From an uncultured Elusimicrobia bacterium (GTDB lineage: Bacteria; Elusimicrobiota; Elusimicrobia; FEN-1173): a DNA stretch of 64,000 bases. Below, in pieces: positions 1 to 64,000 of the stretch. Under the pieces are notes generated by a model, which saw nothing but the letters and a program-made list of their open reading frames with translations, made no database searches and was not told the DNA's origin. Numbering within the stretch: the stretch's first letter is position 1; each line of letters opens with the position of its first letter. Location of the stretch: assembly GCA_964484135.1 (NCBI GenBank), contig CAZAEL010000004.1, positions 19,164 through 83,163 of the forward strand, read 5' to 3'. The position numbers and the translations under genes were made by a program.

Positions 1-65
1 TGGGGGGTGTGTTTCAGCCCGTTCTTGCGGACGTATTCGCGGAAAATGGCGAGTTCGTTGTTCAT
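1..65 (-). CDS. Fur-family metalloregulator, N-terminal fragment (runs off window start)
   Basis: Hand translation from ATG at 65: MNNELAIFREYVRKNGLKHTPQ, matching the Fur-family N-terminus (F..Y....GLK.T.QR); a Fur-box-like palindrome lies just upstream. Not in the ORF track because it is truncated. Confidence 0.75.
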   Translation of the reverse strand, partial: MNNELAIFREYVRKNGLKHTP

Positions 66-68
66 CGA

Positions 69-89
69 AATTGATATTCAATCTCAATT
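69..89. promoter_or_regulatory. Fur-box-like operator
   Basis: AATTGATATTCAATCTCAATT, a 21-bp near-perfect palindrome (9/10 pairs) overlapping the -10/TSS of the Fur-family gene; near-identical copy at 1256-1276. Confidence 0.75.
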
Positions 90-115
90 ATAGAACGCTC
101 CCGCCGGCTTGTCAA
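87..115 (-). promoter_or_regulatory. sigma70 promoter of Fur-family gene
   Basis: Minus strand TTGACA (115-110), 17 nt spacer, TATAAT (92-87): perfect consensus. Confidence 0.85.
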
Positions 116-144
116 GCCCCGCGAAGTCGCCCCGGGCCGTCCGG

Positions 145-906
145 TCAAAGGCGGAACGCCGCGCCGGCCAGGAGGGTCCTGTCCGTTTCCGGCCCGTTCA
201 GGCCGACCTTCACGCCCACATCCACGTCCACGTCCGCGGTGAGCCCGAGGATCATCCCTCCCAGGAGGAACGCGGGGCCGGCGCGGCCCCGGGACAGGGT
301 TTCCCTCTCCAGGCCCGCGTTGGCCACCCACGCAAGCCGGGGAGACGCCCGCACCTCCGCCGCCACGCAACCGTGCCAATGGCGGGGACGGCCCCCCTGC
401 CATTCCCGCGCCAGGTTCCCGTGCAGGGCGCCCCAGCGGGCCTCCCGGCTGAGGATGAGGGTCCCGGCGTACGCGGGCCGGTCGTCGCCCAGCCCCTTGC
501 TTTCTTCGCCCGTGGGCAGGGTGACGCCCGGTTTGAGGGCCAGGCTCCAGCGGCCCCTGCGCGCCGCGCGCCACTTCACCTCAAGAGAAGCGTCGGCCAG
601 GCCCTGCCCGGCAAAGCGCCCCTCCGGCCCCCGGCTCAGGAACCGTTCCAGCGGCGCGCCGAGAACGACGTCCAGCGACTCCAGTCCTCCATAGGAAAAG
701 ACGGACGCGAAGGTGGTCCGCGTGTCCGTGGAATCCGCCTCGTGGTCGCGCCCGTGCTCGGCGTTGACCTCCCACTGGCCGCGGCCGCGCCCCAGCACGC
801 CCGCGTCGTCCGAGACGAGCGGATGGGCGGCGAAGGCCGGCCGAGACCCGATCAAACAAAGGATCAGCAGACCCCGGCGCGCCCGGCTCCGCGGCTTTCG
901 CTCCAT
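145..906 (-). CDS. Outer-membrane beta-barrel 'transporter' (Phenol_MetA_deg-like family)
   Basis: Signal peptide, AAHPLVSDDAG N-terminal motif, G.GLAD..LEVKW and LKPGVTLPTG motifs, amphipathic strands, C-terminal aromatic (AAFRL). Confidence 0.7.
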   Translation of the reverse strand: MERKPRSRARRGLLILCLIGSRPAFAAHPLVSDDAGVLGRGRGQWEVNAEHGRDHEADSTDTRTTFASVFSYGGLESLDVVLGAPLERFLSRGPEGRFAGQGLADASLEVKWRAARRGRWSLALKPGVTLPTGEESKGLGDDRPAYAGTLILSREARWGALHGNLAREWQGGRPRHWHGCVAAEVRASPRLAWVANAGLERETLSRGRAGPAFLLGGMILGLTADVDVDVGVKVGLNGPETDRTLLAGAAFRL

Positions 907-915
907 GGCCCGGGA

Positions 916-1149
916 CTACTTAAGGTCGAACCGCGGGCGCCCGTCGTCGAAACGCACCGAATAGCGGGCTCCTCCGCCTTCGTCCAGGAGAGGGTGCTCG
1001 GCGGCCTCCTGGAGCATGCGGCAAAGCTCCCGGAACGCCTCCCGGGGCAGCCGCAGGGCCGCGTTCCCGACGGACAGGTGCACGTCTTCGCAGCCCCGGC
1101 ACAGGACCGCCTGTCCCAGCCCGGGCCTTTCAGCCAATTTTTGATACAT
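916..1149 (-). CDS. Small hypothetical protein (77 aa) with CxxCxxxH motif
   Basis: GAGGTG RBS before ATG at 1149 (MYQKLAERPGLGQAVLCRGCEDVHLSVG...); first gene behind the Fur-boxed promoter; 9-nt gap to the next gene. Confidence 0.65.
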   Translation of the reverse strand: MYQKLAERPGLGQAVLCRGCEDVHLSVGNAALRLPREAFRELCRMLQEAAEHPLLDEGGGARYSVRFDDGRPRFDLK

Positions 1150-1255
1150 GGGGTCACCTCGCGTTTCGTCGTGAAACCGGGCGGCGGGGAAGGGGGCCCC
1201 CGCCGCCAAACCTTTTTGGGCCGGCGCCGCCCCTCTTCCGGGGAGTCCGCCCCCT

Positions 1256-1276
1256 TAATGATATTGAGTCTCAATT
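1256..1276. promoter_or_regulatory. Fur-box-like operator
   Basis: TAATGATATTGAGTCTCAATT, shares TGATATTnAnTCTCAATT with the box at 69-89; lies at the TSS of the promoter at 1280-1308. Confidence 0.7.
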
Positions 1277-1279
1277 TCA

Positions 1280-1308
1280 ATTATAGGGAAAGCCGGTTTT
1301 TTTGTCAA
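1280..1308 (-). promoter_or_regulatory. sigma70 promoter of CxxC protein/beta-barrel operon
   Basis: Minus strand TTGACA (1308-1303), 17 nt, TATAAT (1285-1280). Confidence 0.85.
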
Positions 1309-1337
1309 GCGAAAAATATGGTAGGCTTGGCGCTGCC

Positions 1338-2681
1338 ATGGACAAGGACCCTTCCCCCCCGCTGGCGCGCGGCCTCGGCCTCCTCGACGCGGGGGCCCTG
1401 GTGGTGGGCTGCGTGATCGGGGCCGGCATCTTCCGCCTCTCCGATTCGGTGGCGCAGCAGTCCCCCTCGGCCTTCATGTTCCTCCTGGCCTGGGTCCTGG
1501 GCGGCGTCCTGTCCCTCGCCGGCGCGCTCTGTTTCGCGGAGCTCAGCACCCTGTACCCGAAAACGGGCGGCGACTACGTGTTCCTGACCGAGGGGTACGG
1601 CCCGGCGTGGGGCTTCCTCTTCGGCTGGACCAAGCTGTTCGTTCAGCGCACCGGCACCACGGCCATCATTTCCTACATTTTCGCGGAGCACACCTGCCGC
1701 GCCTTCGGCTGCCCCCCCTCCTTCGCCAAATGGCTCGCCACCGCCGCCATCCTGTTCGTGACCGGCGCCAACATCGCGGGGCTGCGGTTCGGCAAAAGCA
1801 TCCAGAACGTCTTCACCGGCCTGAAGGTGCTGGCCATCCTGTTGATCATCCTGGCCGGGGCCGCGTTCCAAAAGGGTTCCGTGCAGAATTTCACCCCCTT
1901 TTGGCCGGAGTGGTCCCCCCGGCTGATCTCGCAGACGGGCCTGGCGTTGATCTTCGTGCTGTGGACGTACGGCGGGTGGGAGGGGGCGGCGCACGTGGCC
2001 GAGGAGGTGAAGGAGCCGGAAAAAAACGTGCCGCGGGCCCTGGTGGGCGGCCTGCTGGCCGTCATGGGCCTCTACATCCTGATCAACCTGGTATACCTCT
2101 ATTATATGCCCTTGGGGGAGATGCGGGGGACGGACCTGGTGGCGGCGGGGACCATGGACAAGATCTGGCCGGGGCTCGGGGGGCGGGTCGTGGCCGGGAT
2201 GGTGATGGCGTCCACGCTGGGGGCGCTGAACGGCTTCGTGCTGGCCACGTCCCGCGTGCTCTACGCCCTGGGCAAGGACCACGCGCTGTTCCGGTGGCTG
2301 GGGCGGGTCCATCCCGCCACACAGACGCCGGTCCGGGCGCTGGCGTCCTTCGCCGCGGTGTCCCTGCTCCTGGTTTGGACCGGCACGCTGGACAAGATCG
2401 TGACCTACACCGAGGTGATCATCTACATCTTCTTCGCCATGACCGGCGTCACGCTGTACGTGTTCCGGCGGCGCATGCCGGACGCGCCCCGGGCCTACAA
2501 AGTCTGGGGCTATCCCTGGGTGCCGGCCCTCTTCGTGCTGATGTGCTTGGCCTTCGCGGCCAACGCCATCCGGGAGCAGCCCAGGGAGGCGCTCCTGGGC
2601 GTTTTCGTGGCCGGCCTGGGCCTGCCGCTGTATTGGCTCTCGAACGGACTTTCCCGCCGCGGGGCTAGCGCTTCTTCCTGA
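1338..2681 (+). CDS. APC-family amino acid permease
   Basis: IGAGIF TM1 motif, about 12 TM segments, WTYGGWE motif. Start moved from TTG 1302 to ATG 1338. Confidence 0.9.
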   Translation: MDKDPSPPLARGLGLLDAGALVVGCVIGAGIFRLSDSVAQQSPSAFMFLLAWVLGGVLSLAGALCFAELSTLYPKTGGDYVFLTEGYGPAWGFLFGWTKLFVQRTGTTAIISYIFAEHTCRAFGCPPSFAKWLATAAILFVTGANIAGLRFGKSIQNVFTGLKVLAILLIILAGAAFQKGSVQNFTPFWPEWSPRLISQTGLALIFVLWTYGGWEGAAHVAEEVKEPEKNVPRALVGGLLAVMGLYILINLVYLYYMPLGEMRGTDLVAAGTMDKIWPGLGGRVVAGMVMASTLGALNGFVLATSRVLYALGKDHALFRWLGRVHPATQTPVRALASFAAVSLLLVWTGTLDKIVTYTEVIIYIFFAMTGVTLYVFRRRMPDAPRAYKVWGYPWVPALFVLMCLAFAANAIREQPREALLGVFVAGLGLPLYWLSNGLSRRGASASS

Positions 2682-4599
2682 CCTTTCCCTCCGGGCCCGC
2701 CGCGGTCCGGAACCGCCCCGCGTACTCCCGCAACCCGCGCAGCATCGCCTCCGCGCAATCGCACTGAAACGCCTCGGTCTTGAGCAGCGCCTCCTCCGCG
2801 GGCACGATCATGTACGCGGATTCCGTGAGCACGGCCGGCATCTGGGGCGTGCGGGCCAGGGCCAGGTTGCCGTAGTGCAGGCCGTCGTCCCGCAGGCCCT
2901 TCTCCCGGCCCCCGTCGCGCCCCACGATCCGCCCGTACGCCCGGTGGACGGCCTGGGCCAGGGCGAAGCTGTGGGGGTGGAAATAGTACACGCCGTACCC
3001 GTTTTTCTCCAGCGGGTTCCCCCCTTCGGGCAGGGCGTTGTTGTGGATGCTGATCAGCATGTCCGCCTTGGATTCCCAGGCCAGCTTGGGCCGATCGTAC
3101 AGCCCCACGTGCTCGTCCCCGCCGCGCAGCATGTACGCGGTGGCCCCCTCGGCGAGGAGCTTTTTTTGCAGGCACAGGGCGATGGCCAGGTTGGCGTCCT
3201 TTTCCAAAAACCCGGTGGGGCCCACGGCGCCGTTGTCCGAGGAGTGCCCCGCGTCCACGGCGATGGTGAGCCCCTCCAGCGGGGATCGGGCGTAAAGCGC
3301 GGACGGCGGGCGGCGGAGTTCCAGCACGAAGGTGGTCCCCTCATACCGTCCATCGTAACCCCACCAGGACCCCGGCGCGGTGTACACGGTGAGGCGATAG
3401 GTCTGGGCCTCGTCCTGGCGCCATTCCAGGAGGCCCACCGGTCCCTCGGAAGAGTCGTGGTGCATCCAATCCGTGTTGGACACCGCCCCGAAAAAAACCA
3501 CGTCCAGGCGTCCGCCGTCCGCCGCGGCCCGAATCTCGAAAGGCAGCTTGGCCCCCACCGGGACCCTCACCGCGGCGTGCCGGTCCCGCGACGACACGGA
3601 GGGGCTGCCGACCACGCCCGCCGGCACGGGCGTGCCTTCCGGAAGGAGCCGCACCTCGTCCACGCCGATCCAGGCGGAACGGGACGGCGACAGCTGGACC
3701 TTGAATTCCTGCCCCCGGCGGCCCGTCACCCGCAGACGGACGCCCGGCGGCGGGAAAAGCATGTATCCCCCCTTGTCGCCCGGTCCCAGCGCCGGCCCCG
3801 ACCGCAGCACCGCGATGGAGGTGGACACCTCCACCACCCGCGGGACCCTTTCGTTGAGCAGGGAAAGGCGGCCCGGCGCCTCCTTGGAAATCTTCCCCCC
3901 CCGCTTGCGGTCCATCAGCGTCACGCGGACGGCGGAGCCCTCCAGGACGTCGCGGGGATGGACGATGTACGCGCCCTGATAGATCCCGCCGCCGTTTTCC
4001 ACCATGGGAAATTTCCCCTTGACGTTCTCGATCTGGAAATGGGCCTCCAGGCCGGGGCTGCCCTTCGCCGTCACAACGATTTCCTCCCCGGGCAGGACCT
4101 CCCGCTCCGTGTCGGGCTTCACGTATTCAACGGTCAGGGGAGACGCCGGGGAGGGCTGGGGCGGCGGGGCCACATAAATCTGCCGCGTCAACAGCACCGT
4201 GCCCGTGGACAGGCGAAGCTCGGCCCGGACGGTGAAGCTGCCCGTGGACAGGGGGACCATGGCCAGGAAACCGCCGCCGGGGTGGATGGGGACGGGTTGG
4301 CCGTTGAGCGTGAGCTCGCCCCGGGGATCGGCGGAGCCGTACATGAAGGTGGACCGGACGAAGCCCAACCGGGCCCCTTCGGCCGGGTGCACCAGGCGGA
4401 GGGGACCGCCTTCCGCGGGAAGCGAGACCAGGGCGGGGAGGTTTTCTATGGACACGGCCGGGGCGGCCGCGTCGCCCGGAGGGGCCGCGATGGAAACGGC
4501 CGGGGCATCGTCGGCCCGGGCAGCGATGGGACATGAGAAGTGGGAAGTGAAAAGCAAAAAGACAAAAAAAGCGGGGAGGCCCCCTTTTGGGCTTCGCAT
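2665..4599 (-). CDS. N-acetylmuramoyl-L-alanine amidase (Amidase_3) with N-terminal accessory domains
   Basis: C-terminal IAVDAGH...EKDANL...LYDR...ISIHNNA...VLTESAY zinc-amidase motifs; signal peptide from ATG 4599; the upstream ORF extension is a shadow of the DUF819 gene. Confidence 0.9.
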   Translation of the reverse strand: MRSPKGGLPAFFVFLLFTSHFSCPIAARADDAPAVSIAAPPGDAAAPAVSIENLPALVSLPAEGGPLRLVHPAEGARLGFVRSTFMYGSADPRGELTLNGQPVPIHPGGGFLAMVPLSTGSFTVRAELRLSTGTVLLTRQIYVAPPPQPSPASPLTVEYVKPDTEREVLPGEEIVVTAKGSPGLEAHFQIENVKGKFPMVENGGGIYQGAYIVHPRDVLEGSAVRVTLMDRKRGGKISKEAPGRLSLLNERVPRVVEVSTSIAVLRSGPALGPGDKGGYMLFPPPGVRLRVTGRRGQEFKVQLSPSRSAWIGVDEVRLLPEGTPVPAGVVGSPSVSSRDRHAAVRVPVGAKLPFEIRAAADGGRLDVVFFGAVSNTDWMHHDSSEGPVGLLEWRQDEAQTYRLTVYTAPGSWWGYDGRYEGTTFVLELRRPPSALYARSPLEGLTIAVDAGHSSDNGAVGPTGFLEKDANLAIALCLQKKLLAEGATAYMLRGGDEHVGLYDRPKLAWESKADMLISIHNNALPEGGNPLEKNGYGVYYFHPHSFALAQAVHRAYGRIVGRDGGREKGLRDDGLHYGNLALARTPQMPAVLTESAYMIVPAEEALLKTEAFQCDCAEAMLRGLREYAGRFRTAAGPEGKVRKKR

Positions 4600-4637
4600 T
4601 TTCCACTTTCGTTCACTTGCCACTTGCCACCTCTCAC
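4534..4637. repeat. Heptamer-repeat palindromic element
   Basis: Left arm TGAGAAG TGGGAAG TGAAAAG CAAAAAG; right arm CATTTTC CACTTTC .. CACTTGC CACTTGC CACCTCT; overlaps the amidase start and signal peptide. Confidence 0.65.
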
Positions 4638-4646
4638 GCTCCATTT

Positions 4647-5831
4647 TTACGGACCCACCCACCGGCAGGCCTGCGCCGTCAAAAATCCGATGTACGTCCC
4701 GGCCACGTTCCCCAGCACCGCCAGGAGCAGCCCCAGGGCGGCGAAGGCCGGACGGTACACCGCCGCCACCAGCGGCGCGGAGACGGTGCCGCCCACGCAG
4801 GCCTGGCTGGCCGTGGCCAGCAGGAACAGGGGCGCCTTCATCCACCGCCCGGCCAGGAACAACACGGCGCCGTGGACGGCCAACAGGAGCCCCCCGGCGG
4901 CCAGGAACAGGGGCGCCTCCACGATGGCGGACAGCCGCACCCGGGCCCCCAGGGAAGCCAACAAAATATACAAAATCGCCGTGCCCCACCGCTCACAGAA
5001 GTTCCGTGTCGCAGGTTTCATGTTCCGCGTGAAAGCCCAAGCGCAAGCCAAGCTCAAGGTGGTCGCCAAAAAAACGGTCCAGGTGGCGTGCGATACGGCC
5101 GAGCCCACGGCAGGCAACGCGTCTCCCGCGAACAGGGAAAAAGCCGCCAACACCGAACAGACGGCAAATGCCGAGAACTCGGCTGTTCCGAAAAGCCGTT
5201 TCTCCCCGGCCGTTCGGCCTGTGTCCTCGTTTTCAATTCGGAGCCCGGAACCCGGAGCAGGCGGTTCCGCCCTGTTCCATCGGTCGAACCTCTCCTGATG
5301 CCCCGCCAGGAAGACCAGGAGCGCCATCCAGGCGTACGCGAAAAAGGTGTCCACCACCACGGCCGGGGCGAACACGGGGTCCGGAACGGCCAGGGCCTCC
5401 TTCAGGGCCAGCATGTTGGCGCTCCCGCCGGTCCAACTGGCGGACAGCGCCCCCACCGCCTTCCAGGACTCCGCCGGCAGAAAGGGCCGGAACAGGGAAT
5501 AGGACGCCACCGCCCCCAGGGAAATCCCCGCCATCCCCGCGATCATGGCCGCCAAGGCGGGCCGGCCCAGGGCGGCCAGGGACCGGACGTCCACGGGCAG
5601 GAGCAGGAGCGCCAGGCACAGGGGCAGGGCGTACCGGGACAGGAAAGGATAGAGCGGCGACTCCAGGGGAAAGACGCCCAGCGTGGAACCCGCCATGGGG
5701 AGGAAGTAACACCAAAAGGGCACGGGAAGGAAACGGAACGCTTTTTGAACCGGGCCGCGGCCCTTGGCCCATTGGACCAGGACCACAAGCCCCGCCAAAC
5801 AGGCCAGGAGCGCAAGAGGGTTCCGGATCAT
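4647..5831 (-). CDS. DUF819 family membrane protein
   Basis: About 10-11 TMs, SASWTGGSANM and ASQACVGG..SAP motifs typical of DUF819; ATG 5831 overlaps the epimerase stop (ATGA). Confidence 0.8.
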   Translation of the reverse strand: MIRNPLALLACLAGLVVLVQWAKGRGPVQKAFRFLPVPFWCYFLPMAGSTLGVFPLESPLYPFLSRYALPLCLALLLLPVDVRSLAALGRPALAAMIAGMAGISLGAVASYSLFRPFLPAESWKAVGALSASWTGGSANMLALKEALAVPDPVFAPAVVVDTFFAYAWMALLVFLAGHQERFDRWNRAEPPAPGSGLRIENEDTGRTAGEKRLFGTAEFSAFAVCSVLAAFSLFAGDALPAVGSAVSHATWTVFLATTLSLACAWAFTRNMKPATRNFCERWGTAILYILLASLGARVRLSAIVEAPLFLAAGGLLLAVHGAVLFLAGRWMKAPLFLLATASQACVGGTVSAPLVAAVYRPAFAALGLLLAVLGNVAGTYIGFLTAQACRWVGP

Positions 5832-7000
5832 TTCGTCCCGCCCCTTCGGGCCCCCCAGTCCACGCCGAGCCCCGGACGGGGACGTTCGGGGAGGGACACC
5901 TCCGGCCCCCGGCGCACGTACCCGCCCGCGGGCCCGTCCACGAACAGGTCCGAGTCCAGGTCCGCGTGGTCGAAAATCCCCTTCCCGCAGGCGTAGTGGA
6001 CGCTGGCGGTCAGTCCCAGGGCCGACTCCGCCATGCAGCCGATCATGAAAACAGGGGCTGGGCGCCGGGGACCCGGGACCCGGGAAAACACAGAAACGAT
6101 GTCTTGGCTCCGCGACAACCCGCTTTTCGCCAGTTTGATGTTGACCCCCTGGGCCAGGCGGCCCGTCCTGACACGGCGCGCGTCCGCCGGCGTCTGCACG
6201 GATTCGTCCAGCAGGATCGGGACGGGAACCCGGCCGCGGAACGACGCCAACGTTTTCCAGTCCTTCTTGGGAAAAGGCTCCTCCACCAGCTCCAGGTCCA
6301 CGCCGTCGCGTCGGGTCTGATCCAGCAATGCCTCCAGCGGGTCCGGTCCGTAACTTTGGTTCGCGTCCGCCAGGAGGCGGGCCCGGGGCGCGGCCCGGCG
6401 GGCCTGACGGATCCGCTCCCGGTCCAGGCAGGGGGCCTCGCGGCCGTTCAACTTGAGCTTGAAAGCGCGGAAGCCCTGCCGCGTCCCTTTCCGCACCAGG
6501 GAAAAAACATCCGCCGGCGGCACCGCGGACACGCTCATGAGGGTTTCCAGACGGCGGCGCGCCCCGCCCCAGAGACGGAAAAAGGGGATGCCCAGGGCGC
6601 GGGCCAGCGCGTCCCACAGCGCGGTCTCGAAAGCGGCCACGGCCGTGGGGAAGCCGGGCTCCCGCCGCCAGGCGCCGCGCACGAGGCTCTCCATGTCCCG
6701 CGCGTCCGCCCCCTCATTCTCCCGGAAAAGGCGCCGGAGCGCGGCCGCCATCTTGGGCGCGGTCTGAAAAGCCATGGCCAGGGAGGAGGACGCCTCCCCG
6801 TACCCGGCCGCGCCGCCGGACAGCCGGACGCGGACCACCAGGTTGTCCGTGTGGGACTTGGCGCCCAGGGAAGTGACGAAAACCCGCCGGAGGGGCCAGC
6901 GGACCGGGAAAACGTCCAGGGAGGAAAGGCGGAATTTATTGGCCAGAGGCGGGGGCTTGCGGCTGAAACAGCTCGGCCGGCTTTTCCGTCTCGGGAACAA
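5828..7000 (-). CDS. Dipeptide epimerase (L-Ala-D/L-Glu epimerase, enolase superfamily)
   Basis: FKLKL, DANQ, EEP, LDES, NIKLAKSG, IGCMAES and DLD motifs. True start uncertain (about 6946-7000). Confidence 0.85.
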   Translation of the reverse strand: MFPRRKSRPSCFSRKPPPLANKFRLSSLDVFPVRWPLRRVFVTSLGAKSHTDNLVVRVRLSGGAAGYGEASSSLAMAFQTAPKMAAALRRLFRENEGADARDMESLVRGAWRREPGFPTAVAAFETALWDALARALGIPFFRLWGGARRRLETLMSVSAVPPADVFSLVRKGTRQGFRAFKLKLNGREAPCLDRERIRQARRAAPRARLLADANQSYGPDPLEALLDQTRRDGVDLELVEEPFPKKDWKTLASFRGRVPVPILLDESVQTPADARRVRTGRLAQGVNIKLAKSGLSRSQDIVSVFSRVPGPRRPAPVFMIGCMAESALGLTASVHYACGKGIFDHADLDSDLFVDGPAGGYVRRGPEVSLPERPRPGLGVDWGARRGGTK

Positions 7001-8111
7001 GCCGGCCCAGGTACACGTATCGGTTCTGCACCGCCTCCAGGGGGGCGATGTCCTTGAGGGGCTTGCCCAGCTTGTTCTTCACGGTGGTTTCGCGGACCAC
7101 GTTGAACTCATGGACCGCCTCCAGAACCCGGTCCCCTTCCACGAACAACATCACGTGCACCACCCGGTTGGGATCGTCCAGGGGCGCCAGGAAAATCAGG
7201 TCCGCGGGCTTCATGTCGGACAAGAACACCGGGCGGGATTTCAGATACTGTTCGTGGGCGTCCCGCGGCACGTCCAGGCCGTTGACGCGGTAAGACAGGT
7301 TCACCAAGCCGGAGCAGTCCACGCCCGTGGGCGCGTCGGCGGCGTCCTTGCGGTGGGGACAGCGGCCGCCCCAATAGTAGGGGTCCTTTAAGAAGAGGCG
7401 GGCCGCGCGCAGGATGGACTGGCGGAGCGCCCCCTCCTCCCGGGGCAGGTCCGCGAGACGCGCCACGTCCTTCTCCGCGACCCACCCCTCCGTGCCGTCG
7501 GGACGAAGCACCCGGGCCCAGGGGCCCTCAGGCGGCTCCGCCGCGAGCCGGGCCCCCAAAGGGACCTCCAGGAAGGGGCCCTTCTTGGGACCCTGCGCGT
7601 ACAGCCGGGCGTACCGCACACAGACCACGGCCGTGGGCTTGAAATCCGCGGGCTTGGGACGGAGGAAATGCCTGAGCACCCATCCCGGATAGCCCTCCCA
7701 TTTTTGGGCGTGGGAAAATTCCGGCTGCTCCAGGGCCTCGATCCGGGCCCAGGCGCCCTGCTCCTCCAGGACCCGGACCTCCTCCCCGAACAGGACCTGC
7801 GTTTCCTGAAAGGGGTCCAGGTCATAGGGGCTTTTCAGGGCCGCGGTGTCCGCCGCCGGACGCGGCTCCCGTCGCACATCCAAGAGAGGCGCGGCCACCA
7901 GATGGGAAGGGGCGGGCGGGGAGGGGAGGGGCTCCAAGACGTCAATGGAAACCGGGGAAACCGTGGGGGAAAGGGAATCCGGGTCTTCCGCGGCCAAAGG
8001 ACCGACGGCGAGGAAACATCCCCAAAAGAGAAGGCCCGCCGGGATGGCGCGGCCGGCAAAACAAAACCATCCCGTCTCCCGCCCGCGGCGGAGGCGGCTC
8101 TCGGCCATCAT
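6936..8111 (-). CDS. NlpC/P60 peptidase with SH3 domains (YkfC-like gamma-D-glutamyl-diamino-acid peptidase)
   Basis: TQVLFGE and GYPGWV SH3 motifs; PYYWGG...GVDCSGLV...LPRDA..Q-like and HVML catalytic motifs. Start uncertain. Confidence 0.85.
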   Translation of the reverse strand: MMAESRLRRGRETGWFCFAGRAIPAGLLFWGCFLAVGPLAAEDPDSLSPTVSPVSIDVLEPLPSPPAPSHLVAAPLLDVRREPRPAADTAALKSPYDLDPFQETQVLFGEEVRVLEEQGAWARIEALEQPEFSHAQKWEGYPGWVLRHFLRPKPADFKPTAVVCVRYARLYAQGPKKGPFLEVPLGARLAAEPPEGPWARVLRPDGTEGWVAEKDVARLADLPREEGALRQSILRAARLFLKDPYYWGGRCPHRKDAADAPTGVDCSGLVNLSYRVNGLDVPRDAHEQYLKSRPVFLSDMKPADLIFLAPLDDPNRVVHVMLFVEGDRVLEAVHEFNVVRETTVKNKLGKPLKDIAPLEAVQNRYVYLGRLVPETEKPAELFQPQAPASGQ

Positions 8112-8170
8112 CCCTCCCGTACGTCTTCTCATCTTTTCATGGACGGACCCCGCGACCGCCTGGCGTCCCG

Positions 8171-8941
8171 TCATATCCCCCATTCAACCAACCGCTCCAC
8201 CCACGGTTCAAAGGCCAGCAGGGTCCAGCCCGTCAAACGGGAGAACCCGCCGGTGGCGAGGAGGATCCCCATCAAGACGAGAAAGGCCCCCGCGGCCTTT
8301 TCCGTCCATCCCAGAAAACCCCGCGCTTTCCGGAAGAGGGACAGGAACCGGTCGAGGAACAGGGCGCCCGCCACAAAGGGGACGGCCAGCCCCGCGGCAT
8401 AAACGGACAGCAGCAAAACCCCCTGCCCGAGGGACTCCAGACCGCTGGCCAGCAGGAGGATGGAACCCAGGATGGGACCCACGCAGGGGGTCCAGCCGAA
8501 CCCGAAGGCGCATCCCACGGCAAAGGACCCCGCCCACCCCCCGGGCTTCCGACGGAGATGCACGCGGAAGTCTCTTTGAAGGACATCCACGCGCAGGACG
8601 CCGGCCAGCAAAAGCCCCAGGAAAATGGTCAAAACCCCTCCCGCCCGCGCGAACCACTCCTGATGGGCGAACAAGGCGCGCCCCAGGGCCGTGGCGCTGG
8701 CGCCCAAAACCACAAACACCGCCGAAAAGCCGGACACAAAGGCCAAGACATGCAGCAGATAGGGCGTGGACAGGACCGCCCGGCGCGAACCGTTCACCTC
8801 GCCCCCGGCCGGAACATCCAAGGAAACGCCCGTGACATAGGCGATGAAAACGGGGGCCAGAGGAAGCACACAGGGGCTCAAAAAACTCAACAGACCGGCC
8901 AGAAAGGCCGCCCCCCATCCGACCGCCGCGACGTCCTCCAT
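8171..8941 (-). CDS. ccdA: Cytochrome c biogenesis protein CcdA
   Basis: AFLAGLLSFLSPCVLPL and FGWTPCVGPILG motifs with both redox Cys; start at MEDVAAV (8941). Confidence 0.92.
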   Translation of the reverse strand: MEDVAAVGWGAAFLAGLLSFLSPCVLPLAPVFIAYVTGVSLDVPAGGEVNGSRRAVLSTPYLLHVLAFVSGFSAVFVVLGASATALGRALFAHQEWFARAGGVLTIFLGLLLAGVLRVDVLQRDFRVHLRRKPGGWAGSFAVGCAFGFGWTPCVGPILGSILLLASGLESLGQGVLLLSVYAAGLAVPFVAGALFLDRFLSLFRKARGFLGWTEKAAGAFLVLMGILLATGGFSRLTGWTLLAFEPWVERLVEWGI

Positions 8942-8961
8942 GGGACCTTGGCGCCCGCCCG

Positions 8962-9828
8962 CTAGCGGGCGGGCGCGGACAGCTCCATGAGCTTCAGGGA
9001 ACGGCGCACCGCGGTCAGGAGCCGGGCGTTCTCCTCCTCCGCGCCCTTGGGCGGCGACACCCCCTGGAGGGTGGCGTGGGTCCTGCCCCGGAATTGTTCC
9101 ACATAGTCCCGCTTGGCCAGGCGCTGGTCGCCCCGCACGCGCAAAGGCCACACCCCCTGCAGCACAAAATCCGTGTTCACCCCCACCAGGAAAACGGTCA
9201 GGCCTTCTTTGTCTCCAAAATAGGCGTACCCGGCGTATCCGGCCAAGGGTTTTTCTCCCGGCGCGCTTTCCGGGGGAGAGGCCCGGGCGGAGGGTCTTGG
9301 GATGTCCGGGGTCCCGCCCCCCGCGGCCTTCCGGACCAGGAAGAGGGTGGGAGAGAGGTCCTCGTCCCGCAGTTTCTTGTCCAGGAACCGTTCGGCCTTC
9401 TCCACCTGCGCGGACGAAAGCCGCCCCTCCGTCGTCTCATAGACGACCCCCGGTCCGAAAATTTTGTGGAACGCGGGGGAAAAGTCGGGCGGGGCGGGGG
9501 GGGTGGAAAGCCAGTCCCCGGGATGGTCCGGGGTGGAACGGGGATCGCCGGGGTTGGAGCGCGACTCCCTTTCGATCTTGGACGAGAAACCGTCCCGGTC
9601 GGGGTCCATGACCTCCAGCGCGTTCACCGCGTCGGCGTCGCGGCCCAAACGCAGGAATTCCCGGGCATAGGGGGTCAGCCGCCTGGCCCCGGGTTTGTGG
9701 CACAGGGTGCAATTGGGCGCGTATCCCGCCCGGGATTCGTACAAACGCCGAAACGCGGGAAGGGCGCTCACGGGCCCGGCCGTCCCCAAAAGACACAACG
9801 TCAGGAAAACCCGCCTCCTGAAATTCAT
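8962..9828 (-). CDS. Exported monoheme c-type cytochrome with DxDxDG repeat and C-terminal FMN-binding-like domain
   Basis: Signal peptide, single CTLCH, DPDRDG..NPGD motif; C-terminal part resembles RnfG/NqrC-type folds (weak, by eye); directly upstream of ccdA. Confidence 0.6.
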   Translation of the reverse strand: MNFRRRVFLTLCLLGTAGPVSALPAFRRLYESRAGYAPNCTLCHKPGARRLTPYAREFLRLGRDADAVNALEVMDPDRDGFSSKIERESRSNPGDPRSTPDHPGDWLSTPPAPPDFSPAFHKIFGPGVVYETTEGRLSSAQVEKAERFLDKKLRDEDLSPTLFLVRKAAGGGTPDIPRPSARASPPESAPGEKPLAGYAGYAYFGDKEGLTVFLVGVNTDFVLQGVWPLRVRGDQRLAKRDYVEQFRGRTHATLQGVSPPKGAEEENARLLTAVRRSLKLMELSAPAR

Positions 9829-9867
9829 CGGCCGCGTTCCCGGCCGGCTTGGCCGCCGAAACCGGTT

Positions 9868-11814
9868 CTAGACCACAAGGCTCTCTTCCCACAGGACCCG
9901 GAGGATCTCAGCCACGCTCCAGGCCTGGGCCGGGCACCCCTGGGCCGCGTGGGGGGCGTCCCCCTCCAGGAATTCGGAGACGCTGCCCAGCCCCGCCTCG
10001 GCCATGTGGTCCACGAAAGGCTGGAGGAAATCCTGGAGCCGGGCCTTGGTTTCCTCCGAAGATCCGTACGCCTTGACGAAGGAGGTCAGGAAGGCGCCCA
10101 GGAGCCAGGGCCACACCGTGCCTTGATGGTACGCGCCGTCCCGAACGGACGGCGGCCCGCCGTACCGCCCCTGGTACGCCGGGTCCTGCGCGGAGAGGGT
10201 CCTGAGTCCGTAGCTGGTGTACAGTTCCCTCCAGGCCGTGTCCACCACGGGCCTGAAGTTCTTGCCCTCCAGGATCTCGTACGGCAGGCTGATGGCGAAA
10301 AGGGCGTTGGGGCGGATGGCGGGGTCCCGGTCCCGGCCCTCCAGTCGGTCGAAGAGGTACCGGGCGGGCTCGTTCCAAAACTTGTCGTTGAAGCTGCGGC
10401 GGGCGATGGACGCCAGCTTCTCGTAGCCCCGGGACGGCTCGTTGAACTTCAGCTCCAGCTCCGCCAGGAACTGGAGGGCGTTGTACCACAGGGCCTGGAC
10501 CTCCACCGGTTTTCCCGTGCGGGGCGTCACGGCCGCGCCGTCCACGCGGGCGTCCATCCAGGTCAGGGCCTGGGGCGGATCGGCGGCCACGATGAGGCCG
10601 TCCTGGTCCATATGGATGCCCCGCAGGGTCCCGTGTTGGAAAGAGTCCACGATGTCCCGCAGGGCCGGCAGCCAGCGGCGCACCTGGTCCTGGTCCTGGG
10701 TGGCCTTCAAATAGTTCTGGACCGCCCACACGAACCAAAGGGGCGCGTCCACCGCGTTGTACTCCAGGGCGGGGCTGGCGTCAGGGAACCGGACGGGCAA
10801 CAGCCCCTTGTGCAGATGTCGGGAGAAGGTCTCCAAAATTTCCCGCGCCTCCTGGGCGCGGCCCGTGGCCAGGCAAAGCCCCGGCAGGGAGATCATGGCG
10901 TCGCGGCTCCAGTCCTCGAACCAGGGATACCCCGCCATCACGCTGGAACCGCCTTCCCGCGCCACGATGAACTGGTCCGCGGCCCGCACCAGGCCGTCGG
11001 CCAGGGGCCCGCGCACGATGGAGCGCTCCACCAACTGGCGGCGGAGGAGCCCCTCCTGCCGGCTCCATTCCAGCGCCTCGCTCGAATTCCTCTCCTGGGT
11101 CGAAAAGACCAAGGCCGCGGTCTGGCCCGGCCGAAGGTCGAAACGGAACACGCCGGGGCTGAAGGCGTCCTCCCGGGAGTCCAGGCCGCGCTTCGCCTCC
11201 CAGGCGTAGTCCTGGTTGAGGTACCAAAAACTGTCCTGGGTGAACACGCCCTCCTGCGAGCAGAGGAACAGCGCCGCGCCGCCGGCCAGGACCGCCTTGA
11301 CCCGGTGGGGCGAGGTTTCCAACTGGTCCAGGAAACGCTTGTCCTCTTTGGAAAGGCCGTGATGGCTCCGGCACGTGAGGAGGGGCCGGCTCTCCAGCAC
11401 CACCTCCGGCCCGGACAAATGGCGGTACATCACGACCGCGGTGTCCTCCCCGTACCGGAGGAAGAAGGACTTTTCCACGCGCACGTCCGAGACGGCGTAG
11501 GTCCAGACGGGAAAAGGGTCCAGACGGAACCGTTCCAAATTCTTGAAGCCCGGCGGATGGACCGTGCCCGGATAGGCCTGGCAGGAAATGCCGTGACGCG
11601 CGCCGTTGACGAAGAGGGACTCCTCCAGGCGGTTCACCCACTGGAACCGCTCCACGGGCGGGCGCAAAGGCAGGGTCAGGAGGGAGTGGTACCGGCGCGT
11701 GTTCCCGCCCGCCACCGTGCCCATGGCGTACCCGCCCCGGCCGTTGGTCTCCAGCCACTCCCGGGCGCTGGCCTCCGCGTAATTGCCGCAAATTCCACGA
11801 CCGAAGGAGATCAT
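9868..11814 (-). CDS. Glycogen debranching enzyme (amylo-alpha-1,6-glucosidase)
   Basis: REWLETNGRGGYA..T...TRRYH N-domain; AGYPWFEDWSRD, LTWMDA, YHQGTVWPWL and QAWSVAE motifs. Confidence 0.93.
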   Translation of the reverse strand: MISFGRGICGNYAEASAREWLETNGRGGYAMGTVAGGNTRRYHSLLTLPLRPPVERFQWVNRLEESLFVNGARHGISCQAYPGTVHPPGFKNLERFRLDPFPVWTYAVSDVRVEKSFFLRYGEDTAVVMYRHLSGPEVVLESRPLLTCRSHHGLSKEDKRFLDQLETSPHRVKAVLAGGAALFLCSQEGVFTQDSFWYLNQDYAWEAKRGLDSREDAFSPGVFRFDLRPGQTAALVFSTQERNSSEALEWSRQEGLLRRQLVERSIVRGPLADGLVRAADQFIVAREGGSSVMAGYPWFEDWSRDAMISLPGLCLATGRAQEAREILETFSRHLHKGLLPVRFPDASPALEYNAVDAPLWFVWAVQNYLKATQDQDQVRRWLPALRDIVDSFQHGTLRGIHMDQDGLIVAADPPQALTWMDARVDGAAVTPRTGKPVEVQALWYNALQFLAELELKFNEPSRGYEKLASIARRSFNDKFWNEPARYLFDRLEGRDRDPAIRPNALFAISLPYEILEGKNFRPVVDTAWRELYTSYGLRTLSAQDPAYQGRYGGPPSVRDGAYHQGTVWPWLLGAFLTSFVKAYGSSEETKARLQDFLQPFVDHMAEAGLGSVSEFLEGDAPHAAQGCPAQAWSVAEILRVLWEESLVV

Positions 11815-11822
11815 GGAATCGG

Positions 11823-11908
11823 TGGCAGGTGACAGGTGTCAGGTGTCAGGCCAAAACAGTTTAAATGGTTCATTTTATCGCTTGCCACTTGCCACCTGTC
11901 GCTTGCAA
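11823..11908. repeat. Heptamer-repeat palindromic element
   Basis: Left arm TGGCAGG TGACAGG TGTCAGG TGTCAGG (11823-11850); right arm CTTGCCA CTTGCCA CCTGTCG CTTGCAA (11881-11908); overlaps the sucD 3' end. Confidence 0.75.
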
Positions 11909-12841
11909 CGCCTTGCTGATGACATCGCCCATGTCCGCGGGGGAGTCCACCACGACCACCCCGGCCGCCTCCAGGGCGGCCCGTTTCTCGTCCGCGGTGC
12001 CGTGGGACGCGGACCGGACCGCGCCGGCCCCGTCCCGGCCCGACGGCGGCGGGGCGTCCACGATGGCGCCCGCGTGCCCCATGCGCCGCCCCGGCGGGGC
12101 GGTACGGCCCGCCACGAAAGCGAAGAGGGGCTTGCTCATCTTGGCCTTGAAGAACCGGGCGGCCTCCTCCTCGGCCGTGCCGCCGATCTCCCCGATCATG
12201 AGCACCGCCTCGGTGGCCGGGTCCTTTTGAAAAAGCTCCAGAACGTCCACGAAATTCATCCCCTGCACCGGGTCGCCGCCGATGCCCACCACCGTGGACT
12301 GGCCCAGCCCCCGCTGGGTCAGCTGCCACACCGCTTCGTACGTCAGGGTGCCGGACCGGGACACCACGCCGATGGGGCCCGGCTTGTGGATGTACCCCGG
12401 CATGATGCCGATCTTGCAACCGCCACCAGGCACCGGGGGGTGGGGGCTTCCCGGCGTGATGATCCCCGGGCCGTTGGGGCCGATGAGGCGCACGGCGCTC
12501 CCCTTCAGCTGGGCCTTGACCCGGGCCATGTCCAGGACCGGGATGCCCTCGGTGATGCAGACGACGAGGGAGATCCCCGCGTCCGCCGCCTCCAGGATGG
12601 CGTCGGCCGCGAAGGGCGGCGGCACGAAGATCATGCTGGCCGTGGCGCCGGTGGCGTTCACCGCCTCGCGCACGGTGTTGAAAACGGGGATGCCGTCCAC
12701 GTTCCCCCCGCCCTTGCCCGGCGTGACCCCGCCCACCACCCGGGTGCCGTAGTCCCGGCACCCCTTGGCGTGGAAGGACCCCGCCGCGCCCGTGATGCCC
12801 TGCACGATGACCTTGGTGTCGTGGTCGACCAGGATGCTCAT
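11870..12841 (-). CDS. sucD: Succinyl-CoA synthetase alpha subunit
   Basis: [25 protein letters not shown] and RMGHAGA (phospho-His) motifs. Confidence 0.97.
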
Positions 12842-12869
12842 GAAAGCCCTCTCCCTCCGAACCGGAAGC

Positions 12870-14051
<1,182 letters not shown>

Positions 14052-14151
14052 GCCATTCGTCCTTTATATATAGGAAGGCGTCAGAGGCTCAAAAAAGCCC
14101 GCAAAAACAAGTCCAATCTATAATTTTTCGGCGCGTAAAGAAATATCCCGC

Positions 14152-15150
14152 TCAGGGCCGCAGGCGATTTTCCAGAAAACCCAGGATGCAGTCCGCCGCT
14201 TTTCGATAGCCTTCTTCGTTGGGATGAATGAAATCTTCCGCCCTTTCCTCGTTGTGATAAAGACTTCCGTAATCCGCGGGCAGGCAATCCTCCAGCCGCA
14301 GGTAAGGGACTTGGTGGGCCTCCAGAGCCTTCGTGATGCCCTTGCGGCCTCTTTCTTCCTCCTCCGCGAATTCCGCCGGCGCATTGAAATAGGGAAAAAG
14401 CACGCAGAAAAGCTTCACGTTGCGCTCCCGGGTCCACCGGACGATGGACCCAAAGACCCGGTAAAAAGCCTCTTCTTCGGACAAGTCCCCTTCCCGTTCC
14501 TGCGCCCGAAGCCGGCGCCAATTTTCCTGCAGGAAAACCGTCCGGTACAGGTGGGACCAGCGGAACAAAACCGGATGAAAAACCAATTCCCTGGCCACCT
14601 CGGCGTCTTTCATCATGAGGAGCCGCCCATCCTTCTGAATGACCACCGGCACGTCCGAATAGACGTCGTTCAAGCAAAAAATGACGACGAGCGTGTCGAA
14701 CTTAAAATCCCGGCATTTGAGCCTGAGGATCCGCTCATACTGGTCAATGTTATAGCCTCCCCCGGCAAAGTCCCAAATCTCCACCGGCCGGCCCCAAGCC
14801 CGGCCCAGTCGCCGTTCGGCCGCTTCCCCGAAACAAAACCGCAGCATGTCGTCCGTCAAGGAATCGCCGATGAACAAAATCCGGTGGGCCTTGTCCGAAA
14901 ACCGGATGTGGGACGAGCGAAATCCGTCGGCTTTGAGGCGCTCGTCCCCCTGGGCGGTCCGCTCCCATCCCAGATCCCCAGACGGGCGGAATCTTTGCGG
15001 CGACATTTCCCAGCCGCCCAGCTCAAAAGCGGCGGTAATGCGCTCCAGCCGGAACTGGGGCCAAGACCGGCGGGCAAACCCCTCGGCGGCGAGGCAGGCC
15101 AGGCCCGCCCCCGCGATCGCCAGCAAGGAGCGGCTCAGAAATCGATCCAC
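14152..15150 (-). CDS. Membrane-anchored SGNH/GDSL hydrolase-like protein
   Basis: GGAGG RBS plus GTG at 15150; N-terminal TM (LAAEGFARR); IGDSLT, GGGYN, FCLND and DFIHPN motifs. Confidence 0.75.
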   Translation of the reverse strand: MDRFLSRSLLAIAGAGLACLAAEGFARRSWPQFRLERITAAFELGGWEMSPQRFRPSGDLGWERTAQGDERLKADGFRSSHIRFSDKAHRILFIGDSLTDDMLRFCFGEAAERRLGRAWGRPVEIWDFAGGGYNIDQYERILRLKCRDFKFDTLVVIFCLNDVYSDVPVVIQKDGRLLMMKDAEVARELVFHPVLFRWSHLYRTVFLQENWRRLRAQEREGDLSEEEAFYRVFGSIVRWTRERNVKLFCVLFPYFNAPAEFAEEEERGRKGITKALEAHQVPYLRLEDCLPADYGSLYHNEERAEDFIHPNEEGYRKAADCILGFLENRLRP

Positions 15151-15261
15151 GCATCCTCCTTTTCCGGGGACATCCTCCCCCTTGTCGACAAGCGGCCTCG
15201 AATAAGTTATCATAAATGGAAGGGCGTTTTCGCGCCTTCCCGAACGCCCGTCCCAAAAACA

Positions 15262-15723
15262 ATGGAACGACTGCTCAAAGAAAAAAAGATCTCGGAGGTC
15301 ATCAACCCCCGCTTGATCCAGGCCCCGCCGGACATCTCGGTGGAGCGGGCCGTGGAATTCATGCGGGAGAACCAGTCCGCGTACATCGTGGTGGCCGAGG
15401 GCAAGAAGGTCGTCGGCATGTTCACGGAAACGGACGTGATCCAGAAGATCCTGGGCCAGGACGTGGACTGGAAGAGGCCCATCCGTGACTTCATGACCAA
15501 GGACCCGGCGGTGCTCAAGCCCGAGGACACGGTGGGCCGCGCCGTGGACGTCATGGCGGAGCACAACTGCTACCACATCCCCCTGGTGAACGGCCAAAAA
15601 GAGCTCACCGGGGTCTTGAGCGTCCGCACCCTGATCCGGTTTCTGGCCGAGTTCCACCCGGCCGAGGTGTACAACCTGCCGCCCAACCCCCACCAAGTGA
15701 TGCGGACGCCGGAAGGGGGCTGA
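15262..15723 (+). CDS. CBS-domain pair protein
   Basis: Two CBS repeats (VGMFTETD..., DFMTKDP, LTGVLSVR); start MERLLK at 15262; candidate promoter TCGACA-17-TATCAT at 15185-15213. Confidence 0.85.
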   Translation: MERLLKEKKISEVINPRLIQAPPDISVERAVEFMRENQSAYIVVAEGKKVVGMFTETDVIQKILGQDVDWKRPIRDFMTKDPAVLKPEDTVGRAVDVMAEHNCYHIPLVNGQKELTGVLSVRTLIRFLAEFHPAEVYNLPPNPHQVMRTPEGG

Positions 15724-15730
15724 AAGGGAC

Positions 15731-17574
<1,844 letters not shown>

Positions 17575-17578
<4 letters not shown>

Positions 17579-18615
17579 CCCCCAACGACCTGGCCGCGCC
17601 CGACGCGCGCCCCCAGTACACCAAGAGCGACTTCGTCTCGGACCAGGAGGTGCGCTGGTGCCCGGGGTGCGGGGACTATTCCATCCTGGGGGCGATGCAG
17701 CAGACCCTGGCGAAGTTCGACCTGCCGCGGGAAAAATACGTGTTCGTTTCGGGCATCGGGTGCTCCAGCCGGTTTCCCTACTACATGAACACCTACGGCT
17801 TCCACACCATCCACGGCCGGGCGCCCACCATCGCCACGGGCCTGCGCTGCGTGAACCCGGACCTGTCCATCTGGGTCATCACCGGGGACGGGGACGGCCT
17901 GTCCATCGGCGGCAACCACCTGATCCACGCCATGCGCCGCAACCTGAACTTCAACATCCTGCTCGTGAACAACCAGATCTACGGGCTGACCAAGGGCCAG
18001 TATTCCCCCACCTCGCCGCTGGGCAAGGTGACCAAGTCCTCGCCCTACGGCACCATCGACCAGCCCATCAACGCCCTCTGCGTCGCCATCGCGTCGGAGG
18101 CGACCTTCATCGCCCGCACCCTGGACAACGACCCCCGCCACATGGGCAAGATCTTGGAAAGGGCCATGCGGCACAAGGGCATCTCCTTCGTGGAGATCTA
18201 TCAGAACTGCATCATCTTCAACGACAAGACCTTCACGCCCATCACGGGCCGCGACACCCGCGAGGACCGGATGGTGTACCTGGAGCACGGCAAGCCCCTG
18301 GTCTTCGGCAAGAACAAAAACAAGGCCATCCGGCTCAAAGGGCTGCACCCGGAGATCGCGGACTATTCCCCCGGCGCCGACATCCCGGGGCTCCTCCTGC
18401 ACGACGAAACGGACCCGCGGCCCCACCACGCGTACTTTTTGACCCAGCTGACGTACCCGGAGTTCCCCGTGCCCTTCGGCGTGTTCCGCTGCATCGAGCG
18501 GCCCTCCTATGACCAGCTCCTGGACAGGCAGATCCAGGAAGCGGTCCAGAAAAAGGGGAAGGGCACCCTCAAGGACCTCCTTTACACGGCGGACACCTGG
18601 ACGGTGAAGGAATAG
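17575..18615 (+). CDS. korB: 2-oxoacid:ferredoxin oxidoreductase beta subunit
   Basis: WCPGCGD, SGIGCSSR, HGRA, GDGDGLSIGGNH and NNQIYGLTKGQYSPT motifs; ATGA overlap with korA. Confidence 0.93.
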
Positions 18616-18617
18616 CC

Positions 18618-19148
18618 ATGCGCGGCGTCATCAAGTGCTCCGCCTGCGGCTTCGACAACCCCGACACCGAGGACCGGTGCCGGCAATGCCTCCACTCCCT
18701 GATGCAGCGCGAGGCGCCCCGCCCCGATGACGACGCGACGGGCGCCCTCCTGGGCCGGCCCGTGTCCGAGCTCCTCACCGGGCTGGACCTCCTCGTCTGC
18801 AGCCCCTCCGACACCGTGGAAAAAGTTCTCGGAATTTTCCAAAAATTCAAAAAGAACTGCGTGCTGGTGTACGACAAGAAAAAACTCGTGGGGATCCTGA
18901 GCAACCGGGACATCCTCCTGCGGGTGGCGGGCCTCCACAAGGACCTGTCGAAAGTGTCCGTGGAACAGGTCATGACCAAGAACCCGGGCTATGTCCGGCC
19001 CGAAGATCCCATCGCCTTCGCCGTGAACAAGATGTCCATGGGGGGATACCGGCACGTGCCCGTGCTCAGGCGGGACGGCACGCCGGTCAGCATCCTCCTC
19101 ATCAAGGACGTCCTGCGGTACCTGTCCCAGAGCAAAAAATCCTACTAA
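18618..19148 (+). CDS. Zinc-ribbon plus CBS-pair protein
   Basis: N-terminal CSAC-x10-CRQC followed by two CBS repeats. Confidence 0.85.
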   Translation: MRGVIKCSACGFDNPDTEDRCRQCLHSLMQREAPRPDDDATGALLGRPVSELLTGLDLLVCSPSDTVEKVLGIFQKFKKNCVLVYDKKKLVGILSNRDILLRVAGLHKDLSKVSVEQVMTKNPGYVRPEDPIAFAVNKMSMGGYRHVPVLRRDGTPVSILLIKDVLRYLSQSKKSY

Positions 19149-19176
19149 CGCCCGGTCGGCGGAAGAGCCAAAAAAC

Positions 19177-19866
19177 ATGCCGACCCACATCCTGCTCATC
19201 CGCCACGGCGAAACCGCCTGGAACCGGGAACAACGCATCCAGGGACAAAAAGACGTCCCCCTCTCCGCCCTGGGGGAAGAGCAGGCCCGCCTGCTGGGGC
19301 GGCGGCTCGGGGAGGTCCCCCTGGCGGCGGCCTACGCCAGCGATTCCCTGCGGGCCCGCCGCACCGCGGAGATCGCCTTGGAGGGCCGCGGCGTCCCCCT
19401 GACCCTGTCCCCCGCGCTGCGCGAGCGGAACTTCGGAAGCTGGGAAGGGCTGCTTTGGACCGAGATCGAGCGGCTTTTCCCCGAAGAGGCCCGGCGGTTT
19501 TTTGAGGACTCCGTCCGTTTCACGGTGGCGGGCGGGGAAACCTGGAACCAAATGCAGTCGCGGGTGTTTCAGGAAGTGGAGCGGATCGCGGCGCGCCACG
19601 CGGGCCGCACCGTGGCCCTTTTCACCCACGGGGGCCCCTGCAAGGCGGCCGTCCTGGCGGCGCTGGGCCTGCCGGCCCTCCAATGGCGTCAATGGGTGGC
19701 GGCCAACGCCTCCCTGCACCGGCTGGTGCGGGAGGAAGCCGCCGACGGCCAGGGCCGCGTCCTCTGGAAGCTGGCCGGGTTCAACGACGTGGCGCACCTG
19801 GAAGAGGCCCATCAACTGGCCGACCCTTCGGCGCAGACGCTGATCGAAACGGAAAAGGCGGTGTGA
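19177..19866 (+). CDS. Histidine phosphatase family protein
   Basis: LIRHGETAWN, YASDSLRA, LRERNFGSWEG and FTHGG motifs. Confidence 0.92.
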   Translation: MPTHILLIRHGETAWNREQRIQGQKDVPLSALGEEQARLLGRRLGEVPLAAAYASDSLRARRTAEIALEGRGVPLTLSPALRERNFGSWEGLLWTEIERLFPEEARRFFEDSVRFTVAGGETWNQMQSRVFQEVERIAARHAGRTVALFTHGGPCKAAVLAALGLPALQWRQWVAANASLHRLVREEAADGQGRVLWKLAGFNDVAHLEEAHQLADPSAQTLIETEKAV

Positions 19867-19872
19867 CCCTTT

Positions 19873-20811
19873 ATGGAAATCCGTAACGTGCTCATCATCG
19901 GCTCAGGCCCCGCCGGGTACACGGCGGCGCTGTACAACGCCCGCGCCAACCTCAAACCCCTGGTGCTGGGCGGCTTCATCAAGGGCGGCCAGTCCGGCGG
20001 CCAGCTCATGACCACCACGGAGGTGGAGAACTTCCCCGGCTTCCCGGAGGGCATCCAGGGGCCGGAGCTCATGACGCGGATCCGCGAGCAGGCGGTCCGC
20101 TTCGGCGCCGAGGTCCTGGACAAGGACGTGGAACGCGTGGACTTCTCCAAAAGGCCCTTCACGGTCTGGACCGACGAGGCCGAGTACCGCGCCAAGACCG
20201 TGATCATCGCCACCGGCGCCACGGCCCGGCGGCTGAAGACCGACGCGGAGAACCGCTTCTGGAACAAGGGCGTCTCGGCCTGCGCCACCTGCGACGGCTC
20301 CCTGCCCATCTTCCGCAACAAGCCCATCGCCGTGATCGGCGGCGGGGACACGGCCATGGAGGAGTCGCTGTATCTGACGCGCTTCGGCTCCTCCGTCACG
20401 CTCATCCACCGGCGGCCGGAGTTCCGCGCCTCCAAGATCATGCTGGAGCGGGCCCGCAAGAACCCCAAGATTTCCTGGAAGACGCCCTACGTGCTCGAAG
20501 ACACCGTGGGGAACGCCCTCCTGGAGGCCGTCAAGGTCAAGAACGTGCAGACCGGCCAAGTCGAGCAGATCCCGGCCAACGGTCTGTTCCTGGCCATCGG
20601 GCACGAGCCCAACACCGCCGTGTTCAAAGGACAGATCGAGCTGGAGAAGGAAGGATACGTCAAGACCGACGGCCACACCCGCACCAACGTGCCGGGCGTC
20701 TTCGCGGCCGGCGACTGCGTGGACCACGTGTACCGCCAGGCCATCACCGCCGCGGGCATGGGGTGCATGGCGGCGCTCCAGGCGGAACGCTTCCTGGCCG
20801 CCGAGGAATAG
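19873..20811 (+). CDS. trxB: Thioredoxin reductase
   Basis: IIGSGPAGYTAALY, CATCDG, GGGDTAMEE and YRQAITAAGMG motifs. Confidence 0.97.
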   Translation: MEIRNVLIIGSGPAGYTAALYNARANLKPLVLGGFIKGGQSGGQLMTTTEVENFPGFPEGIQGPELMTRIREQAVRFGAEVLDKDVERVDFSKRPFTVWTDEAEYRAKTVIIATGATARRLKTDAENRFWNKGVSACATCDGSLPIFRNKPIAVIGGGDTAMEESLYLTRFGSSVTLIHRRPEFRASKIMLERARKNPKISWKTPYVLEDTVGNALLEAVKVKNVQTGQVEQIPANGLFLAIGHEPNTAVFKGQIELEKEGYVKTDGHTRTNVPGVFAAGDCVDHVYRQAITAAGMGCMAALQAERFLAAEE

Positions 20812-20856
20812 CCGTTCTTCCGCGGCGTGTCGCCCCCGGACGGGCCGCCGCCTGAC

Positions 20857-22206
20857 ATGCCCCGCCCCCGCCTGCTCCTGGTCTCCTCCGGAGCAAAACC
20901 ATCCCGTTTCCCGCTGGCGTCCTTCCTCCGCGCCCTCTCGGCCCGTTGGGACCTCACCCTGGCGGCGGACGTCCCGCTGCCCCAAGAACGGCAAAAAGAA
21001 TGGGCCTCCGCCGGGACCGCTTTCCTTCCCTCTTCCCCCGGAGACGGCGCCGGTTTCCCGGACCGGGTCAAATCCCTGTTCACCGTCCAGCCGCTGGAGG
21101 CGGTGCTGTTCCTGGACGCCCCGGCCATGGAGCGCCATTTCCAGCCCCTGCGGCACATCGCCGGCGCGGACCAGACCTTCCTCTGCCTCTTTCCTGATCT
21201 GGACCGGCTGCGCGGCCTTCCACGGGGCGCGGAGGGGTTGAAAGCCAAACAGCGGTGGGCCCAACTCCTGAAACAGTGCGACGGAATCTGGACCACGACC
21301 CCGGCGGACAAAGAATGGGTCCTGTCCCGCCTGGACGGCGGCCTGGCGGTGGAGGTCTTGCCCCGTTTCCGCGACCGGCCGGATTTTTTGCGCGAATGGG
21401 CCGAACAACGGCTTCGGTCGGCGGCCGAGGAAGTCCGCCGCCTTTCCTCGTACGGCGGGGCCGAAGACCTGGCCAGCCTGATCCTCCTCACCCACAACGA
21501 CGGCCAATATCTGAAAAACTGCCTGGCCAGCGTCCGAAAGCACACCCCCGGTCCCCACGAAATCATCGTGGTGGACAACCACACCACGGACGGCTCCGAC
21601 GCTTTTCTGGAAAAAGAGACGGGGATCAAACTGATCCGGAGCCCCAAGAACCTCTTCTTCTCGGGCGGCTGCAACCTGGGGCTCAAGGCGGCCCGCGGCC
21701 GGTACCGGGTGCTGCTCAACGCCGACACCCTGGTCACGCCCGGCTGGCTGGAGCGGCTGATCCGCCGGCTCAAACGGGATCCCACCGTGGGATTGGCGGG
21801 CCCGTACACCAACGCTGCGGCCGGGCCCCAGCGCGTGCCGGCGACCTACAAGTCCGTCAAAGGCCTGGACGCCTTCGCCGAACAATGGGCCAAACGACGG
21901 CAAGGCGGCCGCTTGGAGGTCCCCCGGCTGGACGGCTTCTGCCTGGCGACCACGCGCGAGGCCCAGGAAACCGTCGGCCTCCTGGACGAACGGTTCGGCC
22001 CCGGGGGGTACGAGGACCACGACTGGTGCCTGCGGTTCCGGCAGGCGGGGTACCGCCTGCTCCTGGTGGAGGACGTCTTCGTGCACCACCACGGCGGCAA
22101 GGGGTACGCGGGGCGCGACCACGACGCCCTGCGGGAGAAAAACCGGCGGCTCTTCGTGGAAAAATGGTGCCAGCGGTCTTTGGAATTCCTGGACGAGGTG
22201 TGGTGA
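20857..22206 (+). CDS. Glycosyltransferase family 2 protein with N-terminal extra domain
   Basis: IIVVDN, GCNLG, LLNADT, GFCL and EDHDWCLR motifs; start GTG 20827 or ATG 20857. Confidence 0.85.
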   Translation: MPRPRLLLVSSGAKPSRFPLASFLRALSARWDLTLAADVPLPQERQKEWASAGTAFLPSSPGDGAGFPDRVKSLFTVQPLEAVLFLDAPAMERHFQPLRHIAGADQTFLCLFPDLDRLRGLPRGAEGLKAKQRWAQLLKQCDGIWTTTPADKEWVLSRLDGGLAVEVLPRFRDRPDFLREWAEQRLRSAAEEVRRLSSYGGAEDLASLILLTHNDGQYLKNCLASVRKHTPGPHEIIVVDNHTTDGSDAFLEKETGIKLIRSPKNLFFSGGCNLGLKAARGRYRVLLNADTLVTPGWLERLIRRLKRDPTVGLAGPYTNAAAGPQRVPATYKSVKGLDAFAEQWAKRRQGGRLEVPRLDGFCLATTREAQETVGLLDERFGPGGYEDHDWCLRFRQAGYRLLLVEDVFVHHHGGKGYAGRDHDALREKNRRLFVEKWCQRSLEFLDEVW

Positions 22207-22249
22207 GAGCGCCGGACGTCCGCCCGTCGAGGCTTTCCCGGCAAAATGC

Positions 22250-22255
22250 TATAAT
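22250..22255 (+). promoter_or_regulatory. Extended -10 promoter, probably leaderless ispG mRNA
   Basis: TGC-TATAAT 8 nt before ATG 22264; no SD sequence. Confidence 0.55.
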
Positions 22256-22263
22256 TTGAAGAT

Positions 22264-24387
22264 ATGAACCCCGTTTCCCCTCCGCTCCCACAGGAACGCC
22301 TGCCCTTCTGCGAAAGCCTCTTCGCGTACAAGCGCCGCCGGACCCGCGTGGTCATGGTGGGCGACGTGGCCGTGGGCGGCGACAACCCCTTGCGGCTCCA
22401 ATCCATGACCACCACGCGGACCTCCGACACCGAGGCCACCGTGGCCCAGGCCGTCCGCCTGGTCCGGGCCGGGTGCGAGATCGTGCGCATCACCGCGCCC
22501 ACGGAGCTGGACGCCAGGAACCTCAAGAACATCCGGGCGGGCCTCCTGGCCCAGGGGATCCGGGTCCCGTTGGTGGCGGACATCCATTTCCGGCCCGAGG
22601 CCGCCCTGGAGGCGGCCGAGCACGTGGAGAAAGTCCGCGTCAACCCGGGCAACTTCGCGGACGCCAAGTCCTTCAAGGTCAAGGAGTACACGGACCGGGA
22701 GTACGACGAGGAGTTGGAAAAGATCGAAGAGCGCTTCACCCCGCTCGTGCTCAAGCTGAAGCGCCTGGGACGGGCTCTCCGCATCGGCACCAACCACGGC
22801 TCCCTGTCCGACCGCATCATGAACCGGTACGGCGACACGCCGGAGGGCATGGTGGAGTCGGCCCTGGAGTTCGTGCGGATCTGCGAAAAGAACGGGTACC
22901 GCGACGTCATCCTGTCCATGAAGGCCTCCAACCCCAAGGTCATGATCGCGGCGTACCGGCTCCTGGCGGCGCGCATGGCCCGGGAGAACATGGACTATCC
23001 TTTCCATTTGGGCGTGACCGAGGCAGGCGACGGAGAGGACGGCCGCATCAAGTCCGCCATCGGCATCGGGAGCCTGCTGGAGGACGGCATCGGGGACACC
23101 ATCCGGGTCTCCCTCACGGAGGAGCCGGAGTTCGAGATCCCCGTGGCGAAACGTTTGGCGGAGCGGTTCAACGCGAAGAGCGTTCCACGTTCTACGTTCC
23201 ATGTTCCGAGTCAAAGTCCAAACCGGGACGGATCTAGAACTCGGGACTCGGAACTCGGAACCGCCCTTCAACACACCGAGAACTTCTACCACTACGCCCG
23301 CCGCGCGACCCGGGAAACGGCCGTCGGCCCCATCCGCCTGGGCGGGGAGCAGACGGTGCGGGTGGTCAACGACGTTTCCCGCCTGGGCCTTTCGCCGGAC
23401 CGGCTCCTCGCGGTCCTGGAAAAACAGCTCAAGTCCTCCCAGAACATCCCGCCGGAAATCCTGGCGTGGGACGTGCGCGCGCCGCGGGACGGCGAGGCCT
23501 TCCGGGACTTCCGGGAAGCGCTCCGGCCCCACACCGGGCGGCTGGCGTACCTGGCCCGGGTCGCGGGGCCCTGGGACTTGCACGACGCCCTCTGGTCCTG
23601 GGCCGACGCGGTCTGCCTGACGGTCCCCGCCGGTTTCCGGAACGGCCCCCAGGCCTCCCGGGAAAACGCGCTCCGCGCCGCGGGGCAAAGATCCCGCGCC
23701 GAAAACAAAGCCCTGTGGCTGGAGGCCGAAAGCGCCGAAGCCCTTCTCGCCGCGGCGCAGGGGGCCTCCGCCGAAACGCCCCGCGTGGTGCTTTCCCTCT
23801 CCGGGAGCGACCCCTCGCGGCTGATCCACGAATGGCGGCACGTGGCGTCCCAGGCCCGGGTCAAAGACGGCGGGTTCCCCTTCCACCTCAAGCTTTCCCC
23901 GCCGTCCGACGGCGAAGCCTCCGGGGAAGACTTCCTCCTGCGCGCGTCCACCTTCCTCGGCGCCCTGCTCTGCGACGGGCTGGGAGACTCGGTCCAGGTG
24001 GGCCTGGAACGGGACCTGGAACGGGACCTGTCCCTGGCGTATAACATCCTGCAAGGGGCCGGCGTGCGCATCACCAAGACCGAGTACGTGTCCTGCCCCT
24101 CCTGCGGGCGCACGCTGTTCGACCTGCAAAGCACCACGGAACGCATCAAATCCAAGACGAACCACTTGAAAAATGTCAAAATCGCCATCATGGGCTGCAT
24201 CGTGAACGGGCCGGGCGAGATGGCGGACGCGGATTTCGGGTACGTGGGCGGCGGGCCGGGAAAGATCAACCTGTACGTGGGCAAGACCTGCGTGGAAAAG
24301 GGCATCCCCACGGACCTGGCGGACGAAAAGCTCATCGCCCTCATCAAACAACACGGAAAGTGGGTGGATCCCCCTGTCAATGCCTGA
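22264..24387 (+). CDS. ispG: HMBPP synthase IspG, long (insert-domain) type
   Basis: QSMTTT, VADIHF, RVNPGN, RIGTNHGSLS, HLGVTEAG, CPSCGRT and MGCIVNGPGE motifs; about 250-aa central insert. Confidence 0.95.
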   Translation: MNPVSPPLPQERLPFCESLFAYKRRRTRVVMVGDVAVGGDNPLRLQSMTTTRTSDTEATVAQAVRLVRAGCEIVRITAPTELDARNLKNIRAGLLAQGIRVPLVADIHFRPEAALEAAEHVEKVRVNPGNFADAKSFKVKEYTDREYDEELEKIEERFTPLVLKLKRLGRALRIGTNHGSLSDRIMNRYGDTPEGMVESALEFVRICEKNGYRDVILSMKASNPKVMIAAYRLLAARMARENMDYPFHLGVTEAGDGEDGRIKSAIGIGSLLEDGIGDTIRVSLTEEPEFEIPVAKRLAERFNAKSVPRSTFHVPSQSPNRDGSRTRDSELGTALQHTENFYHYARRATRETAVGPIRLGGEQTVRVVNDVSRLGLSPDRLLAVLEKQLKSSQNIPPEILAWDVRAPRDGEAFRDFREALRPHTGRLAYLARVAGPWDLHDALWSWADAVCLTVPAGFRNGPQASRENALRAAGQRSRAENKALWLEAESAEALLAAAQGASAETPRVVLSLSGSDPSRLIHEWRHVASQARVKDGGFPFHLKLSPPSDGEASGEDFLLRASTFLGALLCDGLGDSVQVGLERDLERDLSLAYNILQGAGVRITKTEYVSCPSCGRTLFDLQSTTERIKSKTNHLKNVKIAIMGCIVNGPGEMADADFGYVGGGPGKINLYVGKTCVEKGIPTDLADEKLIALIKQHGKWVDPPVNA
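23181..23263. repeat. Heptamer-repeat palindromic element inside ispG, in frame
   Basis: CGTTCCA CGTTCTA CGTTCCA TGTTCCG ... TAGAAC TCGGGAC TCGGAAC TCGGAAC; translated as VPRSTFHVPSQSPNRDGSRTRDSELGT. Confidence 0.75.
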
Positions 24388-25528
24388 GACGACCAACTTC
24401 CTGAGCGCCAACCGGCAGCTCCTGTTCCGCCTTTTCTTCTTCGGCGTCTTCCTGTATTTGCTCTATCAGTTCAGCCGGATCTTCTCGCCCTTCGTGACGC
24501 CGCTCCTGGCCGCCACCACCCTGGCGCTCATCTTCTCCCCCATCCACGCCGGCATCCAGAAAAGGCTGAAGGAGCGGGCCAACCTGGCCGCGGCCCTGAG
24601 CACGGTCCTCATCCTCGTGATCGTGATCCTGCCCGTGATCCTGCTGGCCTGGCTGCTCATCAAGGAATCCGCCGTGGTCTATCCCTGGGCCCAGCAGTGG
24701 ATGCAGTCCCTCAAGGACAACCCGGAAGGGTCCCTGGGCGCCAACCTGCCGCCCTCGGCGCGGCTGGTGTGGGACAAGCTCGACCGGTTCTTCTCCGCCT
24801 GGCAGATCGACCCGCAGGAAATCTTCCTCAAGAACCTGGACCAGATCGGCAAGAAAATCTCCGCCTTCGGCACCCGGGTCGTCCGGAACACCTTCTTCCT
24901 GGTGTTCGACGTCATGGTGACGGCCTTCGCCCTGTTCTTCTTCTTCCGGGACGGCGCCAAGACCATGCGCAAGGTGATGGACCTGGTCCCCATGGAGCGT
25001 TCCCACAAAGACCTGGTCCTTGCCCGCCTCAACAAGACATTGTCCGCCGTGGTGCGGGGCGTGTTCATCACCGCGTCGGTCCAGGGCCTTTTGGCCGGGA
25101 TCGGGTTCGCCGTGGCGGGCGTGCGGTTTTCCGTCCTGCTCGGTTTCGCGACCGCGTTCCTGGCCTTGATCCCCTTCGTGGGCGCCACCTCGGTCTGGCT
25201 GCCGGTCAGCCTCTACCTCTTCTTCCTGAAGGGCGCCGCGGTCAAGGGGGTCCTGCTCTTCCTCTGGGGCGCCCTGGTGGTGAGCCTGGCGGACAACTTC
25301 CTGCGGCCCATCCTGATCGGGGAACAGGCCAAGCTTCCGGTCTTCCTGCTTTTCTTCGGCATCCTGGGTGGGCTCCAGGTGTACGGCTTCATCGGCATCC
25401 TCATGGGCCCGCTCATGATCGCGTCGGTCCTCGCCTTCGCCAAGATCTACCGGGAACAGTTCCAGCAAAAGCCTCCCCCGGCGAAAAACGGCGCGCCCCC
25501 GCCGGCGCCGGTCCCCCCGCCCGTCTGA
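24380..25528 (+). CDS. AI-2E family transporter
   Basis: FFFFRDG, IPFVG, DNFLRP and FGILGGLQVYGFIGILMGP motifs. Confidence 0.9.
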   Translation: MPETTNFLSANRQLLFRLFFFGVFLYLLYQFSRIFSPFVTPLLAATTLALIFSPIHAGIQKRLKERANLAAALSTVLILVIVILPVILLAWLLIKESAVVYPWAQQWMQSLKDNPEGSLGANLPPSARLVWDKLDRFFSAWQIDPQEIFLKNLDQIGKKISAFGTRVVRNTFFLVFDVMVTAFALFFFFRDGAKTMRKVMDLVPMERSHKDLVLARLNKTLSAVVRGVFITASVQGLLAGIGFAVAGVRFSVLLGFATAFLALIPFVGATSVWLPVSLYLFFLKGAAVKGVLLFLWGALVVSLADNFLRPILIGEQAKLPVFLLFFGILGGLQVYGFIGILMGPLMIASVLAFAKIYREQFQQKPPPAKNGAPPPAPVPPPV

Positions 25529-26385
25529 AACCCCCGGCCCCTTTCCAGACCCTTTCCTCGCGCAGGCATCCCGAGGCGCAGCGGCTGCGGGATGTCCGGG
25601 ACGGACGGGACAAGTCGCGCCTTTTCATCGAAGGGCTGAAGCTGGCGGAGGAGGCCCTTTCCAGCGGAGCGGCGGTCCGGCAATTTTTCTTTGCCCGCTC
25701 CCTGGAGACGTCCGCGGCCGGAGCCGCCCTCCTGCGGAGCCTCGGCGACCTCGGCGTCCCCGGTTTCGTCCTGGACGACCAGGTCATGGGTTTCGTGTCG
25801 GACCTGGAGACCCCGCCGGGGCTGATCCTCCTGGCGGACCGGCCGGCCCGGGATTTCGCGGCCTTGCTGCGGGCGCGGCCCGATCCCCTCTTCGTGGCGT
25901 TGGACGCCCTTCAGCTCCCCAGCAACGTGGGCGCGGTGGTGCGGACCGCGGAGGCGGCGGGCGCCCACGGCGTGTTCCAGGCGCCGGGCGGCGCGGACCC
26001 CCTGGGTCCCAAGGCGCTCCGCGCCTCCGCGGGCAGCGCCTTCCGCCTGCCGGTCCTGACCGGAAAGCCCTTTGCGGAAATGGCGGAGGAGATGGCCGGA
26101 GCGGGGTTGCGGTGCGTCCTGGCGGACCCCAGGGGAGACATCCTCCACACGGAATGGGACTGGCGGCCGGGGACCGCCCTGTTCCTGGGCGCGGAAGCGC
26201 GGGGGACCTCCTCCCTGGAACAACGCCGGCCCGACCTCCCCCGCGTGCGCATCCCCCTCCTGGCGCCGGTGGAGTCCCTCAACGTGGCCGTTTGCGCGGG
26301 CGTCCTCCTCTACGAGGCGCAACGGCAGAGGGCCGTCAAAGAAAACCCGAAGGAGCCGAAACGGCGTGGTCGAAACCGGTCTTGA
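25525..26385 (+). CDS. TrmH/SpoU family RNA methyltransferase
   Basis: LFIEG.KL, SNVGAVVRTAEAAG, ALRASAG, FLGAEARG and VESLNVAV motifs; start uncertain (possibly CTG 25525). Confidence 0.88.
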   Translation: MKPPAPFQTLSSRRHPEAQRLRDVRDGRDKSRLFIEGLKLAEEALSSGAAVRQFFFARSLETSAAGAALLRSLGDLGVPGFVLDDQVMGFVSDLETPPGLILLADRPARDFAALLRARPDPLFVALDALQLPSNVGAVVRTAEAAGAHGVFQAPGGADPLGPKALRASAGSAFRLPVLTGKPFAEMAEEMAGAGLRCVLADPRGDILHTEWDWRPGTALFLGAEARGTSSLEQRRPDLPRVRIPLLAPVESLNVAVCAGVLLYEAQRQRAVKENPKEPKRRGRNRS

Positions 26386-27532
26386 CGTTTTCCTGGGAAC
26401 CAGGGGCGGGCAGTGGCGCGGCAAGCGGCTGGGCGCCATCCTGCACCAGGCGTCGGTCACGCGCGGCCTGCGGCCCGCGCTGGAGGCGCTGACCCGCGTC
26501 CCCGGCCTCCGGCTCACGGCCCTGTTCGCGCCGGAGCACGGGCTGGCCGGGACCCTCCAGGACCAGATCCCGGTGAGGGAAACGCGCGACCCCTTCACGG
26601 GCCTGACGGTCCACAGCCTGTACGGCCCCCGCCTGTCGCCGGTGGAAACCGCGCTTCAGGACGTGGACGTCCTGCTGTTCGACCTCCAGGACATCGGGGT
26701 GCGGTACTACACCTTCATCTGGACCCTGGCCCTGGCCATGCGGGCCGCGGCCAAGGCCGGGATCCCCCTCGTGGTCCTGGACCGGCCCAACCCCCTGGGC
26801 GGGGTCCTCATGGAAGGGAACGTCTTGGACCCGGCCTTCGCCTCCTTCGTGGGCCTCCACCCCCTGCCGGTCCGCCACGGTATGACCTGCGGCGAGCTGG
26901 CCCTCTATTTCAACCGGACCTTCGGCCTGAACTGCGACGCGCGCGTGGTCAGGATGCGCGGCTGGCGCAGGGCCTTCTGGCACGACCGGACGGGCCTCCC
27001 CTGGGTCCCGCCCTCGCCCAACATGCCGGCCCCGGACACGGCCGCGGTGTACGCGGGGACCTGCCTCGTGGAGGGGACCAACCTGTCCGAAGGGCGCGGC
27101 ACCACACGCCCTTTCGAGACCGTGGGGGCCCCCTTCGTCAACCCCCACGTGCTGGCCAGGGAACTCAACGCCCGGCGGCTCCCCGGCGTGGTCTTCCGCC
27201 CCTGCTCGTTCCAGCCCACCTTCCACAAATGGTCCGGCGAAAGCTGCCACGGCGTGTACATCCACGTGACGGACCGGCTCCGCTTCCGCCCCTATTTCAC
27301 GGGGCTGGTCCTGCTGCAGACCGTGAGGCGCCTCCATCCCAGGGACTTCGCCTGGCGCAAGCCGCCCTATGAATACGAAACCCGCAAGATGCCCATCGAC
27401 ATCCTCTGCGGGACCGACGCGGTCCGGCACGCGATCGAGGACGGGGCCGACCTCGGGAAGCTGGCGGCAGGCTGGGAGCCCGCGCTCCGCTCTTTCCGGA
27501 AGGCAAGGGCCCCCTTCCTTTTGTACCGCTGA
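26366..27532 (+). CDS. DUF1343 family exo-beta-N-acetylmuramidase (NamZ/YbbC-like)
   Basis: ALFAPEHG, FDLQDIGVRYYTF, VLDRPNP, RHGMT.GE, PSPNMP and SEGRGTTRPFE motifs; AAGGAG plus GTG 26366. Confidence 0.9.
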   Translation: MVETGLDVFLGTRGGQWRGKRLGAILHQASVTRGLRPALEALTRVPGLRLTALFAPEHGLAGTLQDQIPVRETRDPFTGLTVHSLYGPRLSPVETALQDVDVLLFDLQDIGVRYYTFIWTLALAMRAAAKAGIPLVVLDRPNPLGGVLMEGNVLDPAFASFVGLHPLPVRHGMTCGELALYFNRTFGLNCDARVVRMRGWRRAFWHDRTGLPWVPPSPNMPAPDTAAVYAGTCLVEGTNLSEGRGTTRPFETVGAPFVNPHVLARELNARRLPGVVFRPCSFQPTFHKWSGESCHGVYIHVTDRLRFRPYFTGLVLLQTVRRLHPRDFAWRKPPYEYETRKMPIDILCGTDAVRHAIEDGADLGKLAAGWEPALRSFRKARAPFLLYR

Positions 27533-27535
27533 CGC

Positions 27536-27564
27536 TTCGACCCCCCTCCCCGGTTTTGTATAAT
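27536..27564 (+). promoter_or_regulatory. sigma70 promoter of GAF-ANTAR/nadE operon
   Basis: TTCGAC, 17 nt, TATAAT; AAGGAG RBS downstream. Confidence 0.6.
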
Positions 27565-27607
27565 CGTTGTCCTAAGGGCTTCCCCCAAAACAAGGAGATT
27601 CCATCCC

Positions 27608-28840
27608 ATGCCACGCGCCAAACCCGCTGACGGCTCCCTGACCCCCGCGGAGGAGCTGGACCTGCTGCACAAGATCACGGACATCATCGGGTCCACCCTG
27701 GACCTCAAGACCATCCTGCAGGAGATCGTCTCCCTGGTGAGCCGGATGACCAAGGCCGACGCCTGCTTCCTGTACCTGCACGAGCCCTCCCAGCAGAGCC
27801 TGGTGCTCTCCGCCTCCAAGACGCCTCACCCGGGGGAGATCGGCTCCCTCCGGCTGAAGCTCGGGGAAGGCATCACCGGCTGGGTGGCCCAGAACCGCAA
27901 GCCCCTGGCCGTTCCGGAACGGGCCCACGAGGACCCGCGCTTCAAGTTCTTCCAGAACCTGCCCGAGGACAGGTACGAGGCCTTCCTGTCCGTGCCCATC
28001 CTGGCGAAGGACAAAGTCATCGGCGTGATCAACGTCCAGCACCGCAAGCCCTACGCCCACAGCGAGCGGGCCGTGAAGCTCCTGACCACCATCGCCCAGC
28101 AGGTGGGCGGCGCCATCGAGAACGCGCGGCTCTACGAGGAGACCAAGCGCAAGGCCCAGGCCATCCAGACCCTTTCCGCCGTGTCCCACACCGTGGCGTC
28201 GGACCGGTATCCCCAGGAGGTCCTGCAGTTGATCGTGTCCATGACGGCGTCCCTGCTGGGGTCCAAGATCTGCTCCGTCATGCTGCTGGACGACGACGGG
28301 AAGGAACTGCACATCGCCGCCACCCAGTCCCTGTCCGAGGCGTACCGCAACAAGCCCCCCATCAAGGTGGGCCAGAGCATCTCCGGCCTGGCCGTCCAGC
28401 AGAAGGCCCCCATCACGGTCCCGGACGTGCGCAAGGACAAGCGGTTCTTCGCGCCGGACATCGCCGCGGCCGAGGGGCTGGTGTCACTCCTTTCCGTCCC
28501 CATGCTTTTCAAGGACAAGGCCGTCGGCGTGATCAACACCTACACCGCGCACGAGCACGCCTTCAGCAAGGAGGACATCGCGGTCCTCCAGGCCGTGGCC
28601 AACCAGTGCGCCTCGGCCATCGTCCACACGCGCCTGCTCTCCGAGAAGCTGGCGGCCCAGGAGGCCCTGGAAACGCGCAAGCTGGTGGAACGGGCCAAGG
28701 GCGTGCTGATGAAGACCCGCGGGCTCTCCGAGCCGGAGGCCTTCCGGGAAATCCAAAAACAGAGCATGGACCGGCGCAAGACCATGAAGGAAATCGCCGA
28801 AGCCGTGCTGCTCGCCGCGGAACTGGGTGAAAAAAAATAA
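27608..28840 (+). CDS. One-component GAF-GAF-ANTAR RNA-binding antiterminator
   Basis: Two GAF domains (GEGITGWVAQ...EAFLSVPI...VIGVINVQ; GQSISGLAV...SLLSVPM...AVGVINTY) and a C-terminal ANTAR (LETRKLVERAKGVLM...GLSEPEAFREIQKQSMDRRKTMKEIAEAVL); no receiver domain. Confidence 0.92.
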   Translation: MPRAKPADGSLTPAEELDLLHKITDIIGSTLDLKTILQEIVSLVSRMTKADACFLYLHEPSQQSLVLSASKTPHPGEIGSLRLKLGEGITGWVAQNRKPLAVPERAHEDPRFKFFQNLPEDRYEAFLSVPILAKDKVIGVINVQHRKPYAHSERAVKLLTTIAQQVGGAIENARLYEETKRKAQAIQTLSAVSHTVASDRYPQEVLQLIVSMTASLLGSKICSVMLLDDDGKELHIAATQSLSEAYRNKPPIKVGQSISGLAVQQKAPITVPDVRKDKRFFAPDIAAAEGLVSLLSVPMLFKDKAVGVINTYTAHEHAFSKEDIAVLQAVANQCASAIVHTRLLSEKLAAQEALETRKLVERAKGVLMKTRGLSEPEAFREIQKQSMDRRKTMKEIAEAVLLAAELGEKK

Positions 28841-28846
28841 AAAACC

Positions 28847-28919
28847 GTGCTTCTGTGCTGCAGTGCTTCCGTTGAAAGCATTGAACCGCAGGACCGCAGC
28901 ACCCCCGCACGGCAGCACT
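28847..28919. repeat. Octamer-repeat palindromic element, copy 1
   Basis: GTGCTTCT GTGCTGCA GTGCTTCC ... GCAGGACC GCAGCACC CCCGCACG GCAGCACT. Confidence 0.75.
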
Positions 28920-28924
28920 TATCT

Positions 28925-30613
28925 ATGATCCGCCTGTCCCTCGCCCAGATCAACAGCACCGTCGGCGACCTGCCCGGCAATTTGGAGAAGGTCCTGGACC
29001 ACGCCCGGCGCGCCCGCGAAGAGGGGGCCGACCTGGTCCTCTTCCCGGAGCTCTGCCTGAGCGGGTACCCCCCGGAAGACCTCCTGCTGCAGCCCCGCTT
29101 CACGGCCGACAACGCCGCCGCCCTGGAAAAGGCGGCCAAAACCCTTCCGCGCGGCCTCGCCGCGCTCGTGGGCTTCGCCGAGGGCGCCCCGGGCCGGCTC
29201 TACAACGCCGCCGCCCTGGTCCTGGACGGGCGGGTGCGGGCCGTGTACCGCAAACAGCGCCTGCCCAACTACGGCGTCTTCGACGAACAACGCTACTTCG
29301 TCGCCGGGCGAAAGCCCCTGCTGTTCCGGGTCCGGGACGTCACGGCCGGCGTCACCGTCTGCGAAGACATCTGGGTCCCCCGCGGCCCGGCCCTGCAGGC
29401 GGCCCGGGCGGGCGCCCGCCTCGTCCTCAACCTGTCCGCCAGCCCGTACCACGCGGGCAAAAGCTCGGAGCGCCTGAAAACGCTGAAAGACCGCGTGCGG
29501 GAGACGGGCGCGGCCTTCGCGTACTGCAACGCGGTGGGCGGGCAGGACGAGCTGGTGTTCGACGGCGGCAGCCTGGTCCTGGACGGCCGGAACCGCCTCC
29601 TGGCGCGGGCGCCCCAGTTCGAGGAGGCCCTCCTCACCGTGGACCTGGACCTTCCGGCCGCGCGCAAGCCGCCGCGGGGGGCGCTGGCCCTTTCCCTGCC
29701 CGCCGCCCCTCCCGCGCCCCTTTCGCCTCCTTCGCGGACGTCCGCGCTCCGCGCGGAGCCGCTTCCGGAGCTGGAAGAAATATACACCGCCCTGGTCACG
29801 GGCACCCGGGACTATCTGCGCAAGAACGGATTCCAAAAAGCGGTGATCGGCCTGTCCGGCGGCATTGACTCCTCGCTGGTGGCCTGCGTGGCCGCGGACG
29901 CCCTGGGGAAAGACAACGTGACCGGGGTCACGCTCCCCTCGAAATTCAACTCCACGGAGACCCGCTCGGACGCCCGGCTCCTGGCCGAAAACCTGGGGAT
30001 CGCGTTCCACAGCGTGCCCATCCAGGGGATCGTGGACGAATGCCTGAAGGCCCTGAAACCCCTCTTCGGGGACAGGCCCCCCGACATCGCCGAAGAAAAC
30101 CTGCAGGCCCGCGTGCGGGGGCTGCTCCTCATGGCCCTGTCCAACAAGTTCGGCTGGATGGTGCTGACCACGGGGAACAAGTCCGAGACCTCCGTCGGGT
30201 ACTGCACCCTGTACGGCGACACCGCCGGCGGGTTCGCCGTGATCAAGGACATCCCCAAGACCCTGGTGTACCGGCTCTGCGAATGGCGCAACGAAAAGGC
30301 CGCGCGGGCGCCGATCCCCCGGAGCGTCTTCGACCGTCCGCCCACGGCCGAACTCCGGCCCCACCAGACGGACCAGGACTCCCTGCCGCCCTACGACCTC
30401 CTGGACCGGATCATCGCCTTGTACGTGGAACAGGACAGGGATCTTTCGGACATCGCCAAGCGCGGCGTGCCCCCGGAGACCGCGGCCAGGACGCTGCGGC
30501 TCATCGACGCCAGCGAACACAAGCGCCGCCAGGCCCCGCCGGGCGTCAAGATCACGCCCCGGGCCTTCGGCCGCGACCGCCGCATGCCGCTCACCAATAA
30601 ATACAAAGGATAG
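28925..30613 (+). CDS. nadE: Glutamine-dependent NAD+ synthetase
   Basis: Nitrilase-like domain with E-K-C triad (FPEL, YRKQ, VCEDIW) plus synthetase motifs GLSGGIDSS, ENLQARVRG, TTGNKSE and PPTAELRP.Q.D.DSLP; start MIRLS 28925. Confidence 0.95.
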   Translation: MIRLSLAQINSTVGDLPGNLEKVLDHARRAREEGADLVLFPELCLSGYPPEDLLLQPRFTADNAAALEKAAKTLPRGLAALVGFAEGAPGRLYNAAALVLDGRVRAVYRKQRLPNYGVFDEQRYFVAGRKPLLFRVRDVTAGVTVCEDIWVPRGPALQAARAGARLVLNLSASPYHAGKSSERLKTLKDRVRETGAAFAYCNAVGGQDELVFDGGSLVLDGRNRLLARAPQFEEALLTVDLDLPAARKPPRGALALSLPAAPPAPLSPPSRTSALRAEPLPELEEIYTALVTGTRDYLRKNGFQKAVIGLSGGIDSSLVACVAADALGKDNVTGVTLPSKFNSTETRSDARLLAENLGIAFHSVPIQGIVDECLKALKPLFGDRPPDIAEENLQARVRGLLLMALSNKFGWMVLTTGNKSETSVGYCTLYGDTAGGFAVIKDIPKTLVYRLCEWRNEKAARAPIPRSVFDRPPTAELRPHQTDQDSLPPYDLLDRIIALYVEQDRDLSDIAKRGVPPETAARTLRLIDASEHKRRQAPPGVKITPRAFGRDRRMPLTNKYKG

Positions 30614-30708
30614 TGCTGCCGTGCTTCCGTACCGCGGTTCCGCAGTTAAAAACATGAACGCGCAAACTCTTTTGCGGCAGCACCGCAGCACCCCCGCACT
30701 GAAGCACC
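30613..30708. repeat. Octamer-repeat palindromic element, copy 2
   Basis: GTGCTGCC GTGCTTCC GTACCGCG GTTCCGCA ... GCAGCACC GCAGCACC CCCGCACT GAAGCACC. Confidence 0.75.
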
Positions 30709-30715
30709 CCTGAGC

Positions 30716-31531
30716 ATGCCCTCAAGACCTCTGGGTGGTAAAACCATTTTGATTACGGGCGCCTCCTCCGGCATCGGCCGGGCCGCGGCCCTGCTCCTGG
30801 CCCGGGAAGGCGCGCTCCTGGCCCTGGCGGCCCGCCGGGTGGCCCTCTTGGAAAGCCTGGCCCGCGAGATCCAAAGCCGACACGGCCAATCCCCCCTGGT
30901 CCTGCCCGCGGACGTGTCCCGCCCGTCGGACATCGCCTCCATGATCAAAAAGACCCGCGACCATTTCGGCCGGCTGGACGTGCTGATCAACAACGCGGGC
31001 GTGCTCTTCATGGAGCCTTTCCTGACCATGCCCGTGGAAACCATGCAGAAGATCATGGACACGAATTTCTGGTCCATCGTCCACGCCGTGCGCGAAGCCG
31101 CGCCGTACATGACCAGGCAGGGCGGCGGCCACGTCGTGAACGTGGGGTCCGGGGTGAGCCGGCGGGGCCTGCCGTTCATGGCCGCGTACACCGCCACGAA
31201 GTTCGCCCTGGCCGGCCTGACCGAATCCCTCCGCCTGGAGCTGGGGCCCCAGAACATCCGCTTCACCGCGGTGTACCCCGGCGGCGTGGACACGGAGATG
31301 CCCAACAACCTGGACCGCAGCAAGCTTCCCGTGGGGTACCGGGACCACTCCCGCAGCCGGATTTCGGCCGAACGGGCGGCCCGCGCCATCGTCAGGGCGG
31401 TGCGAAAACAGCCTTTGGAGGTTTACGTGCCCTGGTGGGTCCGCCAGGCGTCCTGGATCAGCGTGCTCATCCCGCGCCTGGCGGATTTTCTGATCAAAAC
31501 CTTCGGCATGCCGAAGGCATTCAAATCATGA
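30716..31531 (+). CDS. SDR family oxidoreductase
   Basis: ITGASSGIG, LINNAG and YTATKFAL (YxxxK) motifs. Confidence 0.92.
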   Translation: MPSRPLGGKTILITGASSGIGRAAALLLAREGALLALAARRVALLESLAREIQSRHGQSPLVLPADVSRPSDIASMIKKTRDHFGRLDVLINNAGVLFMEPFLTMPVETMQKIMDTNFWSIVHAVREAAPYMTRQGGGHVVNVGSGVSRRGLPFMAAYTATKFALAGLTESLRLELGPQNIRFTAVYPGGVDTEMPNNLDRSKLPVGYRDHSRSRISAERAARAIVRAVRKQPLEVYVPWWVRQASWISVLIPRLADFLIKTFGMPKAFKS

Positions 31532-31547
31532 CGAGAAAGGTCCTCTG

Positions 31548-32621
<1,074 letters not shown>

Positions 32622-32623
32622 CC

Positions 32624-33193
32624 ATGGCCGCCCTCATCCCCAAACCCACCGTTATCACCGCCGCCGGGAACAAGCCCAAGCTCATCGAGGAGTTCATCGG
32701 GCGGGTGAACTCGAAGACGAAAGACGTGAGCGTGGCGCGCATGAAAAGCCCGGAAGGCTGGATCGAACCAGCCCAGACCCCGGAGTTCGACGAATACACC
32801 CTGGTGCTCAAGGGCACGCTGAAGGTGGATTTCGAGGGCGGCTCCCTGGAGGTGAAAGAAGGGCAGGCGGTCATCGCCCCCAAGGACGCCTGGGTGCGGT
32901 ACAGCACCCCCCATCCGGGCGGCGCGGAGTACGTGGCCGTGTGCCTGCCGGCTTTCTCGCCCGACACCGTGCACCGGGAAGGCGATCCGTCCGTCGCGGC
33001 GGACGAGGCCCGCCGGCGGGAGGAAGTCCGCGCCAAGTACCGCCTCCTGGGCCGGATCTTCGTTTGGTCCGGCTGGGCCGTGGCCTTCCTTTCCATGGCC
33101 CTGGGCGCGCACCTCATCAACGGCCTGCACAAACGGATTCTGGAACTCGAAAAACAGAACCGCGAACTCCCCGGTCAGAACAGCAAACCTTAA
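32624..33193 (+). CDS. Cupin-domain protein with C-terminal TM extension
   Basis: KLIEEFIGRVN, GW.EP.QTPEFDEY..VLKG and YVAVCLPAFSP cupin motifs, followed by a TM helix and a short coiled tail. Confidence 0.8.
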   Translation: MAALIPKPTVITAAGNKPKLIEEFIGRVNSKTKDVSVARMKSPEGWIEPAQTPEFDEYTLVLKGTLKVDFEGGSLEVKEGQAVIAPKDAWVRYSTPHPGGAEYVAVCLPAFSPDTVHREGDPSVAADEARRREEVRAKYRLLGRIFVWSGWAVAFLSMALGAHLINGLHKRILELEKQNRELPGQNSKP

Positions 33194-33213
33194 TTGAATC
33201 TTCTACCCCAACC

Positions 33214-33563
33214 CTCGCCCTCCCCTTACAAAGGGGAGGAAAATAGGGAGACGCTTTTAAAAATCCCCGTGCAGGCGCTATGAGACGAGGATTTTTTGGG
33301 AGCCAGCTACCTCTCCGGGAGGGTCAGCGGAGCGTCTAGGGAGAGCAGAGCCCTCTCTAGAGGAGCGCCGATGGCGACCTTTCAGGCCAAGTCGGCCTGT
33401 GCCATCGGCCATCAGGCCCAAGGCTGCCGACTGAAAGGAGGCAACGCGGGGCGCGACAGATCGGGGCGCGCACCTTATGCCGCCGGTCAGCCACCGGCGA
33501 AGTCCGGGTGAAGGGGTGGAACCCCTTCGGCGGGAGGGGTTTAAGGGGACGAAGTCCTCCCTC
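33214..33563. repeat. Hairpin-rich intergenic element (REP/MITE-like or ncRNA)
   Basis: Run of GC stems: CTCCCCTT..AAGGGGAG, AAAAATCC..GGATTTTT, GCCGATGGCG..TGCCATCGGC with inner CAGGCC..GGCCTG, GCCGG..CCGGC, GAAGGGG..CCCCTTC; no credible CDS. Confidence 0.5.
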
Positions 33564-33565
33564 TC

Positions 33566-33595
33566 TTGACGCGGTACCGTCGGATGCGATAGAGT
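33566..33595 (+). promoter_or_regulatory. sigma70 promoter, probably leaderless cstA mRNA
   Basis: TTGACG, 18 nt, TAGAGT, 7 nt before ATG 33603; no SD. Confidence 0.5.
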
Positions 33596-33602
33596 TTTCT
33601 CC

Positions 33603-35270
33603 ATGCCTTTGGCCCTTGTCGCTTCCGCCGTCTGCGTCCTGTACCTGGCCGCGTACCTGGTGCACGGCCGGGTCCTGTCGCGCCTGTTCAACCTGGACAA
33701 GGCCGCGGAAACCCCGGCGCACGCGTTCCAGGACGGGGTGGATTTCGTGCCGGCCAAGTCCCCCATGCTCCTGGGCCAGCACTTTTCCGCCATCGCCGCG
33801 GCCGGGCCCATCGTGGGGCCCATCCTGGCCGGTCTGTGGTTCGGCTGGCTGCCGGCGCTTTTGTGGATCGTGTTCGGCTCCATTTTTTTCGGCGCGGTGC
33901 ACGATTTTTCCAGCCTGGTGGGGTCGGTGCGGCACCGGGCCCGCTCCGTGGCCGAGATCGTGAAGGAGCACGTGGGGCACCGGGCGTACAAGTTTTTCCT
34001 GGCCTTCATCTGGATGTCCCTGGTGTACGTGATCACGGCCTTTACGGACATCACCGCCGCCTCCTTCAGCGAGCCCCAGTTCGGCGGCGGGGTGGCGTCT
34101 TCCTCCGCCCTGTACCTGGCCTTCGGCGTGCTCATGGGTTTGAGCCTGTACAAACTGCGCATGCCGCTCTGGCTGGCCACGCTGATCTTCGTGCCCCTGG
34201 TGGGGCTTTCCATCTGGTTCGGCCAGAAAATGCCCCTGGAATTGCCGGCGTTCGGCCCCCTGTCGCCGCGCATGCTGTGGAATTTTCTGCTCCTGGCCTA
34301 TTGTTTCGCGGCCTCGGTCCTGCCCATGTGGCTGCTGCTTCAGCCGCGGGGCTATCTGGGCGGATTTTTCCTGTACGGCGCGCTCCTGGCCGGGGTGGTG
34401 GGCGTGTTCCTGGGCGGCGACAAGATCCAATATCCCGCGTTCCTGGGCTTCACCAGCCTCAAGGGCCTGCCCCTGTTCCCCATGCTGTTCGTGACCGTGG
34501 CCTGCGGCGCCTGCTCCGGGTTCCACGGGCTGGTGAGCTCCGGCACCACCTCCAAGCAGATTTCCCGGGAAACGGACTGCCGTCTGGTGGGGTACGGCGG
34601 CATGCTCCTGGAAGGGCTGGTGGCCGTGATCGCGCTCTCCACCGTCATGCTGCTCGCGCCGGGCGACCCGGCCGCCGCCTCCCAGCCGGACCGCATCTAC
34701 GCCAACGGCCTGAGCCACTTCGTGGAGCAGTTCGGCGTGAACGTGACCTTCGCCCGGTCCTTCGCGCTCCTGGCCTTCGCCACCTTCATTTACGACACCC
34801 TGGACGTGGCCACGCGGCTGGGGCGCTACGTCCTGCAGGAGCTCACGGGCTGGCAGGGCGTCAAAGGGAGCATGGCCGCCACGTTGCTGACCCTGGCCCT
34901 GCCCGCGGCGTTCGTGAGCGTGGCCCTGAAGGACGCCAACGGCGTGGCGGTGCCGGCCTGGAAGGTGTTCTGGACCATCTTCGGCACCTCCAACCAGCTC
35001 CTGGCCGCGCTGACGCTCCTGGGCCTGACCGCCTGGCTGAAAAAGACCCGAAAACCCCTGTGGGTGACGGCCGTTCCCATGGCCTTCATGATGGCCATGA
35101 CCCTCTGGTCCCTCCTCTTGACCGTGCGCCCCTGGGCGAAAAACCTGCTGGCCGGCCGCTTCGGCGTGGAGATGATCCCTTTCATCGGGCTGGTGCTCAT
35201 GGCCCTGGCCCTGCTGCTCATCTGGGAGTCGGCGTCGGCGTTGCGCGCCGCGCCTCAAGGAGAGAGATAG
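33603..35270 (+). CDS. cstA: Carbon starvation protein A family transporter
   Basis: TPAH...DGVDFVP, GQHFSAIAAAGPIVGP, GAVHDF, LLLQPRGYLG and ACGACSGFH.LV.SGTTSKQ motifs. Confidence 0.92.
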   Translation: MPLALVASAVCVLYLAAYLVHGRVLSRLFNLDKAAETPAHAFQDGVDFVPAKSPMLLGQHFSAIAAAGPIVGPILAGLWFGWLPALLWIVFGSIFFGAVHDFSSLVGSVRHRARSVAEIVKEHVGHRAYKFFLAFIWMSLVYVITAFTDITAASFSEPQFGGGVASSSALYLAFGVLMGLSLYKLRMPLWLATLIFVPLVGLSIWFGQKMPLELPAFGPLSPRMLWNFLLLAYCFAASVLPMWLLLQPRGYLGGFFLYGALLAGVVGVFLGGDKIQYPAFLGFTSLKGLPLFPMLFVTVACGACSGFHGLVSSGTTSKQISRETDCRLVGYGGMLLEGLVAVIALSTVMLLAPGDPAAASQPDRIYANGLSHFVEQFGVNVTFARSFALLAFATFIYDTLDVATRLGRYVLQELTGWQGVKGSMAATLLTLALPAAFVSVALKDANGVAVPAWKVFWTIFGTSNQLLAALTLLGLTAWLKKTRKPLWVTAVPMAFMMAMTLWSLLLTVRPWAKNLLAGRFGVEMIPFIGLVLMALALLLIWESASALRAAPQGER

Positions 35271-35274
35271 ACCC

Positions 35275-35700
35275 ATGAACCTCAAACACACCATCCTGCT
35301 GGGCTGGCCGGTCCTCAGCGTCCTGCTCTTGTTTTCCATCGTCTCTTTGGCCATCTTCTTCCAGTGCTGGACGATGCTGGGGCAGGCCGAGGGGGCGGAC
35401 CGGAAGACCGCCAAGGACCTTTTGGACGTCGTCGAGAAACGCCTGGCGCTTTTGGGCACCATCGCCAACGCCGCGCCCTTCGTGGGGCTCCTGGGCACGG
35501 TCATCGGCGTGATCCGGGCCTTCCATTCCATCTCCGCGGCGTCGGGCGCGGGCGGCGGGCTGGCGCTGGTGGCGGGCGGCATCTCCGAGGCGCTCATCAG
35601 CACCGCCGCGGGGCTGGCCGTGGCCATCCCGGCCTCCATGCTGTACAACTATTTCACCTTCCGGAGCCAGCGACTCGCCCGGGACGCGGGGCTGGAATAG
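35275..35700 (+). CDS. exbB: MotA/TolQ/ExbB proton channel protein (short)
   Basis: LGTIANAAPFVGLLGTVIGVIRAF...GISEALISTAAGLAVAIP. Confidence 0.9.
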   Translation: MNLKHTILLGWPVLSVLLLFSIVSLAIFFQCWTMLGQAEGADRKTAKDLLDVVEKRLALLGTIANAAPFVGLLGTVIGVIRAFHSISAASGAGGGLALVAGGISEALISTAAGLAVAIPASMLYNYFTFRSQRLARDAGLE

Positions 35701-35709
35701 GGCCTTCCC

Positions 35710-36132
35710 GTGCAAACCGCTTCCGTGTCGGGCCGCCGCAAGAAACTCATCACGGACATCAACATGATCCCCTTCATCGACGTGGTCCTGGTGCTGCTCA
35801 TCATCTTCATGATCCTGTCCCCCTTCCTGGCCCAGTCCCAGATCCAGGTGAACCTGCCCAAGGCCGCCACGGGCCGCGCCGGCGAAGACGACGACCCGGT
35901 CAAGATCCAGATCACCCGCTCCGGGGACTTCTACCTGGGCAAGGACCGGATCCTGCGCACCCAGATCGAGGAAAAAATCCGCGCCGCCCTGGCCGGAAAA
36001 CGCTCCAAGGCCGTTCTCATCGAAGCGGACCGCGACACCTCCTTCAAGACCGTGGTGCTGGCCCTGGAAGCGTCCGAAAAATCCGAGGCGGCCAAGGTCG
36101 GCGTGGCGGTGTACACGGAAGAATCCAAATAA
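35710..36132 (+). CDS. exbD: ExbD/TolR family protein
   Basis: INMIPFIDVVLVLLIIFMI, VNLPKA and IEADR motifs; GTG start. Confidence 0.92.
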   Translation: MQTASVSGRRKKLITDINMIPFIDVVLVLLIIFMILSPFLAQSQIQVNLPKAATGRAGEDDDPVKIQITRSGDFYLGKDRILRTQIEEKIRAALAGKRSKAVLIEADRDTSFKTVVLALEASEKSEAAKVGVAVYTEESK

Positions 36133-36145
36133 CACGCCGTCCCTG

Positions 36146-36922
36146 ATGGCCCCCCTTAGCCGTCACCTCGCGTACTCCGCCGCCCTCCACTTCGCCCTGC
36201 TGTTCGGCCTGCTCATCGTTGCGGCCCGCTCCCGGCCCCCGCGGAAGTTCTACAGCGTGCAGTTCCTGGGAGGGGCGTCGGGCTTCGGCACGGGCAGGCT
36301 GGAGCCGGCGCCCGCGCCCGCCAAAGCGCCCGTGGCCGCGCCGCCGAAGGCCCCGCCCGCCGCGGAGAAGGTCAAGGAAAAGCCCCGCCCCGGCGCGGAC
36401 AAGAACAAGATCTCGGTCTCCAAGGAAAAAGGCAAGGAGAAGAAGCCCCCGGCCAAGGCAAAGGCCGCGCCGGAAAAAGAGGCGCCTTCCTCCGCCGTCC
36501 CGCGATCCAAAGGCGTGCCCGGCGGCCGCGGGGAGTCCGCCAAGGGCCGCGGCGACAGCCTGGCCGCCAAGTACGGCCCCGTGGGCGGCGTGGGCACCGC
36601 CCTGGAAATCGGGGGCTTCGGGCCGGGCGGCCAGCCCACGCCCGACAGCCGCTTCCCCTATGCCTACTACGTCACGGAAATCTACCGGCGTCTCTGGACC
36701 AACTGGGCGTACCGGGAAGCCACCACCAAGGAATGCGTGGTGGTGTTCATGATCCGGCGGAGCGGCGAGGCCGCTGACGTCAAGATGGCGGAGTCTTCCC
36801 GCGATTCCATCTTCGACCAACTGGCCCTGCGGGCCGTGTCCAATTCCTCCCCCTTTCCCCCTTTGCCGGCGGGCTATCCGGAGCCGGACCTGCCCGTGTT
36901 CGTGCGGTTCCGGCTGGAATGA
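36146..36922 (+). CDS. TonB/TolA-like energy transducer
   Basis: N-terminal S..LH TM anchor, Pro/Lys-rich linker, TonB_C-like tail (SS.DSIFDQLALRAV...PFPPLP). Confidence 0.85.
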   Translation: MAPLSRHLAYSAALHFALLFGLLIVAARSRPPRKFYSVQFLGGASGFGTGRLEPAPAPAKAPVAAPPKAPPAAEKVKEKPRPGADKNKISVSKEKGKEKKPPAKAKAAPEKEAPSSAVPRSKGVPGGRGESAKGRGDSLAAKYGPVGGVGTALEIGGFGPGGQPTPDSRFPYAYYVTEIYRRLWTNWAYREATTKECVVVFMIRRSGEAADVKMAESSRDSIFDQLALRAVSNSSPFPPLPAGYPEPDLPVFVRFRLE

Positions 36923-36941
36923 CCCGGCGCCGTCGGGCTTC

Positions 36942-36970
36942 TTGACGAGGGCCGCTTTTTGTCCTATAGT
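36942..36970 (+). promoter_or_regulatory. sigma70 promoter
   Basis: TTGACG, 17 nt, TATAGT. Confidence 0.75.
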
Positions 36971-36984
36971 ACCTTCACAACAAC

Positions 36985-37031
36985 GGGCTAAGGCAGTCCT
37001 CCTCAAAGTTTACGAGGAGGGCTTTTTTTTT
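36985..37031 (+). promoter_or_regulatory. Leader attenuator (degenerate ANTAR-like hairpin overlapping an intrinsic terminator)
   Basis: GGGCT-AAGGC-AGTCC overlaps terminator AGTCCTCCTC..GAGGAGGGC-T9, downstream of the promoter and upstream of the APC gene. Confidence 0.55.
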
Positions 37032-37051
37032 GCCGCGCCCTCAACGCTTTC

Positions 37052-39019
37052 ATGTTCGAAAAAATCAAAGAGCTGATCTTCGGCAGGCCCAAGAACCCCC
37101 TGGACCCCCGGGTGTTCCACAACATCTCCCTGGTGGCTTTCTTCGCCTGGGTGGGGCTGGGCGCGGACGGATTGTCCTCCTCCTGTTACGGCCCGGAGGA
37201 GGCCTTCCACGCCCTGGGCCCCTACACCCATTTGGCCATCCCCCTGGCCCTGGCCGTGGCCGCCACGGTCTTCATCCTCTCCGCCGCCTACTCCCAGATC
37301 ATCGAACTGTTCCCCTCGGGCGGGGGCGGGTACCTGGTGGCCTCCAAACTGATCGGTCCCTACTCGGGGCTCATGTCCGGCTGCGCCCTGCTGGTGGATT
37401 ACATCCTCACGATCGCCATCTCCGTGGCCGCGGGCGTGGACGCGGTCTTCAGCTTCCTGCCGCCGGGGCTCGTCTCCTGGAAGGTCCATGCCACCATCCT
37501 CTGCCTCCTGGTCCTCATGACCTTGAACCTGCGGGGCGTCAAGGAATCCATCCTGGTCCTTACGCCCATCTTCGTCGTGTTCCTGTTCACCCACGGAATA
37601 ACGATCTTTTACGGCATTTTTTCCCACGGGACGGAGCTGCCGGCGCTCGTGACGGACACGGTGGCGCAGACCCGGTCGGGCATCTCCGAAATCGGCTTTT
37701 TTGCCATGGCCGTGATCTTCCTGCGGGCCTTCTGTCTGGGCGGCGGCACCTTCACCGGCATCGAAGCCGTCTCCAACGGCCTGCAAATCCTGCGGGAGCC
37801 CCGCGTGGAGACCGGCAAGCGGACCATGGTCTACATGGCCGTGTCCCTGGCCTTCACCGCGGGCGGCATCCTGGTGAGCTACATCCTCAACGACGTCAGC
37901 CACGTGCCGGGCCAGACGTTGAACGCCACCCTGGTGCACAGGATCTCCGACGCCTGGCCCGGCGGGCATGTCTTTTTCCTGATCACCCTCCTGTCGGAAG
38001 GCGCCCTGCTGTTCGTGGCCGCCCAGGCGGGCTTTCTGGCGGGCCCCCGGGTCATGTCCAACATGGCGGTGGACCACTGGCTGCCCCGCCGCTTCACCAA
38101 CCTGTCGGACCGGCTCGTGATCAAGGACGGCGTCCTGGTCCTCGGGCTGGCCGCCCTGGCCATGATCCTCTACACCGGCGCCTCGGTGCGGATCCTGGTG
38201 GTCATGTACTCCATCAACGTGTTCCTGACGTTCACCTTTTCCCAATTCGGGGTGGCGCGCCATTGGTTCAAGTCCCGGGAACCCGGCTGGCTCAAAAAAC
38301 TGACCATCATGTCCGCGGGCCTGCTGGTGACGGTGGTCATCCTCACCGCCACGATCATGATCAAATTCACGGAAGGGGGATGGGTCACGCTGTCCGTCAC
38401 CGGGACCCTCATGATCTTCTGTCTCTGGGTCCATCGCCATTACGCGGACACGGCCAAGGCCCTCCGCCATTTGGACGACATCCTGACCAACATCCCCCCC
38501 CCTGCGGCCAAGCCGGAGGTTGCGGCCAAGTCCCCCTCCAAGCCCGCGGCCATCCTCATGGTCAACGGGTACAACGGCATGGGCATCCACTCTTTCCTGG
38601 CCATCCACCGTTTCTTTCCCGGCCATTTCAAAAATTTCATCTTCCTTTCGGTGGGGGTGATAGACTCGGACCGGTTCAAGGGCAAGGCCGAGATCCAGAA
38701 CCTGGAGGAGTCCATCCAGAAGGACCTGGACAAATACGTGCGCCTGGCCAACAGCATGGGGCTGTACGCCGAATCCCGCATGCTGCTGGAAACGGACGTG
38801 ATCGACGGGCTCGAAAAACTGTGCCAGCAGACGGCGGAGGAATGGCCCAAGAAGGTGTTTTTCACCGGACAGCTCACGTTCGAAGGAGAAACCTTCTGGA
38901 CCCGGTTCCTGCACAACCAAACGTCCTTCACCCTCCAGCGCCGGCTGATCTTCGACGGCCTGGAGACCGTGATCCTGCCCATCCGGGTGAGGCTGAACCA
39001 GGCGCCCCTGCCCAAATAA
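37052..39019 (+). CDS. APC-superfamily permease, YdaO/KimA-like
   Basis: GADGLSSSCYGPEEAF, GGGGYLVA, TGIEAVSNG and YSINVFLTFT motifs; about 12 TMs plus a cytoplasmic C-domain. Confidence 0.85.
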   Translation: MFEKIKELIFGRPKNPLDPRVFHNISLVAFFAWVGLGADGLSSSCYGPEEAFHALGPYTHLAIPLALAVAATVFILSAAYSQIIELFPSGGGGYLVASKLIGPYSGLMSGCALLVDYILTIAISVAAGVDAVFSFLPPGLVSWKVHATILCLLVLMTLNLRGVKESILVLTPIFVVFLFTHGITIFYGIFSHGTELPALVTDTVAQTRSGISEIGFFAMAVIFLRAFCLGGGTFTGIEAVSNGLQILREPRVETGKRTMVYMAVSLAFTAGGILVSYILNDVSHVPGQTLNATLVHRISDAWPGGHVFFLITLLSEGALLFVAAQAGFLAGPRVMSNMAVDHWLPRRFTNLSDRLVIKDGVLVLGLAALAMILYTGASVRILVVMYSINVFLTFTFSQFGVARHWFKSREPGWLKKLTIMSAGLLVTVVILTATIMIKFTEGGWVTLSVTGTLMIFCLWVHRHYADTAKALRHLDDILTNIPPPAAKPEVAAKSPSKPAAILMVNGYNGMGIHSFLAIHRFFPGHFKNFIFLSVGVIDSDRFKGKAEIQNLEESIQKDLDKYVRLANSMGLYAESRMLLETDVIDGLEKLCQQTAEEWPKKVFFTGQLTFEGETFWTRFLHNQTSFTLQRRLIFDGLETVILPIRVRLNQAPLPK

Positions 39020-39026
39020 CCGCGTC

Positions 39027-39055
39027 TTGACACCCCGCGCCCCTTCTGGTAGGAT
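39027..39055 (+). promoter_or_regulatory. sigma70 promoter
   Basis: TTGACA, 17 nt, TAGGAT with TG extension. Confidence 0.8.
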
Positions 39056-39064
39056 GGGAAAGAA

Positions 39065-39153
39065 GGCACATCGTGGTGCCGTCAACGGGCCGGAGCACGA
39101 CGCCCGACGGACAAGGAAGTCCTCCTCATATGTCGCGACGAGGAGGATTTTTT
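39065..39153 (+). ncRNA. ANTAR-type dual-hexaloop leader with terminator
   Basis: P1 GGCAC-ATCGTG-GTGCC (39065-80); P2 GGAC-AAGGAA-GTCC (39109-22) overlapping terminator GTCCTCCTC..GAGGAGGA-T6. Confidence 0.8.
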
Positions 39154-39351
39154 ATGCCTTTCTGGATCCCCTGGCACACGGTTCCCGCCCTGGCGGCCTA
39201 TTTTTCGGACGAGGCCGCGGAAGAGGCCCCGGACCCCTGCGACCGCCCGCCGCCGCGGGGAGCCGGAACGGACGCGGCGCCGGACTTCCGGTTCTGGAAC
39301 AACTTCTTTGCGAGGAAATCCCATGAGCAGCCCCTCCGCCGATATTGTTGA
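39154..39351 (+). CDS. Possible 65-aa small protein (MPFWIPWHT...)
   Basis: GAGGAGG SD 7 nt before ATG 39154, buried in the terminator 3' arm; no recognisable motif. Confidence 0.3.
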   Translation: MPFWIPWHTVPALAAYFSDEAAEEAPDPCDRPPPRGAGTDAAPDFRFWNNFFARKSHEQPLRRYC

Positions 39352-41149
39352 GCTTTCCCCCGTCAAATACCTGCTGGGCTGCGCCGCGGCCGCCGCGGCC
39401 CTCCTCCTGATCGGGAAAATCCATCCCTTTCCGGCCTGGCTGGTGGCCGCGGAGGTCCTGGCCGCCGTCCTGGCCCTGTTCACCTTCGGCTCCATCAAGT
39501 ACCGTCTGGACAAAAACGCCCTCACGTACGGCGCCGCGCTCGTCATCGTCGCGACCTTCTGGGAAAGCTGGTGGAGCGGCTCGTCCCTGAAGTCGGCCCT
39601 GGCCGCCGGGGAATACGGCGCGCTCTGGGAATTCGCCCGGCACAATTTCCTGACCCTCCACGGACTGGACCGCCTCATCCACGCGGACACCATGCTGTTC
39701 ATCCTGGGGCTGACCTTCTTCGTGGCGGTCATCGCCCAGACGCGCCTCCTGGAAACCTCCAGCTTCGCGGTCCTGGACAAGCTCAAGGGCCGCGTGGTCC
39801 CGACCGTGGTCATCCTCACGGCGCTGGTGTCCGCGGCCTCCGGCGTCCTGGACGGCGTCTCCATGATCGGGCTCATGATCCGGACCCTGGTGATCATCCT
39901 GCTCCTGAGCGGGGCCGACAGGGCGGTCGTCGTTTACGCGGTCATGGTGTCAACGGTCGTGACCACGGTCTGCGGCATGTGGCTGGCGTACGGCGAGCCC
40001 CCCAACCTCATCATGAAAGCCAACCTCCACCCTTATCTGGACGACGCTTTTTTCCTGCGGTACTGCCTGCCCGCGGCCCTGGGGAGTTGGGCCATCGTGG
40101 CCTGGAACGTGGGACGGCGGCTGAAGGGCCGGAAAGTGGAGTTGTCGAAACTGGACATCCTGGACCGGCACGTGGCGGACGTGCGGTTCCTGCAGGCGTC
40201 CCGCCACGGGCAGGTGCTCACGCCCATCGGGTTCCTGGAAGGGAACAAAGAGGCGGTGGAAGGACACTACGAAGGGGTCCGAAAACGTCTCCTGGCCGGC
40301 GTGCCCCTGGGCGAGGCCCTGACCAATGAACGGGTCCCCAGGAGCGCGCGCCTGGAACTCATGGGCCGTTACCTGTCCGAGGACCTCGCCCAGACCGCGG
40401 ACGATTATTACGAACACGTGTACGGAAAGAACGACGGCCAGGCGGGCGAGTCCGCGGTGCGGCTGGGCCTGGCCCTGTCCCGCGTGCGGGGGCGGCGCGT
40501 CCTGGCCCAGCGGGCGGCGGCGCTGTCCTTCGTCCCCTTCATCGGGCTCCTCGTGGCCCACGCGGTCAACCACGATGTGCCGCTCTTTTTGGCCTCCTTC
40601 GCGGGGTTCGCGGCGGCCTTCCTGGGCATCGCGACTCTGCCCAAAACGCGGGGCCTGGCCCTGCGGGAGGCGGCCCATGAGTTCAAGGAGTACCTCTTCC
40701 TTTTGCCCCTCTTCCTGTCCATCACCCTGCTGCAGAAGACCGGCTTCTTCGGCCTGATCTCGGACCTCCTGCACCTGGGCATCGAGCGGCTGGGCGCCTC
40801 CCACGTGGCGTACGGCCAGTTCTGGTTCTGCACGGTGCTCTCCGCCCTCCTGGACAACAACGTGGTGGCGGACTTCGCGGGCCGGGCCCTCCAGGGCCTG
40901 AGCGTGAGCCTCCTCCACCTCTTCGCCATGGCCCAGATCGCGGGCTACGCCCTGGGCGGCTGCTGGACCCACATCGGCTCGGCCCAGTCCGTGGTGGCGT
41001 ATTCCTTCATCCAGCGGGAGATCGACGGGCGGTACACCCCCTTCCAGTGGATCAAGGCCATGACGCCGATCGTTCTGGAGATCGCCATTTGGATCAGCGT
41101 GGTCGTGTACGTGGAAGGGTGGCTCTTCCAAAAACTGCACATCCAATAA
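39323..41149 (+). CDS. IT-superfamily (NhaD/ArsB/SLC13-like) transporter with soluble insert
   Basis: ASGVLDGVS, GEPPNLI, SALLDNN and LGGCWTHIGSAQSVV repeat motifs; about 12 TMs; GAGGA RBS before ATG 39323. Confidence 0.75.
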   Translation: MSSPSADIVELSPVKYLLGCAAAAAALLLIGKIHPFPAWLVAAEVLAAVLALFTFGSIKYRLDKNALTYGAALVIVATFWESWWSGSSLKSALAAGEYGALWEFARHNFLTLHGLDRLIHADTMLFILGLTFFVAVIAQTRLLETSSFAVLDKLKGRVVPTVVILTALVSAASGVLDGVSMIGLMIRTLVIILLLSGADRAVVVYAVMVSTVVTTVCGMWLAYGEPPNLIMKANLHPYLDDAFFLRYCLPAALGSWAIVAWNVGRRLKGRKVELSKLDILDRHVADVRFLQASRHGQVLTPIGFLEGNKEAVEGHYEGVRKRLLAGVPLGEALTNERVPRSARLELMGRYLSEDLAQTADDYYEHVYGKNDGQAGESAVRLGLALSRVRGRRVLAQRAAALSFVPFIGLLVAHAVNHDVPLFLASFAGFAAAFLGIATLPKTRGLALREAAHEFKEYLFLLPLFLSITLLQKTGFFGLISDLLHLGIERLGASHVAYGQFWFCTVLSALLDNNVVADFAGRALQGLSVSLLHLFAMAQIAGYALGGCWTHIGSAQSVVAYSFIQREIDGRYTPFQWIKAMTPIVLEIAIWISVVVYVEGWLFQKLHIQ

Positions 41150-41176
41150 AAAAGCCGGCGGTTTTCGGCCGCCGGC
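41147..41176 (-). terminator. Intrinsic terminator between convergent genes
   Basis: A-run, then GCCGGCGG / CCGCCGGC 8-bp stem. Confidence 0.6.
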
Positions 41177-41214
41177 GCCCTTTGCCGTTCCTCCCCTCTC
41201 CCAAAAACGGACCC

Positions 41215-42684
41215 CTACCCCCTGGAGGACTCCTTGCCGGTCAACAACGAACGGACCCGGTCCAGCGTCCTGTCGTTGATCAACACCCAGAGGACATCCC
41301 CCTCCTCCAAAACCGTGTTCCCCCCCGGCACGATGAAAGCCTCCCCGCGGCACACCAGCGCCACCCGGCTTTCCTCCGGAAAATCCAGCTCCATGAGCGA
41401 CTTGCCGGCGATCTTGGCGCCGTAGGGCACGATGAAATCCTCCAGCCTCATGTCCACGCCTTCCAGGTCATCCATCTCCAGGGGAGACCGTCGGCGCGGC
41501 GCCAGGGGCACGTCCACGCCCAGCAGCCGCGCCACCCAGGGGATGGACGTCCCCTGGATCAGGGCCGACGTCAGGACGATGAAGAACACCAGGTCGAAGA
41601 TGACGTCCGCCTCCGGGACGCCCGCCAAACGGGGGAAGGTGGCCAGCACGATGGGGACGGCGCCGCGCAGCCCCACCCAGGCCACCATCAGCTTCTCGCG
41701 GACGCTCATCCCGGAGAACGACAGGGACAGGAACACGCTGGCCGGGCGGGCCGCGACGATCAGGAAGGCCGAGGCCAGGAGCCCCGGTCCCGCCACCGCG
41801 CCGAGCCGTTTGGGAAAGACCAAAAGCCCCAGGGCCAAAAACATGGCGATCTGCATGAGCCAGGCCAGCCCGTCGTGGAACCGCCCCAGGCTGCGCCGGT
41901 GCAGGAACCGGCTGTTTCCCAGCACCAGGCCGGCCACGTACACCGCCAAAAACCCGTTGCCCCCCACGGACGAAACCGCGCCGTAGATCAAGAGGACCAG
42001 GGCCATGGTGAGCGGCGGGTACAGGCCCTCGTGCTCCAGACGCATCCGGTTGACCAGGAGGACCGCGCCTTTCCCCAGCGCCCAGCCCGCGGCCAAACCC
42101 ACGGACATCTGGAGGACGAAAGAAAGGACCATCCCGCCCCAGCCGGCTTCCGGCCGCGTCATGAGCCCCAGGAAGGCGGTGGTCAGGAACACGGCCATGG
42201 GGTCGTTGCTGCCGGATTCCAGCTCCAACAGGGGCTTGAGCCGCCCCTTGAGGCTCACGTTTTTGGACCGGAGCACGGAGAAGACCGCGGCCGCGTCCGT
42301 GGAAGCCACGATGGAGCCCAAGAGGAACCCTTCCAGCCAGGAAAACCCCAGGGCGAACACGGCGAAGGCCCCCACCAGGAGCGCCGACACCAGGACTCCG
42401 CCGCTGGCCAGAGACAGCCCCTGCCAAAGGACGGGCCGCACGCTCCGCCAGTCCGTCTCCAGGCCGCCGGCGAACAGGATGTAGCACAACGCGACCACGC
42501 CCAGGAACTGGGCCTGCCAGGGGTCGTTGAAATAGATGCCTCCGGGACCGTCGGACCCCGCCAGCATCCCGATGGCCAAAAACAAGAGCAGCGCCGGCAC
42601 GCCGAGGCGGCCGGAGGCCTTGCTGGCGACGACGCTCAGGGCCACCAGCGCCGCCACCGCCAGCAGGATATGCTCGATGGGCAT
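41215..42684 (-). CDS. K+/H+ antiporter NhaP2 (CvrA) family
   Basis: GMLAGSDGPGGI, ASTDAAAVFS, LELESGSNDP and WVGLRGAVPIVLA motifs plus C-terminal TrkA_C; start 42684 or 42693. Confidence 0.92.
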   Translation of the reverse strand: MPIEHILLAVAALVALSVVASKASGRLGVPALLLFLAIGMLAGSDGPGGIYFNDPWQAQFLGVVALCYILFAGGLETDWRSVRPVLWQGLSLASGGVLVSALLVGAFAVFALGFSWLEGFLLGSIVASTDAAAVFSVLRSKNVSLKGRLKPLLELESGSNDPMAVFLTTAFLGLMTRPEAGWGGMVLSFVLQMSVGLAAGWALGKGAVLLVNRMRLEHEGLYPPLTMALVLLIYGAVSSVGGNGFLAVYVAGLVLGNSRFLHRRSLGRFHDGLAWLMQIAMFLALGLLVFPKRLGAVAGPGLLASAFLIVAARPASVFLSLSFSGMSVREKLMVAWVGLRGAVPIVLATFPRLAGVPEADVIFDLVFFIVLTSALIQGTSIPWVARLLGVDVPLAPRRRSPLEMDDLEGVDMRLEDFIVPYGAKIAGKSLMELDFPEESRVALVCRGEAFIVPGGNTVLEEGDVLWVLINDRTLDRVRSLLTGKESSRG

Positions 42685-42767
42685 CGTCGTCATGCCATAT
42701 TTCTACACTGTTTGCCGCGCGATTGCAAACGGCGCGAAAAAATCGGGCGCGGCCCGGCATTTTTTCC

Positions 42768-42796
42768 TTGACATAAAAACGGAGCCGGTATATAAT
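42768..42796 (+). promoter_or_regulatory. sigma70 promoter of amtB1-glnK1
   Basis: TTGACA, 17 nt, TATAAT: perfect consensus. Confidence 0.88.
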
Positions 42797-42802
42797 AGAC
42801 GC

Positions 42803-42969
42803 GAGTACAGAGTAGTACTCCTTATCATATCAGGACGCCGACGTCCTCCTTGAGGCTCATGCCCGGGGAGGATTTTTTATTTTGTCGGCGGCCGCTGGGC
42901 CGTTCCCGAGACGAGGGCGTCTCGACTCTTAGTTTGGGGGCTAAGAAGCGAGGCGCCTCTTTTGTTTTT
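42803..42969 (+). ncRNA. ANTAR-type leader with two tandem terminators
   Basis: P1 GAGTAC-AGAGTA-GTACTC; P2 GGAC-GCCGAC-GTCC overlapping terminator 42843-42883; third hexaloop CGAGAC-GAGGGC-GTCTCG overlapping terminator 42913-42969. Confidence 0.8.
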
Positions 42970-43036
42970 CGGAGAGGACGCTCCCGCCGCCCACACGGGG
43001 GGTCAAACGGGCTCAAATTCACTAAGGAGGAAATCC

Positions 43037-44572
43037 ATGTCACGCTTCAAGAAAAGATGGCTGGGCGGGATACTGCTCTCGCTCATCGCCGTGGGGGTTC
43101 TGACCCCCGCGTTGTTCGCAGAAGAAACGGTCGCGGCCGCTGCGGAAGCCGCGGGACCGAGCCTCGCCGACCAGGTGGCTTCCCTCACCCAGCAGGTGGC
43201 GGACCGGAAAGTGGCGGCCGACACCCTCTGGGTGCTGGTCACCGCGTTCCTGGTGTTCTGGATGAACGCGGGCTTCGCCCTGGTGGAATCGGGCATGTGC
43301 CGCGCCAAGAATGCGGTCAACATCCTGTCCAAGAACTTCATCGTGTTCGCCTGCTCCTCCATCGCGTTCTACGTGCTGGGCTGGGGCCTGATGTTCGGGG
43401 ACGGGAACGGCTTCGTCGGCACCCAGGGCCTTTGGTTCTTGGGCGGGGCGGACAACAGCCCGGCCACCGGCGACGCGTACCGGGGCGTGTATTCGTCCAT
43501 CGCCTGGACGGGCGTGCCCCTCGGCGCCAAGTTCTTCTTCCAATTGGTGTTCGCGGGGACCGCCGCGACCATCGTGTCCGGCTGCGTGGCGGAACGCATC
43601 AAGTACATCAGCTTCATCCTGTTCTCCTTCCTGCTGGTGGGCATCACCTATCCCGTCATCGGCCACTGGATCTGGGGCGGCGGCTGGCTGGCCCAAAAGG
43701 GCTTCTGGGACTTCGCCGGCTCCACCGTGGTCCACACCGTGGGCGGCGTGGCGGGCCTGGCGGGCATCCTGCTCCTGGGTCCCCGCATCGGCAAGTACCG
43801 TCCGGACGGCACCCCCAACGCCATCCCGGGCCACAACATGACCTCGGCGACGCTGGGCTGCCTCATCCTGTGGCTGGGCTGGTTCGGGTTCAACCCCGGC
43901 TCCACCATGGCGGCCGACCCCGGCGCCATCTCCCACATCCTGAACACCACCAACCTGGCGGCCGCGGCCGGCCTGTTGACGGCCACCCTCACCGCCTGGA
44001 TCGTGATGGGCAAGCCGGACCTGGGCATGACCATCAACGGCTGCCTGGCGGGCCTGGTGGCCATCACGGCCCCCTGCGCCTTCGTGAGCCTGCCGGCCTC
44101 CATCGTCATTGGCGGCATCGGCGGCGTCCTGGTGGTCTTCGCGGTGCTCTTCTGGGACAAGCTCAAGATCGACGACCCCGTGGGCGCCCTGGCCGTGCAC
44201 CTGGTGAACGGCATCTGGGGCACCCTGTCCGTGGGCCTCTTCGCCAAGGACAAGATCACGGGCGTGGCCACCGGCAACGGCCTCTTCAACGGCGGCGGCT
44301 TCGGCCTGCTGACCACCCAGGTCATCGGGTCCTTGAGCGCCATCGCCTTCACCCTGGTGACCGCCGTCATCTTCTGGTCCGTCATCAAAGCCGTCCTCGG
44401 CATGCGGGTGTCCCGCGACGAGGAAATCCGCGGCCTGGACATTGACGAGCACGGCATGGAGGCCTACGCCGGCTTCCAGATCTACCTGACGGAATACGGC
44501 CTCAGCCCCGTCTCGGGCGGCAACGGCGGCTCGGCGCCCAAGCTCGAAAAAGAGCTGGCCGGGAGGAAATAA
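43037..44572 (+). CDS. amtB: Ammonium transporter
   Basis: AAGGAGG RBS, signal peptide, [24 protein letters not shown] and AVHLVNG (both pore His present). Confidence 0.96.
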
Positions 44573-44574
44573 CC

Positions 44575-44916
44575 ATGAAAATGATCATCGCCATCATCCA
44601 GCCCCACAAGATCGCGGACGTCAAGAAGGCCCTGGACGACGCCCAGATCCACCTCATGACGGTCTCCAACGTCCTCGGGGCGGGGCGGCAGAAGGGGTAC
44701 GAAGAGAGCTACCGCGGCGCGAAGTACGAGATCAACCTCCTCAAGAAGGTCCGTCTCGACATCGCGGTGAACGACGACTACGTGGACGCCGCCATCTCGG
44801 CCATCTCCAGATCGGCCAAGACCGGCAACATCGGGGACGGCAAGATCTTCGTCATGCCCCTCGAGGAAGTCGTCCGCATCCGCACCAACGAGCGCGGCAA
44901 GGTGGCCATCGGCTGA
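44575..44916 (+). CDS. glnK: P-II nitrogen regulator (Tyr51 present)
   Basis: GAGRQKG...YRGAKY T-loop, [19 protein letters not shown]; follows amtB. Confidence 0.95.
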
Positions 44917-44943
44917 ACAGGCCCTGACCTCCGCCGTTCATTC

Positions 44944-44983
44944 AAGGGCGCGGGAGAGGAATAACCTCTCCCGCGCCCTTTCG
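44944..44983 (+). terminator. Intrinsic terminator after glnK1
   Basis: 16-bp perfect stem AAGGGCGCGGGAGAGG / CCTCTCCCGCGCCCTT with AATAA loop; short T tail. Confidence 0.7.
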
Positions 44984-44984
44984 C

Positions 44985-45014
44985 TTGACAAGCTTTCGGG
45001 ACCTATGTTATAGT
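44985..45014 (+). promoter_or_regulatory. sigma70 promoter of amtB2-glnK2
   Basis: TTGACA, 18 nt, TG-T-TATAGT. Confidence 0.8.
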
Positions 45015-45022
45015 CCCAGCCC

Positions 45023-45141
45023 GGACACAGTGTCGTGTCCGCCAAAGCAACCCTCAACCAAGAAGTCTCTTCTCAAGAAGCCTGTCCGGCCTCTCTCCGG
45101 GGTGTGAGGGGCCGGCCGTTGCTCGAGACAGAGCCGTCTCG
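45023..45141 (+). ncRNA. ANTAR-type dual-hexaloop leader with large structured spacer
   Basis: P1 GGACAC-AGTGTC-GTGTCC (45023-40); spacer closed by GCAAC/GTTGC (45047-45122); P2 CGAGAC-AGAGCC-GTCTCG (45124-41). Confidence 0.7.
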
Positions 45142-45262
45142 CCTAAAACAAAGCCCGCGGGGGTCCTTCCCCGGCGGGCGCGTTCCCCATCACAGAACCG
45201 TCATAACGATGTCCGGGCCCGGCCCGGGCGTCCTTACTTCCTATAAGGGGGTCTTGGGTATT

Positions 45263-46630
<1,368 letters not shown>

Positions 46631-46643
46631 AAAAGAGGACGCC

Positions 46644-46985
46644 ATGAAATACATCGTCGCCATCATTCAACCCGACAAGCTCGACGAGGTCCTGGAGGAG
46701 CTGGAGAAAAAGGAGATCCACCTGGTCACCGTGTCCAGCGTCATGGGGCGCGGCCGGCAGAAGGGCATCTCCCAGGTGTACCGCAGCCACAAGGAGGCGG
46801 GCAGCCTGCTGAAGAAGACCAAGCTGGAGATCGCGGTCAACGACGAGTTCGTGAAGCCCGCCATGGAAGCCATCTACAAGGGCGGCCACACCGGCAACGT
46901 GGGGGACGGCAAGATCTTCGTTCTGGACCTGAAGGAATGCCAGCGGATCAGCAACGGCGAGACCGGCGGCCCCGCCATCGGCTGA
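46644..46985 (+). CDS. glnK: P-II family protein (Tyr51 absent)
   Basis: GRGRQKG, YRSHKE T-loop, TGNVGDGKIFV; follows amtB2. Confidence 0.92.
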   Translation: MKYIVAIIQPDKLDEVLEELEKKEIHLVTVSSVMGRGRQKGISQVYRSHKEAGSLLKKTKLEIAVNDEFVKPAMEAIYKGGHTGNVGDGKIFVLDLKECQRISNGETGGPAIG

Positions 46986-47052
46986 AAACATGCCTTCGGC
47001 CCTCTTCCCGACGGAAAACCGGACCACGGCCGTGCCCCCGGCGATTTTTTTC

Positions 47053-47081
47053 TTGACAAAAAAACCGGGGCGTGCTAAAGT
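47053..47081 (+). promoter_or_regulatory. sigma70 promoter of glnA
   Basis: TTGACA, 17 nt, TAAAGT with TG extension. Confidence 0.82.
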
Positions 47082-47089
47082 ATTGTCAA

Positions 47090-47185
47090 GCACAAGGTCG
47101 TGCGCATTCCATAATCCGGTTGTCCACGGAAGCGGGACGATGACGTCCTCCTCAAAGCTGTCTTTGGGGAGGACTTTTTGTTTTT
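47090..47185 (+). ncRNA. ANTAR-type dual-hexaloop leader with terminator
   Basis: P1 GCAC-AAGGTC-GTGC (47090-103); P2 GGAC-GATGAC-GTCC (47135-48) overlapping terminator GTCCTCCTCAAAG-CTGT-CTTTGGGGAGGAC-TTTTTGTTTTT. Confidence 0.82.
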
Positions 47186-47268
47186 CAGGGGGGAACGGCC
47201 GCGCGAGCGGCCTCTAAATCGGGGAGAGGCGAAAAAACTCTCTTTATCCAAACGCAAGGAGCCTCGTC

Positions 47269-48762
47269 ATGGAAGCCATAAAGGAAAGATCGGTCGTCAA
47301 GAGCGTCGCCAGCGCCAACGGCGGGCGCGCCGCCAAGCCCAAGAACGCCAAGGAAGCCATCGAGCTGGCCCGCAAGTCCGGGGTCAAGATCGTGGACTAC
47401 AAGTTCATGGACCTGGTGGGGACGCTGCAGCACATCTCCTACTCCGTGGAAAAACTGAAGGAAAGCGTTTTCGAGGAGGGCATCGGCTTCGACGGCTCCA
47501 GCATCCGGGGCTTCCAGGCCATCAACGAGTCCGACATGCTGCTCATGCCGGACCCGACCACCGCCTTCATCGACCCGGTCCTCAAGGTCCCGACCATCTC
47601 CTTCCTCTGCAACGTGAAGGACCCGGTGACCGGCAAGGGTTACAAAAAGGACCCGCGGAGCATCGCCCAGGCCGCCGAGGAATACCTGATCAAGACCGGC
47701 ATCGCCACCGAGAGCTGGTGGGGCCCGGAGGCGGAGTTCTTCGTGTTCGACAACGTCCGCTTCGACGTGGGCCAGCGGTCCTCCTTCTACGAGGTGGACT
47801 CCGAGGAAGGCATCTGGAACGCCGGCAAGAACGGCGGGGAAGAGGCCAACCTGGGGTACAAGATCCGCAACAAGGAGGGGTATTTCCCCACCCCGCCCAT
47901 GGACACCCTGCAGGACTTCCGCTCCGAGGCCATCCTCCGGATGATGGAGGCGGGTCTGGACATCGACCTGCACCACCACGAGGTGGCCACCGCGGGCCAG
48001 GGCGAGATCGGCGTGGGCGTCCGCACCCTCACCTCCGCCGCCGACCAGATGGCCCTCTACAAGTACATCCTGAAAAACGTGGGGCGCGAACACGGCAAGA
48101 CGGTGACCTTCATGCCCAAGCCCCTGTACGGCGACAACGGCACCGGCATGCACACCCACCAGTCCCTGTGGAAGAGCGGCAAGCCCCTGTTCCACGACCC
48201 CAAGGGGTACGGCTGCGTGTCCCAATTGGCGCTGTGGTACATCGGCGGCCTCTTGAAGCACGCCCCGGCCCTCTGCGCCATCTGCAACTCCACCACGAAC
48301 TCCTACCGGCGCCTGGTGCCGGGCTACGAAGCCCCCACCAACCTGGCCTATTCGGCCCGGAACCGGTCGGCCGCGGTGCGCATCCCCATGTATTCCAACG
48401 AGCCCAAGCAGAAACGCATCGAGTACCGCCCGCCGGACGCGGCCTCCAACCCGTACCTGGCCTTCGCCGCGCTGCTCATGGCCGGCTTGGACGGCATCCA
48501 GAACAAGATCGACCCGGGCAAGCCCTTCGAGGCGGACATCTTCGAGCTCCACGGCGAGGAGGCCAAGGCCATCCCGCAGGTGCCGGGCTCCCTGGAAGAG
48601 GCCCTGGACGCGCTGGAGAAGGACAACGCCTTCCTGACAAAGGGCGGCGTCTTCTCCAAGGAGTTCATCGAGACCTGGATCGACTACAAGCGGAAGAAGG
48701 AGCACGACTTCGTGCGGCTCCGGCCCCATCCGGCGGAGTTCTTCCTGTACTTCGACTGCTGA
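47269..48762 (+). CDS. glnA: Glutamine synthetase type I
   Basis: [47 protein letters not shown] and RNRSA.VRIP motifs. Confidence 0.97.
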
Positions 48763-48808
48763 TCCGCTCAGAGCCGTAACCCCGCGGAGATCCCCGCGGG
48801 CGCAGGGT

Positions 48809-48890
48809 CCGCACAAGGTTGTGCGGAAAAGATCCGAACGAAGGCGTTCGTCGCTTCTCATGAAGGGGACGAACGCCTTCGTTGTTTTTT
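48809..48890 (+). ncRNA. ANTAR-type dual-hexaloop leader with terminator (between glnA and porin)
   Basis: P1 CCGCAC-AAGGTT-GTGCGG; 8-nt linker; P2 CGAAC-GAAGGC-GTTCG embedded in the 5' arm of a 20-bp terminator (48838-48882) plus TGTTTTTT. Confidence 0.85.
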
Positions 48891-48910
48891 AGCAAAAACA
48901 GGGGTCTTTC

Positions 48911-50056
48911 ATGGCCCACAAAATGAAAGGGGAGGTTCACATCATGAGGTTAAACAAAATCAACGCGAAGCTGTTGAGGGCTCTGGGAGCGCTCCTGTTG
49001 CCCGCGGCCCTGGCCAGCCAGGGGTTCGCCGAGGGGCCGTCCATCGGCGGCTTCGTGGACTTCGGGTACAACTACAACTTCAACGGCATGGCCGCCAACA
49101 CGCTCCGGTCGTTCGACAGCAAATCCAACAGCTTCACGCTGCAGAACGCCGAGGTCGTGGTGTCGGGCAAATCCGACAAGGACGTGGCCTATCGGGTGGA
49201 CCTGGATTACGGGTTCGACGCCACCAACACGAACTACCTGAACAACAACGCCGGCGACGAGTTCGACATCCAGCAGGCCTTCATCACCGTCCCTTGCCCC
49301 TTGACGGGCGGGGCCTTTACGGCCGGAAAATTCGTCACGCTGCACGGGGCCGAAGTGATCGAGGCCAAGGACAACTTCAACACGTCCCGCGGGTTCCTGT
49401 TCAACTACGCCATCCCGCTCCACCACACGGGCGTGAAGTACGACAAGGCCTTCGGGGACTTGGCCCTGACGGGCGCCGTGGTCAACGGCTGGGACAACCT
49501 GTATGAAAACAACAAGGGCAAAACGTTCCACGGCATGGCCGCCTACACCTTCTCCCCGAAGCTGTTCGCCAGCCTGGGAGGCACCTACGGCCCGGAACAG
49601 GCTTCCCCCACGGCGGCCGGCGTCAGCACGGAAAAAAACAGCCGCGGCCTGGTGGACGCCCTGGTGAAGGCCATGCCCACGGACAAACTCACCCTGATCG
49701 CCAACTGGGACTGGGGCGTGGAGGAGGGCCTCACCCCGGCCGGGACCGACACCACCCAAAACTGGGCGGGCCTGGCGTTGCACGCCAATTACATGCTCAC
49801 CGACGTCTACTCCGCGGCTCTGCGCTGGGAGACCTTTGACGACGAAGGGTCCCGCACCGCGGCCTTGACGCCGGCGGCCGTGAACGGTCAAGTGCTCCAC
49901 TCTCTGACCGCCACCCTCCAGCACAAGATGAACGACGTGATCACGCGTCTGGAGTTCCGGCAGGACACGTCCTCCAAAAAAGTCTTTGTGGACGACAAGG
50001 GCATGCCGGACGACAGCCAGAGCACCGTCGGGTTGCAGTGGATCTACGCCTTCTGA
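48911..50056 (+). CDS. Outer-membrane beta-barrel porin (putative bbp2/OmpL-like)
   Basis: Signal peptide; GGFVDFGYNYNFN, GKFVTLHGAEVI...N.N.SR.FLF..AIP..HTG motifs; C-terminal YAF; start 48911 or 48944. Confidence 0.8.
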   Translation: MAHKMKGEVHIMRLNKINAKLLRALGALLLPAALASQGFAEGPSIGGFVDFGYNYNFNGMAANTLRSFDSKSNSFTLQNAEVVVSGKSDKDVAYRVDLDYGFDATNTNYLNNNAGDEFDIQQAFITVPCPLTGGAFTAGKFVTLHGAEVIEAKDNFNTSRGFLFNYAIPLHHTGVKYDKAFGDLALTGAVVNGWDNLYENNKGKTFHGMAAYTFSPKLFASLGGTYGPEQASPTAAGVSTEKNSRGLVDALVKAMPTDKLTLIANWDWGVEEGLTPAGTDTTQNWAGLALHANYMLTDVYSAALRWETFDDEGSRTAALTPAAVNGQVLHSLTATLQHKMNDVITRLEFRQDTSSKKVFVDDKGMPDDSQSTVGLQWIYAF

Positions 50057-50061
50057 ACCCC

Positions 50062-50214
50062 TTGGAACCGGAAGAAGAGGTCTCCTAGACGACTTCTTCT
50101 TTTCCCGCCGTCATACCGTGAGCTGGGCTCCTCCCCCCTTTTGGAGCCCAGCTCACGGCCGGTTCCAAAAATTTCCCGGGTCTGACCCCCCATCATCACC
50201 CCCAGACCCGGGAA
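50062..50214 (+). other. Multi-stem structured intergenic element
   Basis: 10-bp TTGGAACCGG/CCGGTTCCAA stem enclosing a 7-bp and a 16-bp perfect hairpin, followed by a 14-bp perfect hairpin. Confidence 0.6.
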
Positions 50215-50234
50215 ATCTTTTATAGGACGATCCC

Positions 50235-51434
50235 ATGAACGCACGCCAGATCATCCAGGACGGGAAATTGGACGTCTTCTTCCGGCCCGTGTTCTCGGTC
50301 AAGCAAAAAAGCCTGGCCGGGCACGAGGCCTTCTGCCGCGCCCCGGGCGGACGCGAGGGCGGCGACGACCTGGGCCGAATGGCCGCCAGGGAGGGGCTGG
50401 CCCTGGAGATGGACCGCCTCCGCCGCAAGGCGTCCCTGGAAGGGTTCAAGAACGCCTGTGCCGGAACAGACCTGATCCTCTTCCTCAATTTCTCCTCGGA
50501 GATCGTGGACCAGGGCGTGGTGGGATCCAACCGCCTTTTCGACCTGGTCAGGTCCCTGGGCCTGGCGCCGCACAACATCGTGATCGGGATCAACGAGTCC
50601 GGGGCCGAGGACACCGCCTCCCTCAAAAAGTTCATCGAGACGCACAAAGGCCACGGCTTCCTCATCGCCCTGGACCGGATCGGCGCGGGCCACTCCAACC
50701 TGAACCGGATCTCCCTGGCCCGGCCCGATATTTTGAAAATGGACCCTTCCCTGGTCCGCGGCATCCACCGGGACCACTACCACAGGGAAATCCTCCGGTC
50801 CTTCACGCAACTCTCCAAAAAATTGGGGGCCCTGGTCGCGGCCGACGGGGTGACGGAAGAAGAGGAATTGCTCGCCCTCCTGGAACTGGGGGTGGACATG
50901 GCCCAGGGGCCCTATTTCGGGGAAACGCGGGAGATCGGCGAGGCCGACGAGCGTCGATGGGAAGAGAAACTGGGAGGGGTGGCCGCCAAATCCAAGAACT
51001 TCCTGGTGGAGAAGACCCGGCGGGAGAAAGCCCTTCACAACGAGCAGGACGCCCTGATGGGAGAAATCCTGCGGGAGCTGTCAAAGGCGGTTCCGGAGGA
51101 GTTCGACGCCGCTTTAAACGAGTGGGTGCGGCGGCACCCGTCCGTGGAATGCGTGTACGTGCTGGACGAGGAAGGCGCGCAGATCAGCGAAACCGTCGCC
51201 CCGCCCGGCAGGCCCTTCAAACAGAACGGCCTGTTCCGTCCGGCCCGCAAAGGGGCGGACCATTCCTTCAAGGACTACTATTACCTGCTGACCGACACCT
51301 TCGTGAACCGGTTCCGGACGGAGCCCTACATCTCCCTGGCTTCCGGGAACCTCTGCGTCACCCTCTCCGGCCTTTTCCGGGACGCGAGAAGCCGGCAACA
51401 CGTTCTCTGCCTGGACGTTCCGACATCCCCCTAA
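50235..51434 (+). CDS. Degenerate EAL-domain protein with C-terminal PAS/Cache-like domain (YkuI-like)
   Basis: EAF, FLNFS, IALDRIG, LKMD and AQG.YFG motifs; C-terminal VYVLDEEG.QIS...EPYIS..SG..CVT.S. Confidence 0.82.
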   Translation: MNARQIIQDGKLDVFFRPVFSVKQKSLAGHEAFCRAPGGREGGDDLGRMAAREGLALEMDRLRRKASLEGFKNACAGTDLILFLNFSSEIVDQGVVGSNRLFDLVRSLGLAPHNIVIGINESGAEDTASLKKFIETHKGHGFLIALDRIGAGHSNLNRISLARPDILKMDPSLVRGIHRDHYHREILRSFTQLSKKLGALVAADGVTEEEELLALLELGVDMAQGPYFGETREIGEADERRWEEKLGGVAAKSKNFLVEKTRREKALHNEQDALMGEILRELSKAVPEEFDAALNEWVRRHPSVECVYVLDEEGAQISETVAPPGRPFKQNGLFRPARKGADHSFKDYYYLLTDTFVNRFRTEPYISLASGNLCVTLSGLFRDARSRQHVLCLDVPTSP

Positions 51435-51452
51435 AAGGGCTTTTGAAACCGG

Positions 51453-52211
51453 TCAGGCCGGGAGCTCGCGGGTCAGCCGGTTGAACTCCTCCAGGTCCAG
51501 GGTCTCGGCCCGGCGCTCCGGCCGGATTCCGGCCTTCTCGAGGGAAGCCAGCGCCACGGGTTTGTCCAAAGAAAGTCCGTGGGAAAGGGCGTTCAGGAGG
51601 GTCTTGCGCCTTTGGGAAAAGGCGGCGTGCACAACGTCGAAAAACCGCTTTTCGTCCTCAATCCGCGATCGGGACCGCCGCCTGAGCCGCACGACCGTGG
51701 AGAAAACCTTGGGGGCCGGGCGAAAACACCCCGGCGGCACGTCGAACAGCGCCTCCGCCTCGGCCTTGCCCTGCACCGCCAGGGTCAAAATCCCGTAATC
51801 CTTCCGGTCCGGCCTGGCCGTCATGCGGTTGGCCACTTCCTTCTGCACCATGACGACCGCGGTGGACCAGGCGGTCCAATCCAGCATCTTGCGCAAGATG
51901 GCGTTGCCCGCGGAATAGGGCAGATTTCCTATGAATTGACAGGAATTCTCCGGCCAATCCGGCAACGGCCATTTCAAAAAATCCTCCGCCGCCACATCCA
52001 GCGACGGCCAACGGGCTTTGAGCCCCGCGGCCAATCGCTCGTCCAGCTCCACCACGGTCACTTGAGACGTCTTCTCCAAAAGGAATTGGGTGAGGACCCC
52101 CCGTCCGGGGCCGACCTCCAACACGCGGGAACAGGACATGTCCAAAGAGTTGACGATGCGTCCGGCCACGGCTTTGTCAACGAGAAAATTTTGCCCCCAC
52201 TTTTGACGCAT
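51453..52211 (-). CDS. rsmA: 16S rRNA dimethyladenosine transferase
   Basis: KWGQNFL, VLEVGPGRG.LT, GNLPY, MVQKEVA.R and F.PAPKV.S motifs. Confidence 0.96.
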   Translation of the reverse strand: MRQKWGQNFLVDKAVAGRIVNSLDMSCSRVLEVGPGRGVLTQFLLEKTSQVTVVELDERLAAGLKARWPSLDVAAEDFLKWPLPDWPENSCQFIGNLPYSAGNAILRKMLDWTAWSTAVVMVQKEVANRMTARPDRKDYGILTLAVQGKAEAEALFDVPPGCFRPAPKVFSTVVRLRRRSRSRIEDEKRFFDVVHAAFSQRRKTLLNALSHGLSLDKPVALASLEKAGIRPERRAETLDLEEFNRLTRELPA

Positions 52212-52212
52212 G

Positions 52213-53475
52213 TCAACGAACGGACAGAAGCCTCAGCCGCAACGCCTCCAACGCCTCCAGCGCCGCCCTCTCCCGTATTCGCTGCCGGTCGCCGAAGAAC
52301 AGATGTTCCCGGCATGAGGTCCGCCCCCGATGGGAAAGGGCGATATAGACCAGGCCCACGGGTTTTTTCTCGCCGCCGCCTCCGGGGCCCGCGATGCCCG
52401 TGACGGACACCGCCCAATCGGCGCCGGACCGCCGCCGGGCCCCACGGGCCATCTCCACGGCGCATTCCCGCGACACCGCGCCCCTCCTCGCCAGGGTGGC
52501 CGGCTTGACGCCCAGGACACGCCGTTTGCTCTCATTGGAATAGGTCACGACCCCCTGGAGAAAATAGTCGGAGCTTCCCGGCACGCGGGTGATTTTTTCC
52601 GCCAGGAGCCCGCCGGTGCAGGACTCGGCCGCGGCCAGCGTTTCCTTCCGCCGCCTGAGGAGCCGCCCCACCGCCTCCTCCAGGGTCTCCTGCCCTTCCC
52701 CGTAGACGGCCCGGCCGAAACGCCGCCGGATCTTGAGCTCGATCCGTCGAAGGCGGTTTTCCACCTCGTCAAAGGATGGGGCGGACACCGTCGCCTTGAT
52801 GTCGATGATGAAAGATTGCGCCAAAATGCCCCAGACCACGCGGACCGGGTCCCGGCTTTTCTCGCTTGCCACGATGGGGCGCAGTTTTTCGTCCACCGCG
52901 GATTCGGGGATTCCGTAAATACGCCAGATTTTCGTTTGCCGGGCGACCCCCGGAAATTTCCTCCGGAGGATGGCCGAAAAATCTCCGTCAAAAAGCGGAA
53001 AAAGCTCCCTGCCGGGCCCCGGGAACAGCCCGAGGACCTTCCCGCCGGTTTCCAGCACTTGCCCGGGGGCGGTGCCGTTGGGGTTGTCCAGGACGCGGGC
53101 CCCGGAAAGAAGGTAGGCCTGGCGCCGGTTGTCCGGGGGCATGCGGAGCCCCCGGGCCCGGAACTTGGCCGCGATGCCGCGGGCCAGAGACGGCACGTAA
53201 CGCAGCGGACGGCGGAGCGCCTTGGACCAGGCCTCCCGGGTGATGTCGTCGAAGGTGGGGCCGAGACCGCCGGCGCAAAGGACGGCGTCGGAGCGGCGCC
53301 AAGCCTCCCGGAACGCGCGGACCATCTCGTCCGGGTCGTCCCCCACCGTGGTTTCGCGGCGGAGGGCCAGGCCCAGCCGTTCCAGCCTGGGGGCCAGGGC
53401 GGCCGCGTGAGTGTTGACCTTCCCCATGAGCAGCTCGCTGCCCACGCAGATCAACTCCACGCGCGGCGTTTTCAT
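52213..53475 (-). CDS. cinA: Competence/damage-inducible protein CinA (MoCF-biosynth plus NMN deamidase domains)
   Basis: ICVGSELL.G, VGDD, GGLGPTFDDITRE, AESCTGG, GAVS.ECA.EMA and TGIAGPGGG motifs; start MKTPR 53475. Confidence 0.92.
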   Translation of the reverse strand: MKTPRVELICVGSELLMGKVNTHAAALAPRLERLGLALRRETTVGDDPDEMVRAFREAWRRSDAVLCAGGLGPTFDDITREAWSKALRRPLRYVPSLARGIAAKFRARGLRMPPDNRRQAYLLSGARVLDNPNGTAPGQVLETGGKVLGLFPGPGRELFPLFDGDFSAILRRKFPGVARQTKIWRIYGIPESAVDEKLRPIVASEKSRDPVRVVWGILAQSFIIDIKATVSAPSFDEVENRLRRIELKIRRRFGRAVYGEGQETLEEAVGRLLRRRKETLAAAESCTGGLLAEKITRVPGSSDYFLQGVVTYSNESKRRVLGVKPATLARRGAVSRECAVEMARGARRRSGADWAVSVTGIAGPGGGGEKKPVGLVYIALSHRGRTSCREHLFFGDRQRIRERAALEALEALRLRLLSVR

Positions 53476-53515
53476 GGACGGACGTTCCTGTCGCGGCGTT
53501 TTTTGGCGGCCCGGA

Positions 53516-53827
53516 TCAGTGGTAGAACCCGACCCTGGGTTCGGCGGCGGGGCCGGGCGCGGCCTTGATGGGGCCGAAGCGGGCCTCATACCGGGCCACG
53601 TTTTCCTGCAGGGCCAGGAGAAGGCGCTTCATGTGCACGGGGCTCGTGAGCACGCGGGACCGCACCTTGGCCTTGGGCGGTTGCGGGGAATGGAAGATGA
53701 AATCCAGGACGAATTCCGTCTCTGAATGGCTGATCAAAGCCAGATTGGCGTACACGCCGCTGGCCGTGGCGTCGTCGATCTCGATGGAAAGCTCCGGAAG
53801 CGCCCCGGCCCCTTTTTCATCGCTCAT
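53516..53827 (-). CDS. DUF3467 family protein
   Basis: GVYANLALISHSETEFVLDF...RVLTSP.H.KRLL.AL.EN...YE.RFG pattern. Confidence 0.85.
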   Translation of the reverse strand: MSDEKGAGALPELSIEIDDATASGVYANLALISHSETEFVLDFIFHSPQPPKAKVRSRVLTSPVHMKRLLLALQENVARYEARFGPIKAAPGPAAEPRVGFYH

Positions 53828-53865
53828 GGGTTCACCTCTCTTTCAAAAAATCCGCGCGGGCCCCG

Positions 53866-55206
53866 TCAAACCGTTCCCGTCTCCCTCTTCACGGCGCCCG
53901 CCAAAAGGATCAGCCCGATGAGGTTGGGGAGGGCCATGAGGCCGTTCATCACGTCCGCGAAGGCCCAGACCGTGGTGAGGTGCGTCACGGAACCCACGAA
54001 CACCAGCGCGCAGTAGACCAGCCGGTAGGGGAACAGCGCCCGAAACCCCAGGAGATAGAGGACCGACCTTTCCCCGTAATAGGCCCAGCCCACCAGGGTG
54101 GAGTAGGCGAAGAGCACGACCCCGACGGTGACGATCCATTTGCCCCAGGCCCCCGGCAAAGCCGCGGAAAAGGCCGCGGTGGTGAGGGGCGCGCCCGTGA
54201 GCATCCCGCCGTCCGGCCCCGCCTGTGACCAGGCCCCGGTGACCACGATGACCAAACCCGTGACCGAACAAACGACCAGCGTGTCAAGAAACGTCTGGGT
54301 CATGGACACCAGCGCCTGGACGGAAGGGTGGGAGCTCTTGGCCGCGGCCGCGGCGAACCCGCCCGTGCCGAGGCCCGATTCGTTGGAAAAGACCCCCCTC
54401 GCCACGCCGTACCGCATGGCCATCATGACCGTGGACCCCGCGAAACCGCCCGCCGCGGCGGTCCCCGTAAAGGCGTCCGTTATAATGAGAGCCAGGGCGC
54501 CGGGAATCTGGTCCGCCCTCGCGATCAGGACCGCCAGCCCTCCCAGCAGGTAGACCGCCGCCATGACCGGGACCATGATGGTCGATGCCAAAGCAATGGA
54601 CCGAATGCCTCCAAGGACCACCAGAGCCGTGCCTATCATCAGCACGAGACCGGTGGTCCAGGCGGGGATTTGAAAAGCGTCGCGCAAAGCGTCGGCCACG
54701 GAGTTGGCTTGCACCATGTCCCCGATCCCGAAGGCCGCGACGGCGGCGAAGACGGCGAAAAGGACGCCCAGCCATTTTTGGCCCAAACCCCGCGACAAAT
54801 AGAGCATGGGGCCGCCGGTCTTGGTGCCGTCCGGCTCCGTGACGCGGTATTTCACCCCCAGGAAGGCTTCGGCGTATTTGGTCGCCATGCCCACCAACCC
54901 CGTCACCCACATCCAGAACAGGGCGCCGGGCCCTCCGAGGGCGATGGCCGTGGCCACGCCCGCGATGTTCCCGATGCCGACGGTGGCGGCCAGGGCGGTC
55001 ATGAGGGCCTGGAAATGGCTGACGTCCCCCTCCGCGCCCGGCTCGTGCCGGCGGATGAACGCCAGGTGCAGGGCATGGGGCAGAAGCCGGAACTGGATGC
55101 CTCTCAGGAGAACGGTCAAAAATATTCCGGTCCCGACCAGGAGAACCAGCATCGGCGGGCCCCAGACCCAGGAGCCCAATTTCTCCAGAACAAAAGGCAG
55201 GTTCAT
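53866..55206 (-). CDS. Alanine/glycine:cation symporter (AlsT/AgcS)
   Basis: [15 protein letters not shown]...[22 protein letters not shown] and MALPNLI motifs; start MNLPF 55206. Confidence 0.93.
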
Positions 55207-56585
55207 TCCACTTTCATGACGCCGGCGGAAACAATGAAGACCACGGCCATGGCGATGGGCGTCAGGTAGCGGACGGAGAATTTCCAGTATTTCAGCCATC
55301 GGCGCTCGTGCACGTGGATTTCCTCGGACCCGGCGGCGATCTCGTGGAAGGACTCTCGGGCGCCCCAGACCCATCCCACGAACACGCAGACCAGGAGACC
55401 GCCCAAGGGGAGGAGCACGTTGGCCGCGAAGTAGTCCAGCGTGTCGAAGAAATTGCGTCCGAAGATCTTGTACTCCGACAGGACCCCGAAAGACAGGGCG
55501 CAAGGGATCCCCAAAAGGAAGATCAGGACGCCCGCCCAGATGGCTGTTTTCTTCCGGTCGTACCCTTTTTCATCCACCAGGTAGGCCGTCACCACCTCCA
55601 GGAGGGACAGCCCCGAAGCCAGGGCCGCGATCACGAGCAGGAAGAAGAAAAGGGTGCTCCAGAGGTATGTGCCGCCCGGCATCTTGTTGAACACGGCCGG
55701 GAGCACCTTGAAGATGAGCCCCGGACCGCCGGCGGGGTCCGCCCCCATGGCGAACACCACGGGGAAGATGGCCAGGCCGGCCATCATGGAGACGGCGGTG
55801 TCCAGGAAGATGATCCACAGGGTGGCGCTCCACAGGTCCGTCTTGCGGTCCACGTAGGATCCGTACGTGATCATGGCGCCCATGCCCAGGGAGAGGGTGA
55901 AGAACCCGTGGCCGATGGCGATGAGCCAGGCCTTGGCGGAAAGCTTGGAGAAATCCGGTTTGAGGAAGAAATCCACCCCGGCGCCGGCCCCCGGCAGGGT
56001 CAGGGCGCGCAGGATCATGGCGATCAGGATGACGAAGAGGGCCGGCATGAGGACGTCGTTCACGCGCTCGATGCCCTTGCGCACGCCGCCGTACACCACG
56101 GCCACGCACAGGGCCATGAACACCGCGTGGAAAAACAGCGGCCAAAGGGGATGCCCCGTGAAAGCCAGGAAATCCTGCCAGGCCGAATCGGGCGTGGCGA
56201 ACCTCGCGATTTGCCCGGACAGGCTCTTGAGGGTGTAGGCGATGGTCCATCCCCCCACCACGCTGTAGTAGGCCAGGATGATGAAGCCGGAGGCCACGCC
56301 CATGAAACCCACCAGTTTCCAAAACCGGCTGCCGCCGGAGAGCGTTGCGTAGGCCCCCACCGGGTCCCGCTGGGTCCGCCGGCCCAGGGCGAACTCGCAG
56401 AGCATGACGGGAATGCCGATGAAGGCGATGCACACGAGGTACACGATGACGAAAGCCCCGCCGCCGTATTCGCCGGTGATGTAGGGAAAGCGCCAGATGC
56501 TTCCCAGACCGATGGCGGAGCCCGCCGAGGCCAGGATGAAACCGATCTGTGAGGCCCAATGCTCGCGCTTTTTCTGGTCCGTCAT
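55203..56585 (-). CDS. Sodium-dependent NSS/SNF family transporter
   Basis: [21 protein letters not shown]...GGGAF and [17 protein letters not shown] motifs. Confidence 0.94.
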
Positions 56586-56609
56586 GGTTTCATTCTCTCC
56601 CTTGAACCT

Positions 56610-57144
56610 TTATTGCGGCTGACCTATCCACGGGGCGGGGTCCACGGGGCGGAGGTCCGGCCGCAGGATCTCGAAATGGAGATGGGGGCCGGTGGCCCGC
56701 CCGGTGGCCCCCACCAACCCGATCAAATCCCCCGCCTGAAGAAGCTGGCCCGCCTGCACGTGGATGCGTCTCAAATGGGCGTAGCGCGTTTTCCAGCCGT
56801 CCGCGTGGCGCATCAAAACCGAAAGCCCGTAGGGACCGTCGCGCCCGGCGGATTCCACCACCCCTTCCCGGGCCGCGCGGACGAAACCGTCGGTCCGGTC
56901 CCGCGACCGCAGGTCAAGTCCGGTGTGGACGCGGCCCCGCCGGCGGCCGAAGCCGGACAGCACCCGCGGGTTCCGCACCGGCGTCTCGTACAGACCGGGC
57001 GCGACCGCGGCGGGCGGCTCCATCGGCTCCAAAGGCGGGGCCGGCGCGCGCCTGACCGGGCCCAGGCATCCGCCAAGACAGGCGGCCAAGGCCAGCCAAA
57101 ACAGCCGGCGGCCTTTAGCGATCGAAAAAGCCGCCGCCTTTCAT
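56610..57144 (-). CDS. M23 family peptidase lipoprotein, 5' end apparently frameshifted
   Basis: HTGLD, Y.HL and ATGPHLHFE motifs (in-frame part 56610-57089). The lipoprotein signal KGRRLFWLALAACLGGC has no in-frame ATG; the ATG at 57144 is 1 nt out of frame across a T5 run. Confidence 0.75.
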
Positions 57145-57503
57145 GCGGGCGGGGAAGGCCGGGAAGACCGAAGCTGGAAGAGCCCCGCCATGCCCAGGGC
57201 GCCGTACATCAGCAGGGCCCGCCCGTACAGGAGCCATTGCGTGTTGGGGACGACCCGCGCCCGGATCACGAAGGCGCCCAACACCATCAAAAGGCAAAGG
57301 AACGCCAGGGTGAAAACGCTCCACCCCAGCACCCGGGACCGGAGCCACCGGTTGACGAAACAGAGGGCCAGGAGGCCCGTCGGAAGGAAAACGGGATAGC
57401 GGGACCAGCCCACGTCGGACCAGCCCTGGACGACCCCCTGCGCCACGATGCCCAGCACGTGCAGCGCCAGGGCCAAGGCCAGCAGGAGGGCCTCGCCGTT
57501 CAT
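57141..57503 (-). CDS. Small hypothetical membrane protein (about 4 TM)
   Basis: Hydrophobic ORF from MNGEALL; sits between thrC and the M23 gene. Confidence 0.6.
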   Translation of the reverse strand: MNGEALLLALALALHVLGIVAQGVVQGWSDVGWSRYPVFLPTGLLALCFVNRWLRSRVLGWSVFTLAFLCLLMVLGAFVIRARVVPNTQWLLYGRALLMYGALGMAGLFQLRSSRPSPPA

Positions 57504-57576
57504 TCTTGATCTCGCTTCGGGAGACGCGGGGGAGGAAGGGTTCAAACGGAAAGGGAGCGCCGAGATCGCCAAGCTT

Positions 57577-58641
57577 TTAGATTTTCAGTTCCTTCATGAT
57601 CGCCTCCACCGTGGGCTTCACGGAGCGGGGGCGCGCCGCCACGGCCAGGGCCCGGTCCGGGTCCTTCAGGCCGTGGCCGGTGAGGATGCAGACCACGGCC
57701 GCGTCGGACCGGGCGAAGTCCGCGTTCCGGGCGGCGAACTTCTTCAAACCGGCCGCCCCCGCGGCGCTGGCCGGCTCGCAGTACACGCCCTCCAGCGCGG
57801 CCAGGGCCTTGTACGCCTCCAGGATCTCGTCGTCCGTCACGGCGTCGATGACGCCCCCGGATTCGTCCCGGGCCGCCGCCGCCTGCTTCCAGGAGGCCGG
57901 GTTGCCGATGCGGATGGCCGTGGCGATGGTCTTGGGGTCCTTCACGGGCTCGCCGCGGACGATGGGCGCGGCGCCCTCCGCCTGAAAACCCATCATCCTG
58001 GGACGCCGCGTCGCGCGCCGCCGCGCGTGGTATTCCCGGTAGCCGCGCCAGTACGCGGTGATGTTGCCGGCGTTGCCCACGGGCATGAATTGGTAGTCCG
58101 GGGCGTCGCCCAAATCGTCCACGATCTCAAAAGCGCCGGTCTTCTGCCCTTCGATGCGGTAGGGGTTGAGCGAGTTGACCAGGGTGATGTCGCTGGACTC
58201 GCTCACCCGGCGGACCATTTCGAGGGCGTCGTCGAAGTTCCCCTCCACGGAGAAGACGTCGGCGCCGTGGATCAGGGACTGGGACAGCTTGCCCAGGGCG
58301 ATGGCGCCCTCCGGGATCAGGACCACGCAGCGCAGGCCCGCCTGGGCCGCGTACGCGGCGGCGGAGGCCGACGTGTTTCCCGTGGAGGCGGAGATGACCG
58401 CCTTGGCCCCTTCCTCCACGGCCTTGGACAGCGCCAGGGTCATGCCCCGGTCTTTGAAGGAGCCCGTGGGGTTCATGCCCTCGTACTTCAGGAAGATCCG
58501 GAGGCCGGGGGCGCCGGCCCACCGGGCCAGCCGGCGCGCCGGGATCAGAGGGGTGTTCCCTTCCCGCAGGGTGACCACGGGCGTTTTGTCCGAAACGGGC
58601 AGGTGGTCCCGGTACCGGTCTATGAGCCCTTTGTACGGCAT
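57577..58641 (-). CDS. thrC: Threonine synthase
   Basis: TLREGNTPL, KYEGMNPTGSFKDRG, ASTGNTSAS, PVGNAGN and LTGHGLKDP motifs. Confidence 0.96.
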   Translation of the reverse strand: MPYKGLIDRYRDHLPVSDKTPVVTLREGNTPLIPARRLARWAGAPGLRIFLKYEGMNPTGSFKDRGMTLALSKAVEEGAKAVISASTGNTSASAAAYAAQAGLRCVVLIPEGAIALGKLSQSLIHGADVFSVEGNFDDALEMVRRVSESSDITLVNSLNPYRIEGQKTGAFEIVDDLGDAPDYQFMPVGNAGNITAYWRGYREYHARRRATRRPRMMGFQAEGAAPIVRGEPVKDPKTIATAIRIGNPASWKQAAAARDESGGVIDAVTDDEILEAYKALAALEGVYCEPASAAGAAGLKKFAARNADFARSDAAVVCILTGHGLKDPDRALAVAARPRSVKPTVEAIMKELKI

Positions 58642-58647
58642 GGCGGC

Positions 58648-59976
58648 CTACTTCAACTCCTCGATGCGGAGATGGACGGTGCGGCGCCGGACCGCGGACA
58701 AACGGTCGGCCTCCTGGAGGGCCGCCTGCACCGCGCCTTCGGGGGTGCGGTGGGTGACGATGACGATGGGGACGCCTCCCGCCCGGCGGGGCAGGGGGGC
58801 CGAGTCCGCGTTCTCCTGATACACCGAGGCGATGGACACCTGGTGCCTGCCCAGGATGCCGGCGATGTGGGCCAGCACGCCCGGCCGGTCCGCGGTGGTG
58901 AATCGGAGATAGTGCCGGCATTCCACGTCCTTCAAGGAGACGGGGCGCAGTTCCCGCCGGGGGTCGTGCGCCACGTAGGGGATCTCGCCCGCGGTGCCGT
59001 TGGCCACCTGGCGCGCCAGGTAGATCACGTCCGACACCACGGCGCTGGCCGCGGCCATCTGGCCCGCGCCCTTGCCGTAAAACATGACGTCCCCCACCGC
59101 GTCGCCGTGCACGAAAATGGCGTTGTACTCCATGTTCACGCTGGCGAAGGGATGCGACGCGGGGATGAGCGTGGGATGGACCCGCACGGACACGCTTTCG
59201 CCGTCCAGGGCCGCGATGCCCAAAAGTTTGGTCACCAGGCCCAGCCGCTGCTGGGCGAAACGCACGTCCCAAACGTCCAGGCCCGCGATGCCCTCCCGGC
59301 TCACGTGTTCCAGCTTCACCCAGGCGCCCGAGGCCAGGGAGGCCAGGATGGCGATCTTGTGGGCCGCGTCTATGCCCTCGATGTCGAAGGTGGGGTCCGC
59401 CTCGGCGAAGCCCGCGGCCTGGGCCTGCTCCAGGGCCGTCCCGAAATCGAGGCCTTCGCCCGTCATGCGGGTCAGGATGTAGTTGGTGGTGCCGTTCAAA
59501 ATCCCGTAGATTTTTTCGATGCGGTTGGCGGCCAGACCTTCGTTCAACCCCTGGATCACGGGGATGCCCCCGCCCACCGCCGCCTCGAAGTAAACGAGGG
59601 CGTGGCTCTCGCCGGCCGCGTACTGGACCTCGCCCCAATATTTGGCCAGCAGGGCCTTGTTGGCGGTGGCCACGTGTTTGCCCGCCTTGAGCGCCGCCAG
59701 GACCATGGTGCGGGCCGGCTCATATCCGCCCACCAGCTCCACCACCACGTCCACCGCCGGGTCCGCCATGACCTGCCGCCAGTCCTGCGTGAAGCGCGGG
59801 CGGTTGGCGCCGGGCGGCAGCCGCCGCCGGATCCGGTCGCACACCCAGGTGAGGCGGATCTGGGTGCCCGCCTTTTCCTCCAGGAGCGCCGCGTTCCGCT
59901 GCATGATCTTGACCACGCCCTGGCCCACCGTGCCGCAGCCGATGAGCCCCACGTTGACGGTCTTCTTCATGGTCAT
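58648..59976 (-). CDS. hom: Homoserine dehydrogenase with ACT domain
   Basis: GLIGCGTVG, VATANKA, FEAAVGGGIP, GILNGTTNYIL and EADP..D..G.DAAHK motifs; GGAGG RBS; ATGA overlap. Confidence 0.95.
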   Translation of the reverse strand: MTMKKTVNVGLIGCGTVGQGVVKIMQRNAALLEEKAGTQIRLTWVCDRIRRRLPPGANRPRFTQDWRQVMADPAVDVVVELVGGYEPARTMVLAALKAGKHVATANKALLAKYWGEVQYAAGESHALVYFEAAVGGGIPVIQGLNEGLAANRIEKIYGILNGTTNYILTRMTGEGLDFGTALEQAQAAGFAEADPTFDIEGIDAAHKIAILASLASGAWVKLEHVSREGIAGLDVWDVRFAQQRLGLVTKLLGIAALDGESVSVRVHPTLIPASHPFASVNMEYNAIFVHGDAVGDVMFYGKGAGQMAAASAVVSDVIYLARQVANGTAGEIPYVAHDPRRELRPVSLKDVECRHYLRFTTADRPGVLAHIAGILGRHQVSIASVYQENADSAPLPRRAGGVPIVIVTHRTPEGAVQAALQEADRLSAVRRRTVHLRIEELK

Positions 59977-61214
59977 GCCGTCCTCCCTTTGCCCGCCGCG
60001 GCCTCCCGCCGGGGCGCGGGCGCGGCGCCGGCCGCCTGCCGGAGGAATTTGCGGATCCTCAGGACGGCGTCGTAAAAACGGTTGTCGTGGGTCACCAGGG
60101 CCATGCGCACGTACCCCTCGCCGGCCTGGCCGAAGCCCACGCCCGGCGTCAGCACGATGCCGGTCTGCCGCACCAGGTCTTCGGCGAAGGCCAGGGACCC
60201 CTTTTTCCGGTAGGGCTCGGGCACCGGCGCCCACAGGTACATGGTGGCCTTGGGCGCGGGCACGGCCCAGCCGATCTTGTTCAGCTCCTTGACCACGTAG
60301 TCCCGCCGGCGGCGGTACACCTCCGCCATCTGCTTGACGCAGTCCTGGGGGCCCTCCAGGGCCGCCACGCCGGCCATCTGCAAAAAGGTCGGCACGCCGT
60401 AGTCCACGAAGGCCTTGAACTTCTCCAGCGGCGCCAGGAGCTCCCGCTTGCCGCAGGCCCAGCCCATGCGCCAGCCCGCCATGTTGTAGGTCTTGGAAAA
60501 GGAATGGAACTCCAGGGCCACGTCCCGCGCGCCGGGGATTTCCAGGAAGCTGGGGGCCACGTACCCGTCGAAGGTGATCTCGCAGTAGGGGTTGTCGTAC
60601 GCCACCAGGATGCCGTGCTTTTTGGCGAAACGCACCGTCTCCGTCAGGAAAGCCTTGTCCTCCACCACCGCGGCGGTGGGGTTGTTGGGGTAGTTCAGGA
60701 AAAGCAGCTTGGCCCGCTGCAAAACCTTCTTGGGGATGCGGCCGTAATCCGGCAGGTAGTTGTTCTCCGGGCCCAGGGGCAGGGTGTGGATGCGGCCGTT
60801 GGCCAGGATGACGCCGTTCAAATGCACGGGGTAGGCCGGCACCGGCACCAGGGCGAAGTCCCCCGGGTTCAAATAGGCGGCGCAGAGGTGCGCGATGCCT
60901 TCCTTGGACCCCACCAGCGCCAGCACCTCCCCGTCCGGGTTCAGGGGGACGCCGAAGCGGCGCTCCATGTATTTGGCCACGGCGCGGCGGAACCGGGGCA
61001 TGCCCTTGGCCTGGGGATACCGGTGGGTGCGCGGGTGGTTTTTGACCGTGTCCACCAGGCGCTCCACGATGTGCGGCGGCGTGGGCAGGTCCGGGTTCCC
61101 CATGCCCAGGTCGATCACGTCCAGCTTCTTGGCGTAGGCCTCCGCGGCCAGGGCCTTGATGCGGGTGAAGATGTAGGGCGGCAGGCGCTGCAGGTGCCGG
61201 GCGCATTCAATCAT
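59973..61214 (-). CDS. PLP-dependent aminotransferase class I/II (DapL/AlaC-like)
   Basis: IDLGMGNPD, GSKEG, NYPNNPT, DNPY and SFSKTYNMAGWR.G motifs. Confidence 0.9.
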   Translation of the reverse strand: MIECARHLQRLPPYIFTRIKALAAEAYAKKLDVIDLGMGNPDLPTPPHIVERLVDTVKNHPRTHRYPQAKGMPRFRRAVAKYMERRFGVPLNPDGEVLALVGSKEGIAHLCAAYLNPGDFALVPVPAYPVHLNGVILANGRIHTLPLGPENNYLPDYGRIPKKVLQRAKLLFLNYPNNPTAAVVEDKAFLTETVRFAKKHGILVAYDNPYCEITFDGYVAPSFLEIPGARDVALEFHSFSKTYNMAGWRMGWACGKRELLAPLEKFKAFVDYGVPTFLQMAGVAALEGPQDCVKQMAEVYRRRRDYVVKELNKIGWAVPAPKATMYLWAPVPEPYRKKGSLAFAEDLVRQTGIVLTPGVGFGQAGEGYVRMALVTHDNRFYDAVLRIRKFLRQAAGAAPAPRREAAAGKGRTA

Positions 61215-61324
61215 GGGATCCCTCAAAAGCGACAAAAAACATCGTTGATATGAAAAGGCGGAGACGACGACAGAGAAGGGAAGGTATTCCTTGTCAACAT
61301 ATCATCTATTCAACGCCTTTGGTT

Positions 61325-61618
61325 TTACTCGAAGTCGTCCGTGACGGGCTTCTCCACCCACTCGGGCAGCCGCCGGGCGAAGACCCGGGACGCCCAGCCC
61401 ACGGCCAGGCAGGCCAGGCCGTAGGCCAGCTCAAAGCCCGCGTACCGGAGCCACTGCTCCCGCGTCACGAACTCCCAGGGCCGGGACGAAAAAGAATTGG
61501 CCTCGGGCTGGCCGCCGAAACAGTCCCACAGCCCCTTGAGGAGCACCAGGCCCCCCCAGATAAAAAAAAACCAGCCCGCCAAGCGGGCCAATCCACGAAC
61601 CACCGTCTTCTGAGTCAT
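61325..61618 (-). CDS. Hypothetical membrane protein (2 TM)
   Basis: Two hydrophobic segments with a PEAN...PWEFV loop; fills the gap between HU and the aminotransferase. Confidence 0.7.
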   Translation of the reverse strand: MTQKTVVRGLARLAGWFFFIWGGLVLLKGLWDCFGGQPEANSFSSRPWEFVTREQWLRYAGFELAYGLACLAVGWASRVFARRLPEWVEKPVTDDFE

Positions 61619-61675
61619 GGGATGCCGCGGACCGGGCCTTCAGCGCCTCCCCGTGCCGCCCAAGCGCGCCGGGCC

Positions 61676-61951
61676 CTACCCCTTGATGAGCTTCTTGAGG
61701 GACAGGCTGGGTTTGAAGGAAATCTTGCGTCCGGCCGGGATGGCGATGACGTCTCCGGTCTTGGGGTTGCGCCCGGGGCGGGCCTTGCGGGCCTTCACCT
61801 TGAAGGTTCCCAACCCCGTGAGGGAAATCTTGTCCCCTCCCCGCACCGCCTCCCGGATGGCGCCCACCAACGCCTTCACGGCCCGGACGGACTGGGCCCG
61901 CTTGAGGTTGGCGTCTTTGCAAATCTTTTGGATCAGTTGGGATTTGTTCAC
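61676..61951 (-). CDS. HU family DNA-binding protein
   Basis: GGAGG plus GTG 61951; NKSQL...GLGTFKV..RKAR.GRNPKTG..I.IPA...F.PS. Confidence 0.93.
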   Translation of the reverse strand: MNKSQLIQKICKDANLKRAQSVRAVKALVGAIREAVRGGDKISLTGLGTFKVKARKARPGRNPKTGDVIAIPAGRKISFKPSLSLKKLIKG

Positions 61952-62047
61952 AGGAACCTCCTGCCCCAGGAACGAATTCCTCCGAAAACGCAAATCACTT
62001 TCGCATCTATTTTTAGCTTAGAAACGCGCTCTTGTCAAGGGAAATAG

Positions 62048-62078
62048 AAAAAAGGCGGGCCGTCCCCCGACGGGGCGG
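62048..62078 (-). terminator. Intrinsic terminator after LOG gene
   Basis: Minus strand CCGTC-GGGG-GACGG hairpin followed by a T6 run. Confidence 0.5.
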
Positions 62079-63173
62079 TCAATAGGCGTTCAGGACGTCG
62101 ATCAACTGCCGCAAACGCCCGAAATTGACCCGGTTGAACCGGAAAACCAGGCGGGGCAATTCCTTGTGGTCCTCCTCCTGGGGCAGGGCGCCGGTGGTCA
62201 GGAGGGCCCCCTCCGCGCCGATGTCCTTGAACTTCTGCCGGACCATCTCCAGGGCCGGGCGGGGGACGGGCCGCAGGAGCCGTATGGCCAGCTGGTCCTT
62301 GACGTACCGGAGCGAGTGGTAGTTGCGGTAAAACCGCATGATTTCGCGCACCGCCTCCTCCACGGAGGACGTCACCTTGAACAGGCTCATGTCCTCCGGG
62401 GAGATCTTGCCCTTGTTCAGGAGCTGGTGCACCACGTACCGCCGCCAGTCCGACCAGTACCGGCCGCCCGGCCGCTCCACGAACACCACGGGCATGGGGT
62501 CGCACTTGCCGGTCTGGATGAGGGTCAGCGTCTCCAGGGCCTCGTCGTGGGTGCCGAACCCCCCCGCGAAGAAGGCCACGGCGCTGGTCTCCTTCAGGAA
62601 CATGAGCTTCCGCGTGAAGAAGAAGCGGCAGTCGATGAACCGGCTGTCCCTGGCCACGAACTCGTTGGCCTGCTGCTCGAAGGGCAGGCGGATGTTGATG
62701 CCGAAGCTGTTGCCCTTGCCGGCGCCCTCGTTGCCGGCCTTCATGATGCCCGGCCCCGCGCCCGTGATGACCATGAACCCCTCCTTGGCCATGCGGCGCG
62801 CGAACTGGCGGGCCATCTTGTAGTCGGGATCCGCCGCGGGGGTGCGGGCCGAGCCGAAGATGGTCACCTTGCGGCGGTTCCGGTACGGCTTGAAGATGCG
62901 GAACCCGTACCGCAGCTCCCGCAGGGCCCGGCTGAGGATCTTGACGTCCCCCCGGTCCAGCCCGGAGTTCTGGGTCTTGAGCGCGGTGACGATCATCTCC
63001 CGCACCAGGTCCGTGTTGTCCGGCCCCTTGCCCGGGGCGTCCGCCAGCCGGATCAGGGCGTCGATCTGGCGGGTGATGCGGGGGTCCCAGGCGTCGAAGG
63101 CCCGGGGTTTGGGCTCTTCGGGGTTTTGGAGATCGCTGGTGGTCTGGGGCTTGTCGGGGATGTCGGGCGCCAT
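62079..63173 (-). CDS. LOG family (TIGR00730-type) nucleotide phosphoribohydrolase-like protein
   Basis: VTIFGSART, ITGAGPGIM.AGNEGA, FFTRKLMF and GGFGTHDE motifs. Confidence 0.88.
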   Translation of the reverse strand: MAPDIPDKPQTTSDLQNPEEPKPRAFDAWDPRITRQIDALIRLADAPGKGPDNTDLVREMIVTALKTQNSGLDRGDVKILSRALRELRYGFRIFKPYRNRRKVTIFGSARTPAADPDYKMARQFARRMAKEGFMVITGAGPGIMKAGNEGAGKGNSFGINIRLPFEQQANEFVARDSRFIDCRFFFTRKLMFLKETSAVAFFAGGFGTHDEALETLTLIQTGKCDPMPVVFVERPGGRYWSDWRRYVVHQLLNKGKISPEDMSLFKVTSSVEEAVREIMRFYRNYHSLRYVKDQLAIRLLRPVPRPALEMVRQKFKDIGAEGALLTTGALPQEEDHKELPRLVFRFNRVNFGRLRQLIDVLNAY

Positions 63174-63180
63174 CAGGTCC

Positions 63181-63729
63181 TCACTTTTTGCCGCCCTTGT
63201 CCGCGCCGCGCGGCGCGAACCGGAGGGAGGCGGAATTGACGCAGTAGCGCAGGCCCGTGGGCCGGGGGCCGTCGTCGAACACGTGCCCCAGGTGGGCGCC
63301 GCAGCGCCGGCAGACCACTTCGGTCCGCCGCATGCCGAAGCTGTCGTCCCGCTCTTCGCCGACCCTGTCCGGGGACGCGGGCTGCCAAAAGCTGGGCCAG
63401 CCCGTGCCGGAATCGAACTTGGTCCGCGAATCGAACAGGTCCGCCCCGCAGGCCACGCATTGGTACATGCCGTCCTCGTGGTGGTCCCAGTACTCCCCGG
63501 TGAAGGCCCGCTCCGTGCCCTTTTGCCGGACGACGCAGAACTGTTCCGGGGTGAGCTGTTTCCGCCATTCTTCGTCTGTTTTTTCGATCTTTTCCGCCAT
63601 GACCGTCCCCTTCCGTTCCGCGGAACCCTTTTTCGCCGCGCCGCCCGCCGCTTCCGGGCCGGCCGCCCCGGCGCCCGGGGACGCCAGGGAAAGAACCGCG
63701 GCCCACAAAAGAACGCGCCTTGTTTTCAA
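63181..63729 (-). CDS. msrB: Peptide-methionine (R)-S-oxide reductase with signal peptide
   Basis: [43 protein letters not shown] and RYCVNS motifs. Confidence 0.95.
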
Positions 63730-63730
63730 C

Positions 63731-64000
63731 TCAAAAACCTCCCTTGCGGGCCGCCTTCATCTTACCCTTTTTAAACCCCTGAAGCCACAGAAGCAGGGCC
63801 ACCAGCGAAAAACTGTCCAGCACGGCCCGGCGGGACAGGAGCCGTCGCACCTCTTGTTTCGAGAACCAGCGGCGGCCCTTGACCTCGTCCTTGTCCCAGC
63901 CCCCCTGCCGGGCGGCGGCCCGGCACCGGACCACGTGGAAACGGATGTTCGAGATCCCGTGGTTGGGGAAAAAAGCGTACAGGAGCCGGTGGCCGGCGGT
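63731..64000 (-). CDS. NUDIX hydrolase, C-terminal fragment (starts beyond window end)
   Basis: Open frame from the window end: [24 protein letters not shown]...DKDEV..RRWFS..EV..L......DSFSLVALL, resembling ADP-ribose pyrophosphatase C-termini. Confidence 0.65.

Follow-up and report, generated by a model that had tools for sequence, protein, structure and literature searches.

Among the closest described relatives of the leaders reported here are those of the eut genes of Enterococcus faecalis, on which EutV/EutW act. As in the present locus, they carry two small hairpins whose hexaloops are conserved at positions 1 and 4 (PMC3369931, PMC8934654), with conserved closing pairs and a second hairpin (P2) that overlaps the 5' arm of an intrinsic terminator, and the eut regulon likewise comprises multiple attenuators, some of them intercistronic. 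The eut linkers between the two hairpins measure 5-12 nt, and EutV ceases to act when they are shortened or lengthened (PMC3369931, PMC8934654). In Geobacter sulfurreducens, the ANTAR protein of the GnfK/GnfR system relieves premature termination at nitrogen-gene leaders under nitrogen limitation, and its targets include glnK and amtB, as do those proposed here (PMC2995071). NasR of Klebsiella oxytoca (NIT-ANTAR) is, as proposed for the protein described below, a one-component regulator of nitrogen genes, in which the ligand domain directly gates binding to a hexaloop leader (PMC7496416). ANTAR RNAs upstream of PII, amtB and glutamine synthetase genes were predicted in other phyla by Ramesh et al. 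in 2012, at which time ANTAR proteins with GAF or PAS domains had yet to be characterised (PMC3369931). In the current study we analysed a 64-kb stretch of DNA from an uncultured Elusimicrobia bacterium, hereafter the window, and we consider it reasonably probable that it holds an RNA-level nitrogen-assimilation regulon of ANTAR-type transcription attenuators, run by a GAF-GAF-ANTAR protein under nitrogen limitation.

The candidate regulator and its nadE neighbour

A Pfam search of the window identified a single ANTAR gene, followed at once by nadE:

27608..28840, + strand: GAF-GAF-ANTAR one-component protein, 410 aa, candidate antiterminator (Pfam: two GAF and ANTAR)
28847..30613, + strand: nadE, glutamine-dependent NAD+ synthetase (Pfam CN_hydrolase and NAD_synthase; NCBIfam PRK13981, 728 bits)

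The ANTAR domain is C-terminal (residues 350-401), scores 80 bits against a Pfam cut-off of 27.3, and has PDB matches to Rv1626, NasR and EutV. The sensor module N-terminal of it consists of two GAF domains, a receiver domain being absent, and the tandem GAF region (residues 19-345) aligns with the tandem GAFs of PDE5/6 in a PDB comparison. The promoter of the gene is plain (TTCGAC-17-TATAAT), and no attenuator was seen when one was looked for upstream of it. nadE begins 7 nt past the ANTAR gene, and the two are paired in 20/20 loci examined, a count that excludes L177, where the contig stops directly 3' of the ANTAR gene; nadE is the conserved neighbour of the regulator gene and there is no other such partner. 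The GAF-GAF-ANTAR protein is a widespread sensor type that is so far unstudied. It is the best candidate regulator of the leaders described below, which in the window lie with their genes 8-20 kb from it.

Architecture of the leaders

The proposed targets and their leaders are as follows:

36942..37031, + strand: sixth leader, degenerate, before APC permease (promoter TTGACG-17-TATAGT; terminator GTCCTCCTC...GAGGAGGGC-T9)
37052..39019, + strand: APC-family permease (Pfam AA_permease_2)
39027..39153, + strand: IT-transporter leader (promoter 39027-39055; terminator 39120-39147, T6 39148-39153)
39065-39080, + strand: IT P1, GGCAC-ATCGTG-GTGCC
39109-39122, + strand: IT P2, GGAC-AAGGAA-GTCC
39323..41149, + strand: ion-transporter superfamily (CitMHS-like) permease (Pfam CitMHS)
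42768..42969, + strand: amtB1 leader, tandem attenuators (promoter 42768-42796)
42803-42820, + strand: amtB1 P1, GAGTAC-AGAGTA-GTACTC
42833-42846, + strand: amtB1 P2, GGAC-GCCGAC-GTCC
42844-42872, + strand: amtB1 terminator T1, followed by T6
42907-42924, + strand: amtB1 P3, loop GAGGGC
42915-42958, + strand: amtB1 terminator T2, followed by CTTTTGTTTTT
43037-44572, + strand: amtB1 (Pfam Ammonium_transp)
44575-44916, + strand: glnK1 (Pfam P-II)
44985..45262, + strand: amtB2 leader (promoter 44985-45014)
45022-45041, + strand: amtB2 P1, CGGACAC-AGTGTC-GTGTCCG
45124-45141, + strand: amtB2 P2, CGAGAC-AGAGCC-GTCTCG, 82 nt downstream of P1
45263-46630, + strand: amtB2 (Pfam)
46644-46985, + strand: glnK2 (Pfam)
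47053..47179, + strand: glnA leader (promoter 47053-47081; terminator 47145-47174, T5)
47090-47103, + strand: glnA P1, GCAC-AAGGTC-GTGC
47135-47148, + strand: glnA P2, GGAC-GATGAC-GTCC
47269..48762, + strand: glnA, glutamine synthetase type I (Pfam; TIGR00653, 637 bits)
48808..48890, + strand: glnA-porin intercistronic attenuator (terminator 48837-48883, T6; own promoter absent)
48808-48827, + strand: porin P1, TCCGCAC-AAGGTT-GTGCGGA
48835-48850, + strand: porin P2, CGAAC-GAAGGC-GTTCG
48911..50056, + strand: BBP2/OmpL-like beta-barrel porin (Pfam BBP2)

The gene calls of the window were confirmed by Pfam with one correction: the + strand open reading frame at 41047-42771 is spurious, and the true gene is a minus-strand Na+/H+ exchanger (41215-42693). 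The leader before the APC permease was missing from the list in the initial annotation.

Sequence reading and folding place P1 and P2, short hairpins with six-nucleotide terminal loops, in 5/5 of the leaders of the IT transporter, amtB1, amtB2, glnA and the porin, and the hairpins and loops that had been listed for them are exactly as read in the sequence. In the IT, amtB1, glnA and porin leaders the minimum-energy fold obtained with RNAfold comprises P1 and the terminator, P2 being a competing fold of the terminator 5' arm (in the porin leader P2 sits inside the 5' arm of the terminator at 48837-48883), which agrees with the earlier statement that P2 overlaps a U-tailed terminator in four of the five leaders. 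This mutual exclusion occurs twice in amtB1 and does not extend to amtB2, in whose leader a U-tailed intrinsic terminator was looked for and is absent, leaving nothing for P2 to compete with. The amtB2 ortholog in L013 keeps P1 (ATCGAC), an 83-nt gap and P2 (AAAGAC), and is likewise without a terminator. The proposal that the whole set is antiterminated therefore needs qualifying as regards amtB2. The P1-P2 linkers are 7, 12, 28 and 31 nt, and 82 nt in amtB2, the longer ones holding hairpins of their own according to RNAfold. The P2 loops of the window have G at position 4 throughout, with A at position 1 in two and G in three, and the same AC/GU closing pairs recur in P1, P2 and P3. Folding z-scores of the leaders range from -2.2 to -6.3, the porin leader having the lowest (-6.3).

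Dual-hairpin matches to a loose descriptor are common by chance, the window yielding 18 against 5.9 +/- 2.9 in shuffled sequences. When AC...GT closing pairs were required, a search of both strands of the 64 kb returned these leaders alone, with 6 pairs, whereas 300 dinucleotide shuffles gave none; this strict descriptor was derived post hoc from the leaders, and independent support comes from the orthologous leaders and other genomes. The degenerate APC leader retains a pentaloop P2-like hairpin only, P1 being absent, and scores 11.7 bits (E 0.27) against the covariance model, compared with 58.4 bits for the IT leader (a training sequence) and 38.4 bits for the porin attenuator against model R1. 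The APC leader and its L013 ortholog have in common GGCUAAGG and a TCCTCCTC terminator, and in L161 the orthologous permease carries a fused PII domain behind a full attenuator. The assignment of the window leaders as predicted ANTAR-type dual-hexaloop attenuators is supported.

Promoters and sigma54

The promoter scan of 36.8-50.3 kb yielded five sigma70-like sequences and no more. Each lies on the + strand, 7-10 nt ahead of a leader (IT, amtB1, amtB2, glnA and APC permease), and there is none before the porin, in line with the initial annotation, which had placed four leaders behind sigma70 promoters and the porin copy without one of its own. It had also suggested that the ANTAR system does the job that NtrBC/sigma54 does elsewhere. 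No -24/-12 element (TGGCAC-N5-TTGCW, up to 2 mismatches) was found in the six leaders; sigma54-type matches number 15 in the whole window against 25.7 expected. Porin-amtB loci of other phyla (Nitrospirota, Thermodesulfovibrionales) do have -24/-12 sigma54 elements. Replacement is too strong a word, however, because an attenuator precedes a GAF-sigma54 activator in L007, a close relative, and in Nitrospira (L179), and for this reason sigma54 control may stand beneath the ANTAR system rather than being replaced by it.

Conservation in relatives and in Nitrospira

The design is conserved outside the window. No fewer than 20 additional attenuators of the P1/P2/terminator layout were found in 11 Elusimicrobia MAGs and Nitrospira, ahead of amtB, glnA, GS-III, PII-nirA, porin, APC-PII permease and GAF-sigma54 activator genes. 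The pattern GGAC-N3-G-N2-GTCCTCC...GGAGGATTTT, scanned over 185,579 species genomes, gave 25 matches (16 in Elusimicrobia MAGs and 1 in Nitrospira), and matches to the P1+P2 pattern accompanied by promoter and terminator were from Elusimicrobia in 9/9 cases. The tandem layout of amtB1 recurs in L014, L047, L085, L113, L161 and L178; glnA is preceded by orthologous leaders in L016, L073 and L122, and L170 has a leader before GS-III. The porin ortholog in L013 has a promoter of its own with P1, P2 and terminator, and porin homologs adjoin amtB/glnK/glnA in Elusimicrobia, Nitrospirota, Acidobacteriota and Thermodesulfovibrionales.

We curated 24 elements from the window, relatives and Nitrospira, all of which have dual hexaloop hairpins, with linkers of 0-31 nt (median 11.5). 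P1 was located in them by an AC-N6-GT constraint only, with no constraint on the loop, and its loop has G4 in 24/24 and A (19) or G (5) at position 1. Of the A1/G4 loops claimed initially, G4 therefore holds everywhere, and position 1 is to be read as a purine, given G1 in 5/24 P1 loops. Double compensatory changes number 4 at P1 pair 11-24 and 6 at pair 12-23, and 99.5% of P1 cells are paired against 31-55% with slid partners. The sequence of P2 and the terminator is almost invariant and hence yields little evidence of covariation, and G4 in P2 was imposed by the collection patterns.

These data bear on the reading that the hairpins are not protein sites at all, being instead plain or riboswitch-like attenuators, or 5' stabilising stem-loops with leaky terminators, whose loop likeness is incidental. 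Single A..G.. hexaloop hairpins are indeed frequent by chance in GC-rich DNA (57 in the window), and P2 and the terminator are kept by sequence rather than by covariation. Nevertheless, G4 and a purine at position 1 accompany 24/24 independently located P1 hairpins while their stems vary and covary, the closing pairs are the same across P1, P2 and P3, and the layout agrees with the experimentally defined ANTAR target (PMC3369931). Moreover, Rfam returned no matches for the whole window at gathering thresholds and nothing relevant, such as a glutamine riboswitch, at E <= 1 over 36.8-50.3 kb, and an ANTAR gene is found together with the elements and adjoins them. We regard this reading as highly improbable.

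Genomic linkage points to the GAF-GAF-ANTAR protein as the likely partner of the attenuators. Orthologs were recovered in 5/11 attenuator-bearing MAGs, and in three Nitrospira-type contigs the regulator gene lies 0.1-3 kb from attenuators of nitrogen operons. The linkage of regulator and targets spans two phyla. In Nitrospira sp. Kam-Ns4a an attenuator lies between the regulator gene and nadE-amtB-glnK-glnD; the covariance-model check in relatives, as foreseen in the initial annotation, found this element outside the training set with 35 bits (E 1.8e-8). In L178, 3 kb past the regulator gene, tandem attenuators stand before porin-amtB-amtB-glnK-glnD, and a DUF1646/CitMHS transporter lies 3' of nadE; L179 has an attenuator immediately 3' of nadE.

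The attenuators could be genuine ANTAR targets and still be served by another ANTAR protein encoded outside the window, such as a short GAF-ANTAR paralog or a REC-ANTAR protein, with the nadE-linked protein having different targets or acting at the top of a cascade only. A 241-aa GAF-ANTAR protein in MAG GFS_2647 (L155) is encoded directly behind a P1/P2/terminator leader, a 262-aa GAF-ANTAR protein in fen_1173 (L161) ends an attenuator-controlled operon (APC-PII, PII, porin), and the visible part of the host genome is 64 kb. However, the short form is rare (about six clusters among the top matches, where two-GAF forms number in the hundreds) and shares 49-62% identity with the GAF2-ANTAR half of the long form, which suggests that it derives from the latter. 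The long form was found in every relative recovered, and it is the long form that adjoins attenuators in the Nitrospira-type contigs. We therefore hold a different ANTAR partner to be unlikely. GFS_2647 and fen_1173 carry the long protein besides the short one. The earlier assignment of the GAF-GAF-ANTAR protein as the regulator is strengthened by its being the sole ANTAR gene of the window, its pairing with nadE and its position beside Nitrospira attenuators, and is qualified by the rare, attenuator-controlled short paralog in two relatives.

Proposed mechanism and possible signal

We propose a series of steps for the GAF-GAF-ANTAR regulon, in which binding of the protein to the RNA, the direction of the response and the ligand are inferred. 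The IT transporter, amtB1-glnK1 and glnA units would be transcribed from constitutive-looking sigma70 promoters, the porin would be reached by read-through from glnA, and the APC permease is probably a member of the regulon. The first few nucleotides of the transcript would fold into P1, and the RNA downstream would form either the intrinsic terminator, by default as the minimum-energy fold, or P2, the 3' arm of which is the predicted start of the terminator 5' arm. The hexaloops of P1 and P2, R-N-N-G-N-N closed by A-C...G-U, would constitute the signature bound by ANTAR domains. The GAF-GAF-ANTAR protein, made together with nadE from a promoter that has no attenuator, and probably dimeric via its PDE-like tandem GAFs, would under nitrogen limitation bind the loops, hold P2 closed and block the terminator, allowing RNA polymerase to read through. 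The second attenuator in series in amtB1 (P3/T2) should sharpen the response; its single hairpin agrees with the finding that one hexaloop suffices as the minimal ANTAR site (PMC8934654).

The signal is most likely sensed by GAF1, a domain similar to the GAF domains of PtsP/EI-Ntr and NifA. Its best PDB matches are the PtsP GAF entries 3ci6 (2e-23) and 3trc, and Nlh1, and its best partial NCBIfam matches are to PtsP (PRK11061, positions 5-178, 6.8e-37) and NifA (TIGR01817, positions 3-169, 5.7e-31), which score far under the full-length cut-offs and reflect domain-level similarity only. GAF2 best matches the GAFs of cGMP-phosphodiesterase (5w10, 1e-14). The NifA GAF reads glutamine/2-oxoglutarate status and is also the contact site of PII. 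Glutamine and 2-oxoglutarate are both ligands of the PtsP GAF, a domain that signals nitrogen status (PMC13104625). By analogy, activation would follow high 2-oxoglutarate and/or low glutamine.

The likeness of the GAF domains leaves the ligand unfixed, and control via GlnK binding would be equally possible on these grounds. The protein might then be the antiterminator and yet be set by contact with GlnK or by another ligand, for example a cyclic nucleotide on the PDE-like GAF2, in parallel with AmiC-AmiR, NasS-NasT and PII-NifA. Such control is suggested by the two glnK genes in the window regulon and the PII/GlnD genes in the Nitrospira operons, by the role of the NifA GAF, the second-best match of GAF1, in PII contact, and by the affinity of GAF2 to cGMP-phosphodiesterase GAFs. 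Against it, GAF1 is closest to the PtsP GAF, a direct metabolite binder (PMC13104625), and nadE is the sole conserved neighbour of the regulator. We consider indirect control of this kind the less probable arrangement, though one to be taken seriously, and retain direct sensing through GAF1 in our model.

Comparison with known systems

Relative to EutV/EutW, the regulator of the window is without a receiver or kinase and has two GAF domains. Position 1 of the loops is A or G here and canonically A, the linkers reach 31 nt compared with 5-12 nt in eut, and there are tandem attenuators whose second unit is a single hexaloop hairpin; the targets are genes of ammonium and glutamine assimilation, whereas those of eut are ethanolamine genes. 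GnfR is a phosphorylated response regulator that acts downstream of sigma54/GnfLM promoters, in contrast to the sigma70-type promoters and one-component GAF-GAF protein found here, and its target has been described as a linear motif, CAGGCAANGGCGCC (PMC2995071). The sensor of NasR is a NIT domain for nitrate/nitrite, that of the window protein a tandem GAF, and NasR controls one operon (nasF) whereas the regulon proposed here would serve general ammonium assimilation (PMC7496416). In sequence, GAF1 matches the N-terminal GAFs of PtsP (EI-Ntr) and NifA best, but the outputs differ, being phosphotransfer in PtsP, a sigma54 AAA+ activator in NifA and an RNA-binding ANTAR domain in the window protein.

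The elements predicted by Ramesh et al. in Desulfotomaculum acetoxidans and Pelobacter carbinolicus are, like ours, covariance-model matches with overlapping terminators (PMC3369931). They precede genes for PII, ammonium transporters, nitrite reductase and glutamine/glutamate synthesis, with many attenuators per genome (PMC3369931). The novelty initially claimed for an ANTAR regulon over nitrogen genes was therefore too strong, such control having been predicted broadly in 2012 (PMC3369931). The phyla differ, and a GAF-ANTAR regulator was not linked to those elements (PMC3369931). Compared with Ramesh et al. 2012, the present analysis identifies the candidate regulator family, its linkage to nadE and its adjacency to targets in Nitrospira.

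Genes of the window

The window comes from an uncultured lineage of the Elusimicrobiota and has a GC content of ~66%. Gene calls made in the initial annotation agree with Pfam and NCBIfam with one exception, an ORF at 41047-42771 (+) read as a transporter-side gene, which lacks a Pfam match, is overlapped by a minus-strand Na+/H+ exchanger gene and was discarded as spurious. The genes that concern us here are as follows.

Genes assigned with Pfam and NCBIfam
27608-28840, GAF-GAF-ANTAR protein, the candidate antiterminator (long form)
28847-30613, nadE, glutamine-dependent
37052-39019, APC permease
39323-41149, IT/CitMHS transporter
43037-44916, amtB1-glnK1
45263-46985, amtB2-glnK2
47269-48762, glnA
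48911-50056, porin, BBP2-type

No NtrB/C, GlnR, sigma54 or second ANTAR gene was found among the ORFs scanned within the 64-kb window. Succinyl-CoA synthetase genes and a 2-oxoacid:ferredoxin oxidoreductase pair, encoding enzymes that act around 2-oxoglutarate, lie 10-15 kb upstream of the regulator gene (11870-14051 (-) and 15731-18615 (+)), and no attenuator was found near them.

Attenuators in the leaders

The observation on which the initial annotation was built, that of paired hexaloop hairpins (P1 and P2) in the leaders of the nitrogen and transport genes, is confirmed, as reading the leaders again recovered every hairpin and loop in its place. The minimum-energy fold given by RNAfold for the IT, amtB1, glnA and porin leaders consists of P1 and the terminator (z-scores -2.2 to -6.3), with P2 forming as an alternative to the terminator's 5' arm. 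Within 36.8-50.3 kb a promoter scan identified five sigma70-type promoters and no more, every one of them on the + strand and with its end 7-10 nt upstream of the first hairpin of a leader; none stands directly before the porin gene in this interval, which fits the proposed transcription of the porin gene by read-through from glnA. A sigma54 -24/-12 element is absent from all of the window leaders. Beyond the features listed initially, P1, P2 and the additional hairpin P3 are all closed by A-C...G-U. Three leaders depart from the simple P1/P2/terminator design.

Leaders of the window with a modified design
36942-37031, APC permease leader with its own sigma70 promoter and a terminator bearing the family signature GTCCTCCTC...GAGGAGGGC-T9
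42907-42969, further attenuator of the amtB1 leader, in series with the first, with P3 CGAGAC-GAGGGC-GTCTCG at 42907-42924 and terminator T2 at 42915-42958 plus CTTTTGTTTTT
45022-45262, amtB2 leader with P1 and P2 kept, 82 nt apart, and without a U-tailed terminator

In the amtB1 leader, P3 is a single hexaloop hairpin, the loop and 3' arm of which make up the 5' arm of T2, and the same tandem layout is present in L014, L047, L085, L113, L161 (fen_1173) and the Nitrospira-type locus L178. The amtB leader of L113 (~900-935, minus strand) possibly has a three-way alternative folding, in which the P3 5' arm GAGAC has a choice of partners, one being an upstream GTCTC (palindrome CGTCTCGGAGACG) and the other its downstream partner. 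The APC leader contains a degenerate pentaloop P2 only, without P1, and scores 11.7 bits with R1, the covariance model of the attenuators; GGCUAAGG, just upstream, is common to this leader and its ortholog in the related locus L013. This leader may belong to the regulon as a degenerate copy or as one that is read differently. The layout of the amtB2 leader recurs in its sole ortholog, also in L013, and neither a terminator nor a conserved RBS-sequestering helix was found in the pair; the two leaders have only P1 and P2 in common, the rest not being alignable by MAFFT. A putative 65-codon ORF (MPFWIPWHTVPALAAYF...) at 39154-39351 begins directly 3' of the terminator in the IT leader and runs across the IT start codon, with a GC3 of 0.79 compared with 0.85-0.95 in neighbouring genes.

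Specificity of the motif

Counts of a loosely defined motif were dropped as evidence, since the matches are too common: the window holds 57 single A..G.. hexaloop hairpins, and a loose dual-hairpin scan gave 18 matches vs 5.9 +/- 2.9 in shuffles. The AC/GT-closed form alone is specific: searched on both strands of the window, it gave six pairs, confined to these leaders, and none in 300 dinucleotide shuffles. This descriptor is post hoc, and the comparative evidence is therefore the stronger. A scan of the window with R1 brought up no additional strong copy; the best matches outside its training set were a coding one of 16 bits at 51975-52005(-) and then the APC leader. Rfam returned nothing relevant at the gathering threshold or at E <= 1.

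Two further candidates were rejected. A 7-bp A1/G4-hexaloop hairpin within the ANTAR ORF (GGAGGAC-ATCGCG-GTCCTCC, 28570-28589), considered as an autoregulatory site, is attributable to chance, since 15 orthologs do not preserve it as an RNA structure and its sequence follows from the KEDIAVLQ codons. The other was a leader of the EAL-domain gene that follows the porin; in the window the interval between the two genes (50056-50235) holds three hairpins, one terminator-like and two long and GC-rich (50100-50165 and 50176-50222), none of the ANTAR type. An EAL gene does stand behind a P2/terminator leader in a relative (L153).

Conservation of the RNA element in other genomes

Orthologous leaders reached via their proteins keep the design, as seen for glnA in L016, for amtB1 including P3/T2 in L014 and for the porin, with its own promoter, in L013; in L007 the same design precedes a GAF-sigma54 activator gene. 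Two DNA-pattern scans covered one genome per species in 185,579 genomes. The P1+P2 pattern gave 118 stretches, of which only nine, all in Elusimicrobia, had a promoter and terminator, the other 109 being mostly chance coding matches in GC-rich actinobacteria. The P2+terminator pattern is specific, unlike the former: 16 of its 25 stretches lie in Elusimicrobia MAGs and one, with a complete P1/P2/T, in a Nitrospira MAG, the rest being chance matches or ordinary terminators. Downstream of the elements are nitrogen genes (many amtB, glnA type I, glutamine synthetase type III, PII with ferredoxin-nitrite reductase), transport and membrane genes (an APC permease fused to PII, BBP2 and OprO/P-type porins, a PMT_2 membrane protein) and genes for an EAL protein, GAF-sigma54 activators and a short GAF-ANTAR protein.

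Of A1 and G4, the loop positions used in the initial annotation, only G4 is invariant. When P1 was located by AC-N6-GT and its stem alone, with the loop unconstrained, position 4 was G in 24/24 elements and position 1 was a purine (A in 19, G in five). When these elements were aligned with MAFFT, double compensatory changes numbered 4 and 6 at the two outer pairs of P1, and 99.5% of P1 cells are paired vs 31-55% with the partners slid. Almost no variation occurs in P2 (GGAC/GTCC) or in the terminator (TCCTCC/GGAGGA), which are thus conserved but uninformative on covariation. Position 1 of the P2 loop is a purine throughout without this being imposed by the collection patterns, which did impose G4 of that loop.

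The candidate regulator family and its genomic context

The GAF-GAF-ANTAR protein shares 63-80% identity with proteins of ten Elusimicrobia MAGs and belongs to a family with > 7,800 matches, none of which has a functional name. Its gene is followed by nadE in 20/20 loci examined, in Elusimicrobia and beyond; in a further locus (L177) the contig stops just after the ANTAR gene. R1 found no copy in the 10-kb regulator flanks of Elusimicrobia loci except in L007.

The decisive context for assigning the regulator is provided by Nitrospira, whose orthologs are ~60% identical. In Nitrospira sp. Kam-Ns4a (L171), the regulator-nadE gap carries a sigma70 promoter and P1/P2/terminator (P1 GGGAGAC-AACGAT-GTTTCCC; P2 GGAC-AATGAC-GTCC), followed by nadE-amtB-glnK-glnD with glnA further on; this element, outside the training set, scores 35 bits with R1 (E 1.8e-8). 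The order in L178 is regulator, nadE, DUF1646/CitMHS transporter, tandem attenuators, BBP2 porin, two amtB, glnK and glnD, essentially the gene set of the window. In L179, also Nitrospira-type (13119-14760), an attenuator lies directly 3' of nadE and ahead of a GAF-sigma54 activator. A second phylum thus shows physical linkage between regulator and cis-elements.

Where porin-amtB loci were reached via the porin, in MAGs of Thermodesulfovibrionales and other Nitrospirota, they have sigma54 -24/-12 promoters without an attenuator, and R1 found no copy in porin loci of other phyla. In L017 (~5100-5400), L021 (~2400-2650) and L028 (~9650-9870), loci of this group, a sigma54-type promoter (TGGCAC-N5-TTGGCA-like) and a small conserved ORF of ~70 aa ("...REEIINALRECNWVMAQAARKLGITERMIGYKIKKYG...") precede the homologous porin; the ORF looks like a stand-alone Fis-type HTH protein.

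Sensor domains and proposed role

GAF1 (residues about 16-175) is best matched by the PtsP/EI-Ntr GAF (PDB 3ci6, 2e-23; 3trc; NCBIfam PRK11061 positions 5-178, 6.8e-37), by the N-terminal GAF of NifA (TIGR01817 positions 3-169, 5.7e-31) and by Nlh1 (4g3k). The NifA GAF binds 2-oxoglutarate and contacts PII. The PtsP GAF has glutamine and 2-oxoglutarate as its ligands and serves as a readout of nitrogen status (PMC13104625). Judged by these matches, GAF1 plausibly shares the ligand class of the PtsP and NifA domains. The whole tandem-GAF region aligns with the tandem GAFs of PDE5/6, which are dimers. ANTAR proteins have to act as dimers (PMC3369931), and this likeness accords with that requirement.

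The initial interpretation, that the regulator would control this gene set by antitermination in response to nitrogen status, now has independent comparative evidence behind it and is largely supported, if overstated in parts. A broader reading, to which we give somewhat less than even chances, is that the GAF-GAF-ANTAR/nadE module is the master nitrogen-status regulator of Elusimicrobia and Nitrospira. A single cytoplasmic protein would sense 2-oxoglutarate and glutamine through its PtsP/NifA-like GAF, and its output would be purely RNA-level, via single and tandem hexaloop attenuators. The targets would be ammonium uptake, glutamine synthetases of types I and III, nitrite reduction, outer-membrane porins and NAD synthesis, with a downstream GAF-sigma54 activator added in some lineages. 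Were the master-regulator reading true, it would constitute a further global nitrogen-control paradigm beside NtrBC, GlnR/TnrA, NtcA and AmtR. Nitrospira includes environmentally important nitrite oxidisers, and the presence of the module there, with the regulator beside an attenuator-controlled nadE-amtB-glnK-glnD, makes culturable nitrifiers a possible experimental system.

Further ANTAR proteins and sigma54

The clade can have more than one ANTAR protein, and this genome is seen over 64 kb only. A short GAF-ANTAR protein occurs in MAG GFS_2647 (L155, 241 aa) and in fen_1173 (262 aa), each of which encodes the long form as well; the short protein shares 49-62% identity with the GAF2-ANTAR half of its longer counterpart, is itself attenuator-controlled and is rare, with about six short clusters among the matches listed. 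It reads as a lineage-specific derivative of the long form, perhaps acting as an amplifier. The fen_1173 copy lies in an attenuator-controlled operon (88-5219, minus strand) together with an APC permease with a C-terminal PII domain, an unusual transporter-PII fusion, a free PII and a BBP2 porin.

Attenuators ahead of GAF-sigma54 enhancer-binding proteins, in the Elusimicrobia relative L007 (10002-11029) as well as in L179, suggest an ANTAR-to-sigma54 regulatory cascade. Sigma54 control may therefore be downstream of the ANTAR system rather than absent.

Comparison with known systems

ANTAR antitermination and its tie to nitrogen genes are established, and the mechanism class, ANTAR proteins acting on hexaloop hairpins that compete with a terminator, is known from EutV, NasR, AmiR and GnfR. 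Attenuators of this kind ahead of genes for PII, amtB, nitrite reductase and glutamine synthetase had already been predicted for other phyla by Ramesh et al. (2012; PMC3369931). In Geobacter, GnfR has the same role for glnK and amtB, but downstream of sigma54. The eut linkers are 5-12 nt long and a change in length abolishes EutV action (PMC3369931, PMC8934654), whereas the P1-P2 linkers described here reach 31 nt. In the revised view one hexaloop is the minimal ANTAR site (PMC8934654), and units made up of a single hairpin, such as P3/T2, are consistent with it; further tests of this proposal would come from the tandem attenuators and from the amtB2 leader, which lacks a terminator.

The one-component GAF-ANTAR class is large, yet has no characterised member (PMC3369931, PMC7496416), known signal or known targets, and none of the papers searched links ANTAR with Nitrospira or Elusimicrobia. 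The locus and its relatives give this class a testable assignment, in which the RNA motif and the regulon (amtB-glnK, glnA/GS-III, nirA, porins, transporters and nadE) are defined and a ligand class is plausible. If confirmed, this assignment would account for the control of ammonium assimilation in these lineages. New relative to the known systems are the conserved GAF-GAF-ANTAR/nadE pairing, a cross-phylum module with sigma70 promoters and tandem attenuators, and the predicted role of the GAF-GAF-ANTAR family in nitrogen attenuation.

Follow-up and report, generated by a model that had tools for sequence, protein, structure and literature searches.

The leaders of a nitrogen regulon in an Elusimicrobiota-like bacterium are best explained by ordinary ANTAR antitermination in which the spacer between the two hexaloop hairpins, P1 and P2, is evolutionarily loose and mostly single-stranded, a reading to which we give a probability of roughly 60%. 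The regulon lies in a 64,000-nt stretch of DNA (the window) and its genes encode an amino-acid permease, a CitMHS-like transporter, AmtB1-GlnK1, AmtB2-GlnK2, GlnA and a porin. The sequence anatomy of the leaders, the presence of an ANTAR gene, the exclusivity of P2 and terminator, and the behaviour of the spacers in comparison are direct observations. A first-pass annotation had placed a folded domain between the hexaloops at three of the leaders. Its elements were recovered in the window with the coordinates and sequences given, yet on this reading the stems it pointed out are what any GC-rich 30-mer can pair into and do not amount to a conserved insert.

The regulator that binds the leaders is likely the GAF-GAF-ANTAR protein encoded in the window (Table 1), which supplies the genome with a putative cognate ANTAR gene. 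Its ANTAR part matches the Rv1626, NasR and EutV chains, and the closest likeness of its first GAF domain is to the GAF domain of PtsP/EI-Ntr (3ci6, E 2e-23). A P2-like hairpin within the gene itself (28570–28589) lies in coding sequence, is not followed by a terminator and was taken as chance. Each gene or operon leader is preceded by a sigma70-like promoter except that of the porin, for which a search of the window for such promoters found none.

Table 1. Regulator gene and leader elements of the regulon, in window coordinates.
Feature	Position	Strand	Basis or remark
GAF-GAF-ANTAR protein gene, 410 aa	27608–28840	+	Pfam ANTAR PF03861, E 1.1e-22, plus two GAF domains
Permease leader, sigma70-like promoter	36942–36970		
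Permease leader, single non-canonical hairpin GGGC-UAAGGCA-GUCC overlapping terminator plus U run	36985–37031	+	sequence, fold
Site A (CitMHS-like), sigma70-like promoter	39027–39055	+	TTGACA, 17 nt, TAGGAT
Site A P1, GGCAC-AUCGUG-GUGCC	39065–39080	+	sequence, fold, hexaloop census, covariance model
Site A spacer, 28 nt	39081–39108	+	predicted imperfect 7-bp hairpin, 39086–39106
Site A P2 (antiterminator hairpin), GGAC-AAGGAA-GUCC	39109–39122	+	3′ arm common with terminator
Site A intrinsic terminator, UCCUCCUC..GAGGAGGA plus U6	39120–39153	+	stem 39120–39147; overlaps P2
Site B (amtB1) module 1: P1 42803–42820, spacer 11–12 nt, P2 42833–42846, terminator T1 plus U run	42803–42879	+	covariance model R1, 28.0 bits
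Site B (amtB1) module 2: hairpin CGAGAC-GAGGGC-GUCUCG (42907–42924), exclusive with terminator T2 plus U run	42907–42969	+	fold z −4.2
Site C (amtB2) hairpin 1, CGGACAC-AGUGUC-GUGUCCG	45022–45041	+	sequence, fold, hexaloop census
Site C (amtB2) 82-nt region	45042–45123	+	encloses the 76-nt domain of the first-pass annotation; inner 10-bp hairpin 45087–45116
Site C (amtB2) hairpin 2, CGAGAC-AGAGCC-GUCUCG	45124–45141	+	stem identical to amtB1 hairpin 3; no terminator overlap
Site D (glnA), sigma70-like promoter	47053–47081	+	promoter search
Site D P1, GCAC-AAGGUC-GUGC	47090–47103	+	sequence, census, model; 100% paired in 5 variants
Site D spacer, 30 nt	47104–47133	+	length conserved, structure not
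Site D P2 (antiterminator hairpin), GGGAC-GAUGAC-GUCCU	47134–47149	+	sequence, variants, covariance model
Site D intrinsic terminator plus U run	47145–47179	+	stem 47145–47174; overlaps P2
Site E (porin) leader: P1 48808–48827, spacer 7–8 nt, P2 48835–48850, U run	48808–48891	+	covariance model R1, 37.3 bits

Tandem stem-loops of at least 3 bp with 6-nt loops are present at sites A, B, D and E, where P2 is also mutually exclusive with a downstream intrinsic terminator; no such exclusivity is seen at site C. Dual hexaloops are found in four of the six leaders, and the permease leader, which lacks P1, has a single hairpin overlapping its terminator. In these five leaders the 3′ arm of the hairpin is the 5′ arm of the terminator, with the porin P2 embedded in that arm, and the best folds of the full leaders are the terminator form (z −4.0 at site A). 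The permease leader and sites A, B and D have the terminator arm GUCCUCCUC in common, and the tandem layout of amtB1 is also found in two further leaders (L089 and L336).

The window has 24 AC-RNNGNN-GU hairpins of 4 bp or more, whereas shuffles give 7.6 ± 2.8, and 11 of the 24 fall in the five leaders. An Infernal covariance model (R1), trained on 14 leaders with short spacers from other genomes and containing no window sequence, scores porin at 37.3, amtB1 at 28.0, CitMHS at 25.5 and glnA at 23.3 bits, with the next best match in the window at 13.8. The model also recovers orthologous leaders in relatives, including those with 26- and 30-nt spacers, although long spacers cost it a few bits relative to the short-spacer sites of the window. 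That a model trained elsewhere matches sites A and D, together with the ANTAR gene, upholds their assignment as ANTAR-type targets. Loop position 4 is G in all loops. Position 1 is A in every window P1 and in P2 of sites A and C, and the P2 loops of B, D and E begin with G (GCCGAC, GAUGAC and GAAGGC); across 18 leaders, a set chosen by a pattern that allows R, position 1 is A in 13–14 and G in 4–5. GAUGAA loops are present in the published ANTAR alignment. Rfam yielded no family for the leaders or for the spacers, whether at the gathering threshold or with E values up to 5, and no known riboswitch in the spacer inserts. A census of the pattern GCAC-R..G..-GUGC, N5-35, GGAC-R..G..-GUCC over 185k genomes includes at least about five real leaders with spacers of 10–22 nt among the matches listed, but consists mostly of period-3 coding matches in GC-rich genomes and is uninformative on spacer lengths.

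As the first-pass annotation had recognised, three P1–P2 distances, of 28 nt at site A, 30 nt at site D and 82 nt at site C, lie beyond the linkers described for Enterococcus faecalis eut leaders (5–12 nt; PMC3369931) and for curated actinobacterial ANTAR targets (2–25 nt; PMC8164766), whereas amtB1 and porin have the short linkers it reported. Because the published seed definition describes the linker as 'variable' (PMC3369931), a short linker typifies ANTAR targets without strictly defining them. In relatives within the clade the distance is 4–33 nt, or P1 is absent. Over the three long-spacer sites of the window the spacers are not more structured or compact than chance (z −0.7 to −1.1; fraction of shuffles as compact 0.29 at A, 0.49 at D and 0.05 at C). 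Six further long spacers from other genomes (26–53 nt) folded no better than shuffles, and the five of them that were tested for compactness were no more compact; spacers of 32, 33, 41 and 53 nt behave this way on both counts, and one of 26 nt on folding. The fraction of shuffles as compact was 0.49–0.91 in six leaders from other genomes, and these long spacers are, if anything, less compact than shuffles.

The comparison at the glnA leader was made with five variants from two lineages, a small sample. Relatives were taken from the 90%-identity cluster of GlnA, to which GlnA of L091, L339, L329 and L336 belongs together with that of the window; GlnK2 homologues are too conserved to resolve close relatives. 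All five variants keep a 30-nt spacer and 100% pairing of P1 and P2. The GCAUUCC/GGAAGC stem of the first-pass annotation is 57% paired across them and the best-fold hairpin 55%, and no compensatory changes occur in either among the five. In the window itself the annotated stem is absent from the best fold of the spacer, which is a 4-bp UCCG/CGGA hairpin (z −0.70; 41 of 200 shuffles as stable). Close strains carry UCAC for UUCC and GGUAGC for GGAAGC, both uncompensated, and the L091 and L339 leaders have spacers of exactly 30 nt that are G-poor and non-folding. In the same cluster the L329 leader has a 4-nt spacer and that of L336 lacks P1. A putative long-spacer motif UUCCAUA common to the window and L091 was rejected, the sister strains reading UCACAUA. 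Two diverged lineages keep the spacer at exactly 30 nt, which hints at a constraint of some kind beyond what a loose tether would account for.

At site A the best fold of the spacer pairs C39086–G39092 with C39098–G39099 and G39102–G39106 (−9.9 kcal/mol, z −1.12), a stability that is reached by 23 of 200 shuffles. The self-closing stem claimed earlier survives here in its GGGC/GCCC part, although its outer GUC/GAC pairs are not in the best fold. The comparison at this site relies on a single sister contig (L328) with two substitutions in the spacer; neither lies on a pair of the best fold, and the prediction for L328 remains a closely similar hairpin. Eighty CitMHS loci were fetched to test the stem, but the permease and CitMHS genes are neighbours in those loci and hence leaders are almost entirely lacking, and no orthologue beyond the one sister strain was found among the 80.

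The amtB2 leader is of a different kind. Its 82-nt region includes GCAAC (45047–45051), GUUGC (45118–45122) and CCGGCCUCUC..GAGGGGCCGG, as annotated, and the predicted inner 10-bp hairpin forms robustly. The GCAAC/GUUGC stem proposed to close a 76-nt domain forms only in the isolated piece and is absent from the fold of the full leader, and the region as a whole folds at z −0.76 (41 of 200 shuffles as stable). There is no U-tract terminator and no overlap of P2 with one in this leader. Model R1 gives noise-level partial matches of 9.8 and 8.4 bits rather than one dual-hairpin site, and MAFFT alignments place the region ambiguously against the tandem attenuators. With two hexaloops 82 nt apart and no terminator, amtB2 is unsupported as a dual-hexaloop antiterminator; it may derive from a tandem attenuator of the amtB1 type that has decayed or been put to another use. 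A Rho-utilisation reading of the spacer was set aside as speculation, the excess of C over G reaching no more than the 93rd percentile for the window.

The first-pass annotation held that the inserted stems bring P1 and P2 together again. A self-closing hairpin or domain would return the two loops to within reach of an ANTAR dimer, perhaps with a second input, which is attractive given the strict spacing requirement of EutV (PMC8934654). We regard this as improbable for the regulon as a whole. The predicted 7-bp hairpin of site A leaves an effective path of about 6–8 nt, comparable with short spacers of 7–12 nt, a closely similar hairpin is predicted in the sister contig, and with P1 and P2 forced to form the amtB2 region exceeds 95% of shuffles in compactness. 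However, none of the three stems is more stable than shuffles, the amtB2 counterpart in L088 keeps about 83 nt and is not compact, and amtB2 has no terminator with which P2 could compete. In glnA the stem neither covaries nor enters the best fold, which the annotation itself had named as grounds against its proposal, and it is broken in close strains and absent from L091 and L339 with the length kept at 30 nt. The long spacers of L190, L191, L012, L004 and L336 also fold no better than shuffles, and the four of these tested are no more compact. An inserted hairpin might nonetheless do the bridging at site A or in the amtB2 leader; it is plausible for CitMHS, the only leader to which the preferred reading would grant it.

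The spacer could alternatively act on P2 directly, its extra sequence pairing with the P2 5′ arm in the protein-free RNA and sequestering it, to give tighter termination and a three-state attenuator. The terminator-form fold of site A does pair GUC (39081–39083) with GAC of that arm, that of the glnA leader pairs GUUGUCC (47119–47125) with GGACGAU of P2, and in close strains the three natural substitutions of the glnA spacer all lie outside the latter helix or in its loop. Such cross-pairing does not exceed that of shuffles, at least as many cross-pairs being found in a fraction of 0.15–0.25 for the window sites and 0.83–1.0 for L091, L190 and L336, and no compensatory change accompanies it; we give this reading only a slim chance. 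A similarly small probability attaches to the long-spacer leaders relying on P2 alone, with P1 an unused relic or a hairpin that stabilises the 5′ end. The clade has leaders that lack P1 (the window permease and the L336 glnA leader), and the affinity of EutV for single hairpins is similar (PMC8934654). Yet all the 30-nt glnA variants retain the P1 stem GCAC/GUGC and the hexaloop G4 despite near-complete divergence of the spacer, the density of hairpins in the window puts the probability of meeting one in the 120 nt upstream by chance at about 0.007, and EutV and NasT need both loops in vivo (PMC3369931, PMC10783516).

Ordinary antitermination with a loose spacer, the reading we prefer, suggests the following model. 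Constitutive sigma70-like promoters would drive leaders that fold by default into intrinsic terminators. The GAF-GAF-ANTAR protein, which probably senses nitrogen status via its PtsP/NifA-like GAF domain, would bind the hexaloop hairpins (consensus AC-RNNGNN-GU) and hold P2 closed, so that the terminator 5′ arm could not pair and RNA polymerase would read through. P2 would be the essential element and P1 an auxiliary recruiting hairpin. Since the distance between them appears loosely constrained in the clade, the 28- and 30-nt CitMHS and glnA spacers would be long, mostly single-stranded tethers. We infer the identity of the binding protein, the signal sensed and the auxiliary role of P1 from these features.

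Antitermination of nitrogen genes by ANTAR proteins is well known, and leaders of this type have been described upstream of P-II, ammonium-transporter and glutamine-synthetase genes (PMC3369931), which makes the regulon an expected find in a little-studied phylum. Its interest lies in the spacers. Real ANTAR leaders can have spacers of 26–33 nt, so curation filters of 25 nt or less lose true sites. The expectation that standard searches would miss them is borne out only in part: a manual filter of that length drops A and D, and C is missed, but a covariance model still detects A and D. That a GC-rich 30-mer can be drawn with a stem does not argue for a folded domain, and spacer length can be conserved without structure, in conflict with the spacing sensitivity of EutV, for which a spacer of 14 nt, or one 20 nt longer, abolishes antitermination (PMC3369931, PMC8934654). 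Given this sensitivity, an unstructured 30-nt spacer would need a different binding geometry or a sequential hand-over. We consider it possible, though doubtful, that the GAF-GAF-ANTAR protein acts on hexaloops 26–33 nt apart across an essentially unstructured spacer that is held at 30 nt in two glnA lineages, with some leaders lacking P1. If true, the strict short-spacing rule of EutV would not be general, pointing to one or other of these arrangements. The spacers raise the question of how GAF-GAF-ANTAR, as opposed to REC-ANTAR, proteins engage two hairpins.

The window leaders resemble the targets of EutV (E. faecalis eut), NasR (nasF), AmiR (amiE) and NasT (NalA) in their tandem hexaloops with A (or G) at position 1 and G at position 4. 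Like those dual-hexaloop antiterminators they have a P1 closing pair YAC..GU that fits the published consensus SYAC-AAHGRH-GUDB, a P2 3′ arm common with the intrinsic terminator, and nitrogen-metabolism targets with an ANTAR gene nearby. They differ in that P2 closes with GGAC..GUCC rather than GC..GC, several loops have G at position 1, the CitMHS and glnA spacers outrun both the eut range and the published alignment (up to about 22 nt), and variants lacking P1 or a terminator occur within one regulon; the likely regulator has a GAF-GAF-ANTAR architecture where theirs are REC-ANTAR or NIT-ANTAR. Actinobacterial ANTAR targets also have dual hexaloop stem-loops with a variable linker, some of them lacking a terminator, but most of them overlap a ribosome-binding site and control translation (PMC8164766), whereas the terminator-less hairpins of amtB2 lie about 120 nt upstream of the start codon. 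In the GnfK/GnfR system of Geobacter sulfurreducens, as in the model proposed here, an ANTAR protein relieves termination in nitrogen leaders including glnK and amtB, and a conserved motif overlaps the terminator 5′ arm (PMC2995071). That motif is CAGGCAANGGCGCC, unlike the window leaders; GnfR is a kinase-fed response regulator, its promoters are RpoN-dependent where those of the window are sigma70-like, and no long spacers are reported for it (PMC2995071).

Four leaders in the window, those of the CitMHS-like transporter gene (site A), amtB1 (B), glnA (D) and the porin gene (E), are ANTAR-type attenuators with a common plan of a first hexaloop hairpin (P1), a spacer, a second hexaloop hairpin (P2), a terminator hairpin and a U run, with the 3' arm of P2 doubling as the 5' arm of the strong hairpin before the U run. 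P1 and P2 have AC..GU closing pairs and an invariant G at loop position 4, and the P1 consensus agrees with the published ANTAR consensus, SYAC-AAHGRH-GUDB (PMC3369931, supplement). The window holds 24 hexaloop hairpins with this closing pair and loop G (shuffles, 7.6 +/- 2.8), of which 11 fall within the five leaders, the fifth being that of amtB2 (site C). When the full leaders are folded without constraints, they adopt the terminator form (z-scores from -3.2 to -7.2). Leaders without P1 are also seen: the window permease leader (36985-37031) has a single non-canonical hairpin with a 7-nt loop, UAAGGCA, overlapping the terminator, and the glnA leader of a relative, L336 (2995-3085), consists of P2 and terminator only.

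A covariance model trained without the window, on 14 leaders from other genomes with spacers all of 4-22 nt, recovered exactly four sites when run with filters off across the 64-kb window (sites E, B, A and D; see table). Sites A and D, with spacers of 28 and 30 nt, were recovered through 15-17-nt insertions (E 0.002-0.006 in the window). The model also recovered orthologues with 26- and 30-nt spacers in relatives (0.8 Mb; E 0.004-0.04). Spacers are 5-12 nt in the Enterococcus faecalis eut leaders, where antitermination is abolished by a spacer of 3 or 14 nt or by an additional 20 nt (PMC3369931, PMC8934654); they reach about 22 nt in a published alignment (PMC3369931, supplement) and span 2-25 nt in a curated actinobacterial set (PMC8164766). 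The first-pass annotation had positions, hairpins and spacer lengths correct, and its identification of ANTAR targets with unusually long spacers is borne out by a model trained elsewhere finding A and D at lengths beyond those described. Its claim that standard searches miss such sites holds only in part. Site C was not recognised as a single dual-hairpin site in the window search, and a manual 2-25-nt filter would lose long-spacer sites, A and D among them, whereas the covariance model finds both. At whole-database scale, long-spacer matches with such E values would be marginal.

Genes of the cluster and covariance-model scores of their leaders
Gene	Position	Strand	Annotation	Leader site	Leader score (bits)
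Amino-acid permease	37052-39019	+	Pfam		
CitMHS-like transporter	39323-41149	+	Pfam	A	25.5
amtB1	about 43058-44572	+	Pfam	B	28.0
glnK1 (after amtB1)	44575-44916	+	Pfam		
amtB2	45263-46630	+	Pfam	C	
glnK2 (after amtB2)	46644-46985	+	Pfam		
glnA	47269-48762	+	Pfam	D	23.3
BBP2 porin	48911-50056	+	Pfam	E	37.3
Best remaining match in window					13.8

The same annotation proposed that a folded insert restores the proximity of P1 and P2, and this is not upheld by folding or by comparison. Folding of the site A spacer gives an imperfect 7-bp hairpin, at -9.9 kcal/mol, that is equalled in 23 of 200 shuffles. At site D the proposed GCAUUCC/GGAAGC stem is absent from the best fold, a 4-bp hairpin matched by 41 of 200 shuffles. 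The inner 10-bp hairpin of region C forms; its GCAAC/GUUGC closing stem is lost once the whole amtB2 leader is folded. Predicted compactness is confined to the A and C spacers of the window itself, with shuffles equally compact in 29% and 5% of cases, respectively. Of five long spacers found elsewhere, in relatives or in other phyla (L336 amtB, 26 nt; L190 porin, 32 nt; L191 porin, 33 nt; L012, 41 nt; L004, 53 nt) none folds better than its own shuffles, and the four assessed for compactness (L190, L191, L012 and L004) do not exceed shuffles in it.

Syntenic contigs of several relatives, reached via the 90%-identity cluster of GlnA, allow the glnA leader to be compared. In two close strains P1, P2 and terminator are identical; the proposed 5' arm changes from UUCC to UCAC and, in one strain, the 3' arm from GGAAGC to GGUAGC, with no compensation in either. 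The more distant L091/L339 lineage retains P1 (GCAC..GUGC), P2 and exactly 30 nt, with a G-poor spacer, GCCGAUUCACAUUUCCAUAGAUUUUCCACC, predicted to be unpaired. The spacer is 4 nt long in the L329 lineage, and the L336 lineage lacks P1. Over five variants P1 and P2 pair in 100%, the proposed stem in 57% and the best-fold hairpin in 55%, and no compensatory change supports a spacer stem. The site A promoter and leader (39020-39322) are an insertion relative to L110, L112, L117 and L123; site A lacks an orthologue, since in other Elusimicrobia the permease-like and CitMHS-like genes are adjacent, about 20-40 nt apart and leaderless. Its single sister sequence carries two spacer changes, neither on a best-fold pair. 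Our data fit better a model in which P2 is the essential antiterminator and P1 an auxiliary hairpin on a tether that is mostly single-stranded and under loose constraint, although the exact 30-nt conservation at glnA remains an oddity beside it. A bridging hairpin at site A is possible.

We regard the amtB2 leader as a case separate from the other four. Its two hexaloop hairpins are 82 nt apart, it lacks a U-tract terminator, and no other element overlaps its second hairpin; the stem of that hairpin, CGAGAC..GUCUCG, recurs in the third hairpin of the amtB1 leader. The amtB1 leader (42803-42969) is a tandem attenuator, a full P1-P2-terminator module followed by that third hexaloop hairpin (42907-42924), which competes with a second terminator as its antiterminator; L089 (7840-7988) shares the layout, as does L336 in its syntenic amtB leader (909-1075). 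The 82 nt align ambiguously with the tandem leaders, in some alignments facing their P2 and first terminator (P2-T1) module and in others appearing purely as an insertion. The L088 amtB leader (7593-7804) is similarly terminator-less; about 83 nt of non-compact sequence separates its first two hairpins, and it has a third one with a hexaloop. These terminator-less leaders (window 45022-45262; L088) are long, at about 210-240 nt, and carry two or three hexaloop hairpins; the genomes are distant, yet the spacing of the first two hairpins is nearly equal, 82 nt in one and 83 nt in the other. The amtB2 leader may have decayed from a tandem attenuator, or its action may not involve intrinsic termination; a Rho site is weakly suggested.

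Sites A, C and D all lie within 5' leaders of the plus-strand cluster, in a window of 66% G+C. Five sigma70-like promoters lie upstream of leaders (36942, 39027, 42768, 44985, 47053), where the shuffled region yields 1.7. A promoter for the porin leader was sought and not found, and the gene may be co-transcribed with glnA via an intercistronic attenuator. A GC-rich palindrome, CCCGCGG-AGAUC-CCGCGGG, stands 3' of the glnA stop codon (48770-48800) with no U run. The order glnA, porin, EAL-domain protein, rRNA adenine dimethylase, CinA is kept across L329, L336 and L343 (window 50235-51434). The porin and CitMHS proteins have their closest relatives in Elusimicrobiota MAGs at 55-70% identity; the reference collection contains no close genome. 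Directly 3' of the site A U run begins a 65-codon ORF (39154-39351; GC3 0.79) overlapping the CitMHS start codon; its frame is preserved in the sister contig L328 despite a one-codon indel, and it may encode a small protein or leader peptide.

A GAF-GAF-ANTAR protein of 410 aa (PF03861, E 1e-22) is encoded at 27608-28840 (+), about 8 kb 5' of the first leader, with a glutamine-dependent NAD synthetase gene directly 3' (28847-30613). Its first GAF domain most resembles that of PtsP/EI-Ntr, a class responsive to glutamine and 2-oxoglutarate. There are published examples of ANTAR leaders upstream of genes for P-II, ammonium transporters and glutamine synthetase (PMC3369931; Geobacter GnfR, PMC2995071), and the window system therefore belongs to a known kind.

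Follow-up and report, generated by a model that had tools for sequence, protein, structure and literature searches.

Control of transcription termination by ANTAR proteins has been linked repeatedly with nitrogen metabolism. Genome searches in 2012 identified ANTAR motifs in front of P-II, amtB, and glutamine and glutamate synthase genes (Ramesh et al. 2012, PMC3369931), and GnfR acts by antitermination on nif genes (nifH and nifEN), glnK, and amtB in Geobacter sulfurreducens (PMC2995071). The RNA requirements have been studied for the eut system, where the features of the eutP P1 hairpin were defined by mutagenesis (PMC3369931), and where, in the EutV-RNA structure, the ANTAR domain makes base-specific contact with G4 (the G at position 4 of the loop) alone, and lengthening of the linker by 20 nt abolishes antitermination by EutV (PMC8934654). 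The minimal ANTAR site has since been redefined as one hexaloop (PMC8934654), and a curation rule for such RNAs accepts linkers of 2–25 nt and tolerates a single point variation within the loops (PMC8164766). GAF-ANTAR proteins are listed in two papers as an uncharacterised architecture.

Here we describe the leader of the glutamine synthetase gene, glnA, in a window of 64,000 nucleotides (the whole stretch of DNA that was analysed) from an uncultured Elusimicrobia bacterium. We consider it likely that this leader is an ANTAR-type transcription attenuator, with a GAF-GAF-ANTAR protein encoded at 27608–28840 as its likeliest regulator and with read-through under nitrogen limitation. This reading is supported by the anatomy of the leader, by an independent covariance model (R1), by sister leaders in the same window, and by the ANTAR gene and its synteny.

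Organization of the glnA leader

The glnA gene and its leader contain the following features.

47053–47081, plus strand: sigma-70-like glnA promoter, with TTGACA (47053–47058), a 17-nt spacer, and TAAAGT (47076–47081); read from the sequence and found in a promoter scan
47090–47103, plus strand: P1 hairpin GCAC-AAGGTC-GTGC; from sequence and folding, and aligned to P1 of model R1
47104–47133, plus strand: P1–P2 linker, 30–31 nt, with a weak hairpin of its own predicted (CCGG...CCGG region)
47135–47148, plus strand: P2, the putative antiterminator hairpin GGAC-GATGAC-GTCC, extendable to GGGAC/GTCCT at 47134–47149
47145–47174, plus strand: intrinsic terminator GTCCTCCTCAAAG-CTGT-CTTTGGGGAGGAC; from sequence, terminator scan, and folding
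47175–47185, plus strand: U-rich terminator tail, 11 nt, TTTTTGTTTTT in DNA and UUUUUGUUUUU in RNA
47269–48762, plus strand: glnA, type I glutamine synthetase, 497 aa, with the RBS AAGGAG upstream; Pfam Gln-synt_N and Gln-synt_C

The promoter scores 10 of 12 consensus matches in the scan and has a TG-extended −10, and the predicted transcription start is at approximately 47088. P1 has four base pairs and the hexaloop AAGGUC, with A1 and G4 and with A-U and C-G closing pairs, and P2 has four to five base pairs and the hexaloop GAUGAC, with G1 and G4, and aligns to the second helix of R1. The GUCC at 47145–47148 is common to the 3' strand of P2 and to the first four nucleotides of the terminator 5' arm, and the terminator contains 13 pairs (one G-U and seven G-C) with the loop CUGU. 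The tail is separated from the glnA ATG (47269) by 83 nt, and the promoter scan found no second promoter-like site between the terminator and glnA. The glnA product matches NCBIfam TIGR00653 at 637 bits, above the cut-off.

A first-pass annotation of this DNA had described a TTGACA-17-TAAAGT promoter, the two hairpins, and the sharing of the P2 3' strand with the first four nucleotides of a 13-bp terminator, followed by an 11-nt T-rich tail about 85 nt before the start codon, and each of these is borne out by the sequence, the scans, and the folding. To this we add that the P1–P2 linker is 30–31 nt long and that loop 2 begins with G instead of the canonical A. The annotation was also right to see no sigma-54 −24/−12 motif: a search for a glnAp2-type box (TGGCAC-N5-TTGCW) between 38826 and 49778 gave no match at two or fewer mismatches. 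T-rich runs lie directly 5' of the −35 boxes of amtB1 (42743–42757) and glnA (47039–47052) on the plus strand, and one of the two carries a small GC hairpin; these could be either tracts resembling UP elements or terminators with an insulating role.

Folded alone, P1, P2, and the terminator have predicted energies of −3.8, −7.4, and −20.2 kcal/mol, respectively, with z = −4.9 for the terminator, and none of 200 shuffled sequences folds as well as the terminator. In free RNA, P2 alone is predicted to close further through G1-C6 to give a 6-bp stem with a tetraloop. By these energies the 13-bp terminator greatly exceeds P2 in stability, and we infer from this that termination is the default state.

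We propose that transcription would begin near 47088 from the sigma-70-type promoter and, by default, would stop at the intrinsic terminator (47145–47185), 83 nt before glnA. An active ANTAR protein would engage P1 at the 5' end of the transcript and then P2, which would be kept closed by the bound protein and would block nucleation of the terminator. Closed P2 would withhold GUCC from the terminator 5' arm until RNA polymerase clears the U-tract, and glnA would then be transcribed. The first-pass annotation had similarly suggested that glnA transcription ends in the leader unless P2 is stabilised, and this is supported at the levels of sequence, comparison, and covariance model, with termination itself as the predicted event.

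The leader resembles the eutP, nasF, and ami RNAs recognized by EutV, NasR, and AmiR in having two short hexaloop stems with G4 in both, and resembles eutP P1 in the A-U and C-G pairs closing its hairpin tops and in the A at position 1 of the first loop. As in dual-hexaloop antiterminators, P2 shares its 3' strand with the terminator and the two are mutually exclusive, and as with other dual-hexaloop RNAs the element lies in the 5' leader of a nitrogen-metabolism gene with an ANTAR protein encoded nearby. Two features depart from the canonical motif and, together with the weakness of the linker hairpin, count against our reading: the G at position 1 of loop 2 and the length of the linker. The first differs from the canonical motif in the window and in the orthologous leader of locus L001, whereas the orthologues in L163 and L161 have A. 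The linker of 30–31 nt is not short, unlike the 5–12 nt linkers of eut, but its length varies among related leaders, being 30 nt in L163, 10 nt in L001, and 7–11 nt in the window leaders of amtB1 and the porin gene. The long linkers of orthologues and paralogues are predicted to form a hairpin of their own in five of six cases, as is, weakly, that of the window glnA leader, and on this modelling such a hairpin may bring P1 and P2 near each other.

Related leaders in the window

Between 36.9 and 50 kb the window carries, all on the plus strand, genes for an amino-acid permease and a CitMHS-like transporter, amtB1-glnB1, amtB2-glnB2, glnA, and a BBP2 porin gene. Every one of these units begins with a related leader, and all except the porin have their own TTGACA-type promoter; promoters of the same type were found at 42768 and 44985 by the scan, and at 39027 and 36942 by reading the sequence. 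In three of the window leaders P1 begins 6–9 nt past the −10 hexamer. Apart from that of glnA, the putative attenuators are as follows.

36985–37031, plus strand: single-hairpin attenuator of the amino-acid permease gene (37052–39019), GGGCU-AAGGC-AGUCC overlapping the terminator GUCCUCCUC...GAGGAGGGC, with a 9-U run
39065–39156, plus strand: attenuator of the CitMHS-like transporter gene (39323–41149), with P1 GGCAC-AUCGUG-GUGCC, a 28-nt linker, P2 GGAC-AAGGAA-GUCC, and a terminator
42803–42884, plus strand: attenuator of amtB1-glnB1, with P1 GAGUAC-AGAGUA-GUACUC, an 11-nt linker, P2 AGGAC-GCCGAC-GUCCU, a terminator, and a U-tail
42907–42969, plus strand: second tandem attenuator of the amtB1 leader, CGAGAC-GAGGGC-GUCUCG overlapping a long interrupted terminator, then UUUUGUUUUU; from the MFE structure
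48808–48890, plus strand: attenuator between glnA and the porin gene, with P1 UCCGCAC-AAGGUU-GUGCGGA, a 7-nt linker, and P2 CGAAC-GAAGGC-GUUCG inside the terminator 5' arm

The tandem layout is also present in the amtB leader of L162 (8126–8175). The porin gene (48911–50056) is reached from glnA via its P1/P2/terminator element, which is kept in L163 and L001. The permease leader (36942–37031, plus strand) contains a promoter and one hairpin (36985–36999) with the five-base loop AAGGC, without P1, and its terminator shares the GUCCUCCUC arm with that hairpin. The CitMHS leader of L169 (19188–19232) contains P2 only. These single-hairpin leaders, and the two tandem terminators of amtB1, are unlike the two-hairpin RNAs; the single-hairpin leaders at 36985–36999 and in L169 fit the minimal one-hexaloop ANTAR site (PMC8934654).

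The amtB2 leader (ATG at approximately 45264) sits behind a TTGACA/18/TATAGT promoter and contains the plus-strand hexaloop hairpins GGACAC-AGTGTC-GTGTCC (45022–45041) and CGAGAC-AGAGCC-GTCTCG (45124–45141), about 90 nt apart. These hairpins are followed by strong GC hairpins instead of a U-tailed terminator, and the R1 score of this leader is no more than 6.5 bits; the leader may be a degenerate form of the element or a variant acting at the level of translation. Right after glnB1 there is a perfect 14-bp GC-rich hairpin (GGGCGCGGGAGAGG...CCTCTCCCGCGCCC, 44936–44981, plus strand) that abuts the amtB2 −35 box and probably terminates amtB1-glnB1, although the tail that follows it is no more than TTTCGC.

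On our reading, the glnA leader is part of a local regulon comprising about six leaders of this kind, those of the permease, the CitMHS-like transporter, amtB1-glnB1 (with two in tandem), glnA, and the porin; the leader of amtB2-glnB2 is a looser variant.

Pattern and covariance-model searches

Our own scanner, run over the window, required a pair of hexaloop hairpins, each with R at position 1 and G at position 4, and after them an overlapping terminator. Four clean cases were found, all on the plus strand at 39–49 kb, where approximately 0.05 are expected per shuffled window. Minus-strand scanner matches at 61644–61568, 47711–47650, and 19370–19256 were taken as chance, their R1 scores not being significant. 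The window contains 24 hairpins of the form AC-RNNGNN-GT against an expectation of 8.2 ± 3.1, and five leaders in the interval 39065–48850 account for 11 of the 24.

Rfam gave no match at the gathering score in the whole window, and at E values up to 10 gave no relevant family between 42700 and 47300, including no ANTAR-target RNA family. Because no ANTAR-target RNA match was available from Rfam, we built our own covariance model, R1, trained on six leaders of other genomes only (Elusimicrobia and Nitrospira; alignment A2, with sequences cut at the P1 base). The pairs in R1 are those of P1 and P2 only, the terminator helix having been left out because its register differs between the Elusimicrobia and Nitrospira members. 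Searching the window with filters off gave the following matches.

36913–37034: amino-acid permease leader, 17.9 bits, E 1.4e-3 (weak)
39065–39158: CitMHS-like transporter leader, 46.7 bits, E 4e-12
42804–42883: amtB1 leader, 53.3 bits, E 4e-14
47089–47186: glnA leader, 42.6 bits, E approximately 6e-11
48810–48888: porin leader, 13.9 bits, E 0.02 (weak)

In approximately 1.5 Mb of sequence covering glutamine-synthetase loci of many phyla, all nine R1 matches to untrained sequences score below 30 bits; six are in Elusimicrobia or Nitrospira loci, and the other three score 16.6–19.7 bits. The weak matches include one at 5864–5966 of a Pelotomaculum MAG (L033, 16.6 bits) and one at 3072–3159 of a Chloroflexota MAG (L047, 19.7 bits). 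The L033 match lies just 5' of glnA, in a Firmicute akin to Desulfotomaculum species with reported ANTAR nitrogen regulons.

When 16 members are aligned by fitting to R1, 93.4% of the cells pair, compared with 38–55% when the partners are slid, a statistic that leans toward structure because the alignment is model-fitted. Changes on both sides are seen in four of the five P1 pairs. The GGAC/GUCC stem of P2 is nearly invariant across the leader family, and P2 pairing is therefore backed by conservation, not by covariation. The structure of the glnA leader is not a product of chance.

Glutamine riboswitches and other cis-acting RNAs are known 5' of nitrogen genes in other phyla, and the glnA leader could by analogy be a protein-independent switch, whether a metabolite riboswitch (for example, one binding glutamine), a leader-peptide attenuator, or a T-box-like element. 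We regard this as extremely unlikely: no relevant Rfam family appears at E values up to 10 between 42700 and 47300, conservation is confined to two tiny hairpins and includes no core of ligand-pocket size, and the transcribed leader has no short open reading frame with a ribosome-binding site. Leader-peptide attenuation in particular was rejected, the sole reading frame across the leader (46990–47217) starting 5' of the promoter.

glnA leaders of related genomes

The best relatives of the glnA product, at 81–91% identity, are from Elusimicrobia or Elusimicrobiota MAGs. Genome and metagenome contigs provided close glnA relatives only at L001, L002, L081, and L082, and further orthologues were taken from exact-protein look-ups; L002 contributes no leader, its record being without upstream DNA. 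The order promoter-P1-P2-terminator is kept in the glnA leaders of L001/L082, L163–165, and L161, as compared here with the window.

Window: P1 GCAC-AAGGTC-GTGC, P2 loop GATGAC, linker 30 nt
L001: P1 AGCAC-AGTGTT-GTGCT, P2 loop GATGAT, linker 10 nt
L163: P1 GCAC-AGCGTT-GTGC, P2 loop AAAGAC, linker 30 nt
L161: P1 GGCAC-AAGCGT-GTGCC (without G4), P2 loop AATGAC, linker 21 nt

The P2 stem GGAC/GTCC is constant among these orthologous leaders, and the inner terminator pairs vary in a compensating way (CAAAG/CTTTG, CAG/CTG, and CA/TG). The motif is absent from approximately 155 other glnA loci, from other phyla and at 66% identity or less. In L081 and L162 glnA directly follows glnB without a leader of its own, and the amtB leader serves the whole operon; glnA-specific control is thus not universal in the lineage.

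The terminator lies 160 nt past the glnB2 stop codon, with no strong terminator in between, and might simply close the amtB2-glnB2 operon or act constitutively as a partial terminator, and 4-bp hairpins are common enough that P1 and P2 might be incidental to it. However, a sigma-70 promoter with 10 of 12 matches stands between glnB2 and the terminator, the leaders are enriched in AC-RNNGNN-GU hairpins, and R1, as an independent model, assigns the glnA leader an E value of 6e-11. The gene 5' of glnA is divergent in L001 (as seen in the sequence) and in L161 (from the gene table), and despite this the whole module is kept at both loci, showing that the terminator is not merely the end of an upstream operon. 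We therefore find this explanation very unlikely, and retain the ANTAR-type attenuator as the preferred reading.

A candidate regulator

A six-frame motif search identified one ANTAR domain in the window, encoded 18 kb from glnA and immediately upstream of nadE.

27608–28840, plus strand: GAF-GAF-ANTAR protein, 410 aa; Pfam ANTAR PF03861, 1.1e-22
28847–30613, plus strand: nadE, glutamine-dependent NAD synthetase, starting 6 nt after the GAF-GAF-ANTAR gene

The ANTAR domain aligns with those of Rv1626 (1e-15), NasR (1.6e-9), and EutV, and opposite the EutV RNA contacts R142/K143, K147, and M172 it has R, K, R, and M, respectively, on an inferred numbering offset. The first GAF domain (GAF1) is closest to the GAF domains of PtsP/EI-Ntr (3ci6, 2e-23; PRK11061, 7e-37) and NifA (TIGR01817, 6e-31), and the PtsP GAF domain binds glutamine (PMC4848567). 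Homologues of the protein at 57–98% identity that carry a source name are, among the matches listed, from Elusimicrobia or Nitrospira. The hairpin GGAGGAC-ATCGCG-GTCCTCC, with A1, G4, and AC/GT closing pairs, occurs inside the GAF-GAF-ANTAR coding region (28570–28589, plus strand), where R1 gives weak partial matches only; it could be a chance occurrence or an autoregulatory site.

The gene order in the Elusimicrobiota locus L162 is amtB-PII-glnA-[GAF-GAF-ANTAR]-gltB-gltD, within a porin-PII-amtB-PII-glnA cluster. In Nitrospira sp. Kam-Ns4a (L166) the order is [GAF-GAF-ANTAR]-leader-nadE-amtB-PII-glnD...glnA, and this leader contains a TTGACA promoter, P1 GGGAGAC-AACGAT-GTTTCCC, P2 AGGAC-AATGAC-GTCCT, and a terminator. 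The GAF-GAF-ANTAR gene is paired with nadE in L167–L170 as well as in the window, and this pairing is kept across Elusimicrobia and Nitrospira loci (L166, L167, and L169). Because of this conserved gene context, and because the protein and the RNA have a phyletic range in common, the GAF-GAF-ANTAR protein is most likely the regulator of the glnA leader.

The same leader could instead be an ANTAR-type attenuator under the control of another ANTAR protein whose gene lies beyond the window, such as a response regulator like GnfR, EutV, or NasT, with the GAF-GAF-ANTAR protein acting on other targets. The 64 kb are the visible part of the genome, and other ANTAR proteins, including response-regulator types, may exist beyond them; those nitrogen-related ANTAR regulators that have been characterised belong to the response regulators, the pseudo-receivers, or the NIT proteins; and the candidate gene is 18 kb away from glnA. 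We nevertheless think this unlikely, since an orthologue of the candidate sits between glnA and gltB in L162, another lies directly 5' of the R1-type leader before nadE-amtB-glnB-glnD in Nitrospira L166, close homologues and R1 leaders occur in the same two phyla, and the GAF domains of the candidate are of the nitrogen-sensing PtsP/NifA type. The GAF-GAF-ANTAR protein of the window thus remains our preferred regulator. From the set of controlled genes, the GAF similarity, and the GnfR precedent in Geobacter (PMC2995071), GAF1 plausibly reads nitrogen status, in the form of glutamine and/or 2-oxoglutarate, with read-through switched on under nitrogen limitation.

Comparison with GnfR and other nitrogen-related ANTAR regulators

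The system has an evident likeness to GnfK/GnfR of Geobacter, in which the ANTAR protein relieves premature termination in the leaders of nitrogen genes (PMC2995071). A Nitrospira leader (L071, 7612–7685) contains UGGC-AAAGGC-GCCA overlapping a terminator, with the same core as the GnfR site CAGGCAANGGCGCC, and the GnfR site can therefore be read as an ANTAR hexaloop hairpin, GGC-AANGGC-GCC, that overlaps a terminator. The two systems differ at the promoter and in the protein: the GnfR targets examined have RpoN-dependent −24/−12 promoters activated by GnfM, whereas the window promoters are sigma-70-like with no −24/−12 box, and GnfR is a phosphorylated response regulator whereas the window candidate is a GAF-GAF-ANTAR protein. 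Nor is glnA named among the Geobacter leaders listed as having terminator-like signals (PMC2995071). In having its sensor fused straight to ANTAR, with no kinase partner, the candidate is similar to NasR (NIT-ANTAR) and PAL (PAS-LOV-ANTAR), which are the one-component ANTAR regulators characterised so far (PMC7496416), but its sensor, unlike theirs, consists of tandem GAF domains of PtsP/NifA type.

Given the ANTAR motifs reported at nitrogen genes (PMC3369931) and the tested amtB and glnK leaders of Geobacter, the glnA leader is a further case of a known type of control. In a non-exhaustive literature search we found no functional study of GAF-ANTAR regulators, or of ANTAR in Elusimicrobia or Nitrospira, and no earlier description of a GAF-GAF-ANTAR pairing with these leaders in the two groups.

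Discussion

We have described a glnA leader in which two hexaloop hairpins and a terminator lie behind a sigma-70-type promoter. A broader proposal, which we put forward tentatively as a possibility rather than an expectation, is that the GAF-GAF-ANTAR protein, through a PtsP/NifA-like GAF domain sensing glutamine and/or 2-oxoglutarate, could serve as the principal nitrogen regulator in Elusimicrobiota and Nitrospirota. It would then run amtB-glnK, glnA, nadE, porin, and permease genes purely by antitermination from constitutive sigma-70 promoters, replacing control of the NtrBC/sigma-54 or GlnR/TnrA type, and its RNA substrates would tolerate structured linkers of 20–30 nt, single hexaloops, and tandem terminators.

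The glnA leader alone adds little to the 2012 survey that linked ANTAR motifs with nitrogen genes. If our reading is correct, however, glutamine synthetase and ammonium uptake in Elusimicrobia would be governed by an ANTAR antiterminator acting once transcription has begun, and by virtue of the shared leaders and regulator the same control would operate in Nitrospira, which are key nitrifiers. The GAF-ANTAR class would gain a concrete set of targets and a hypothesis for its ligand, glutamine or 2-oxoglutarate, and the leaders with long structured linkers or a single hairpin would probe the spacing rules derived from EutV.
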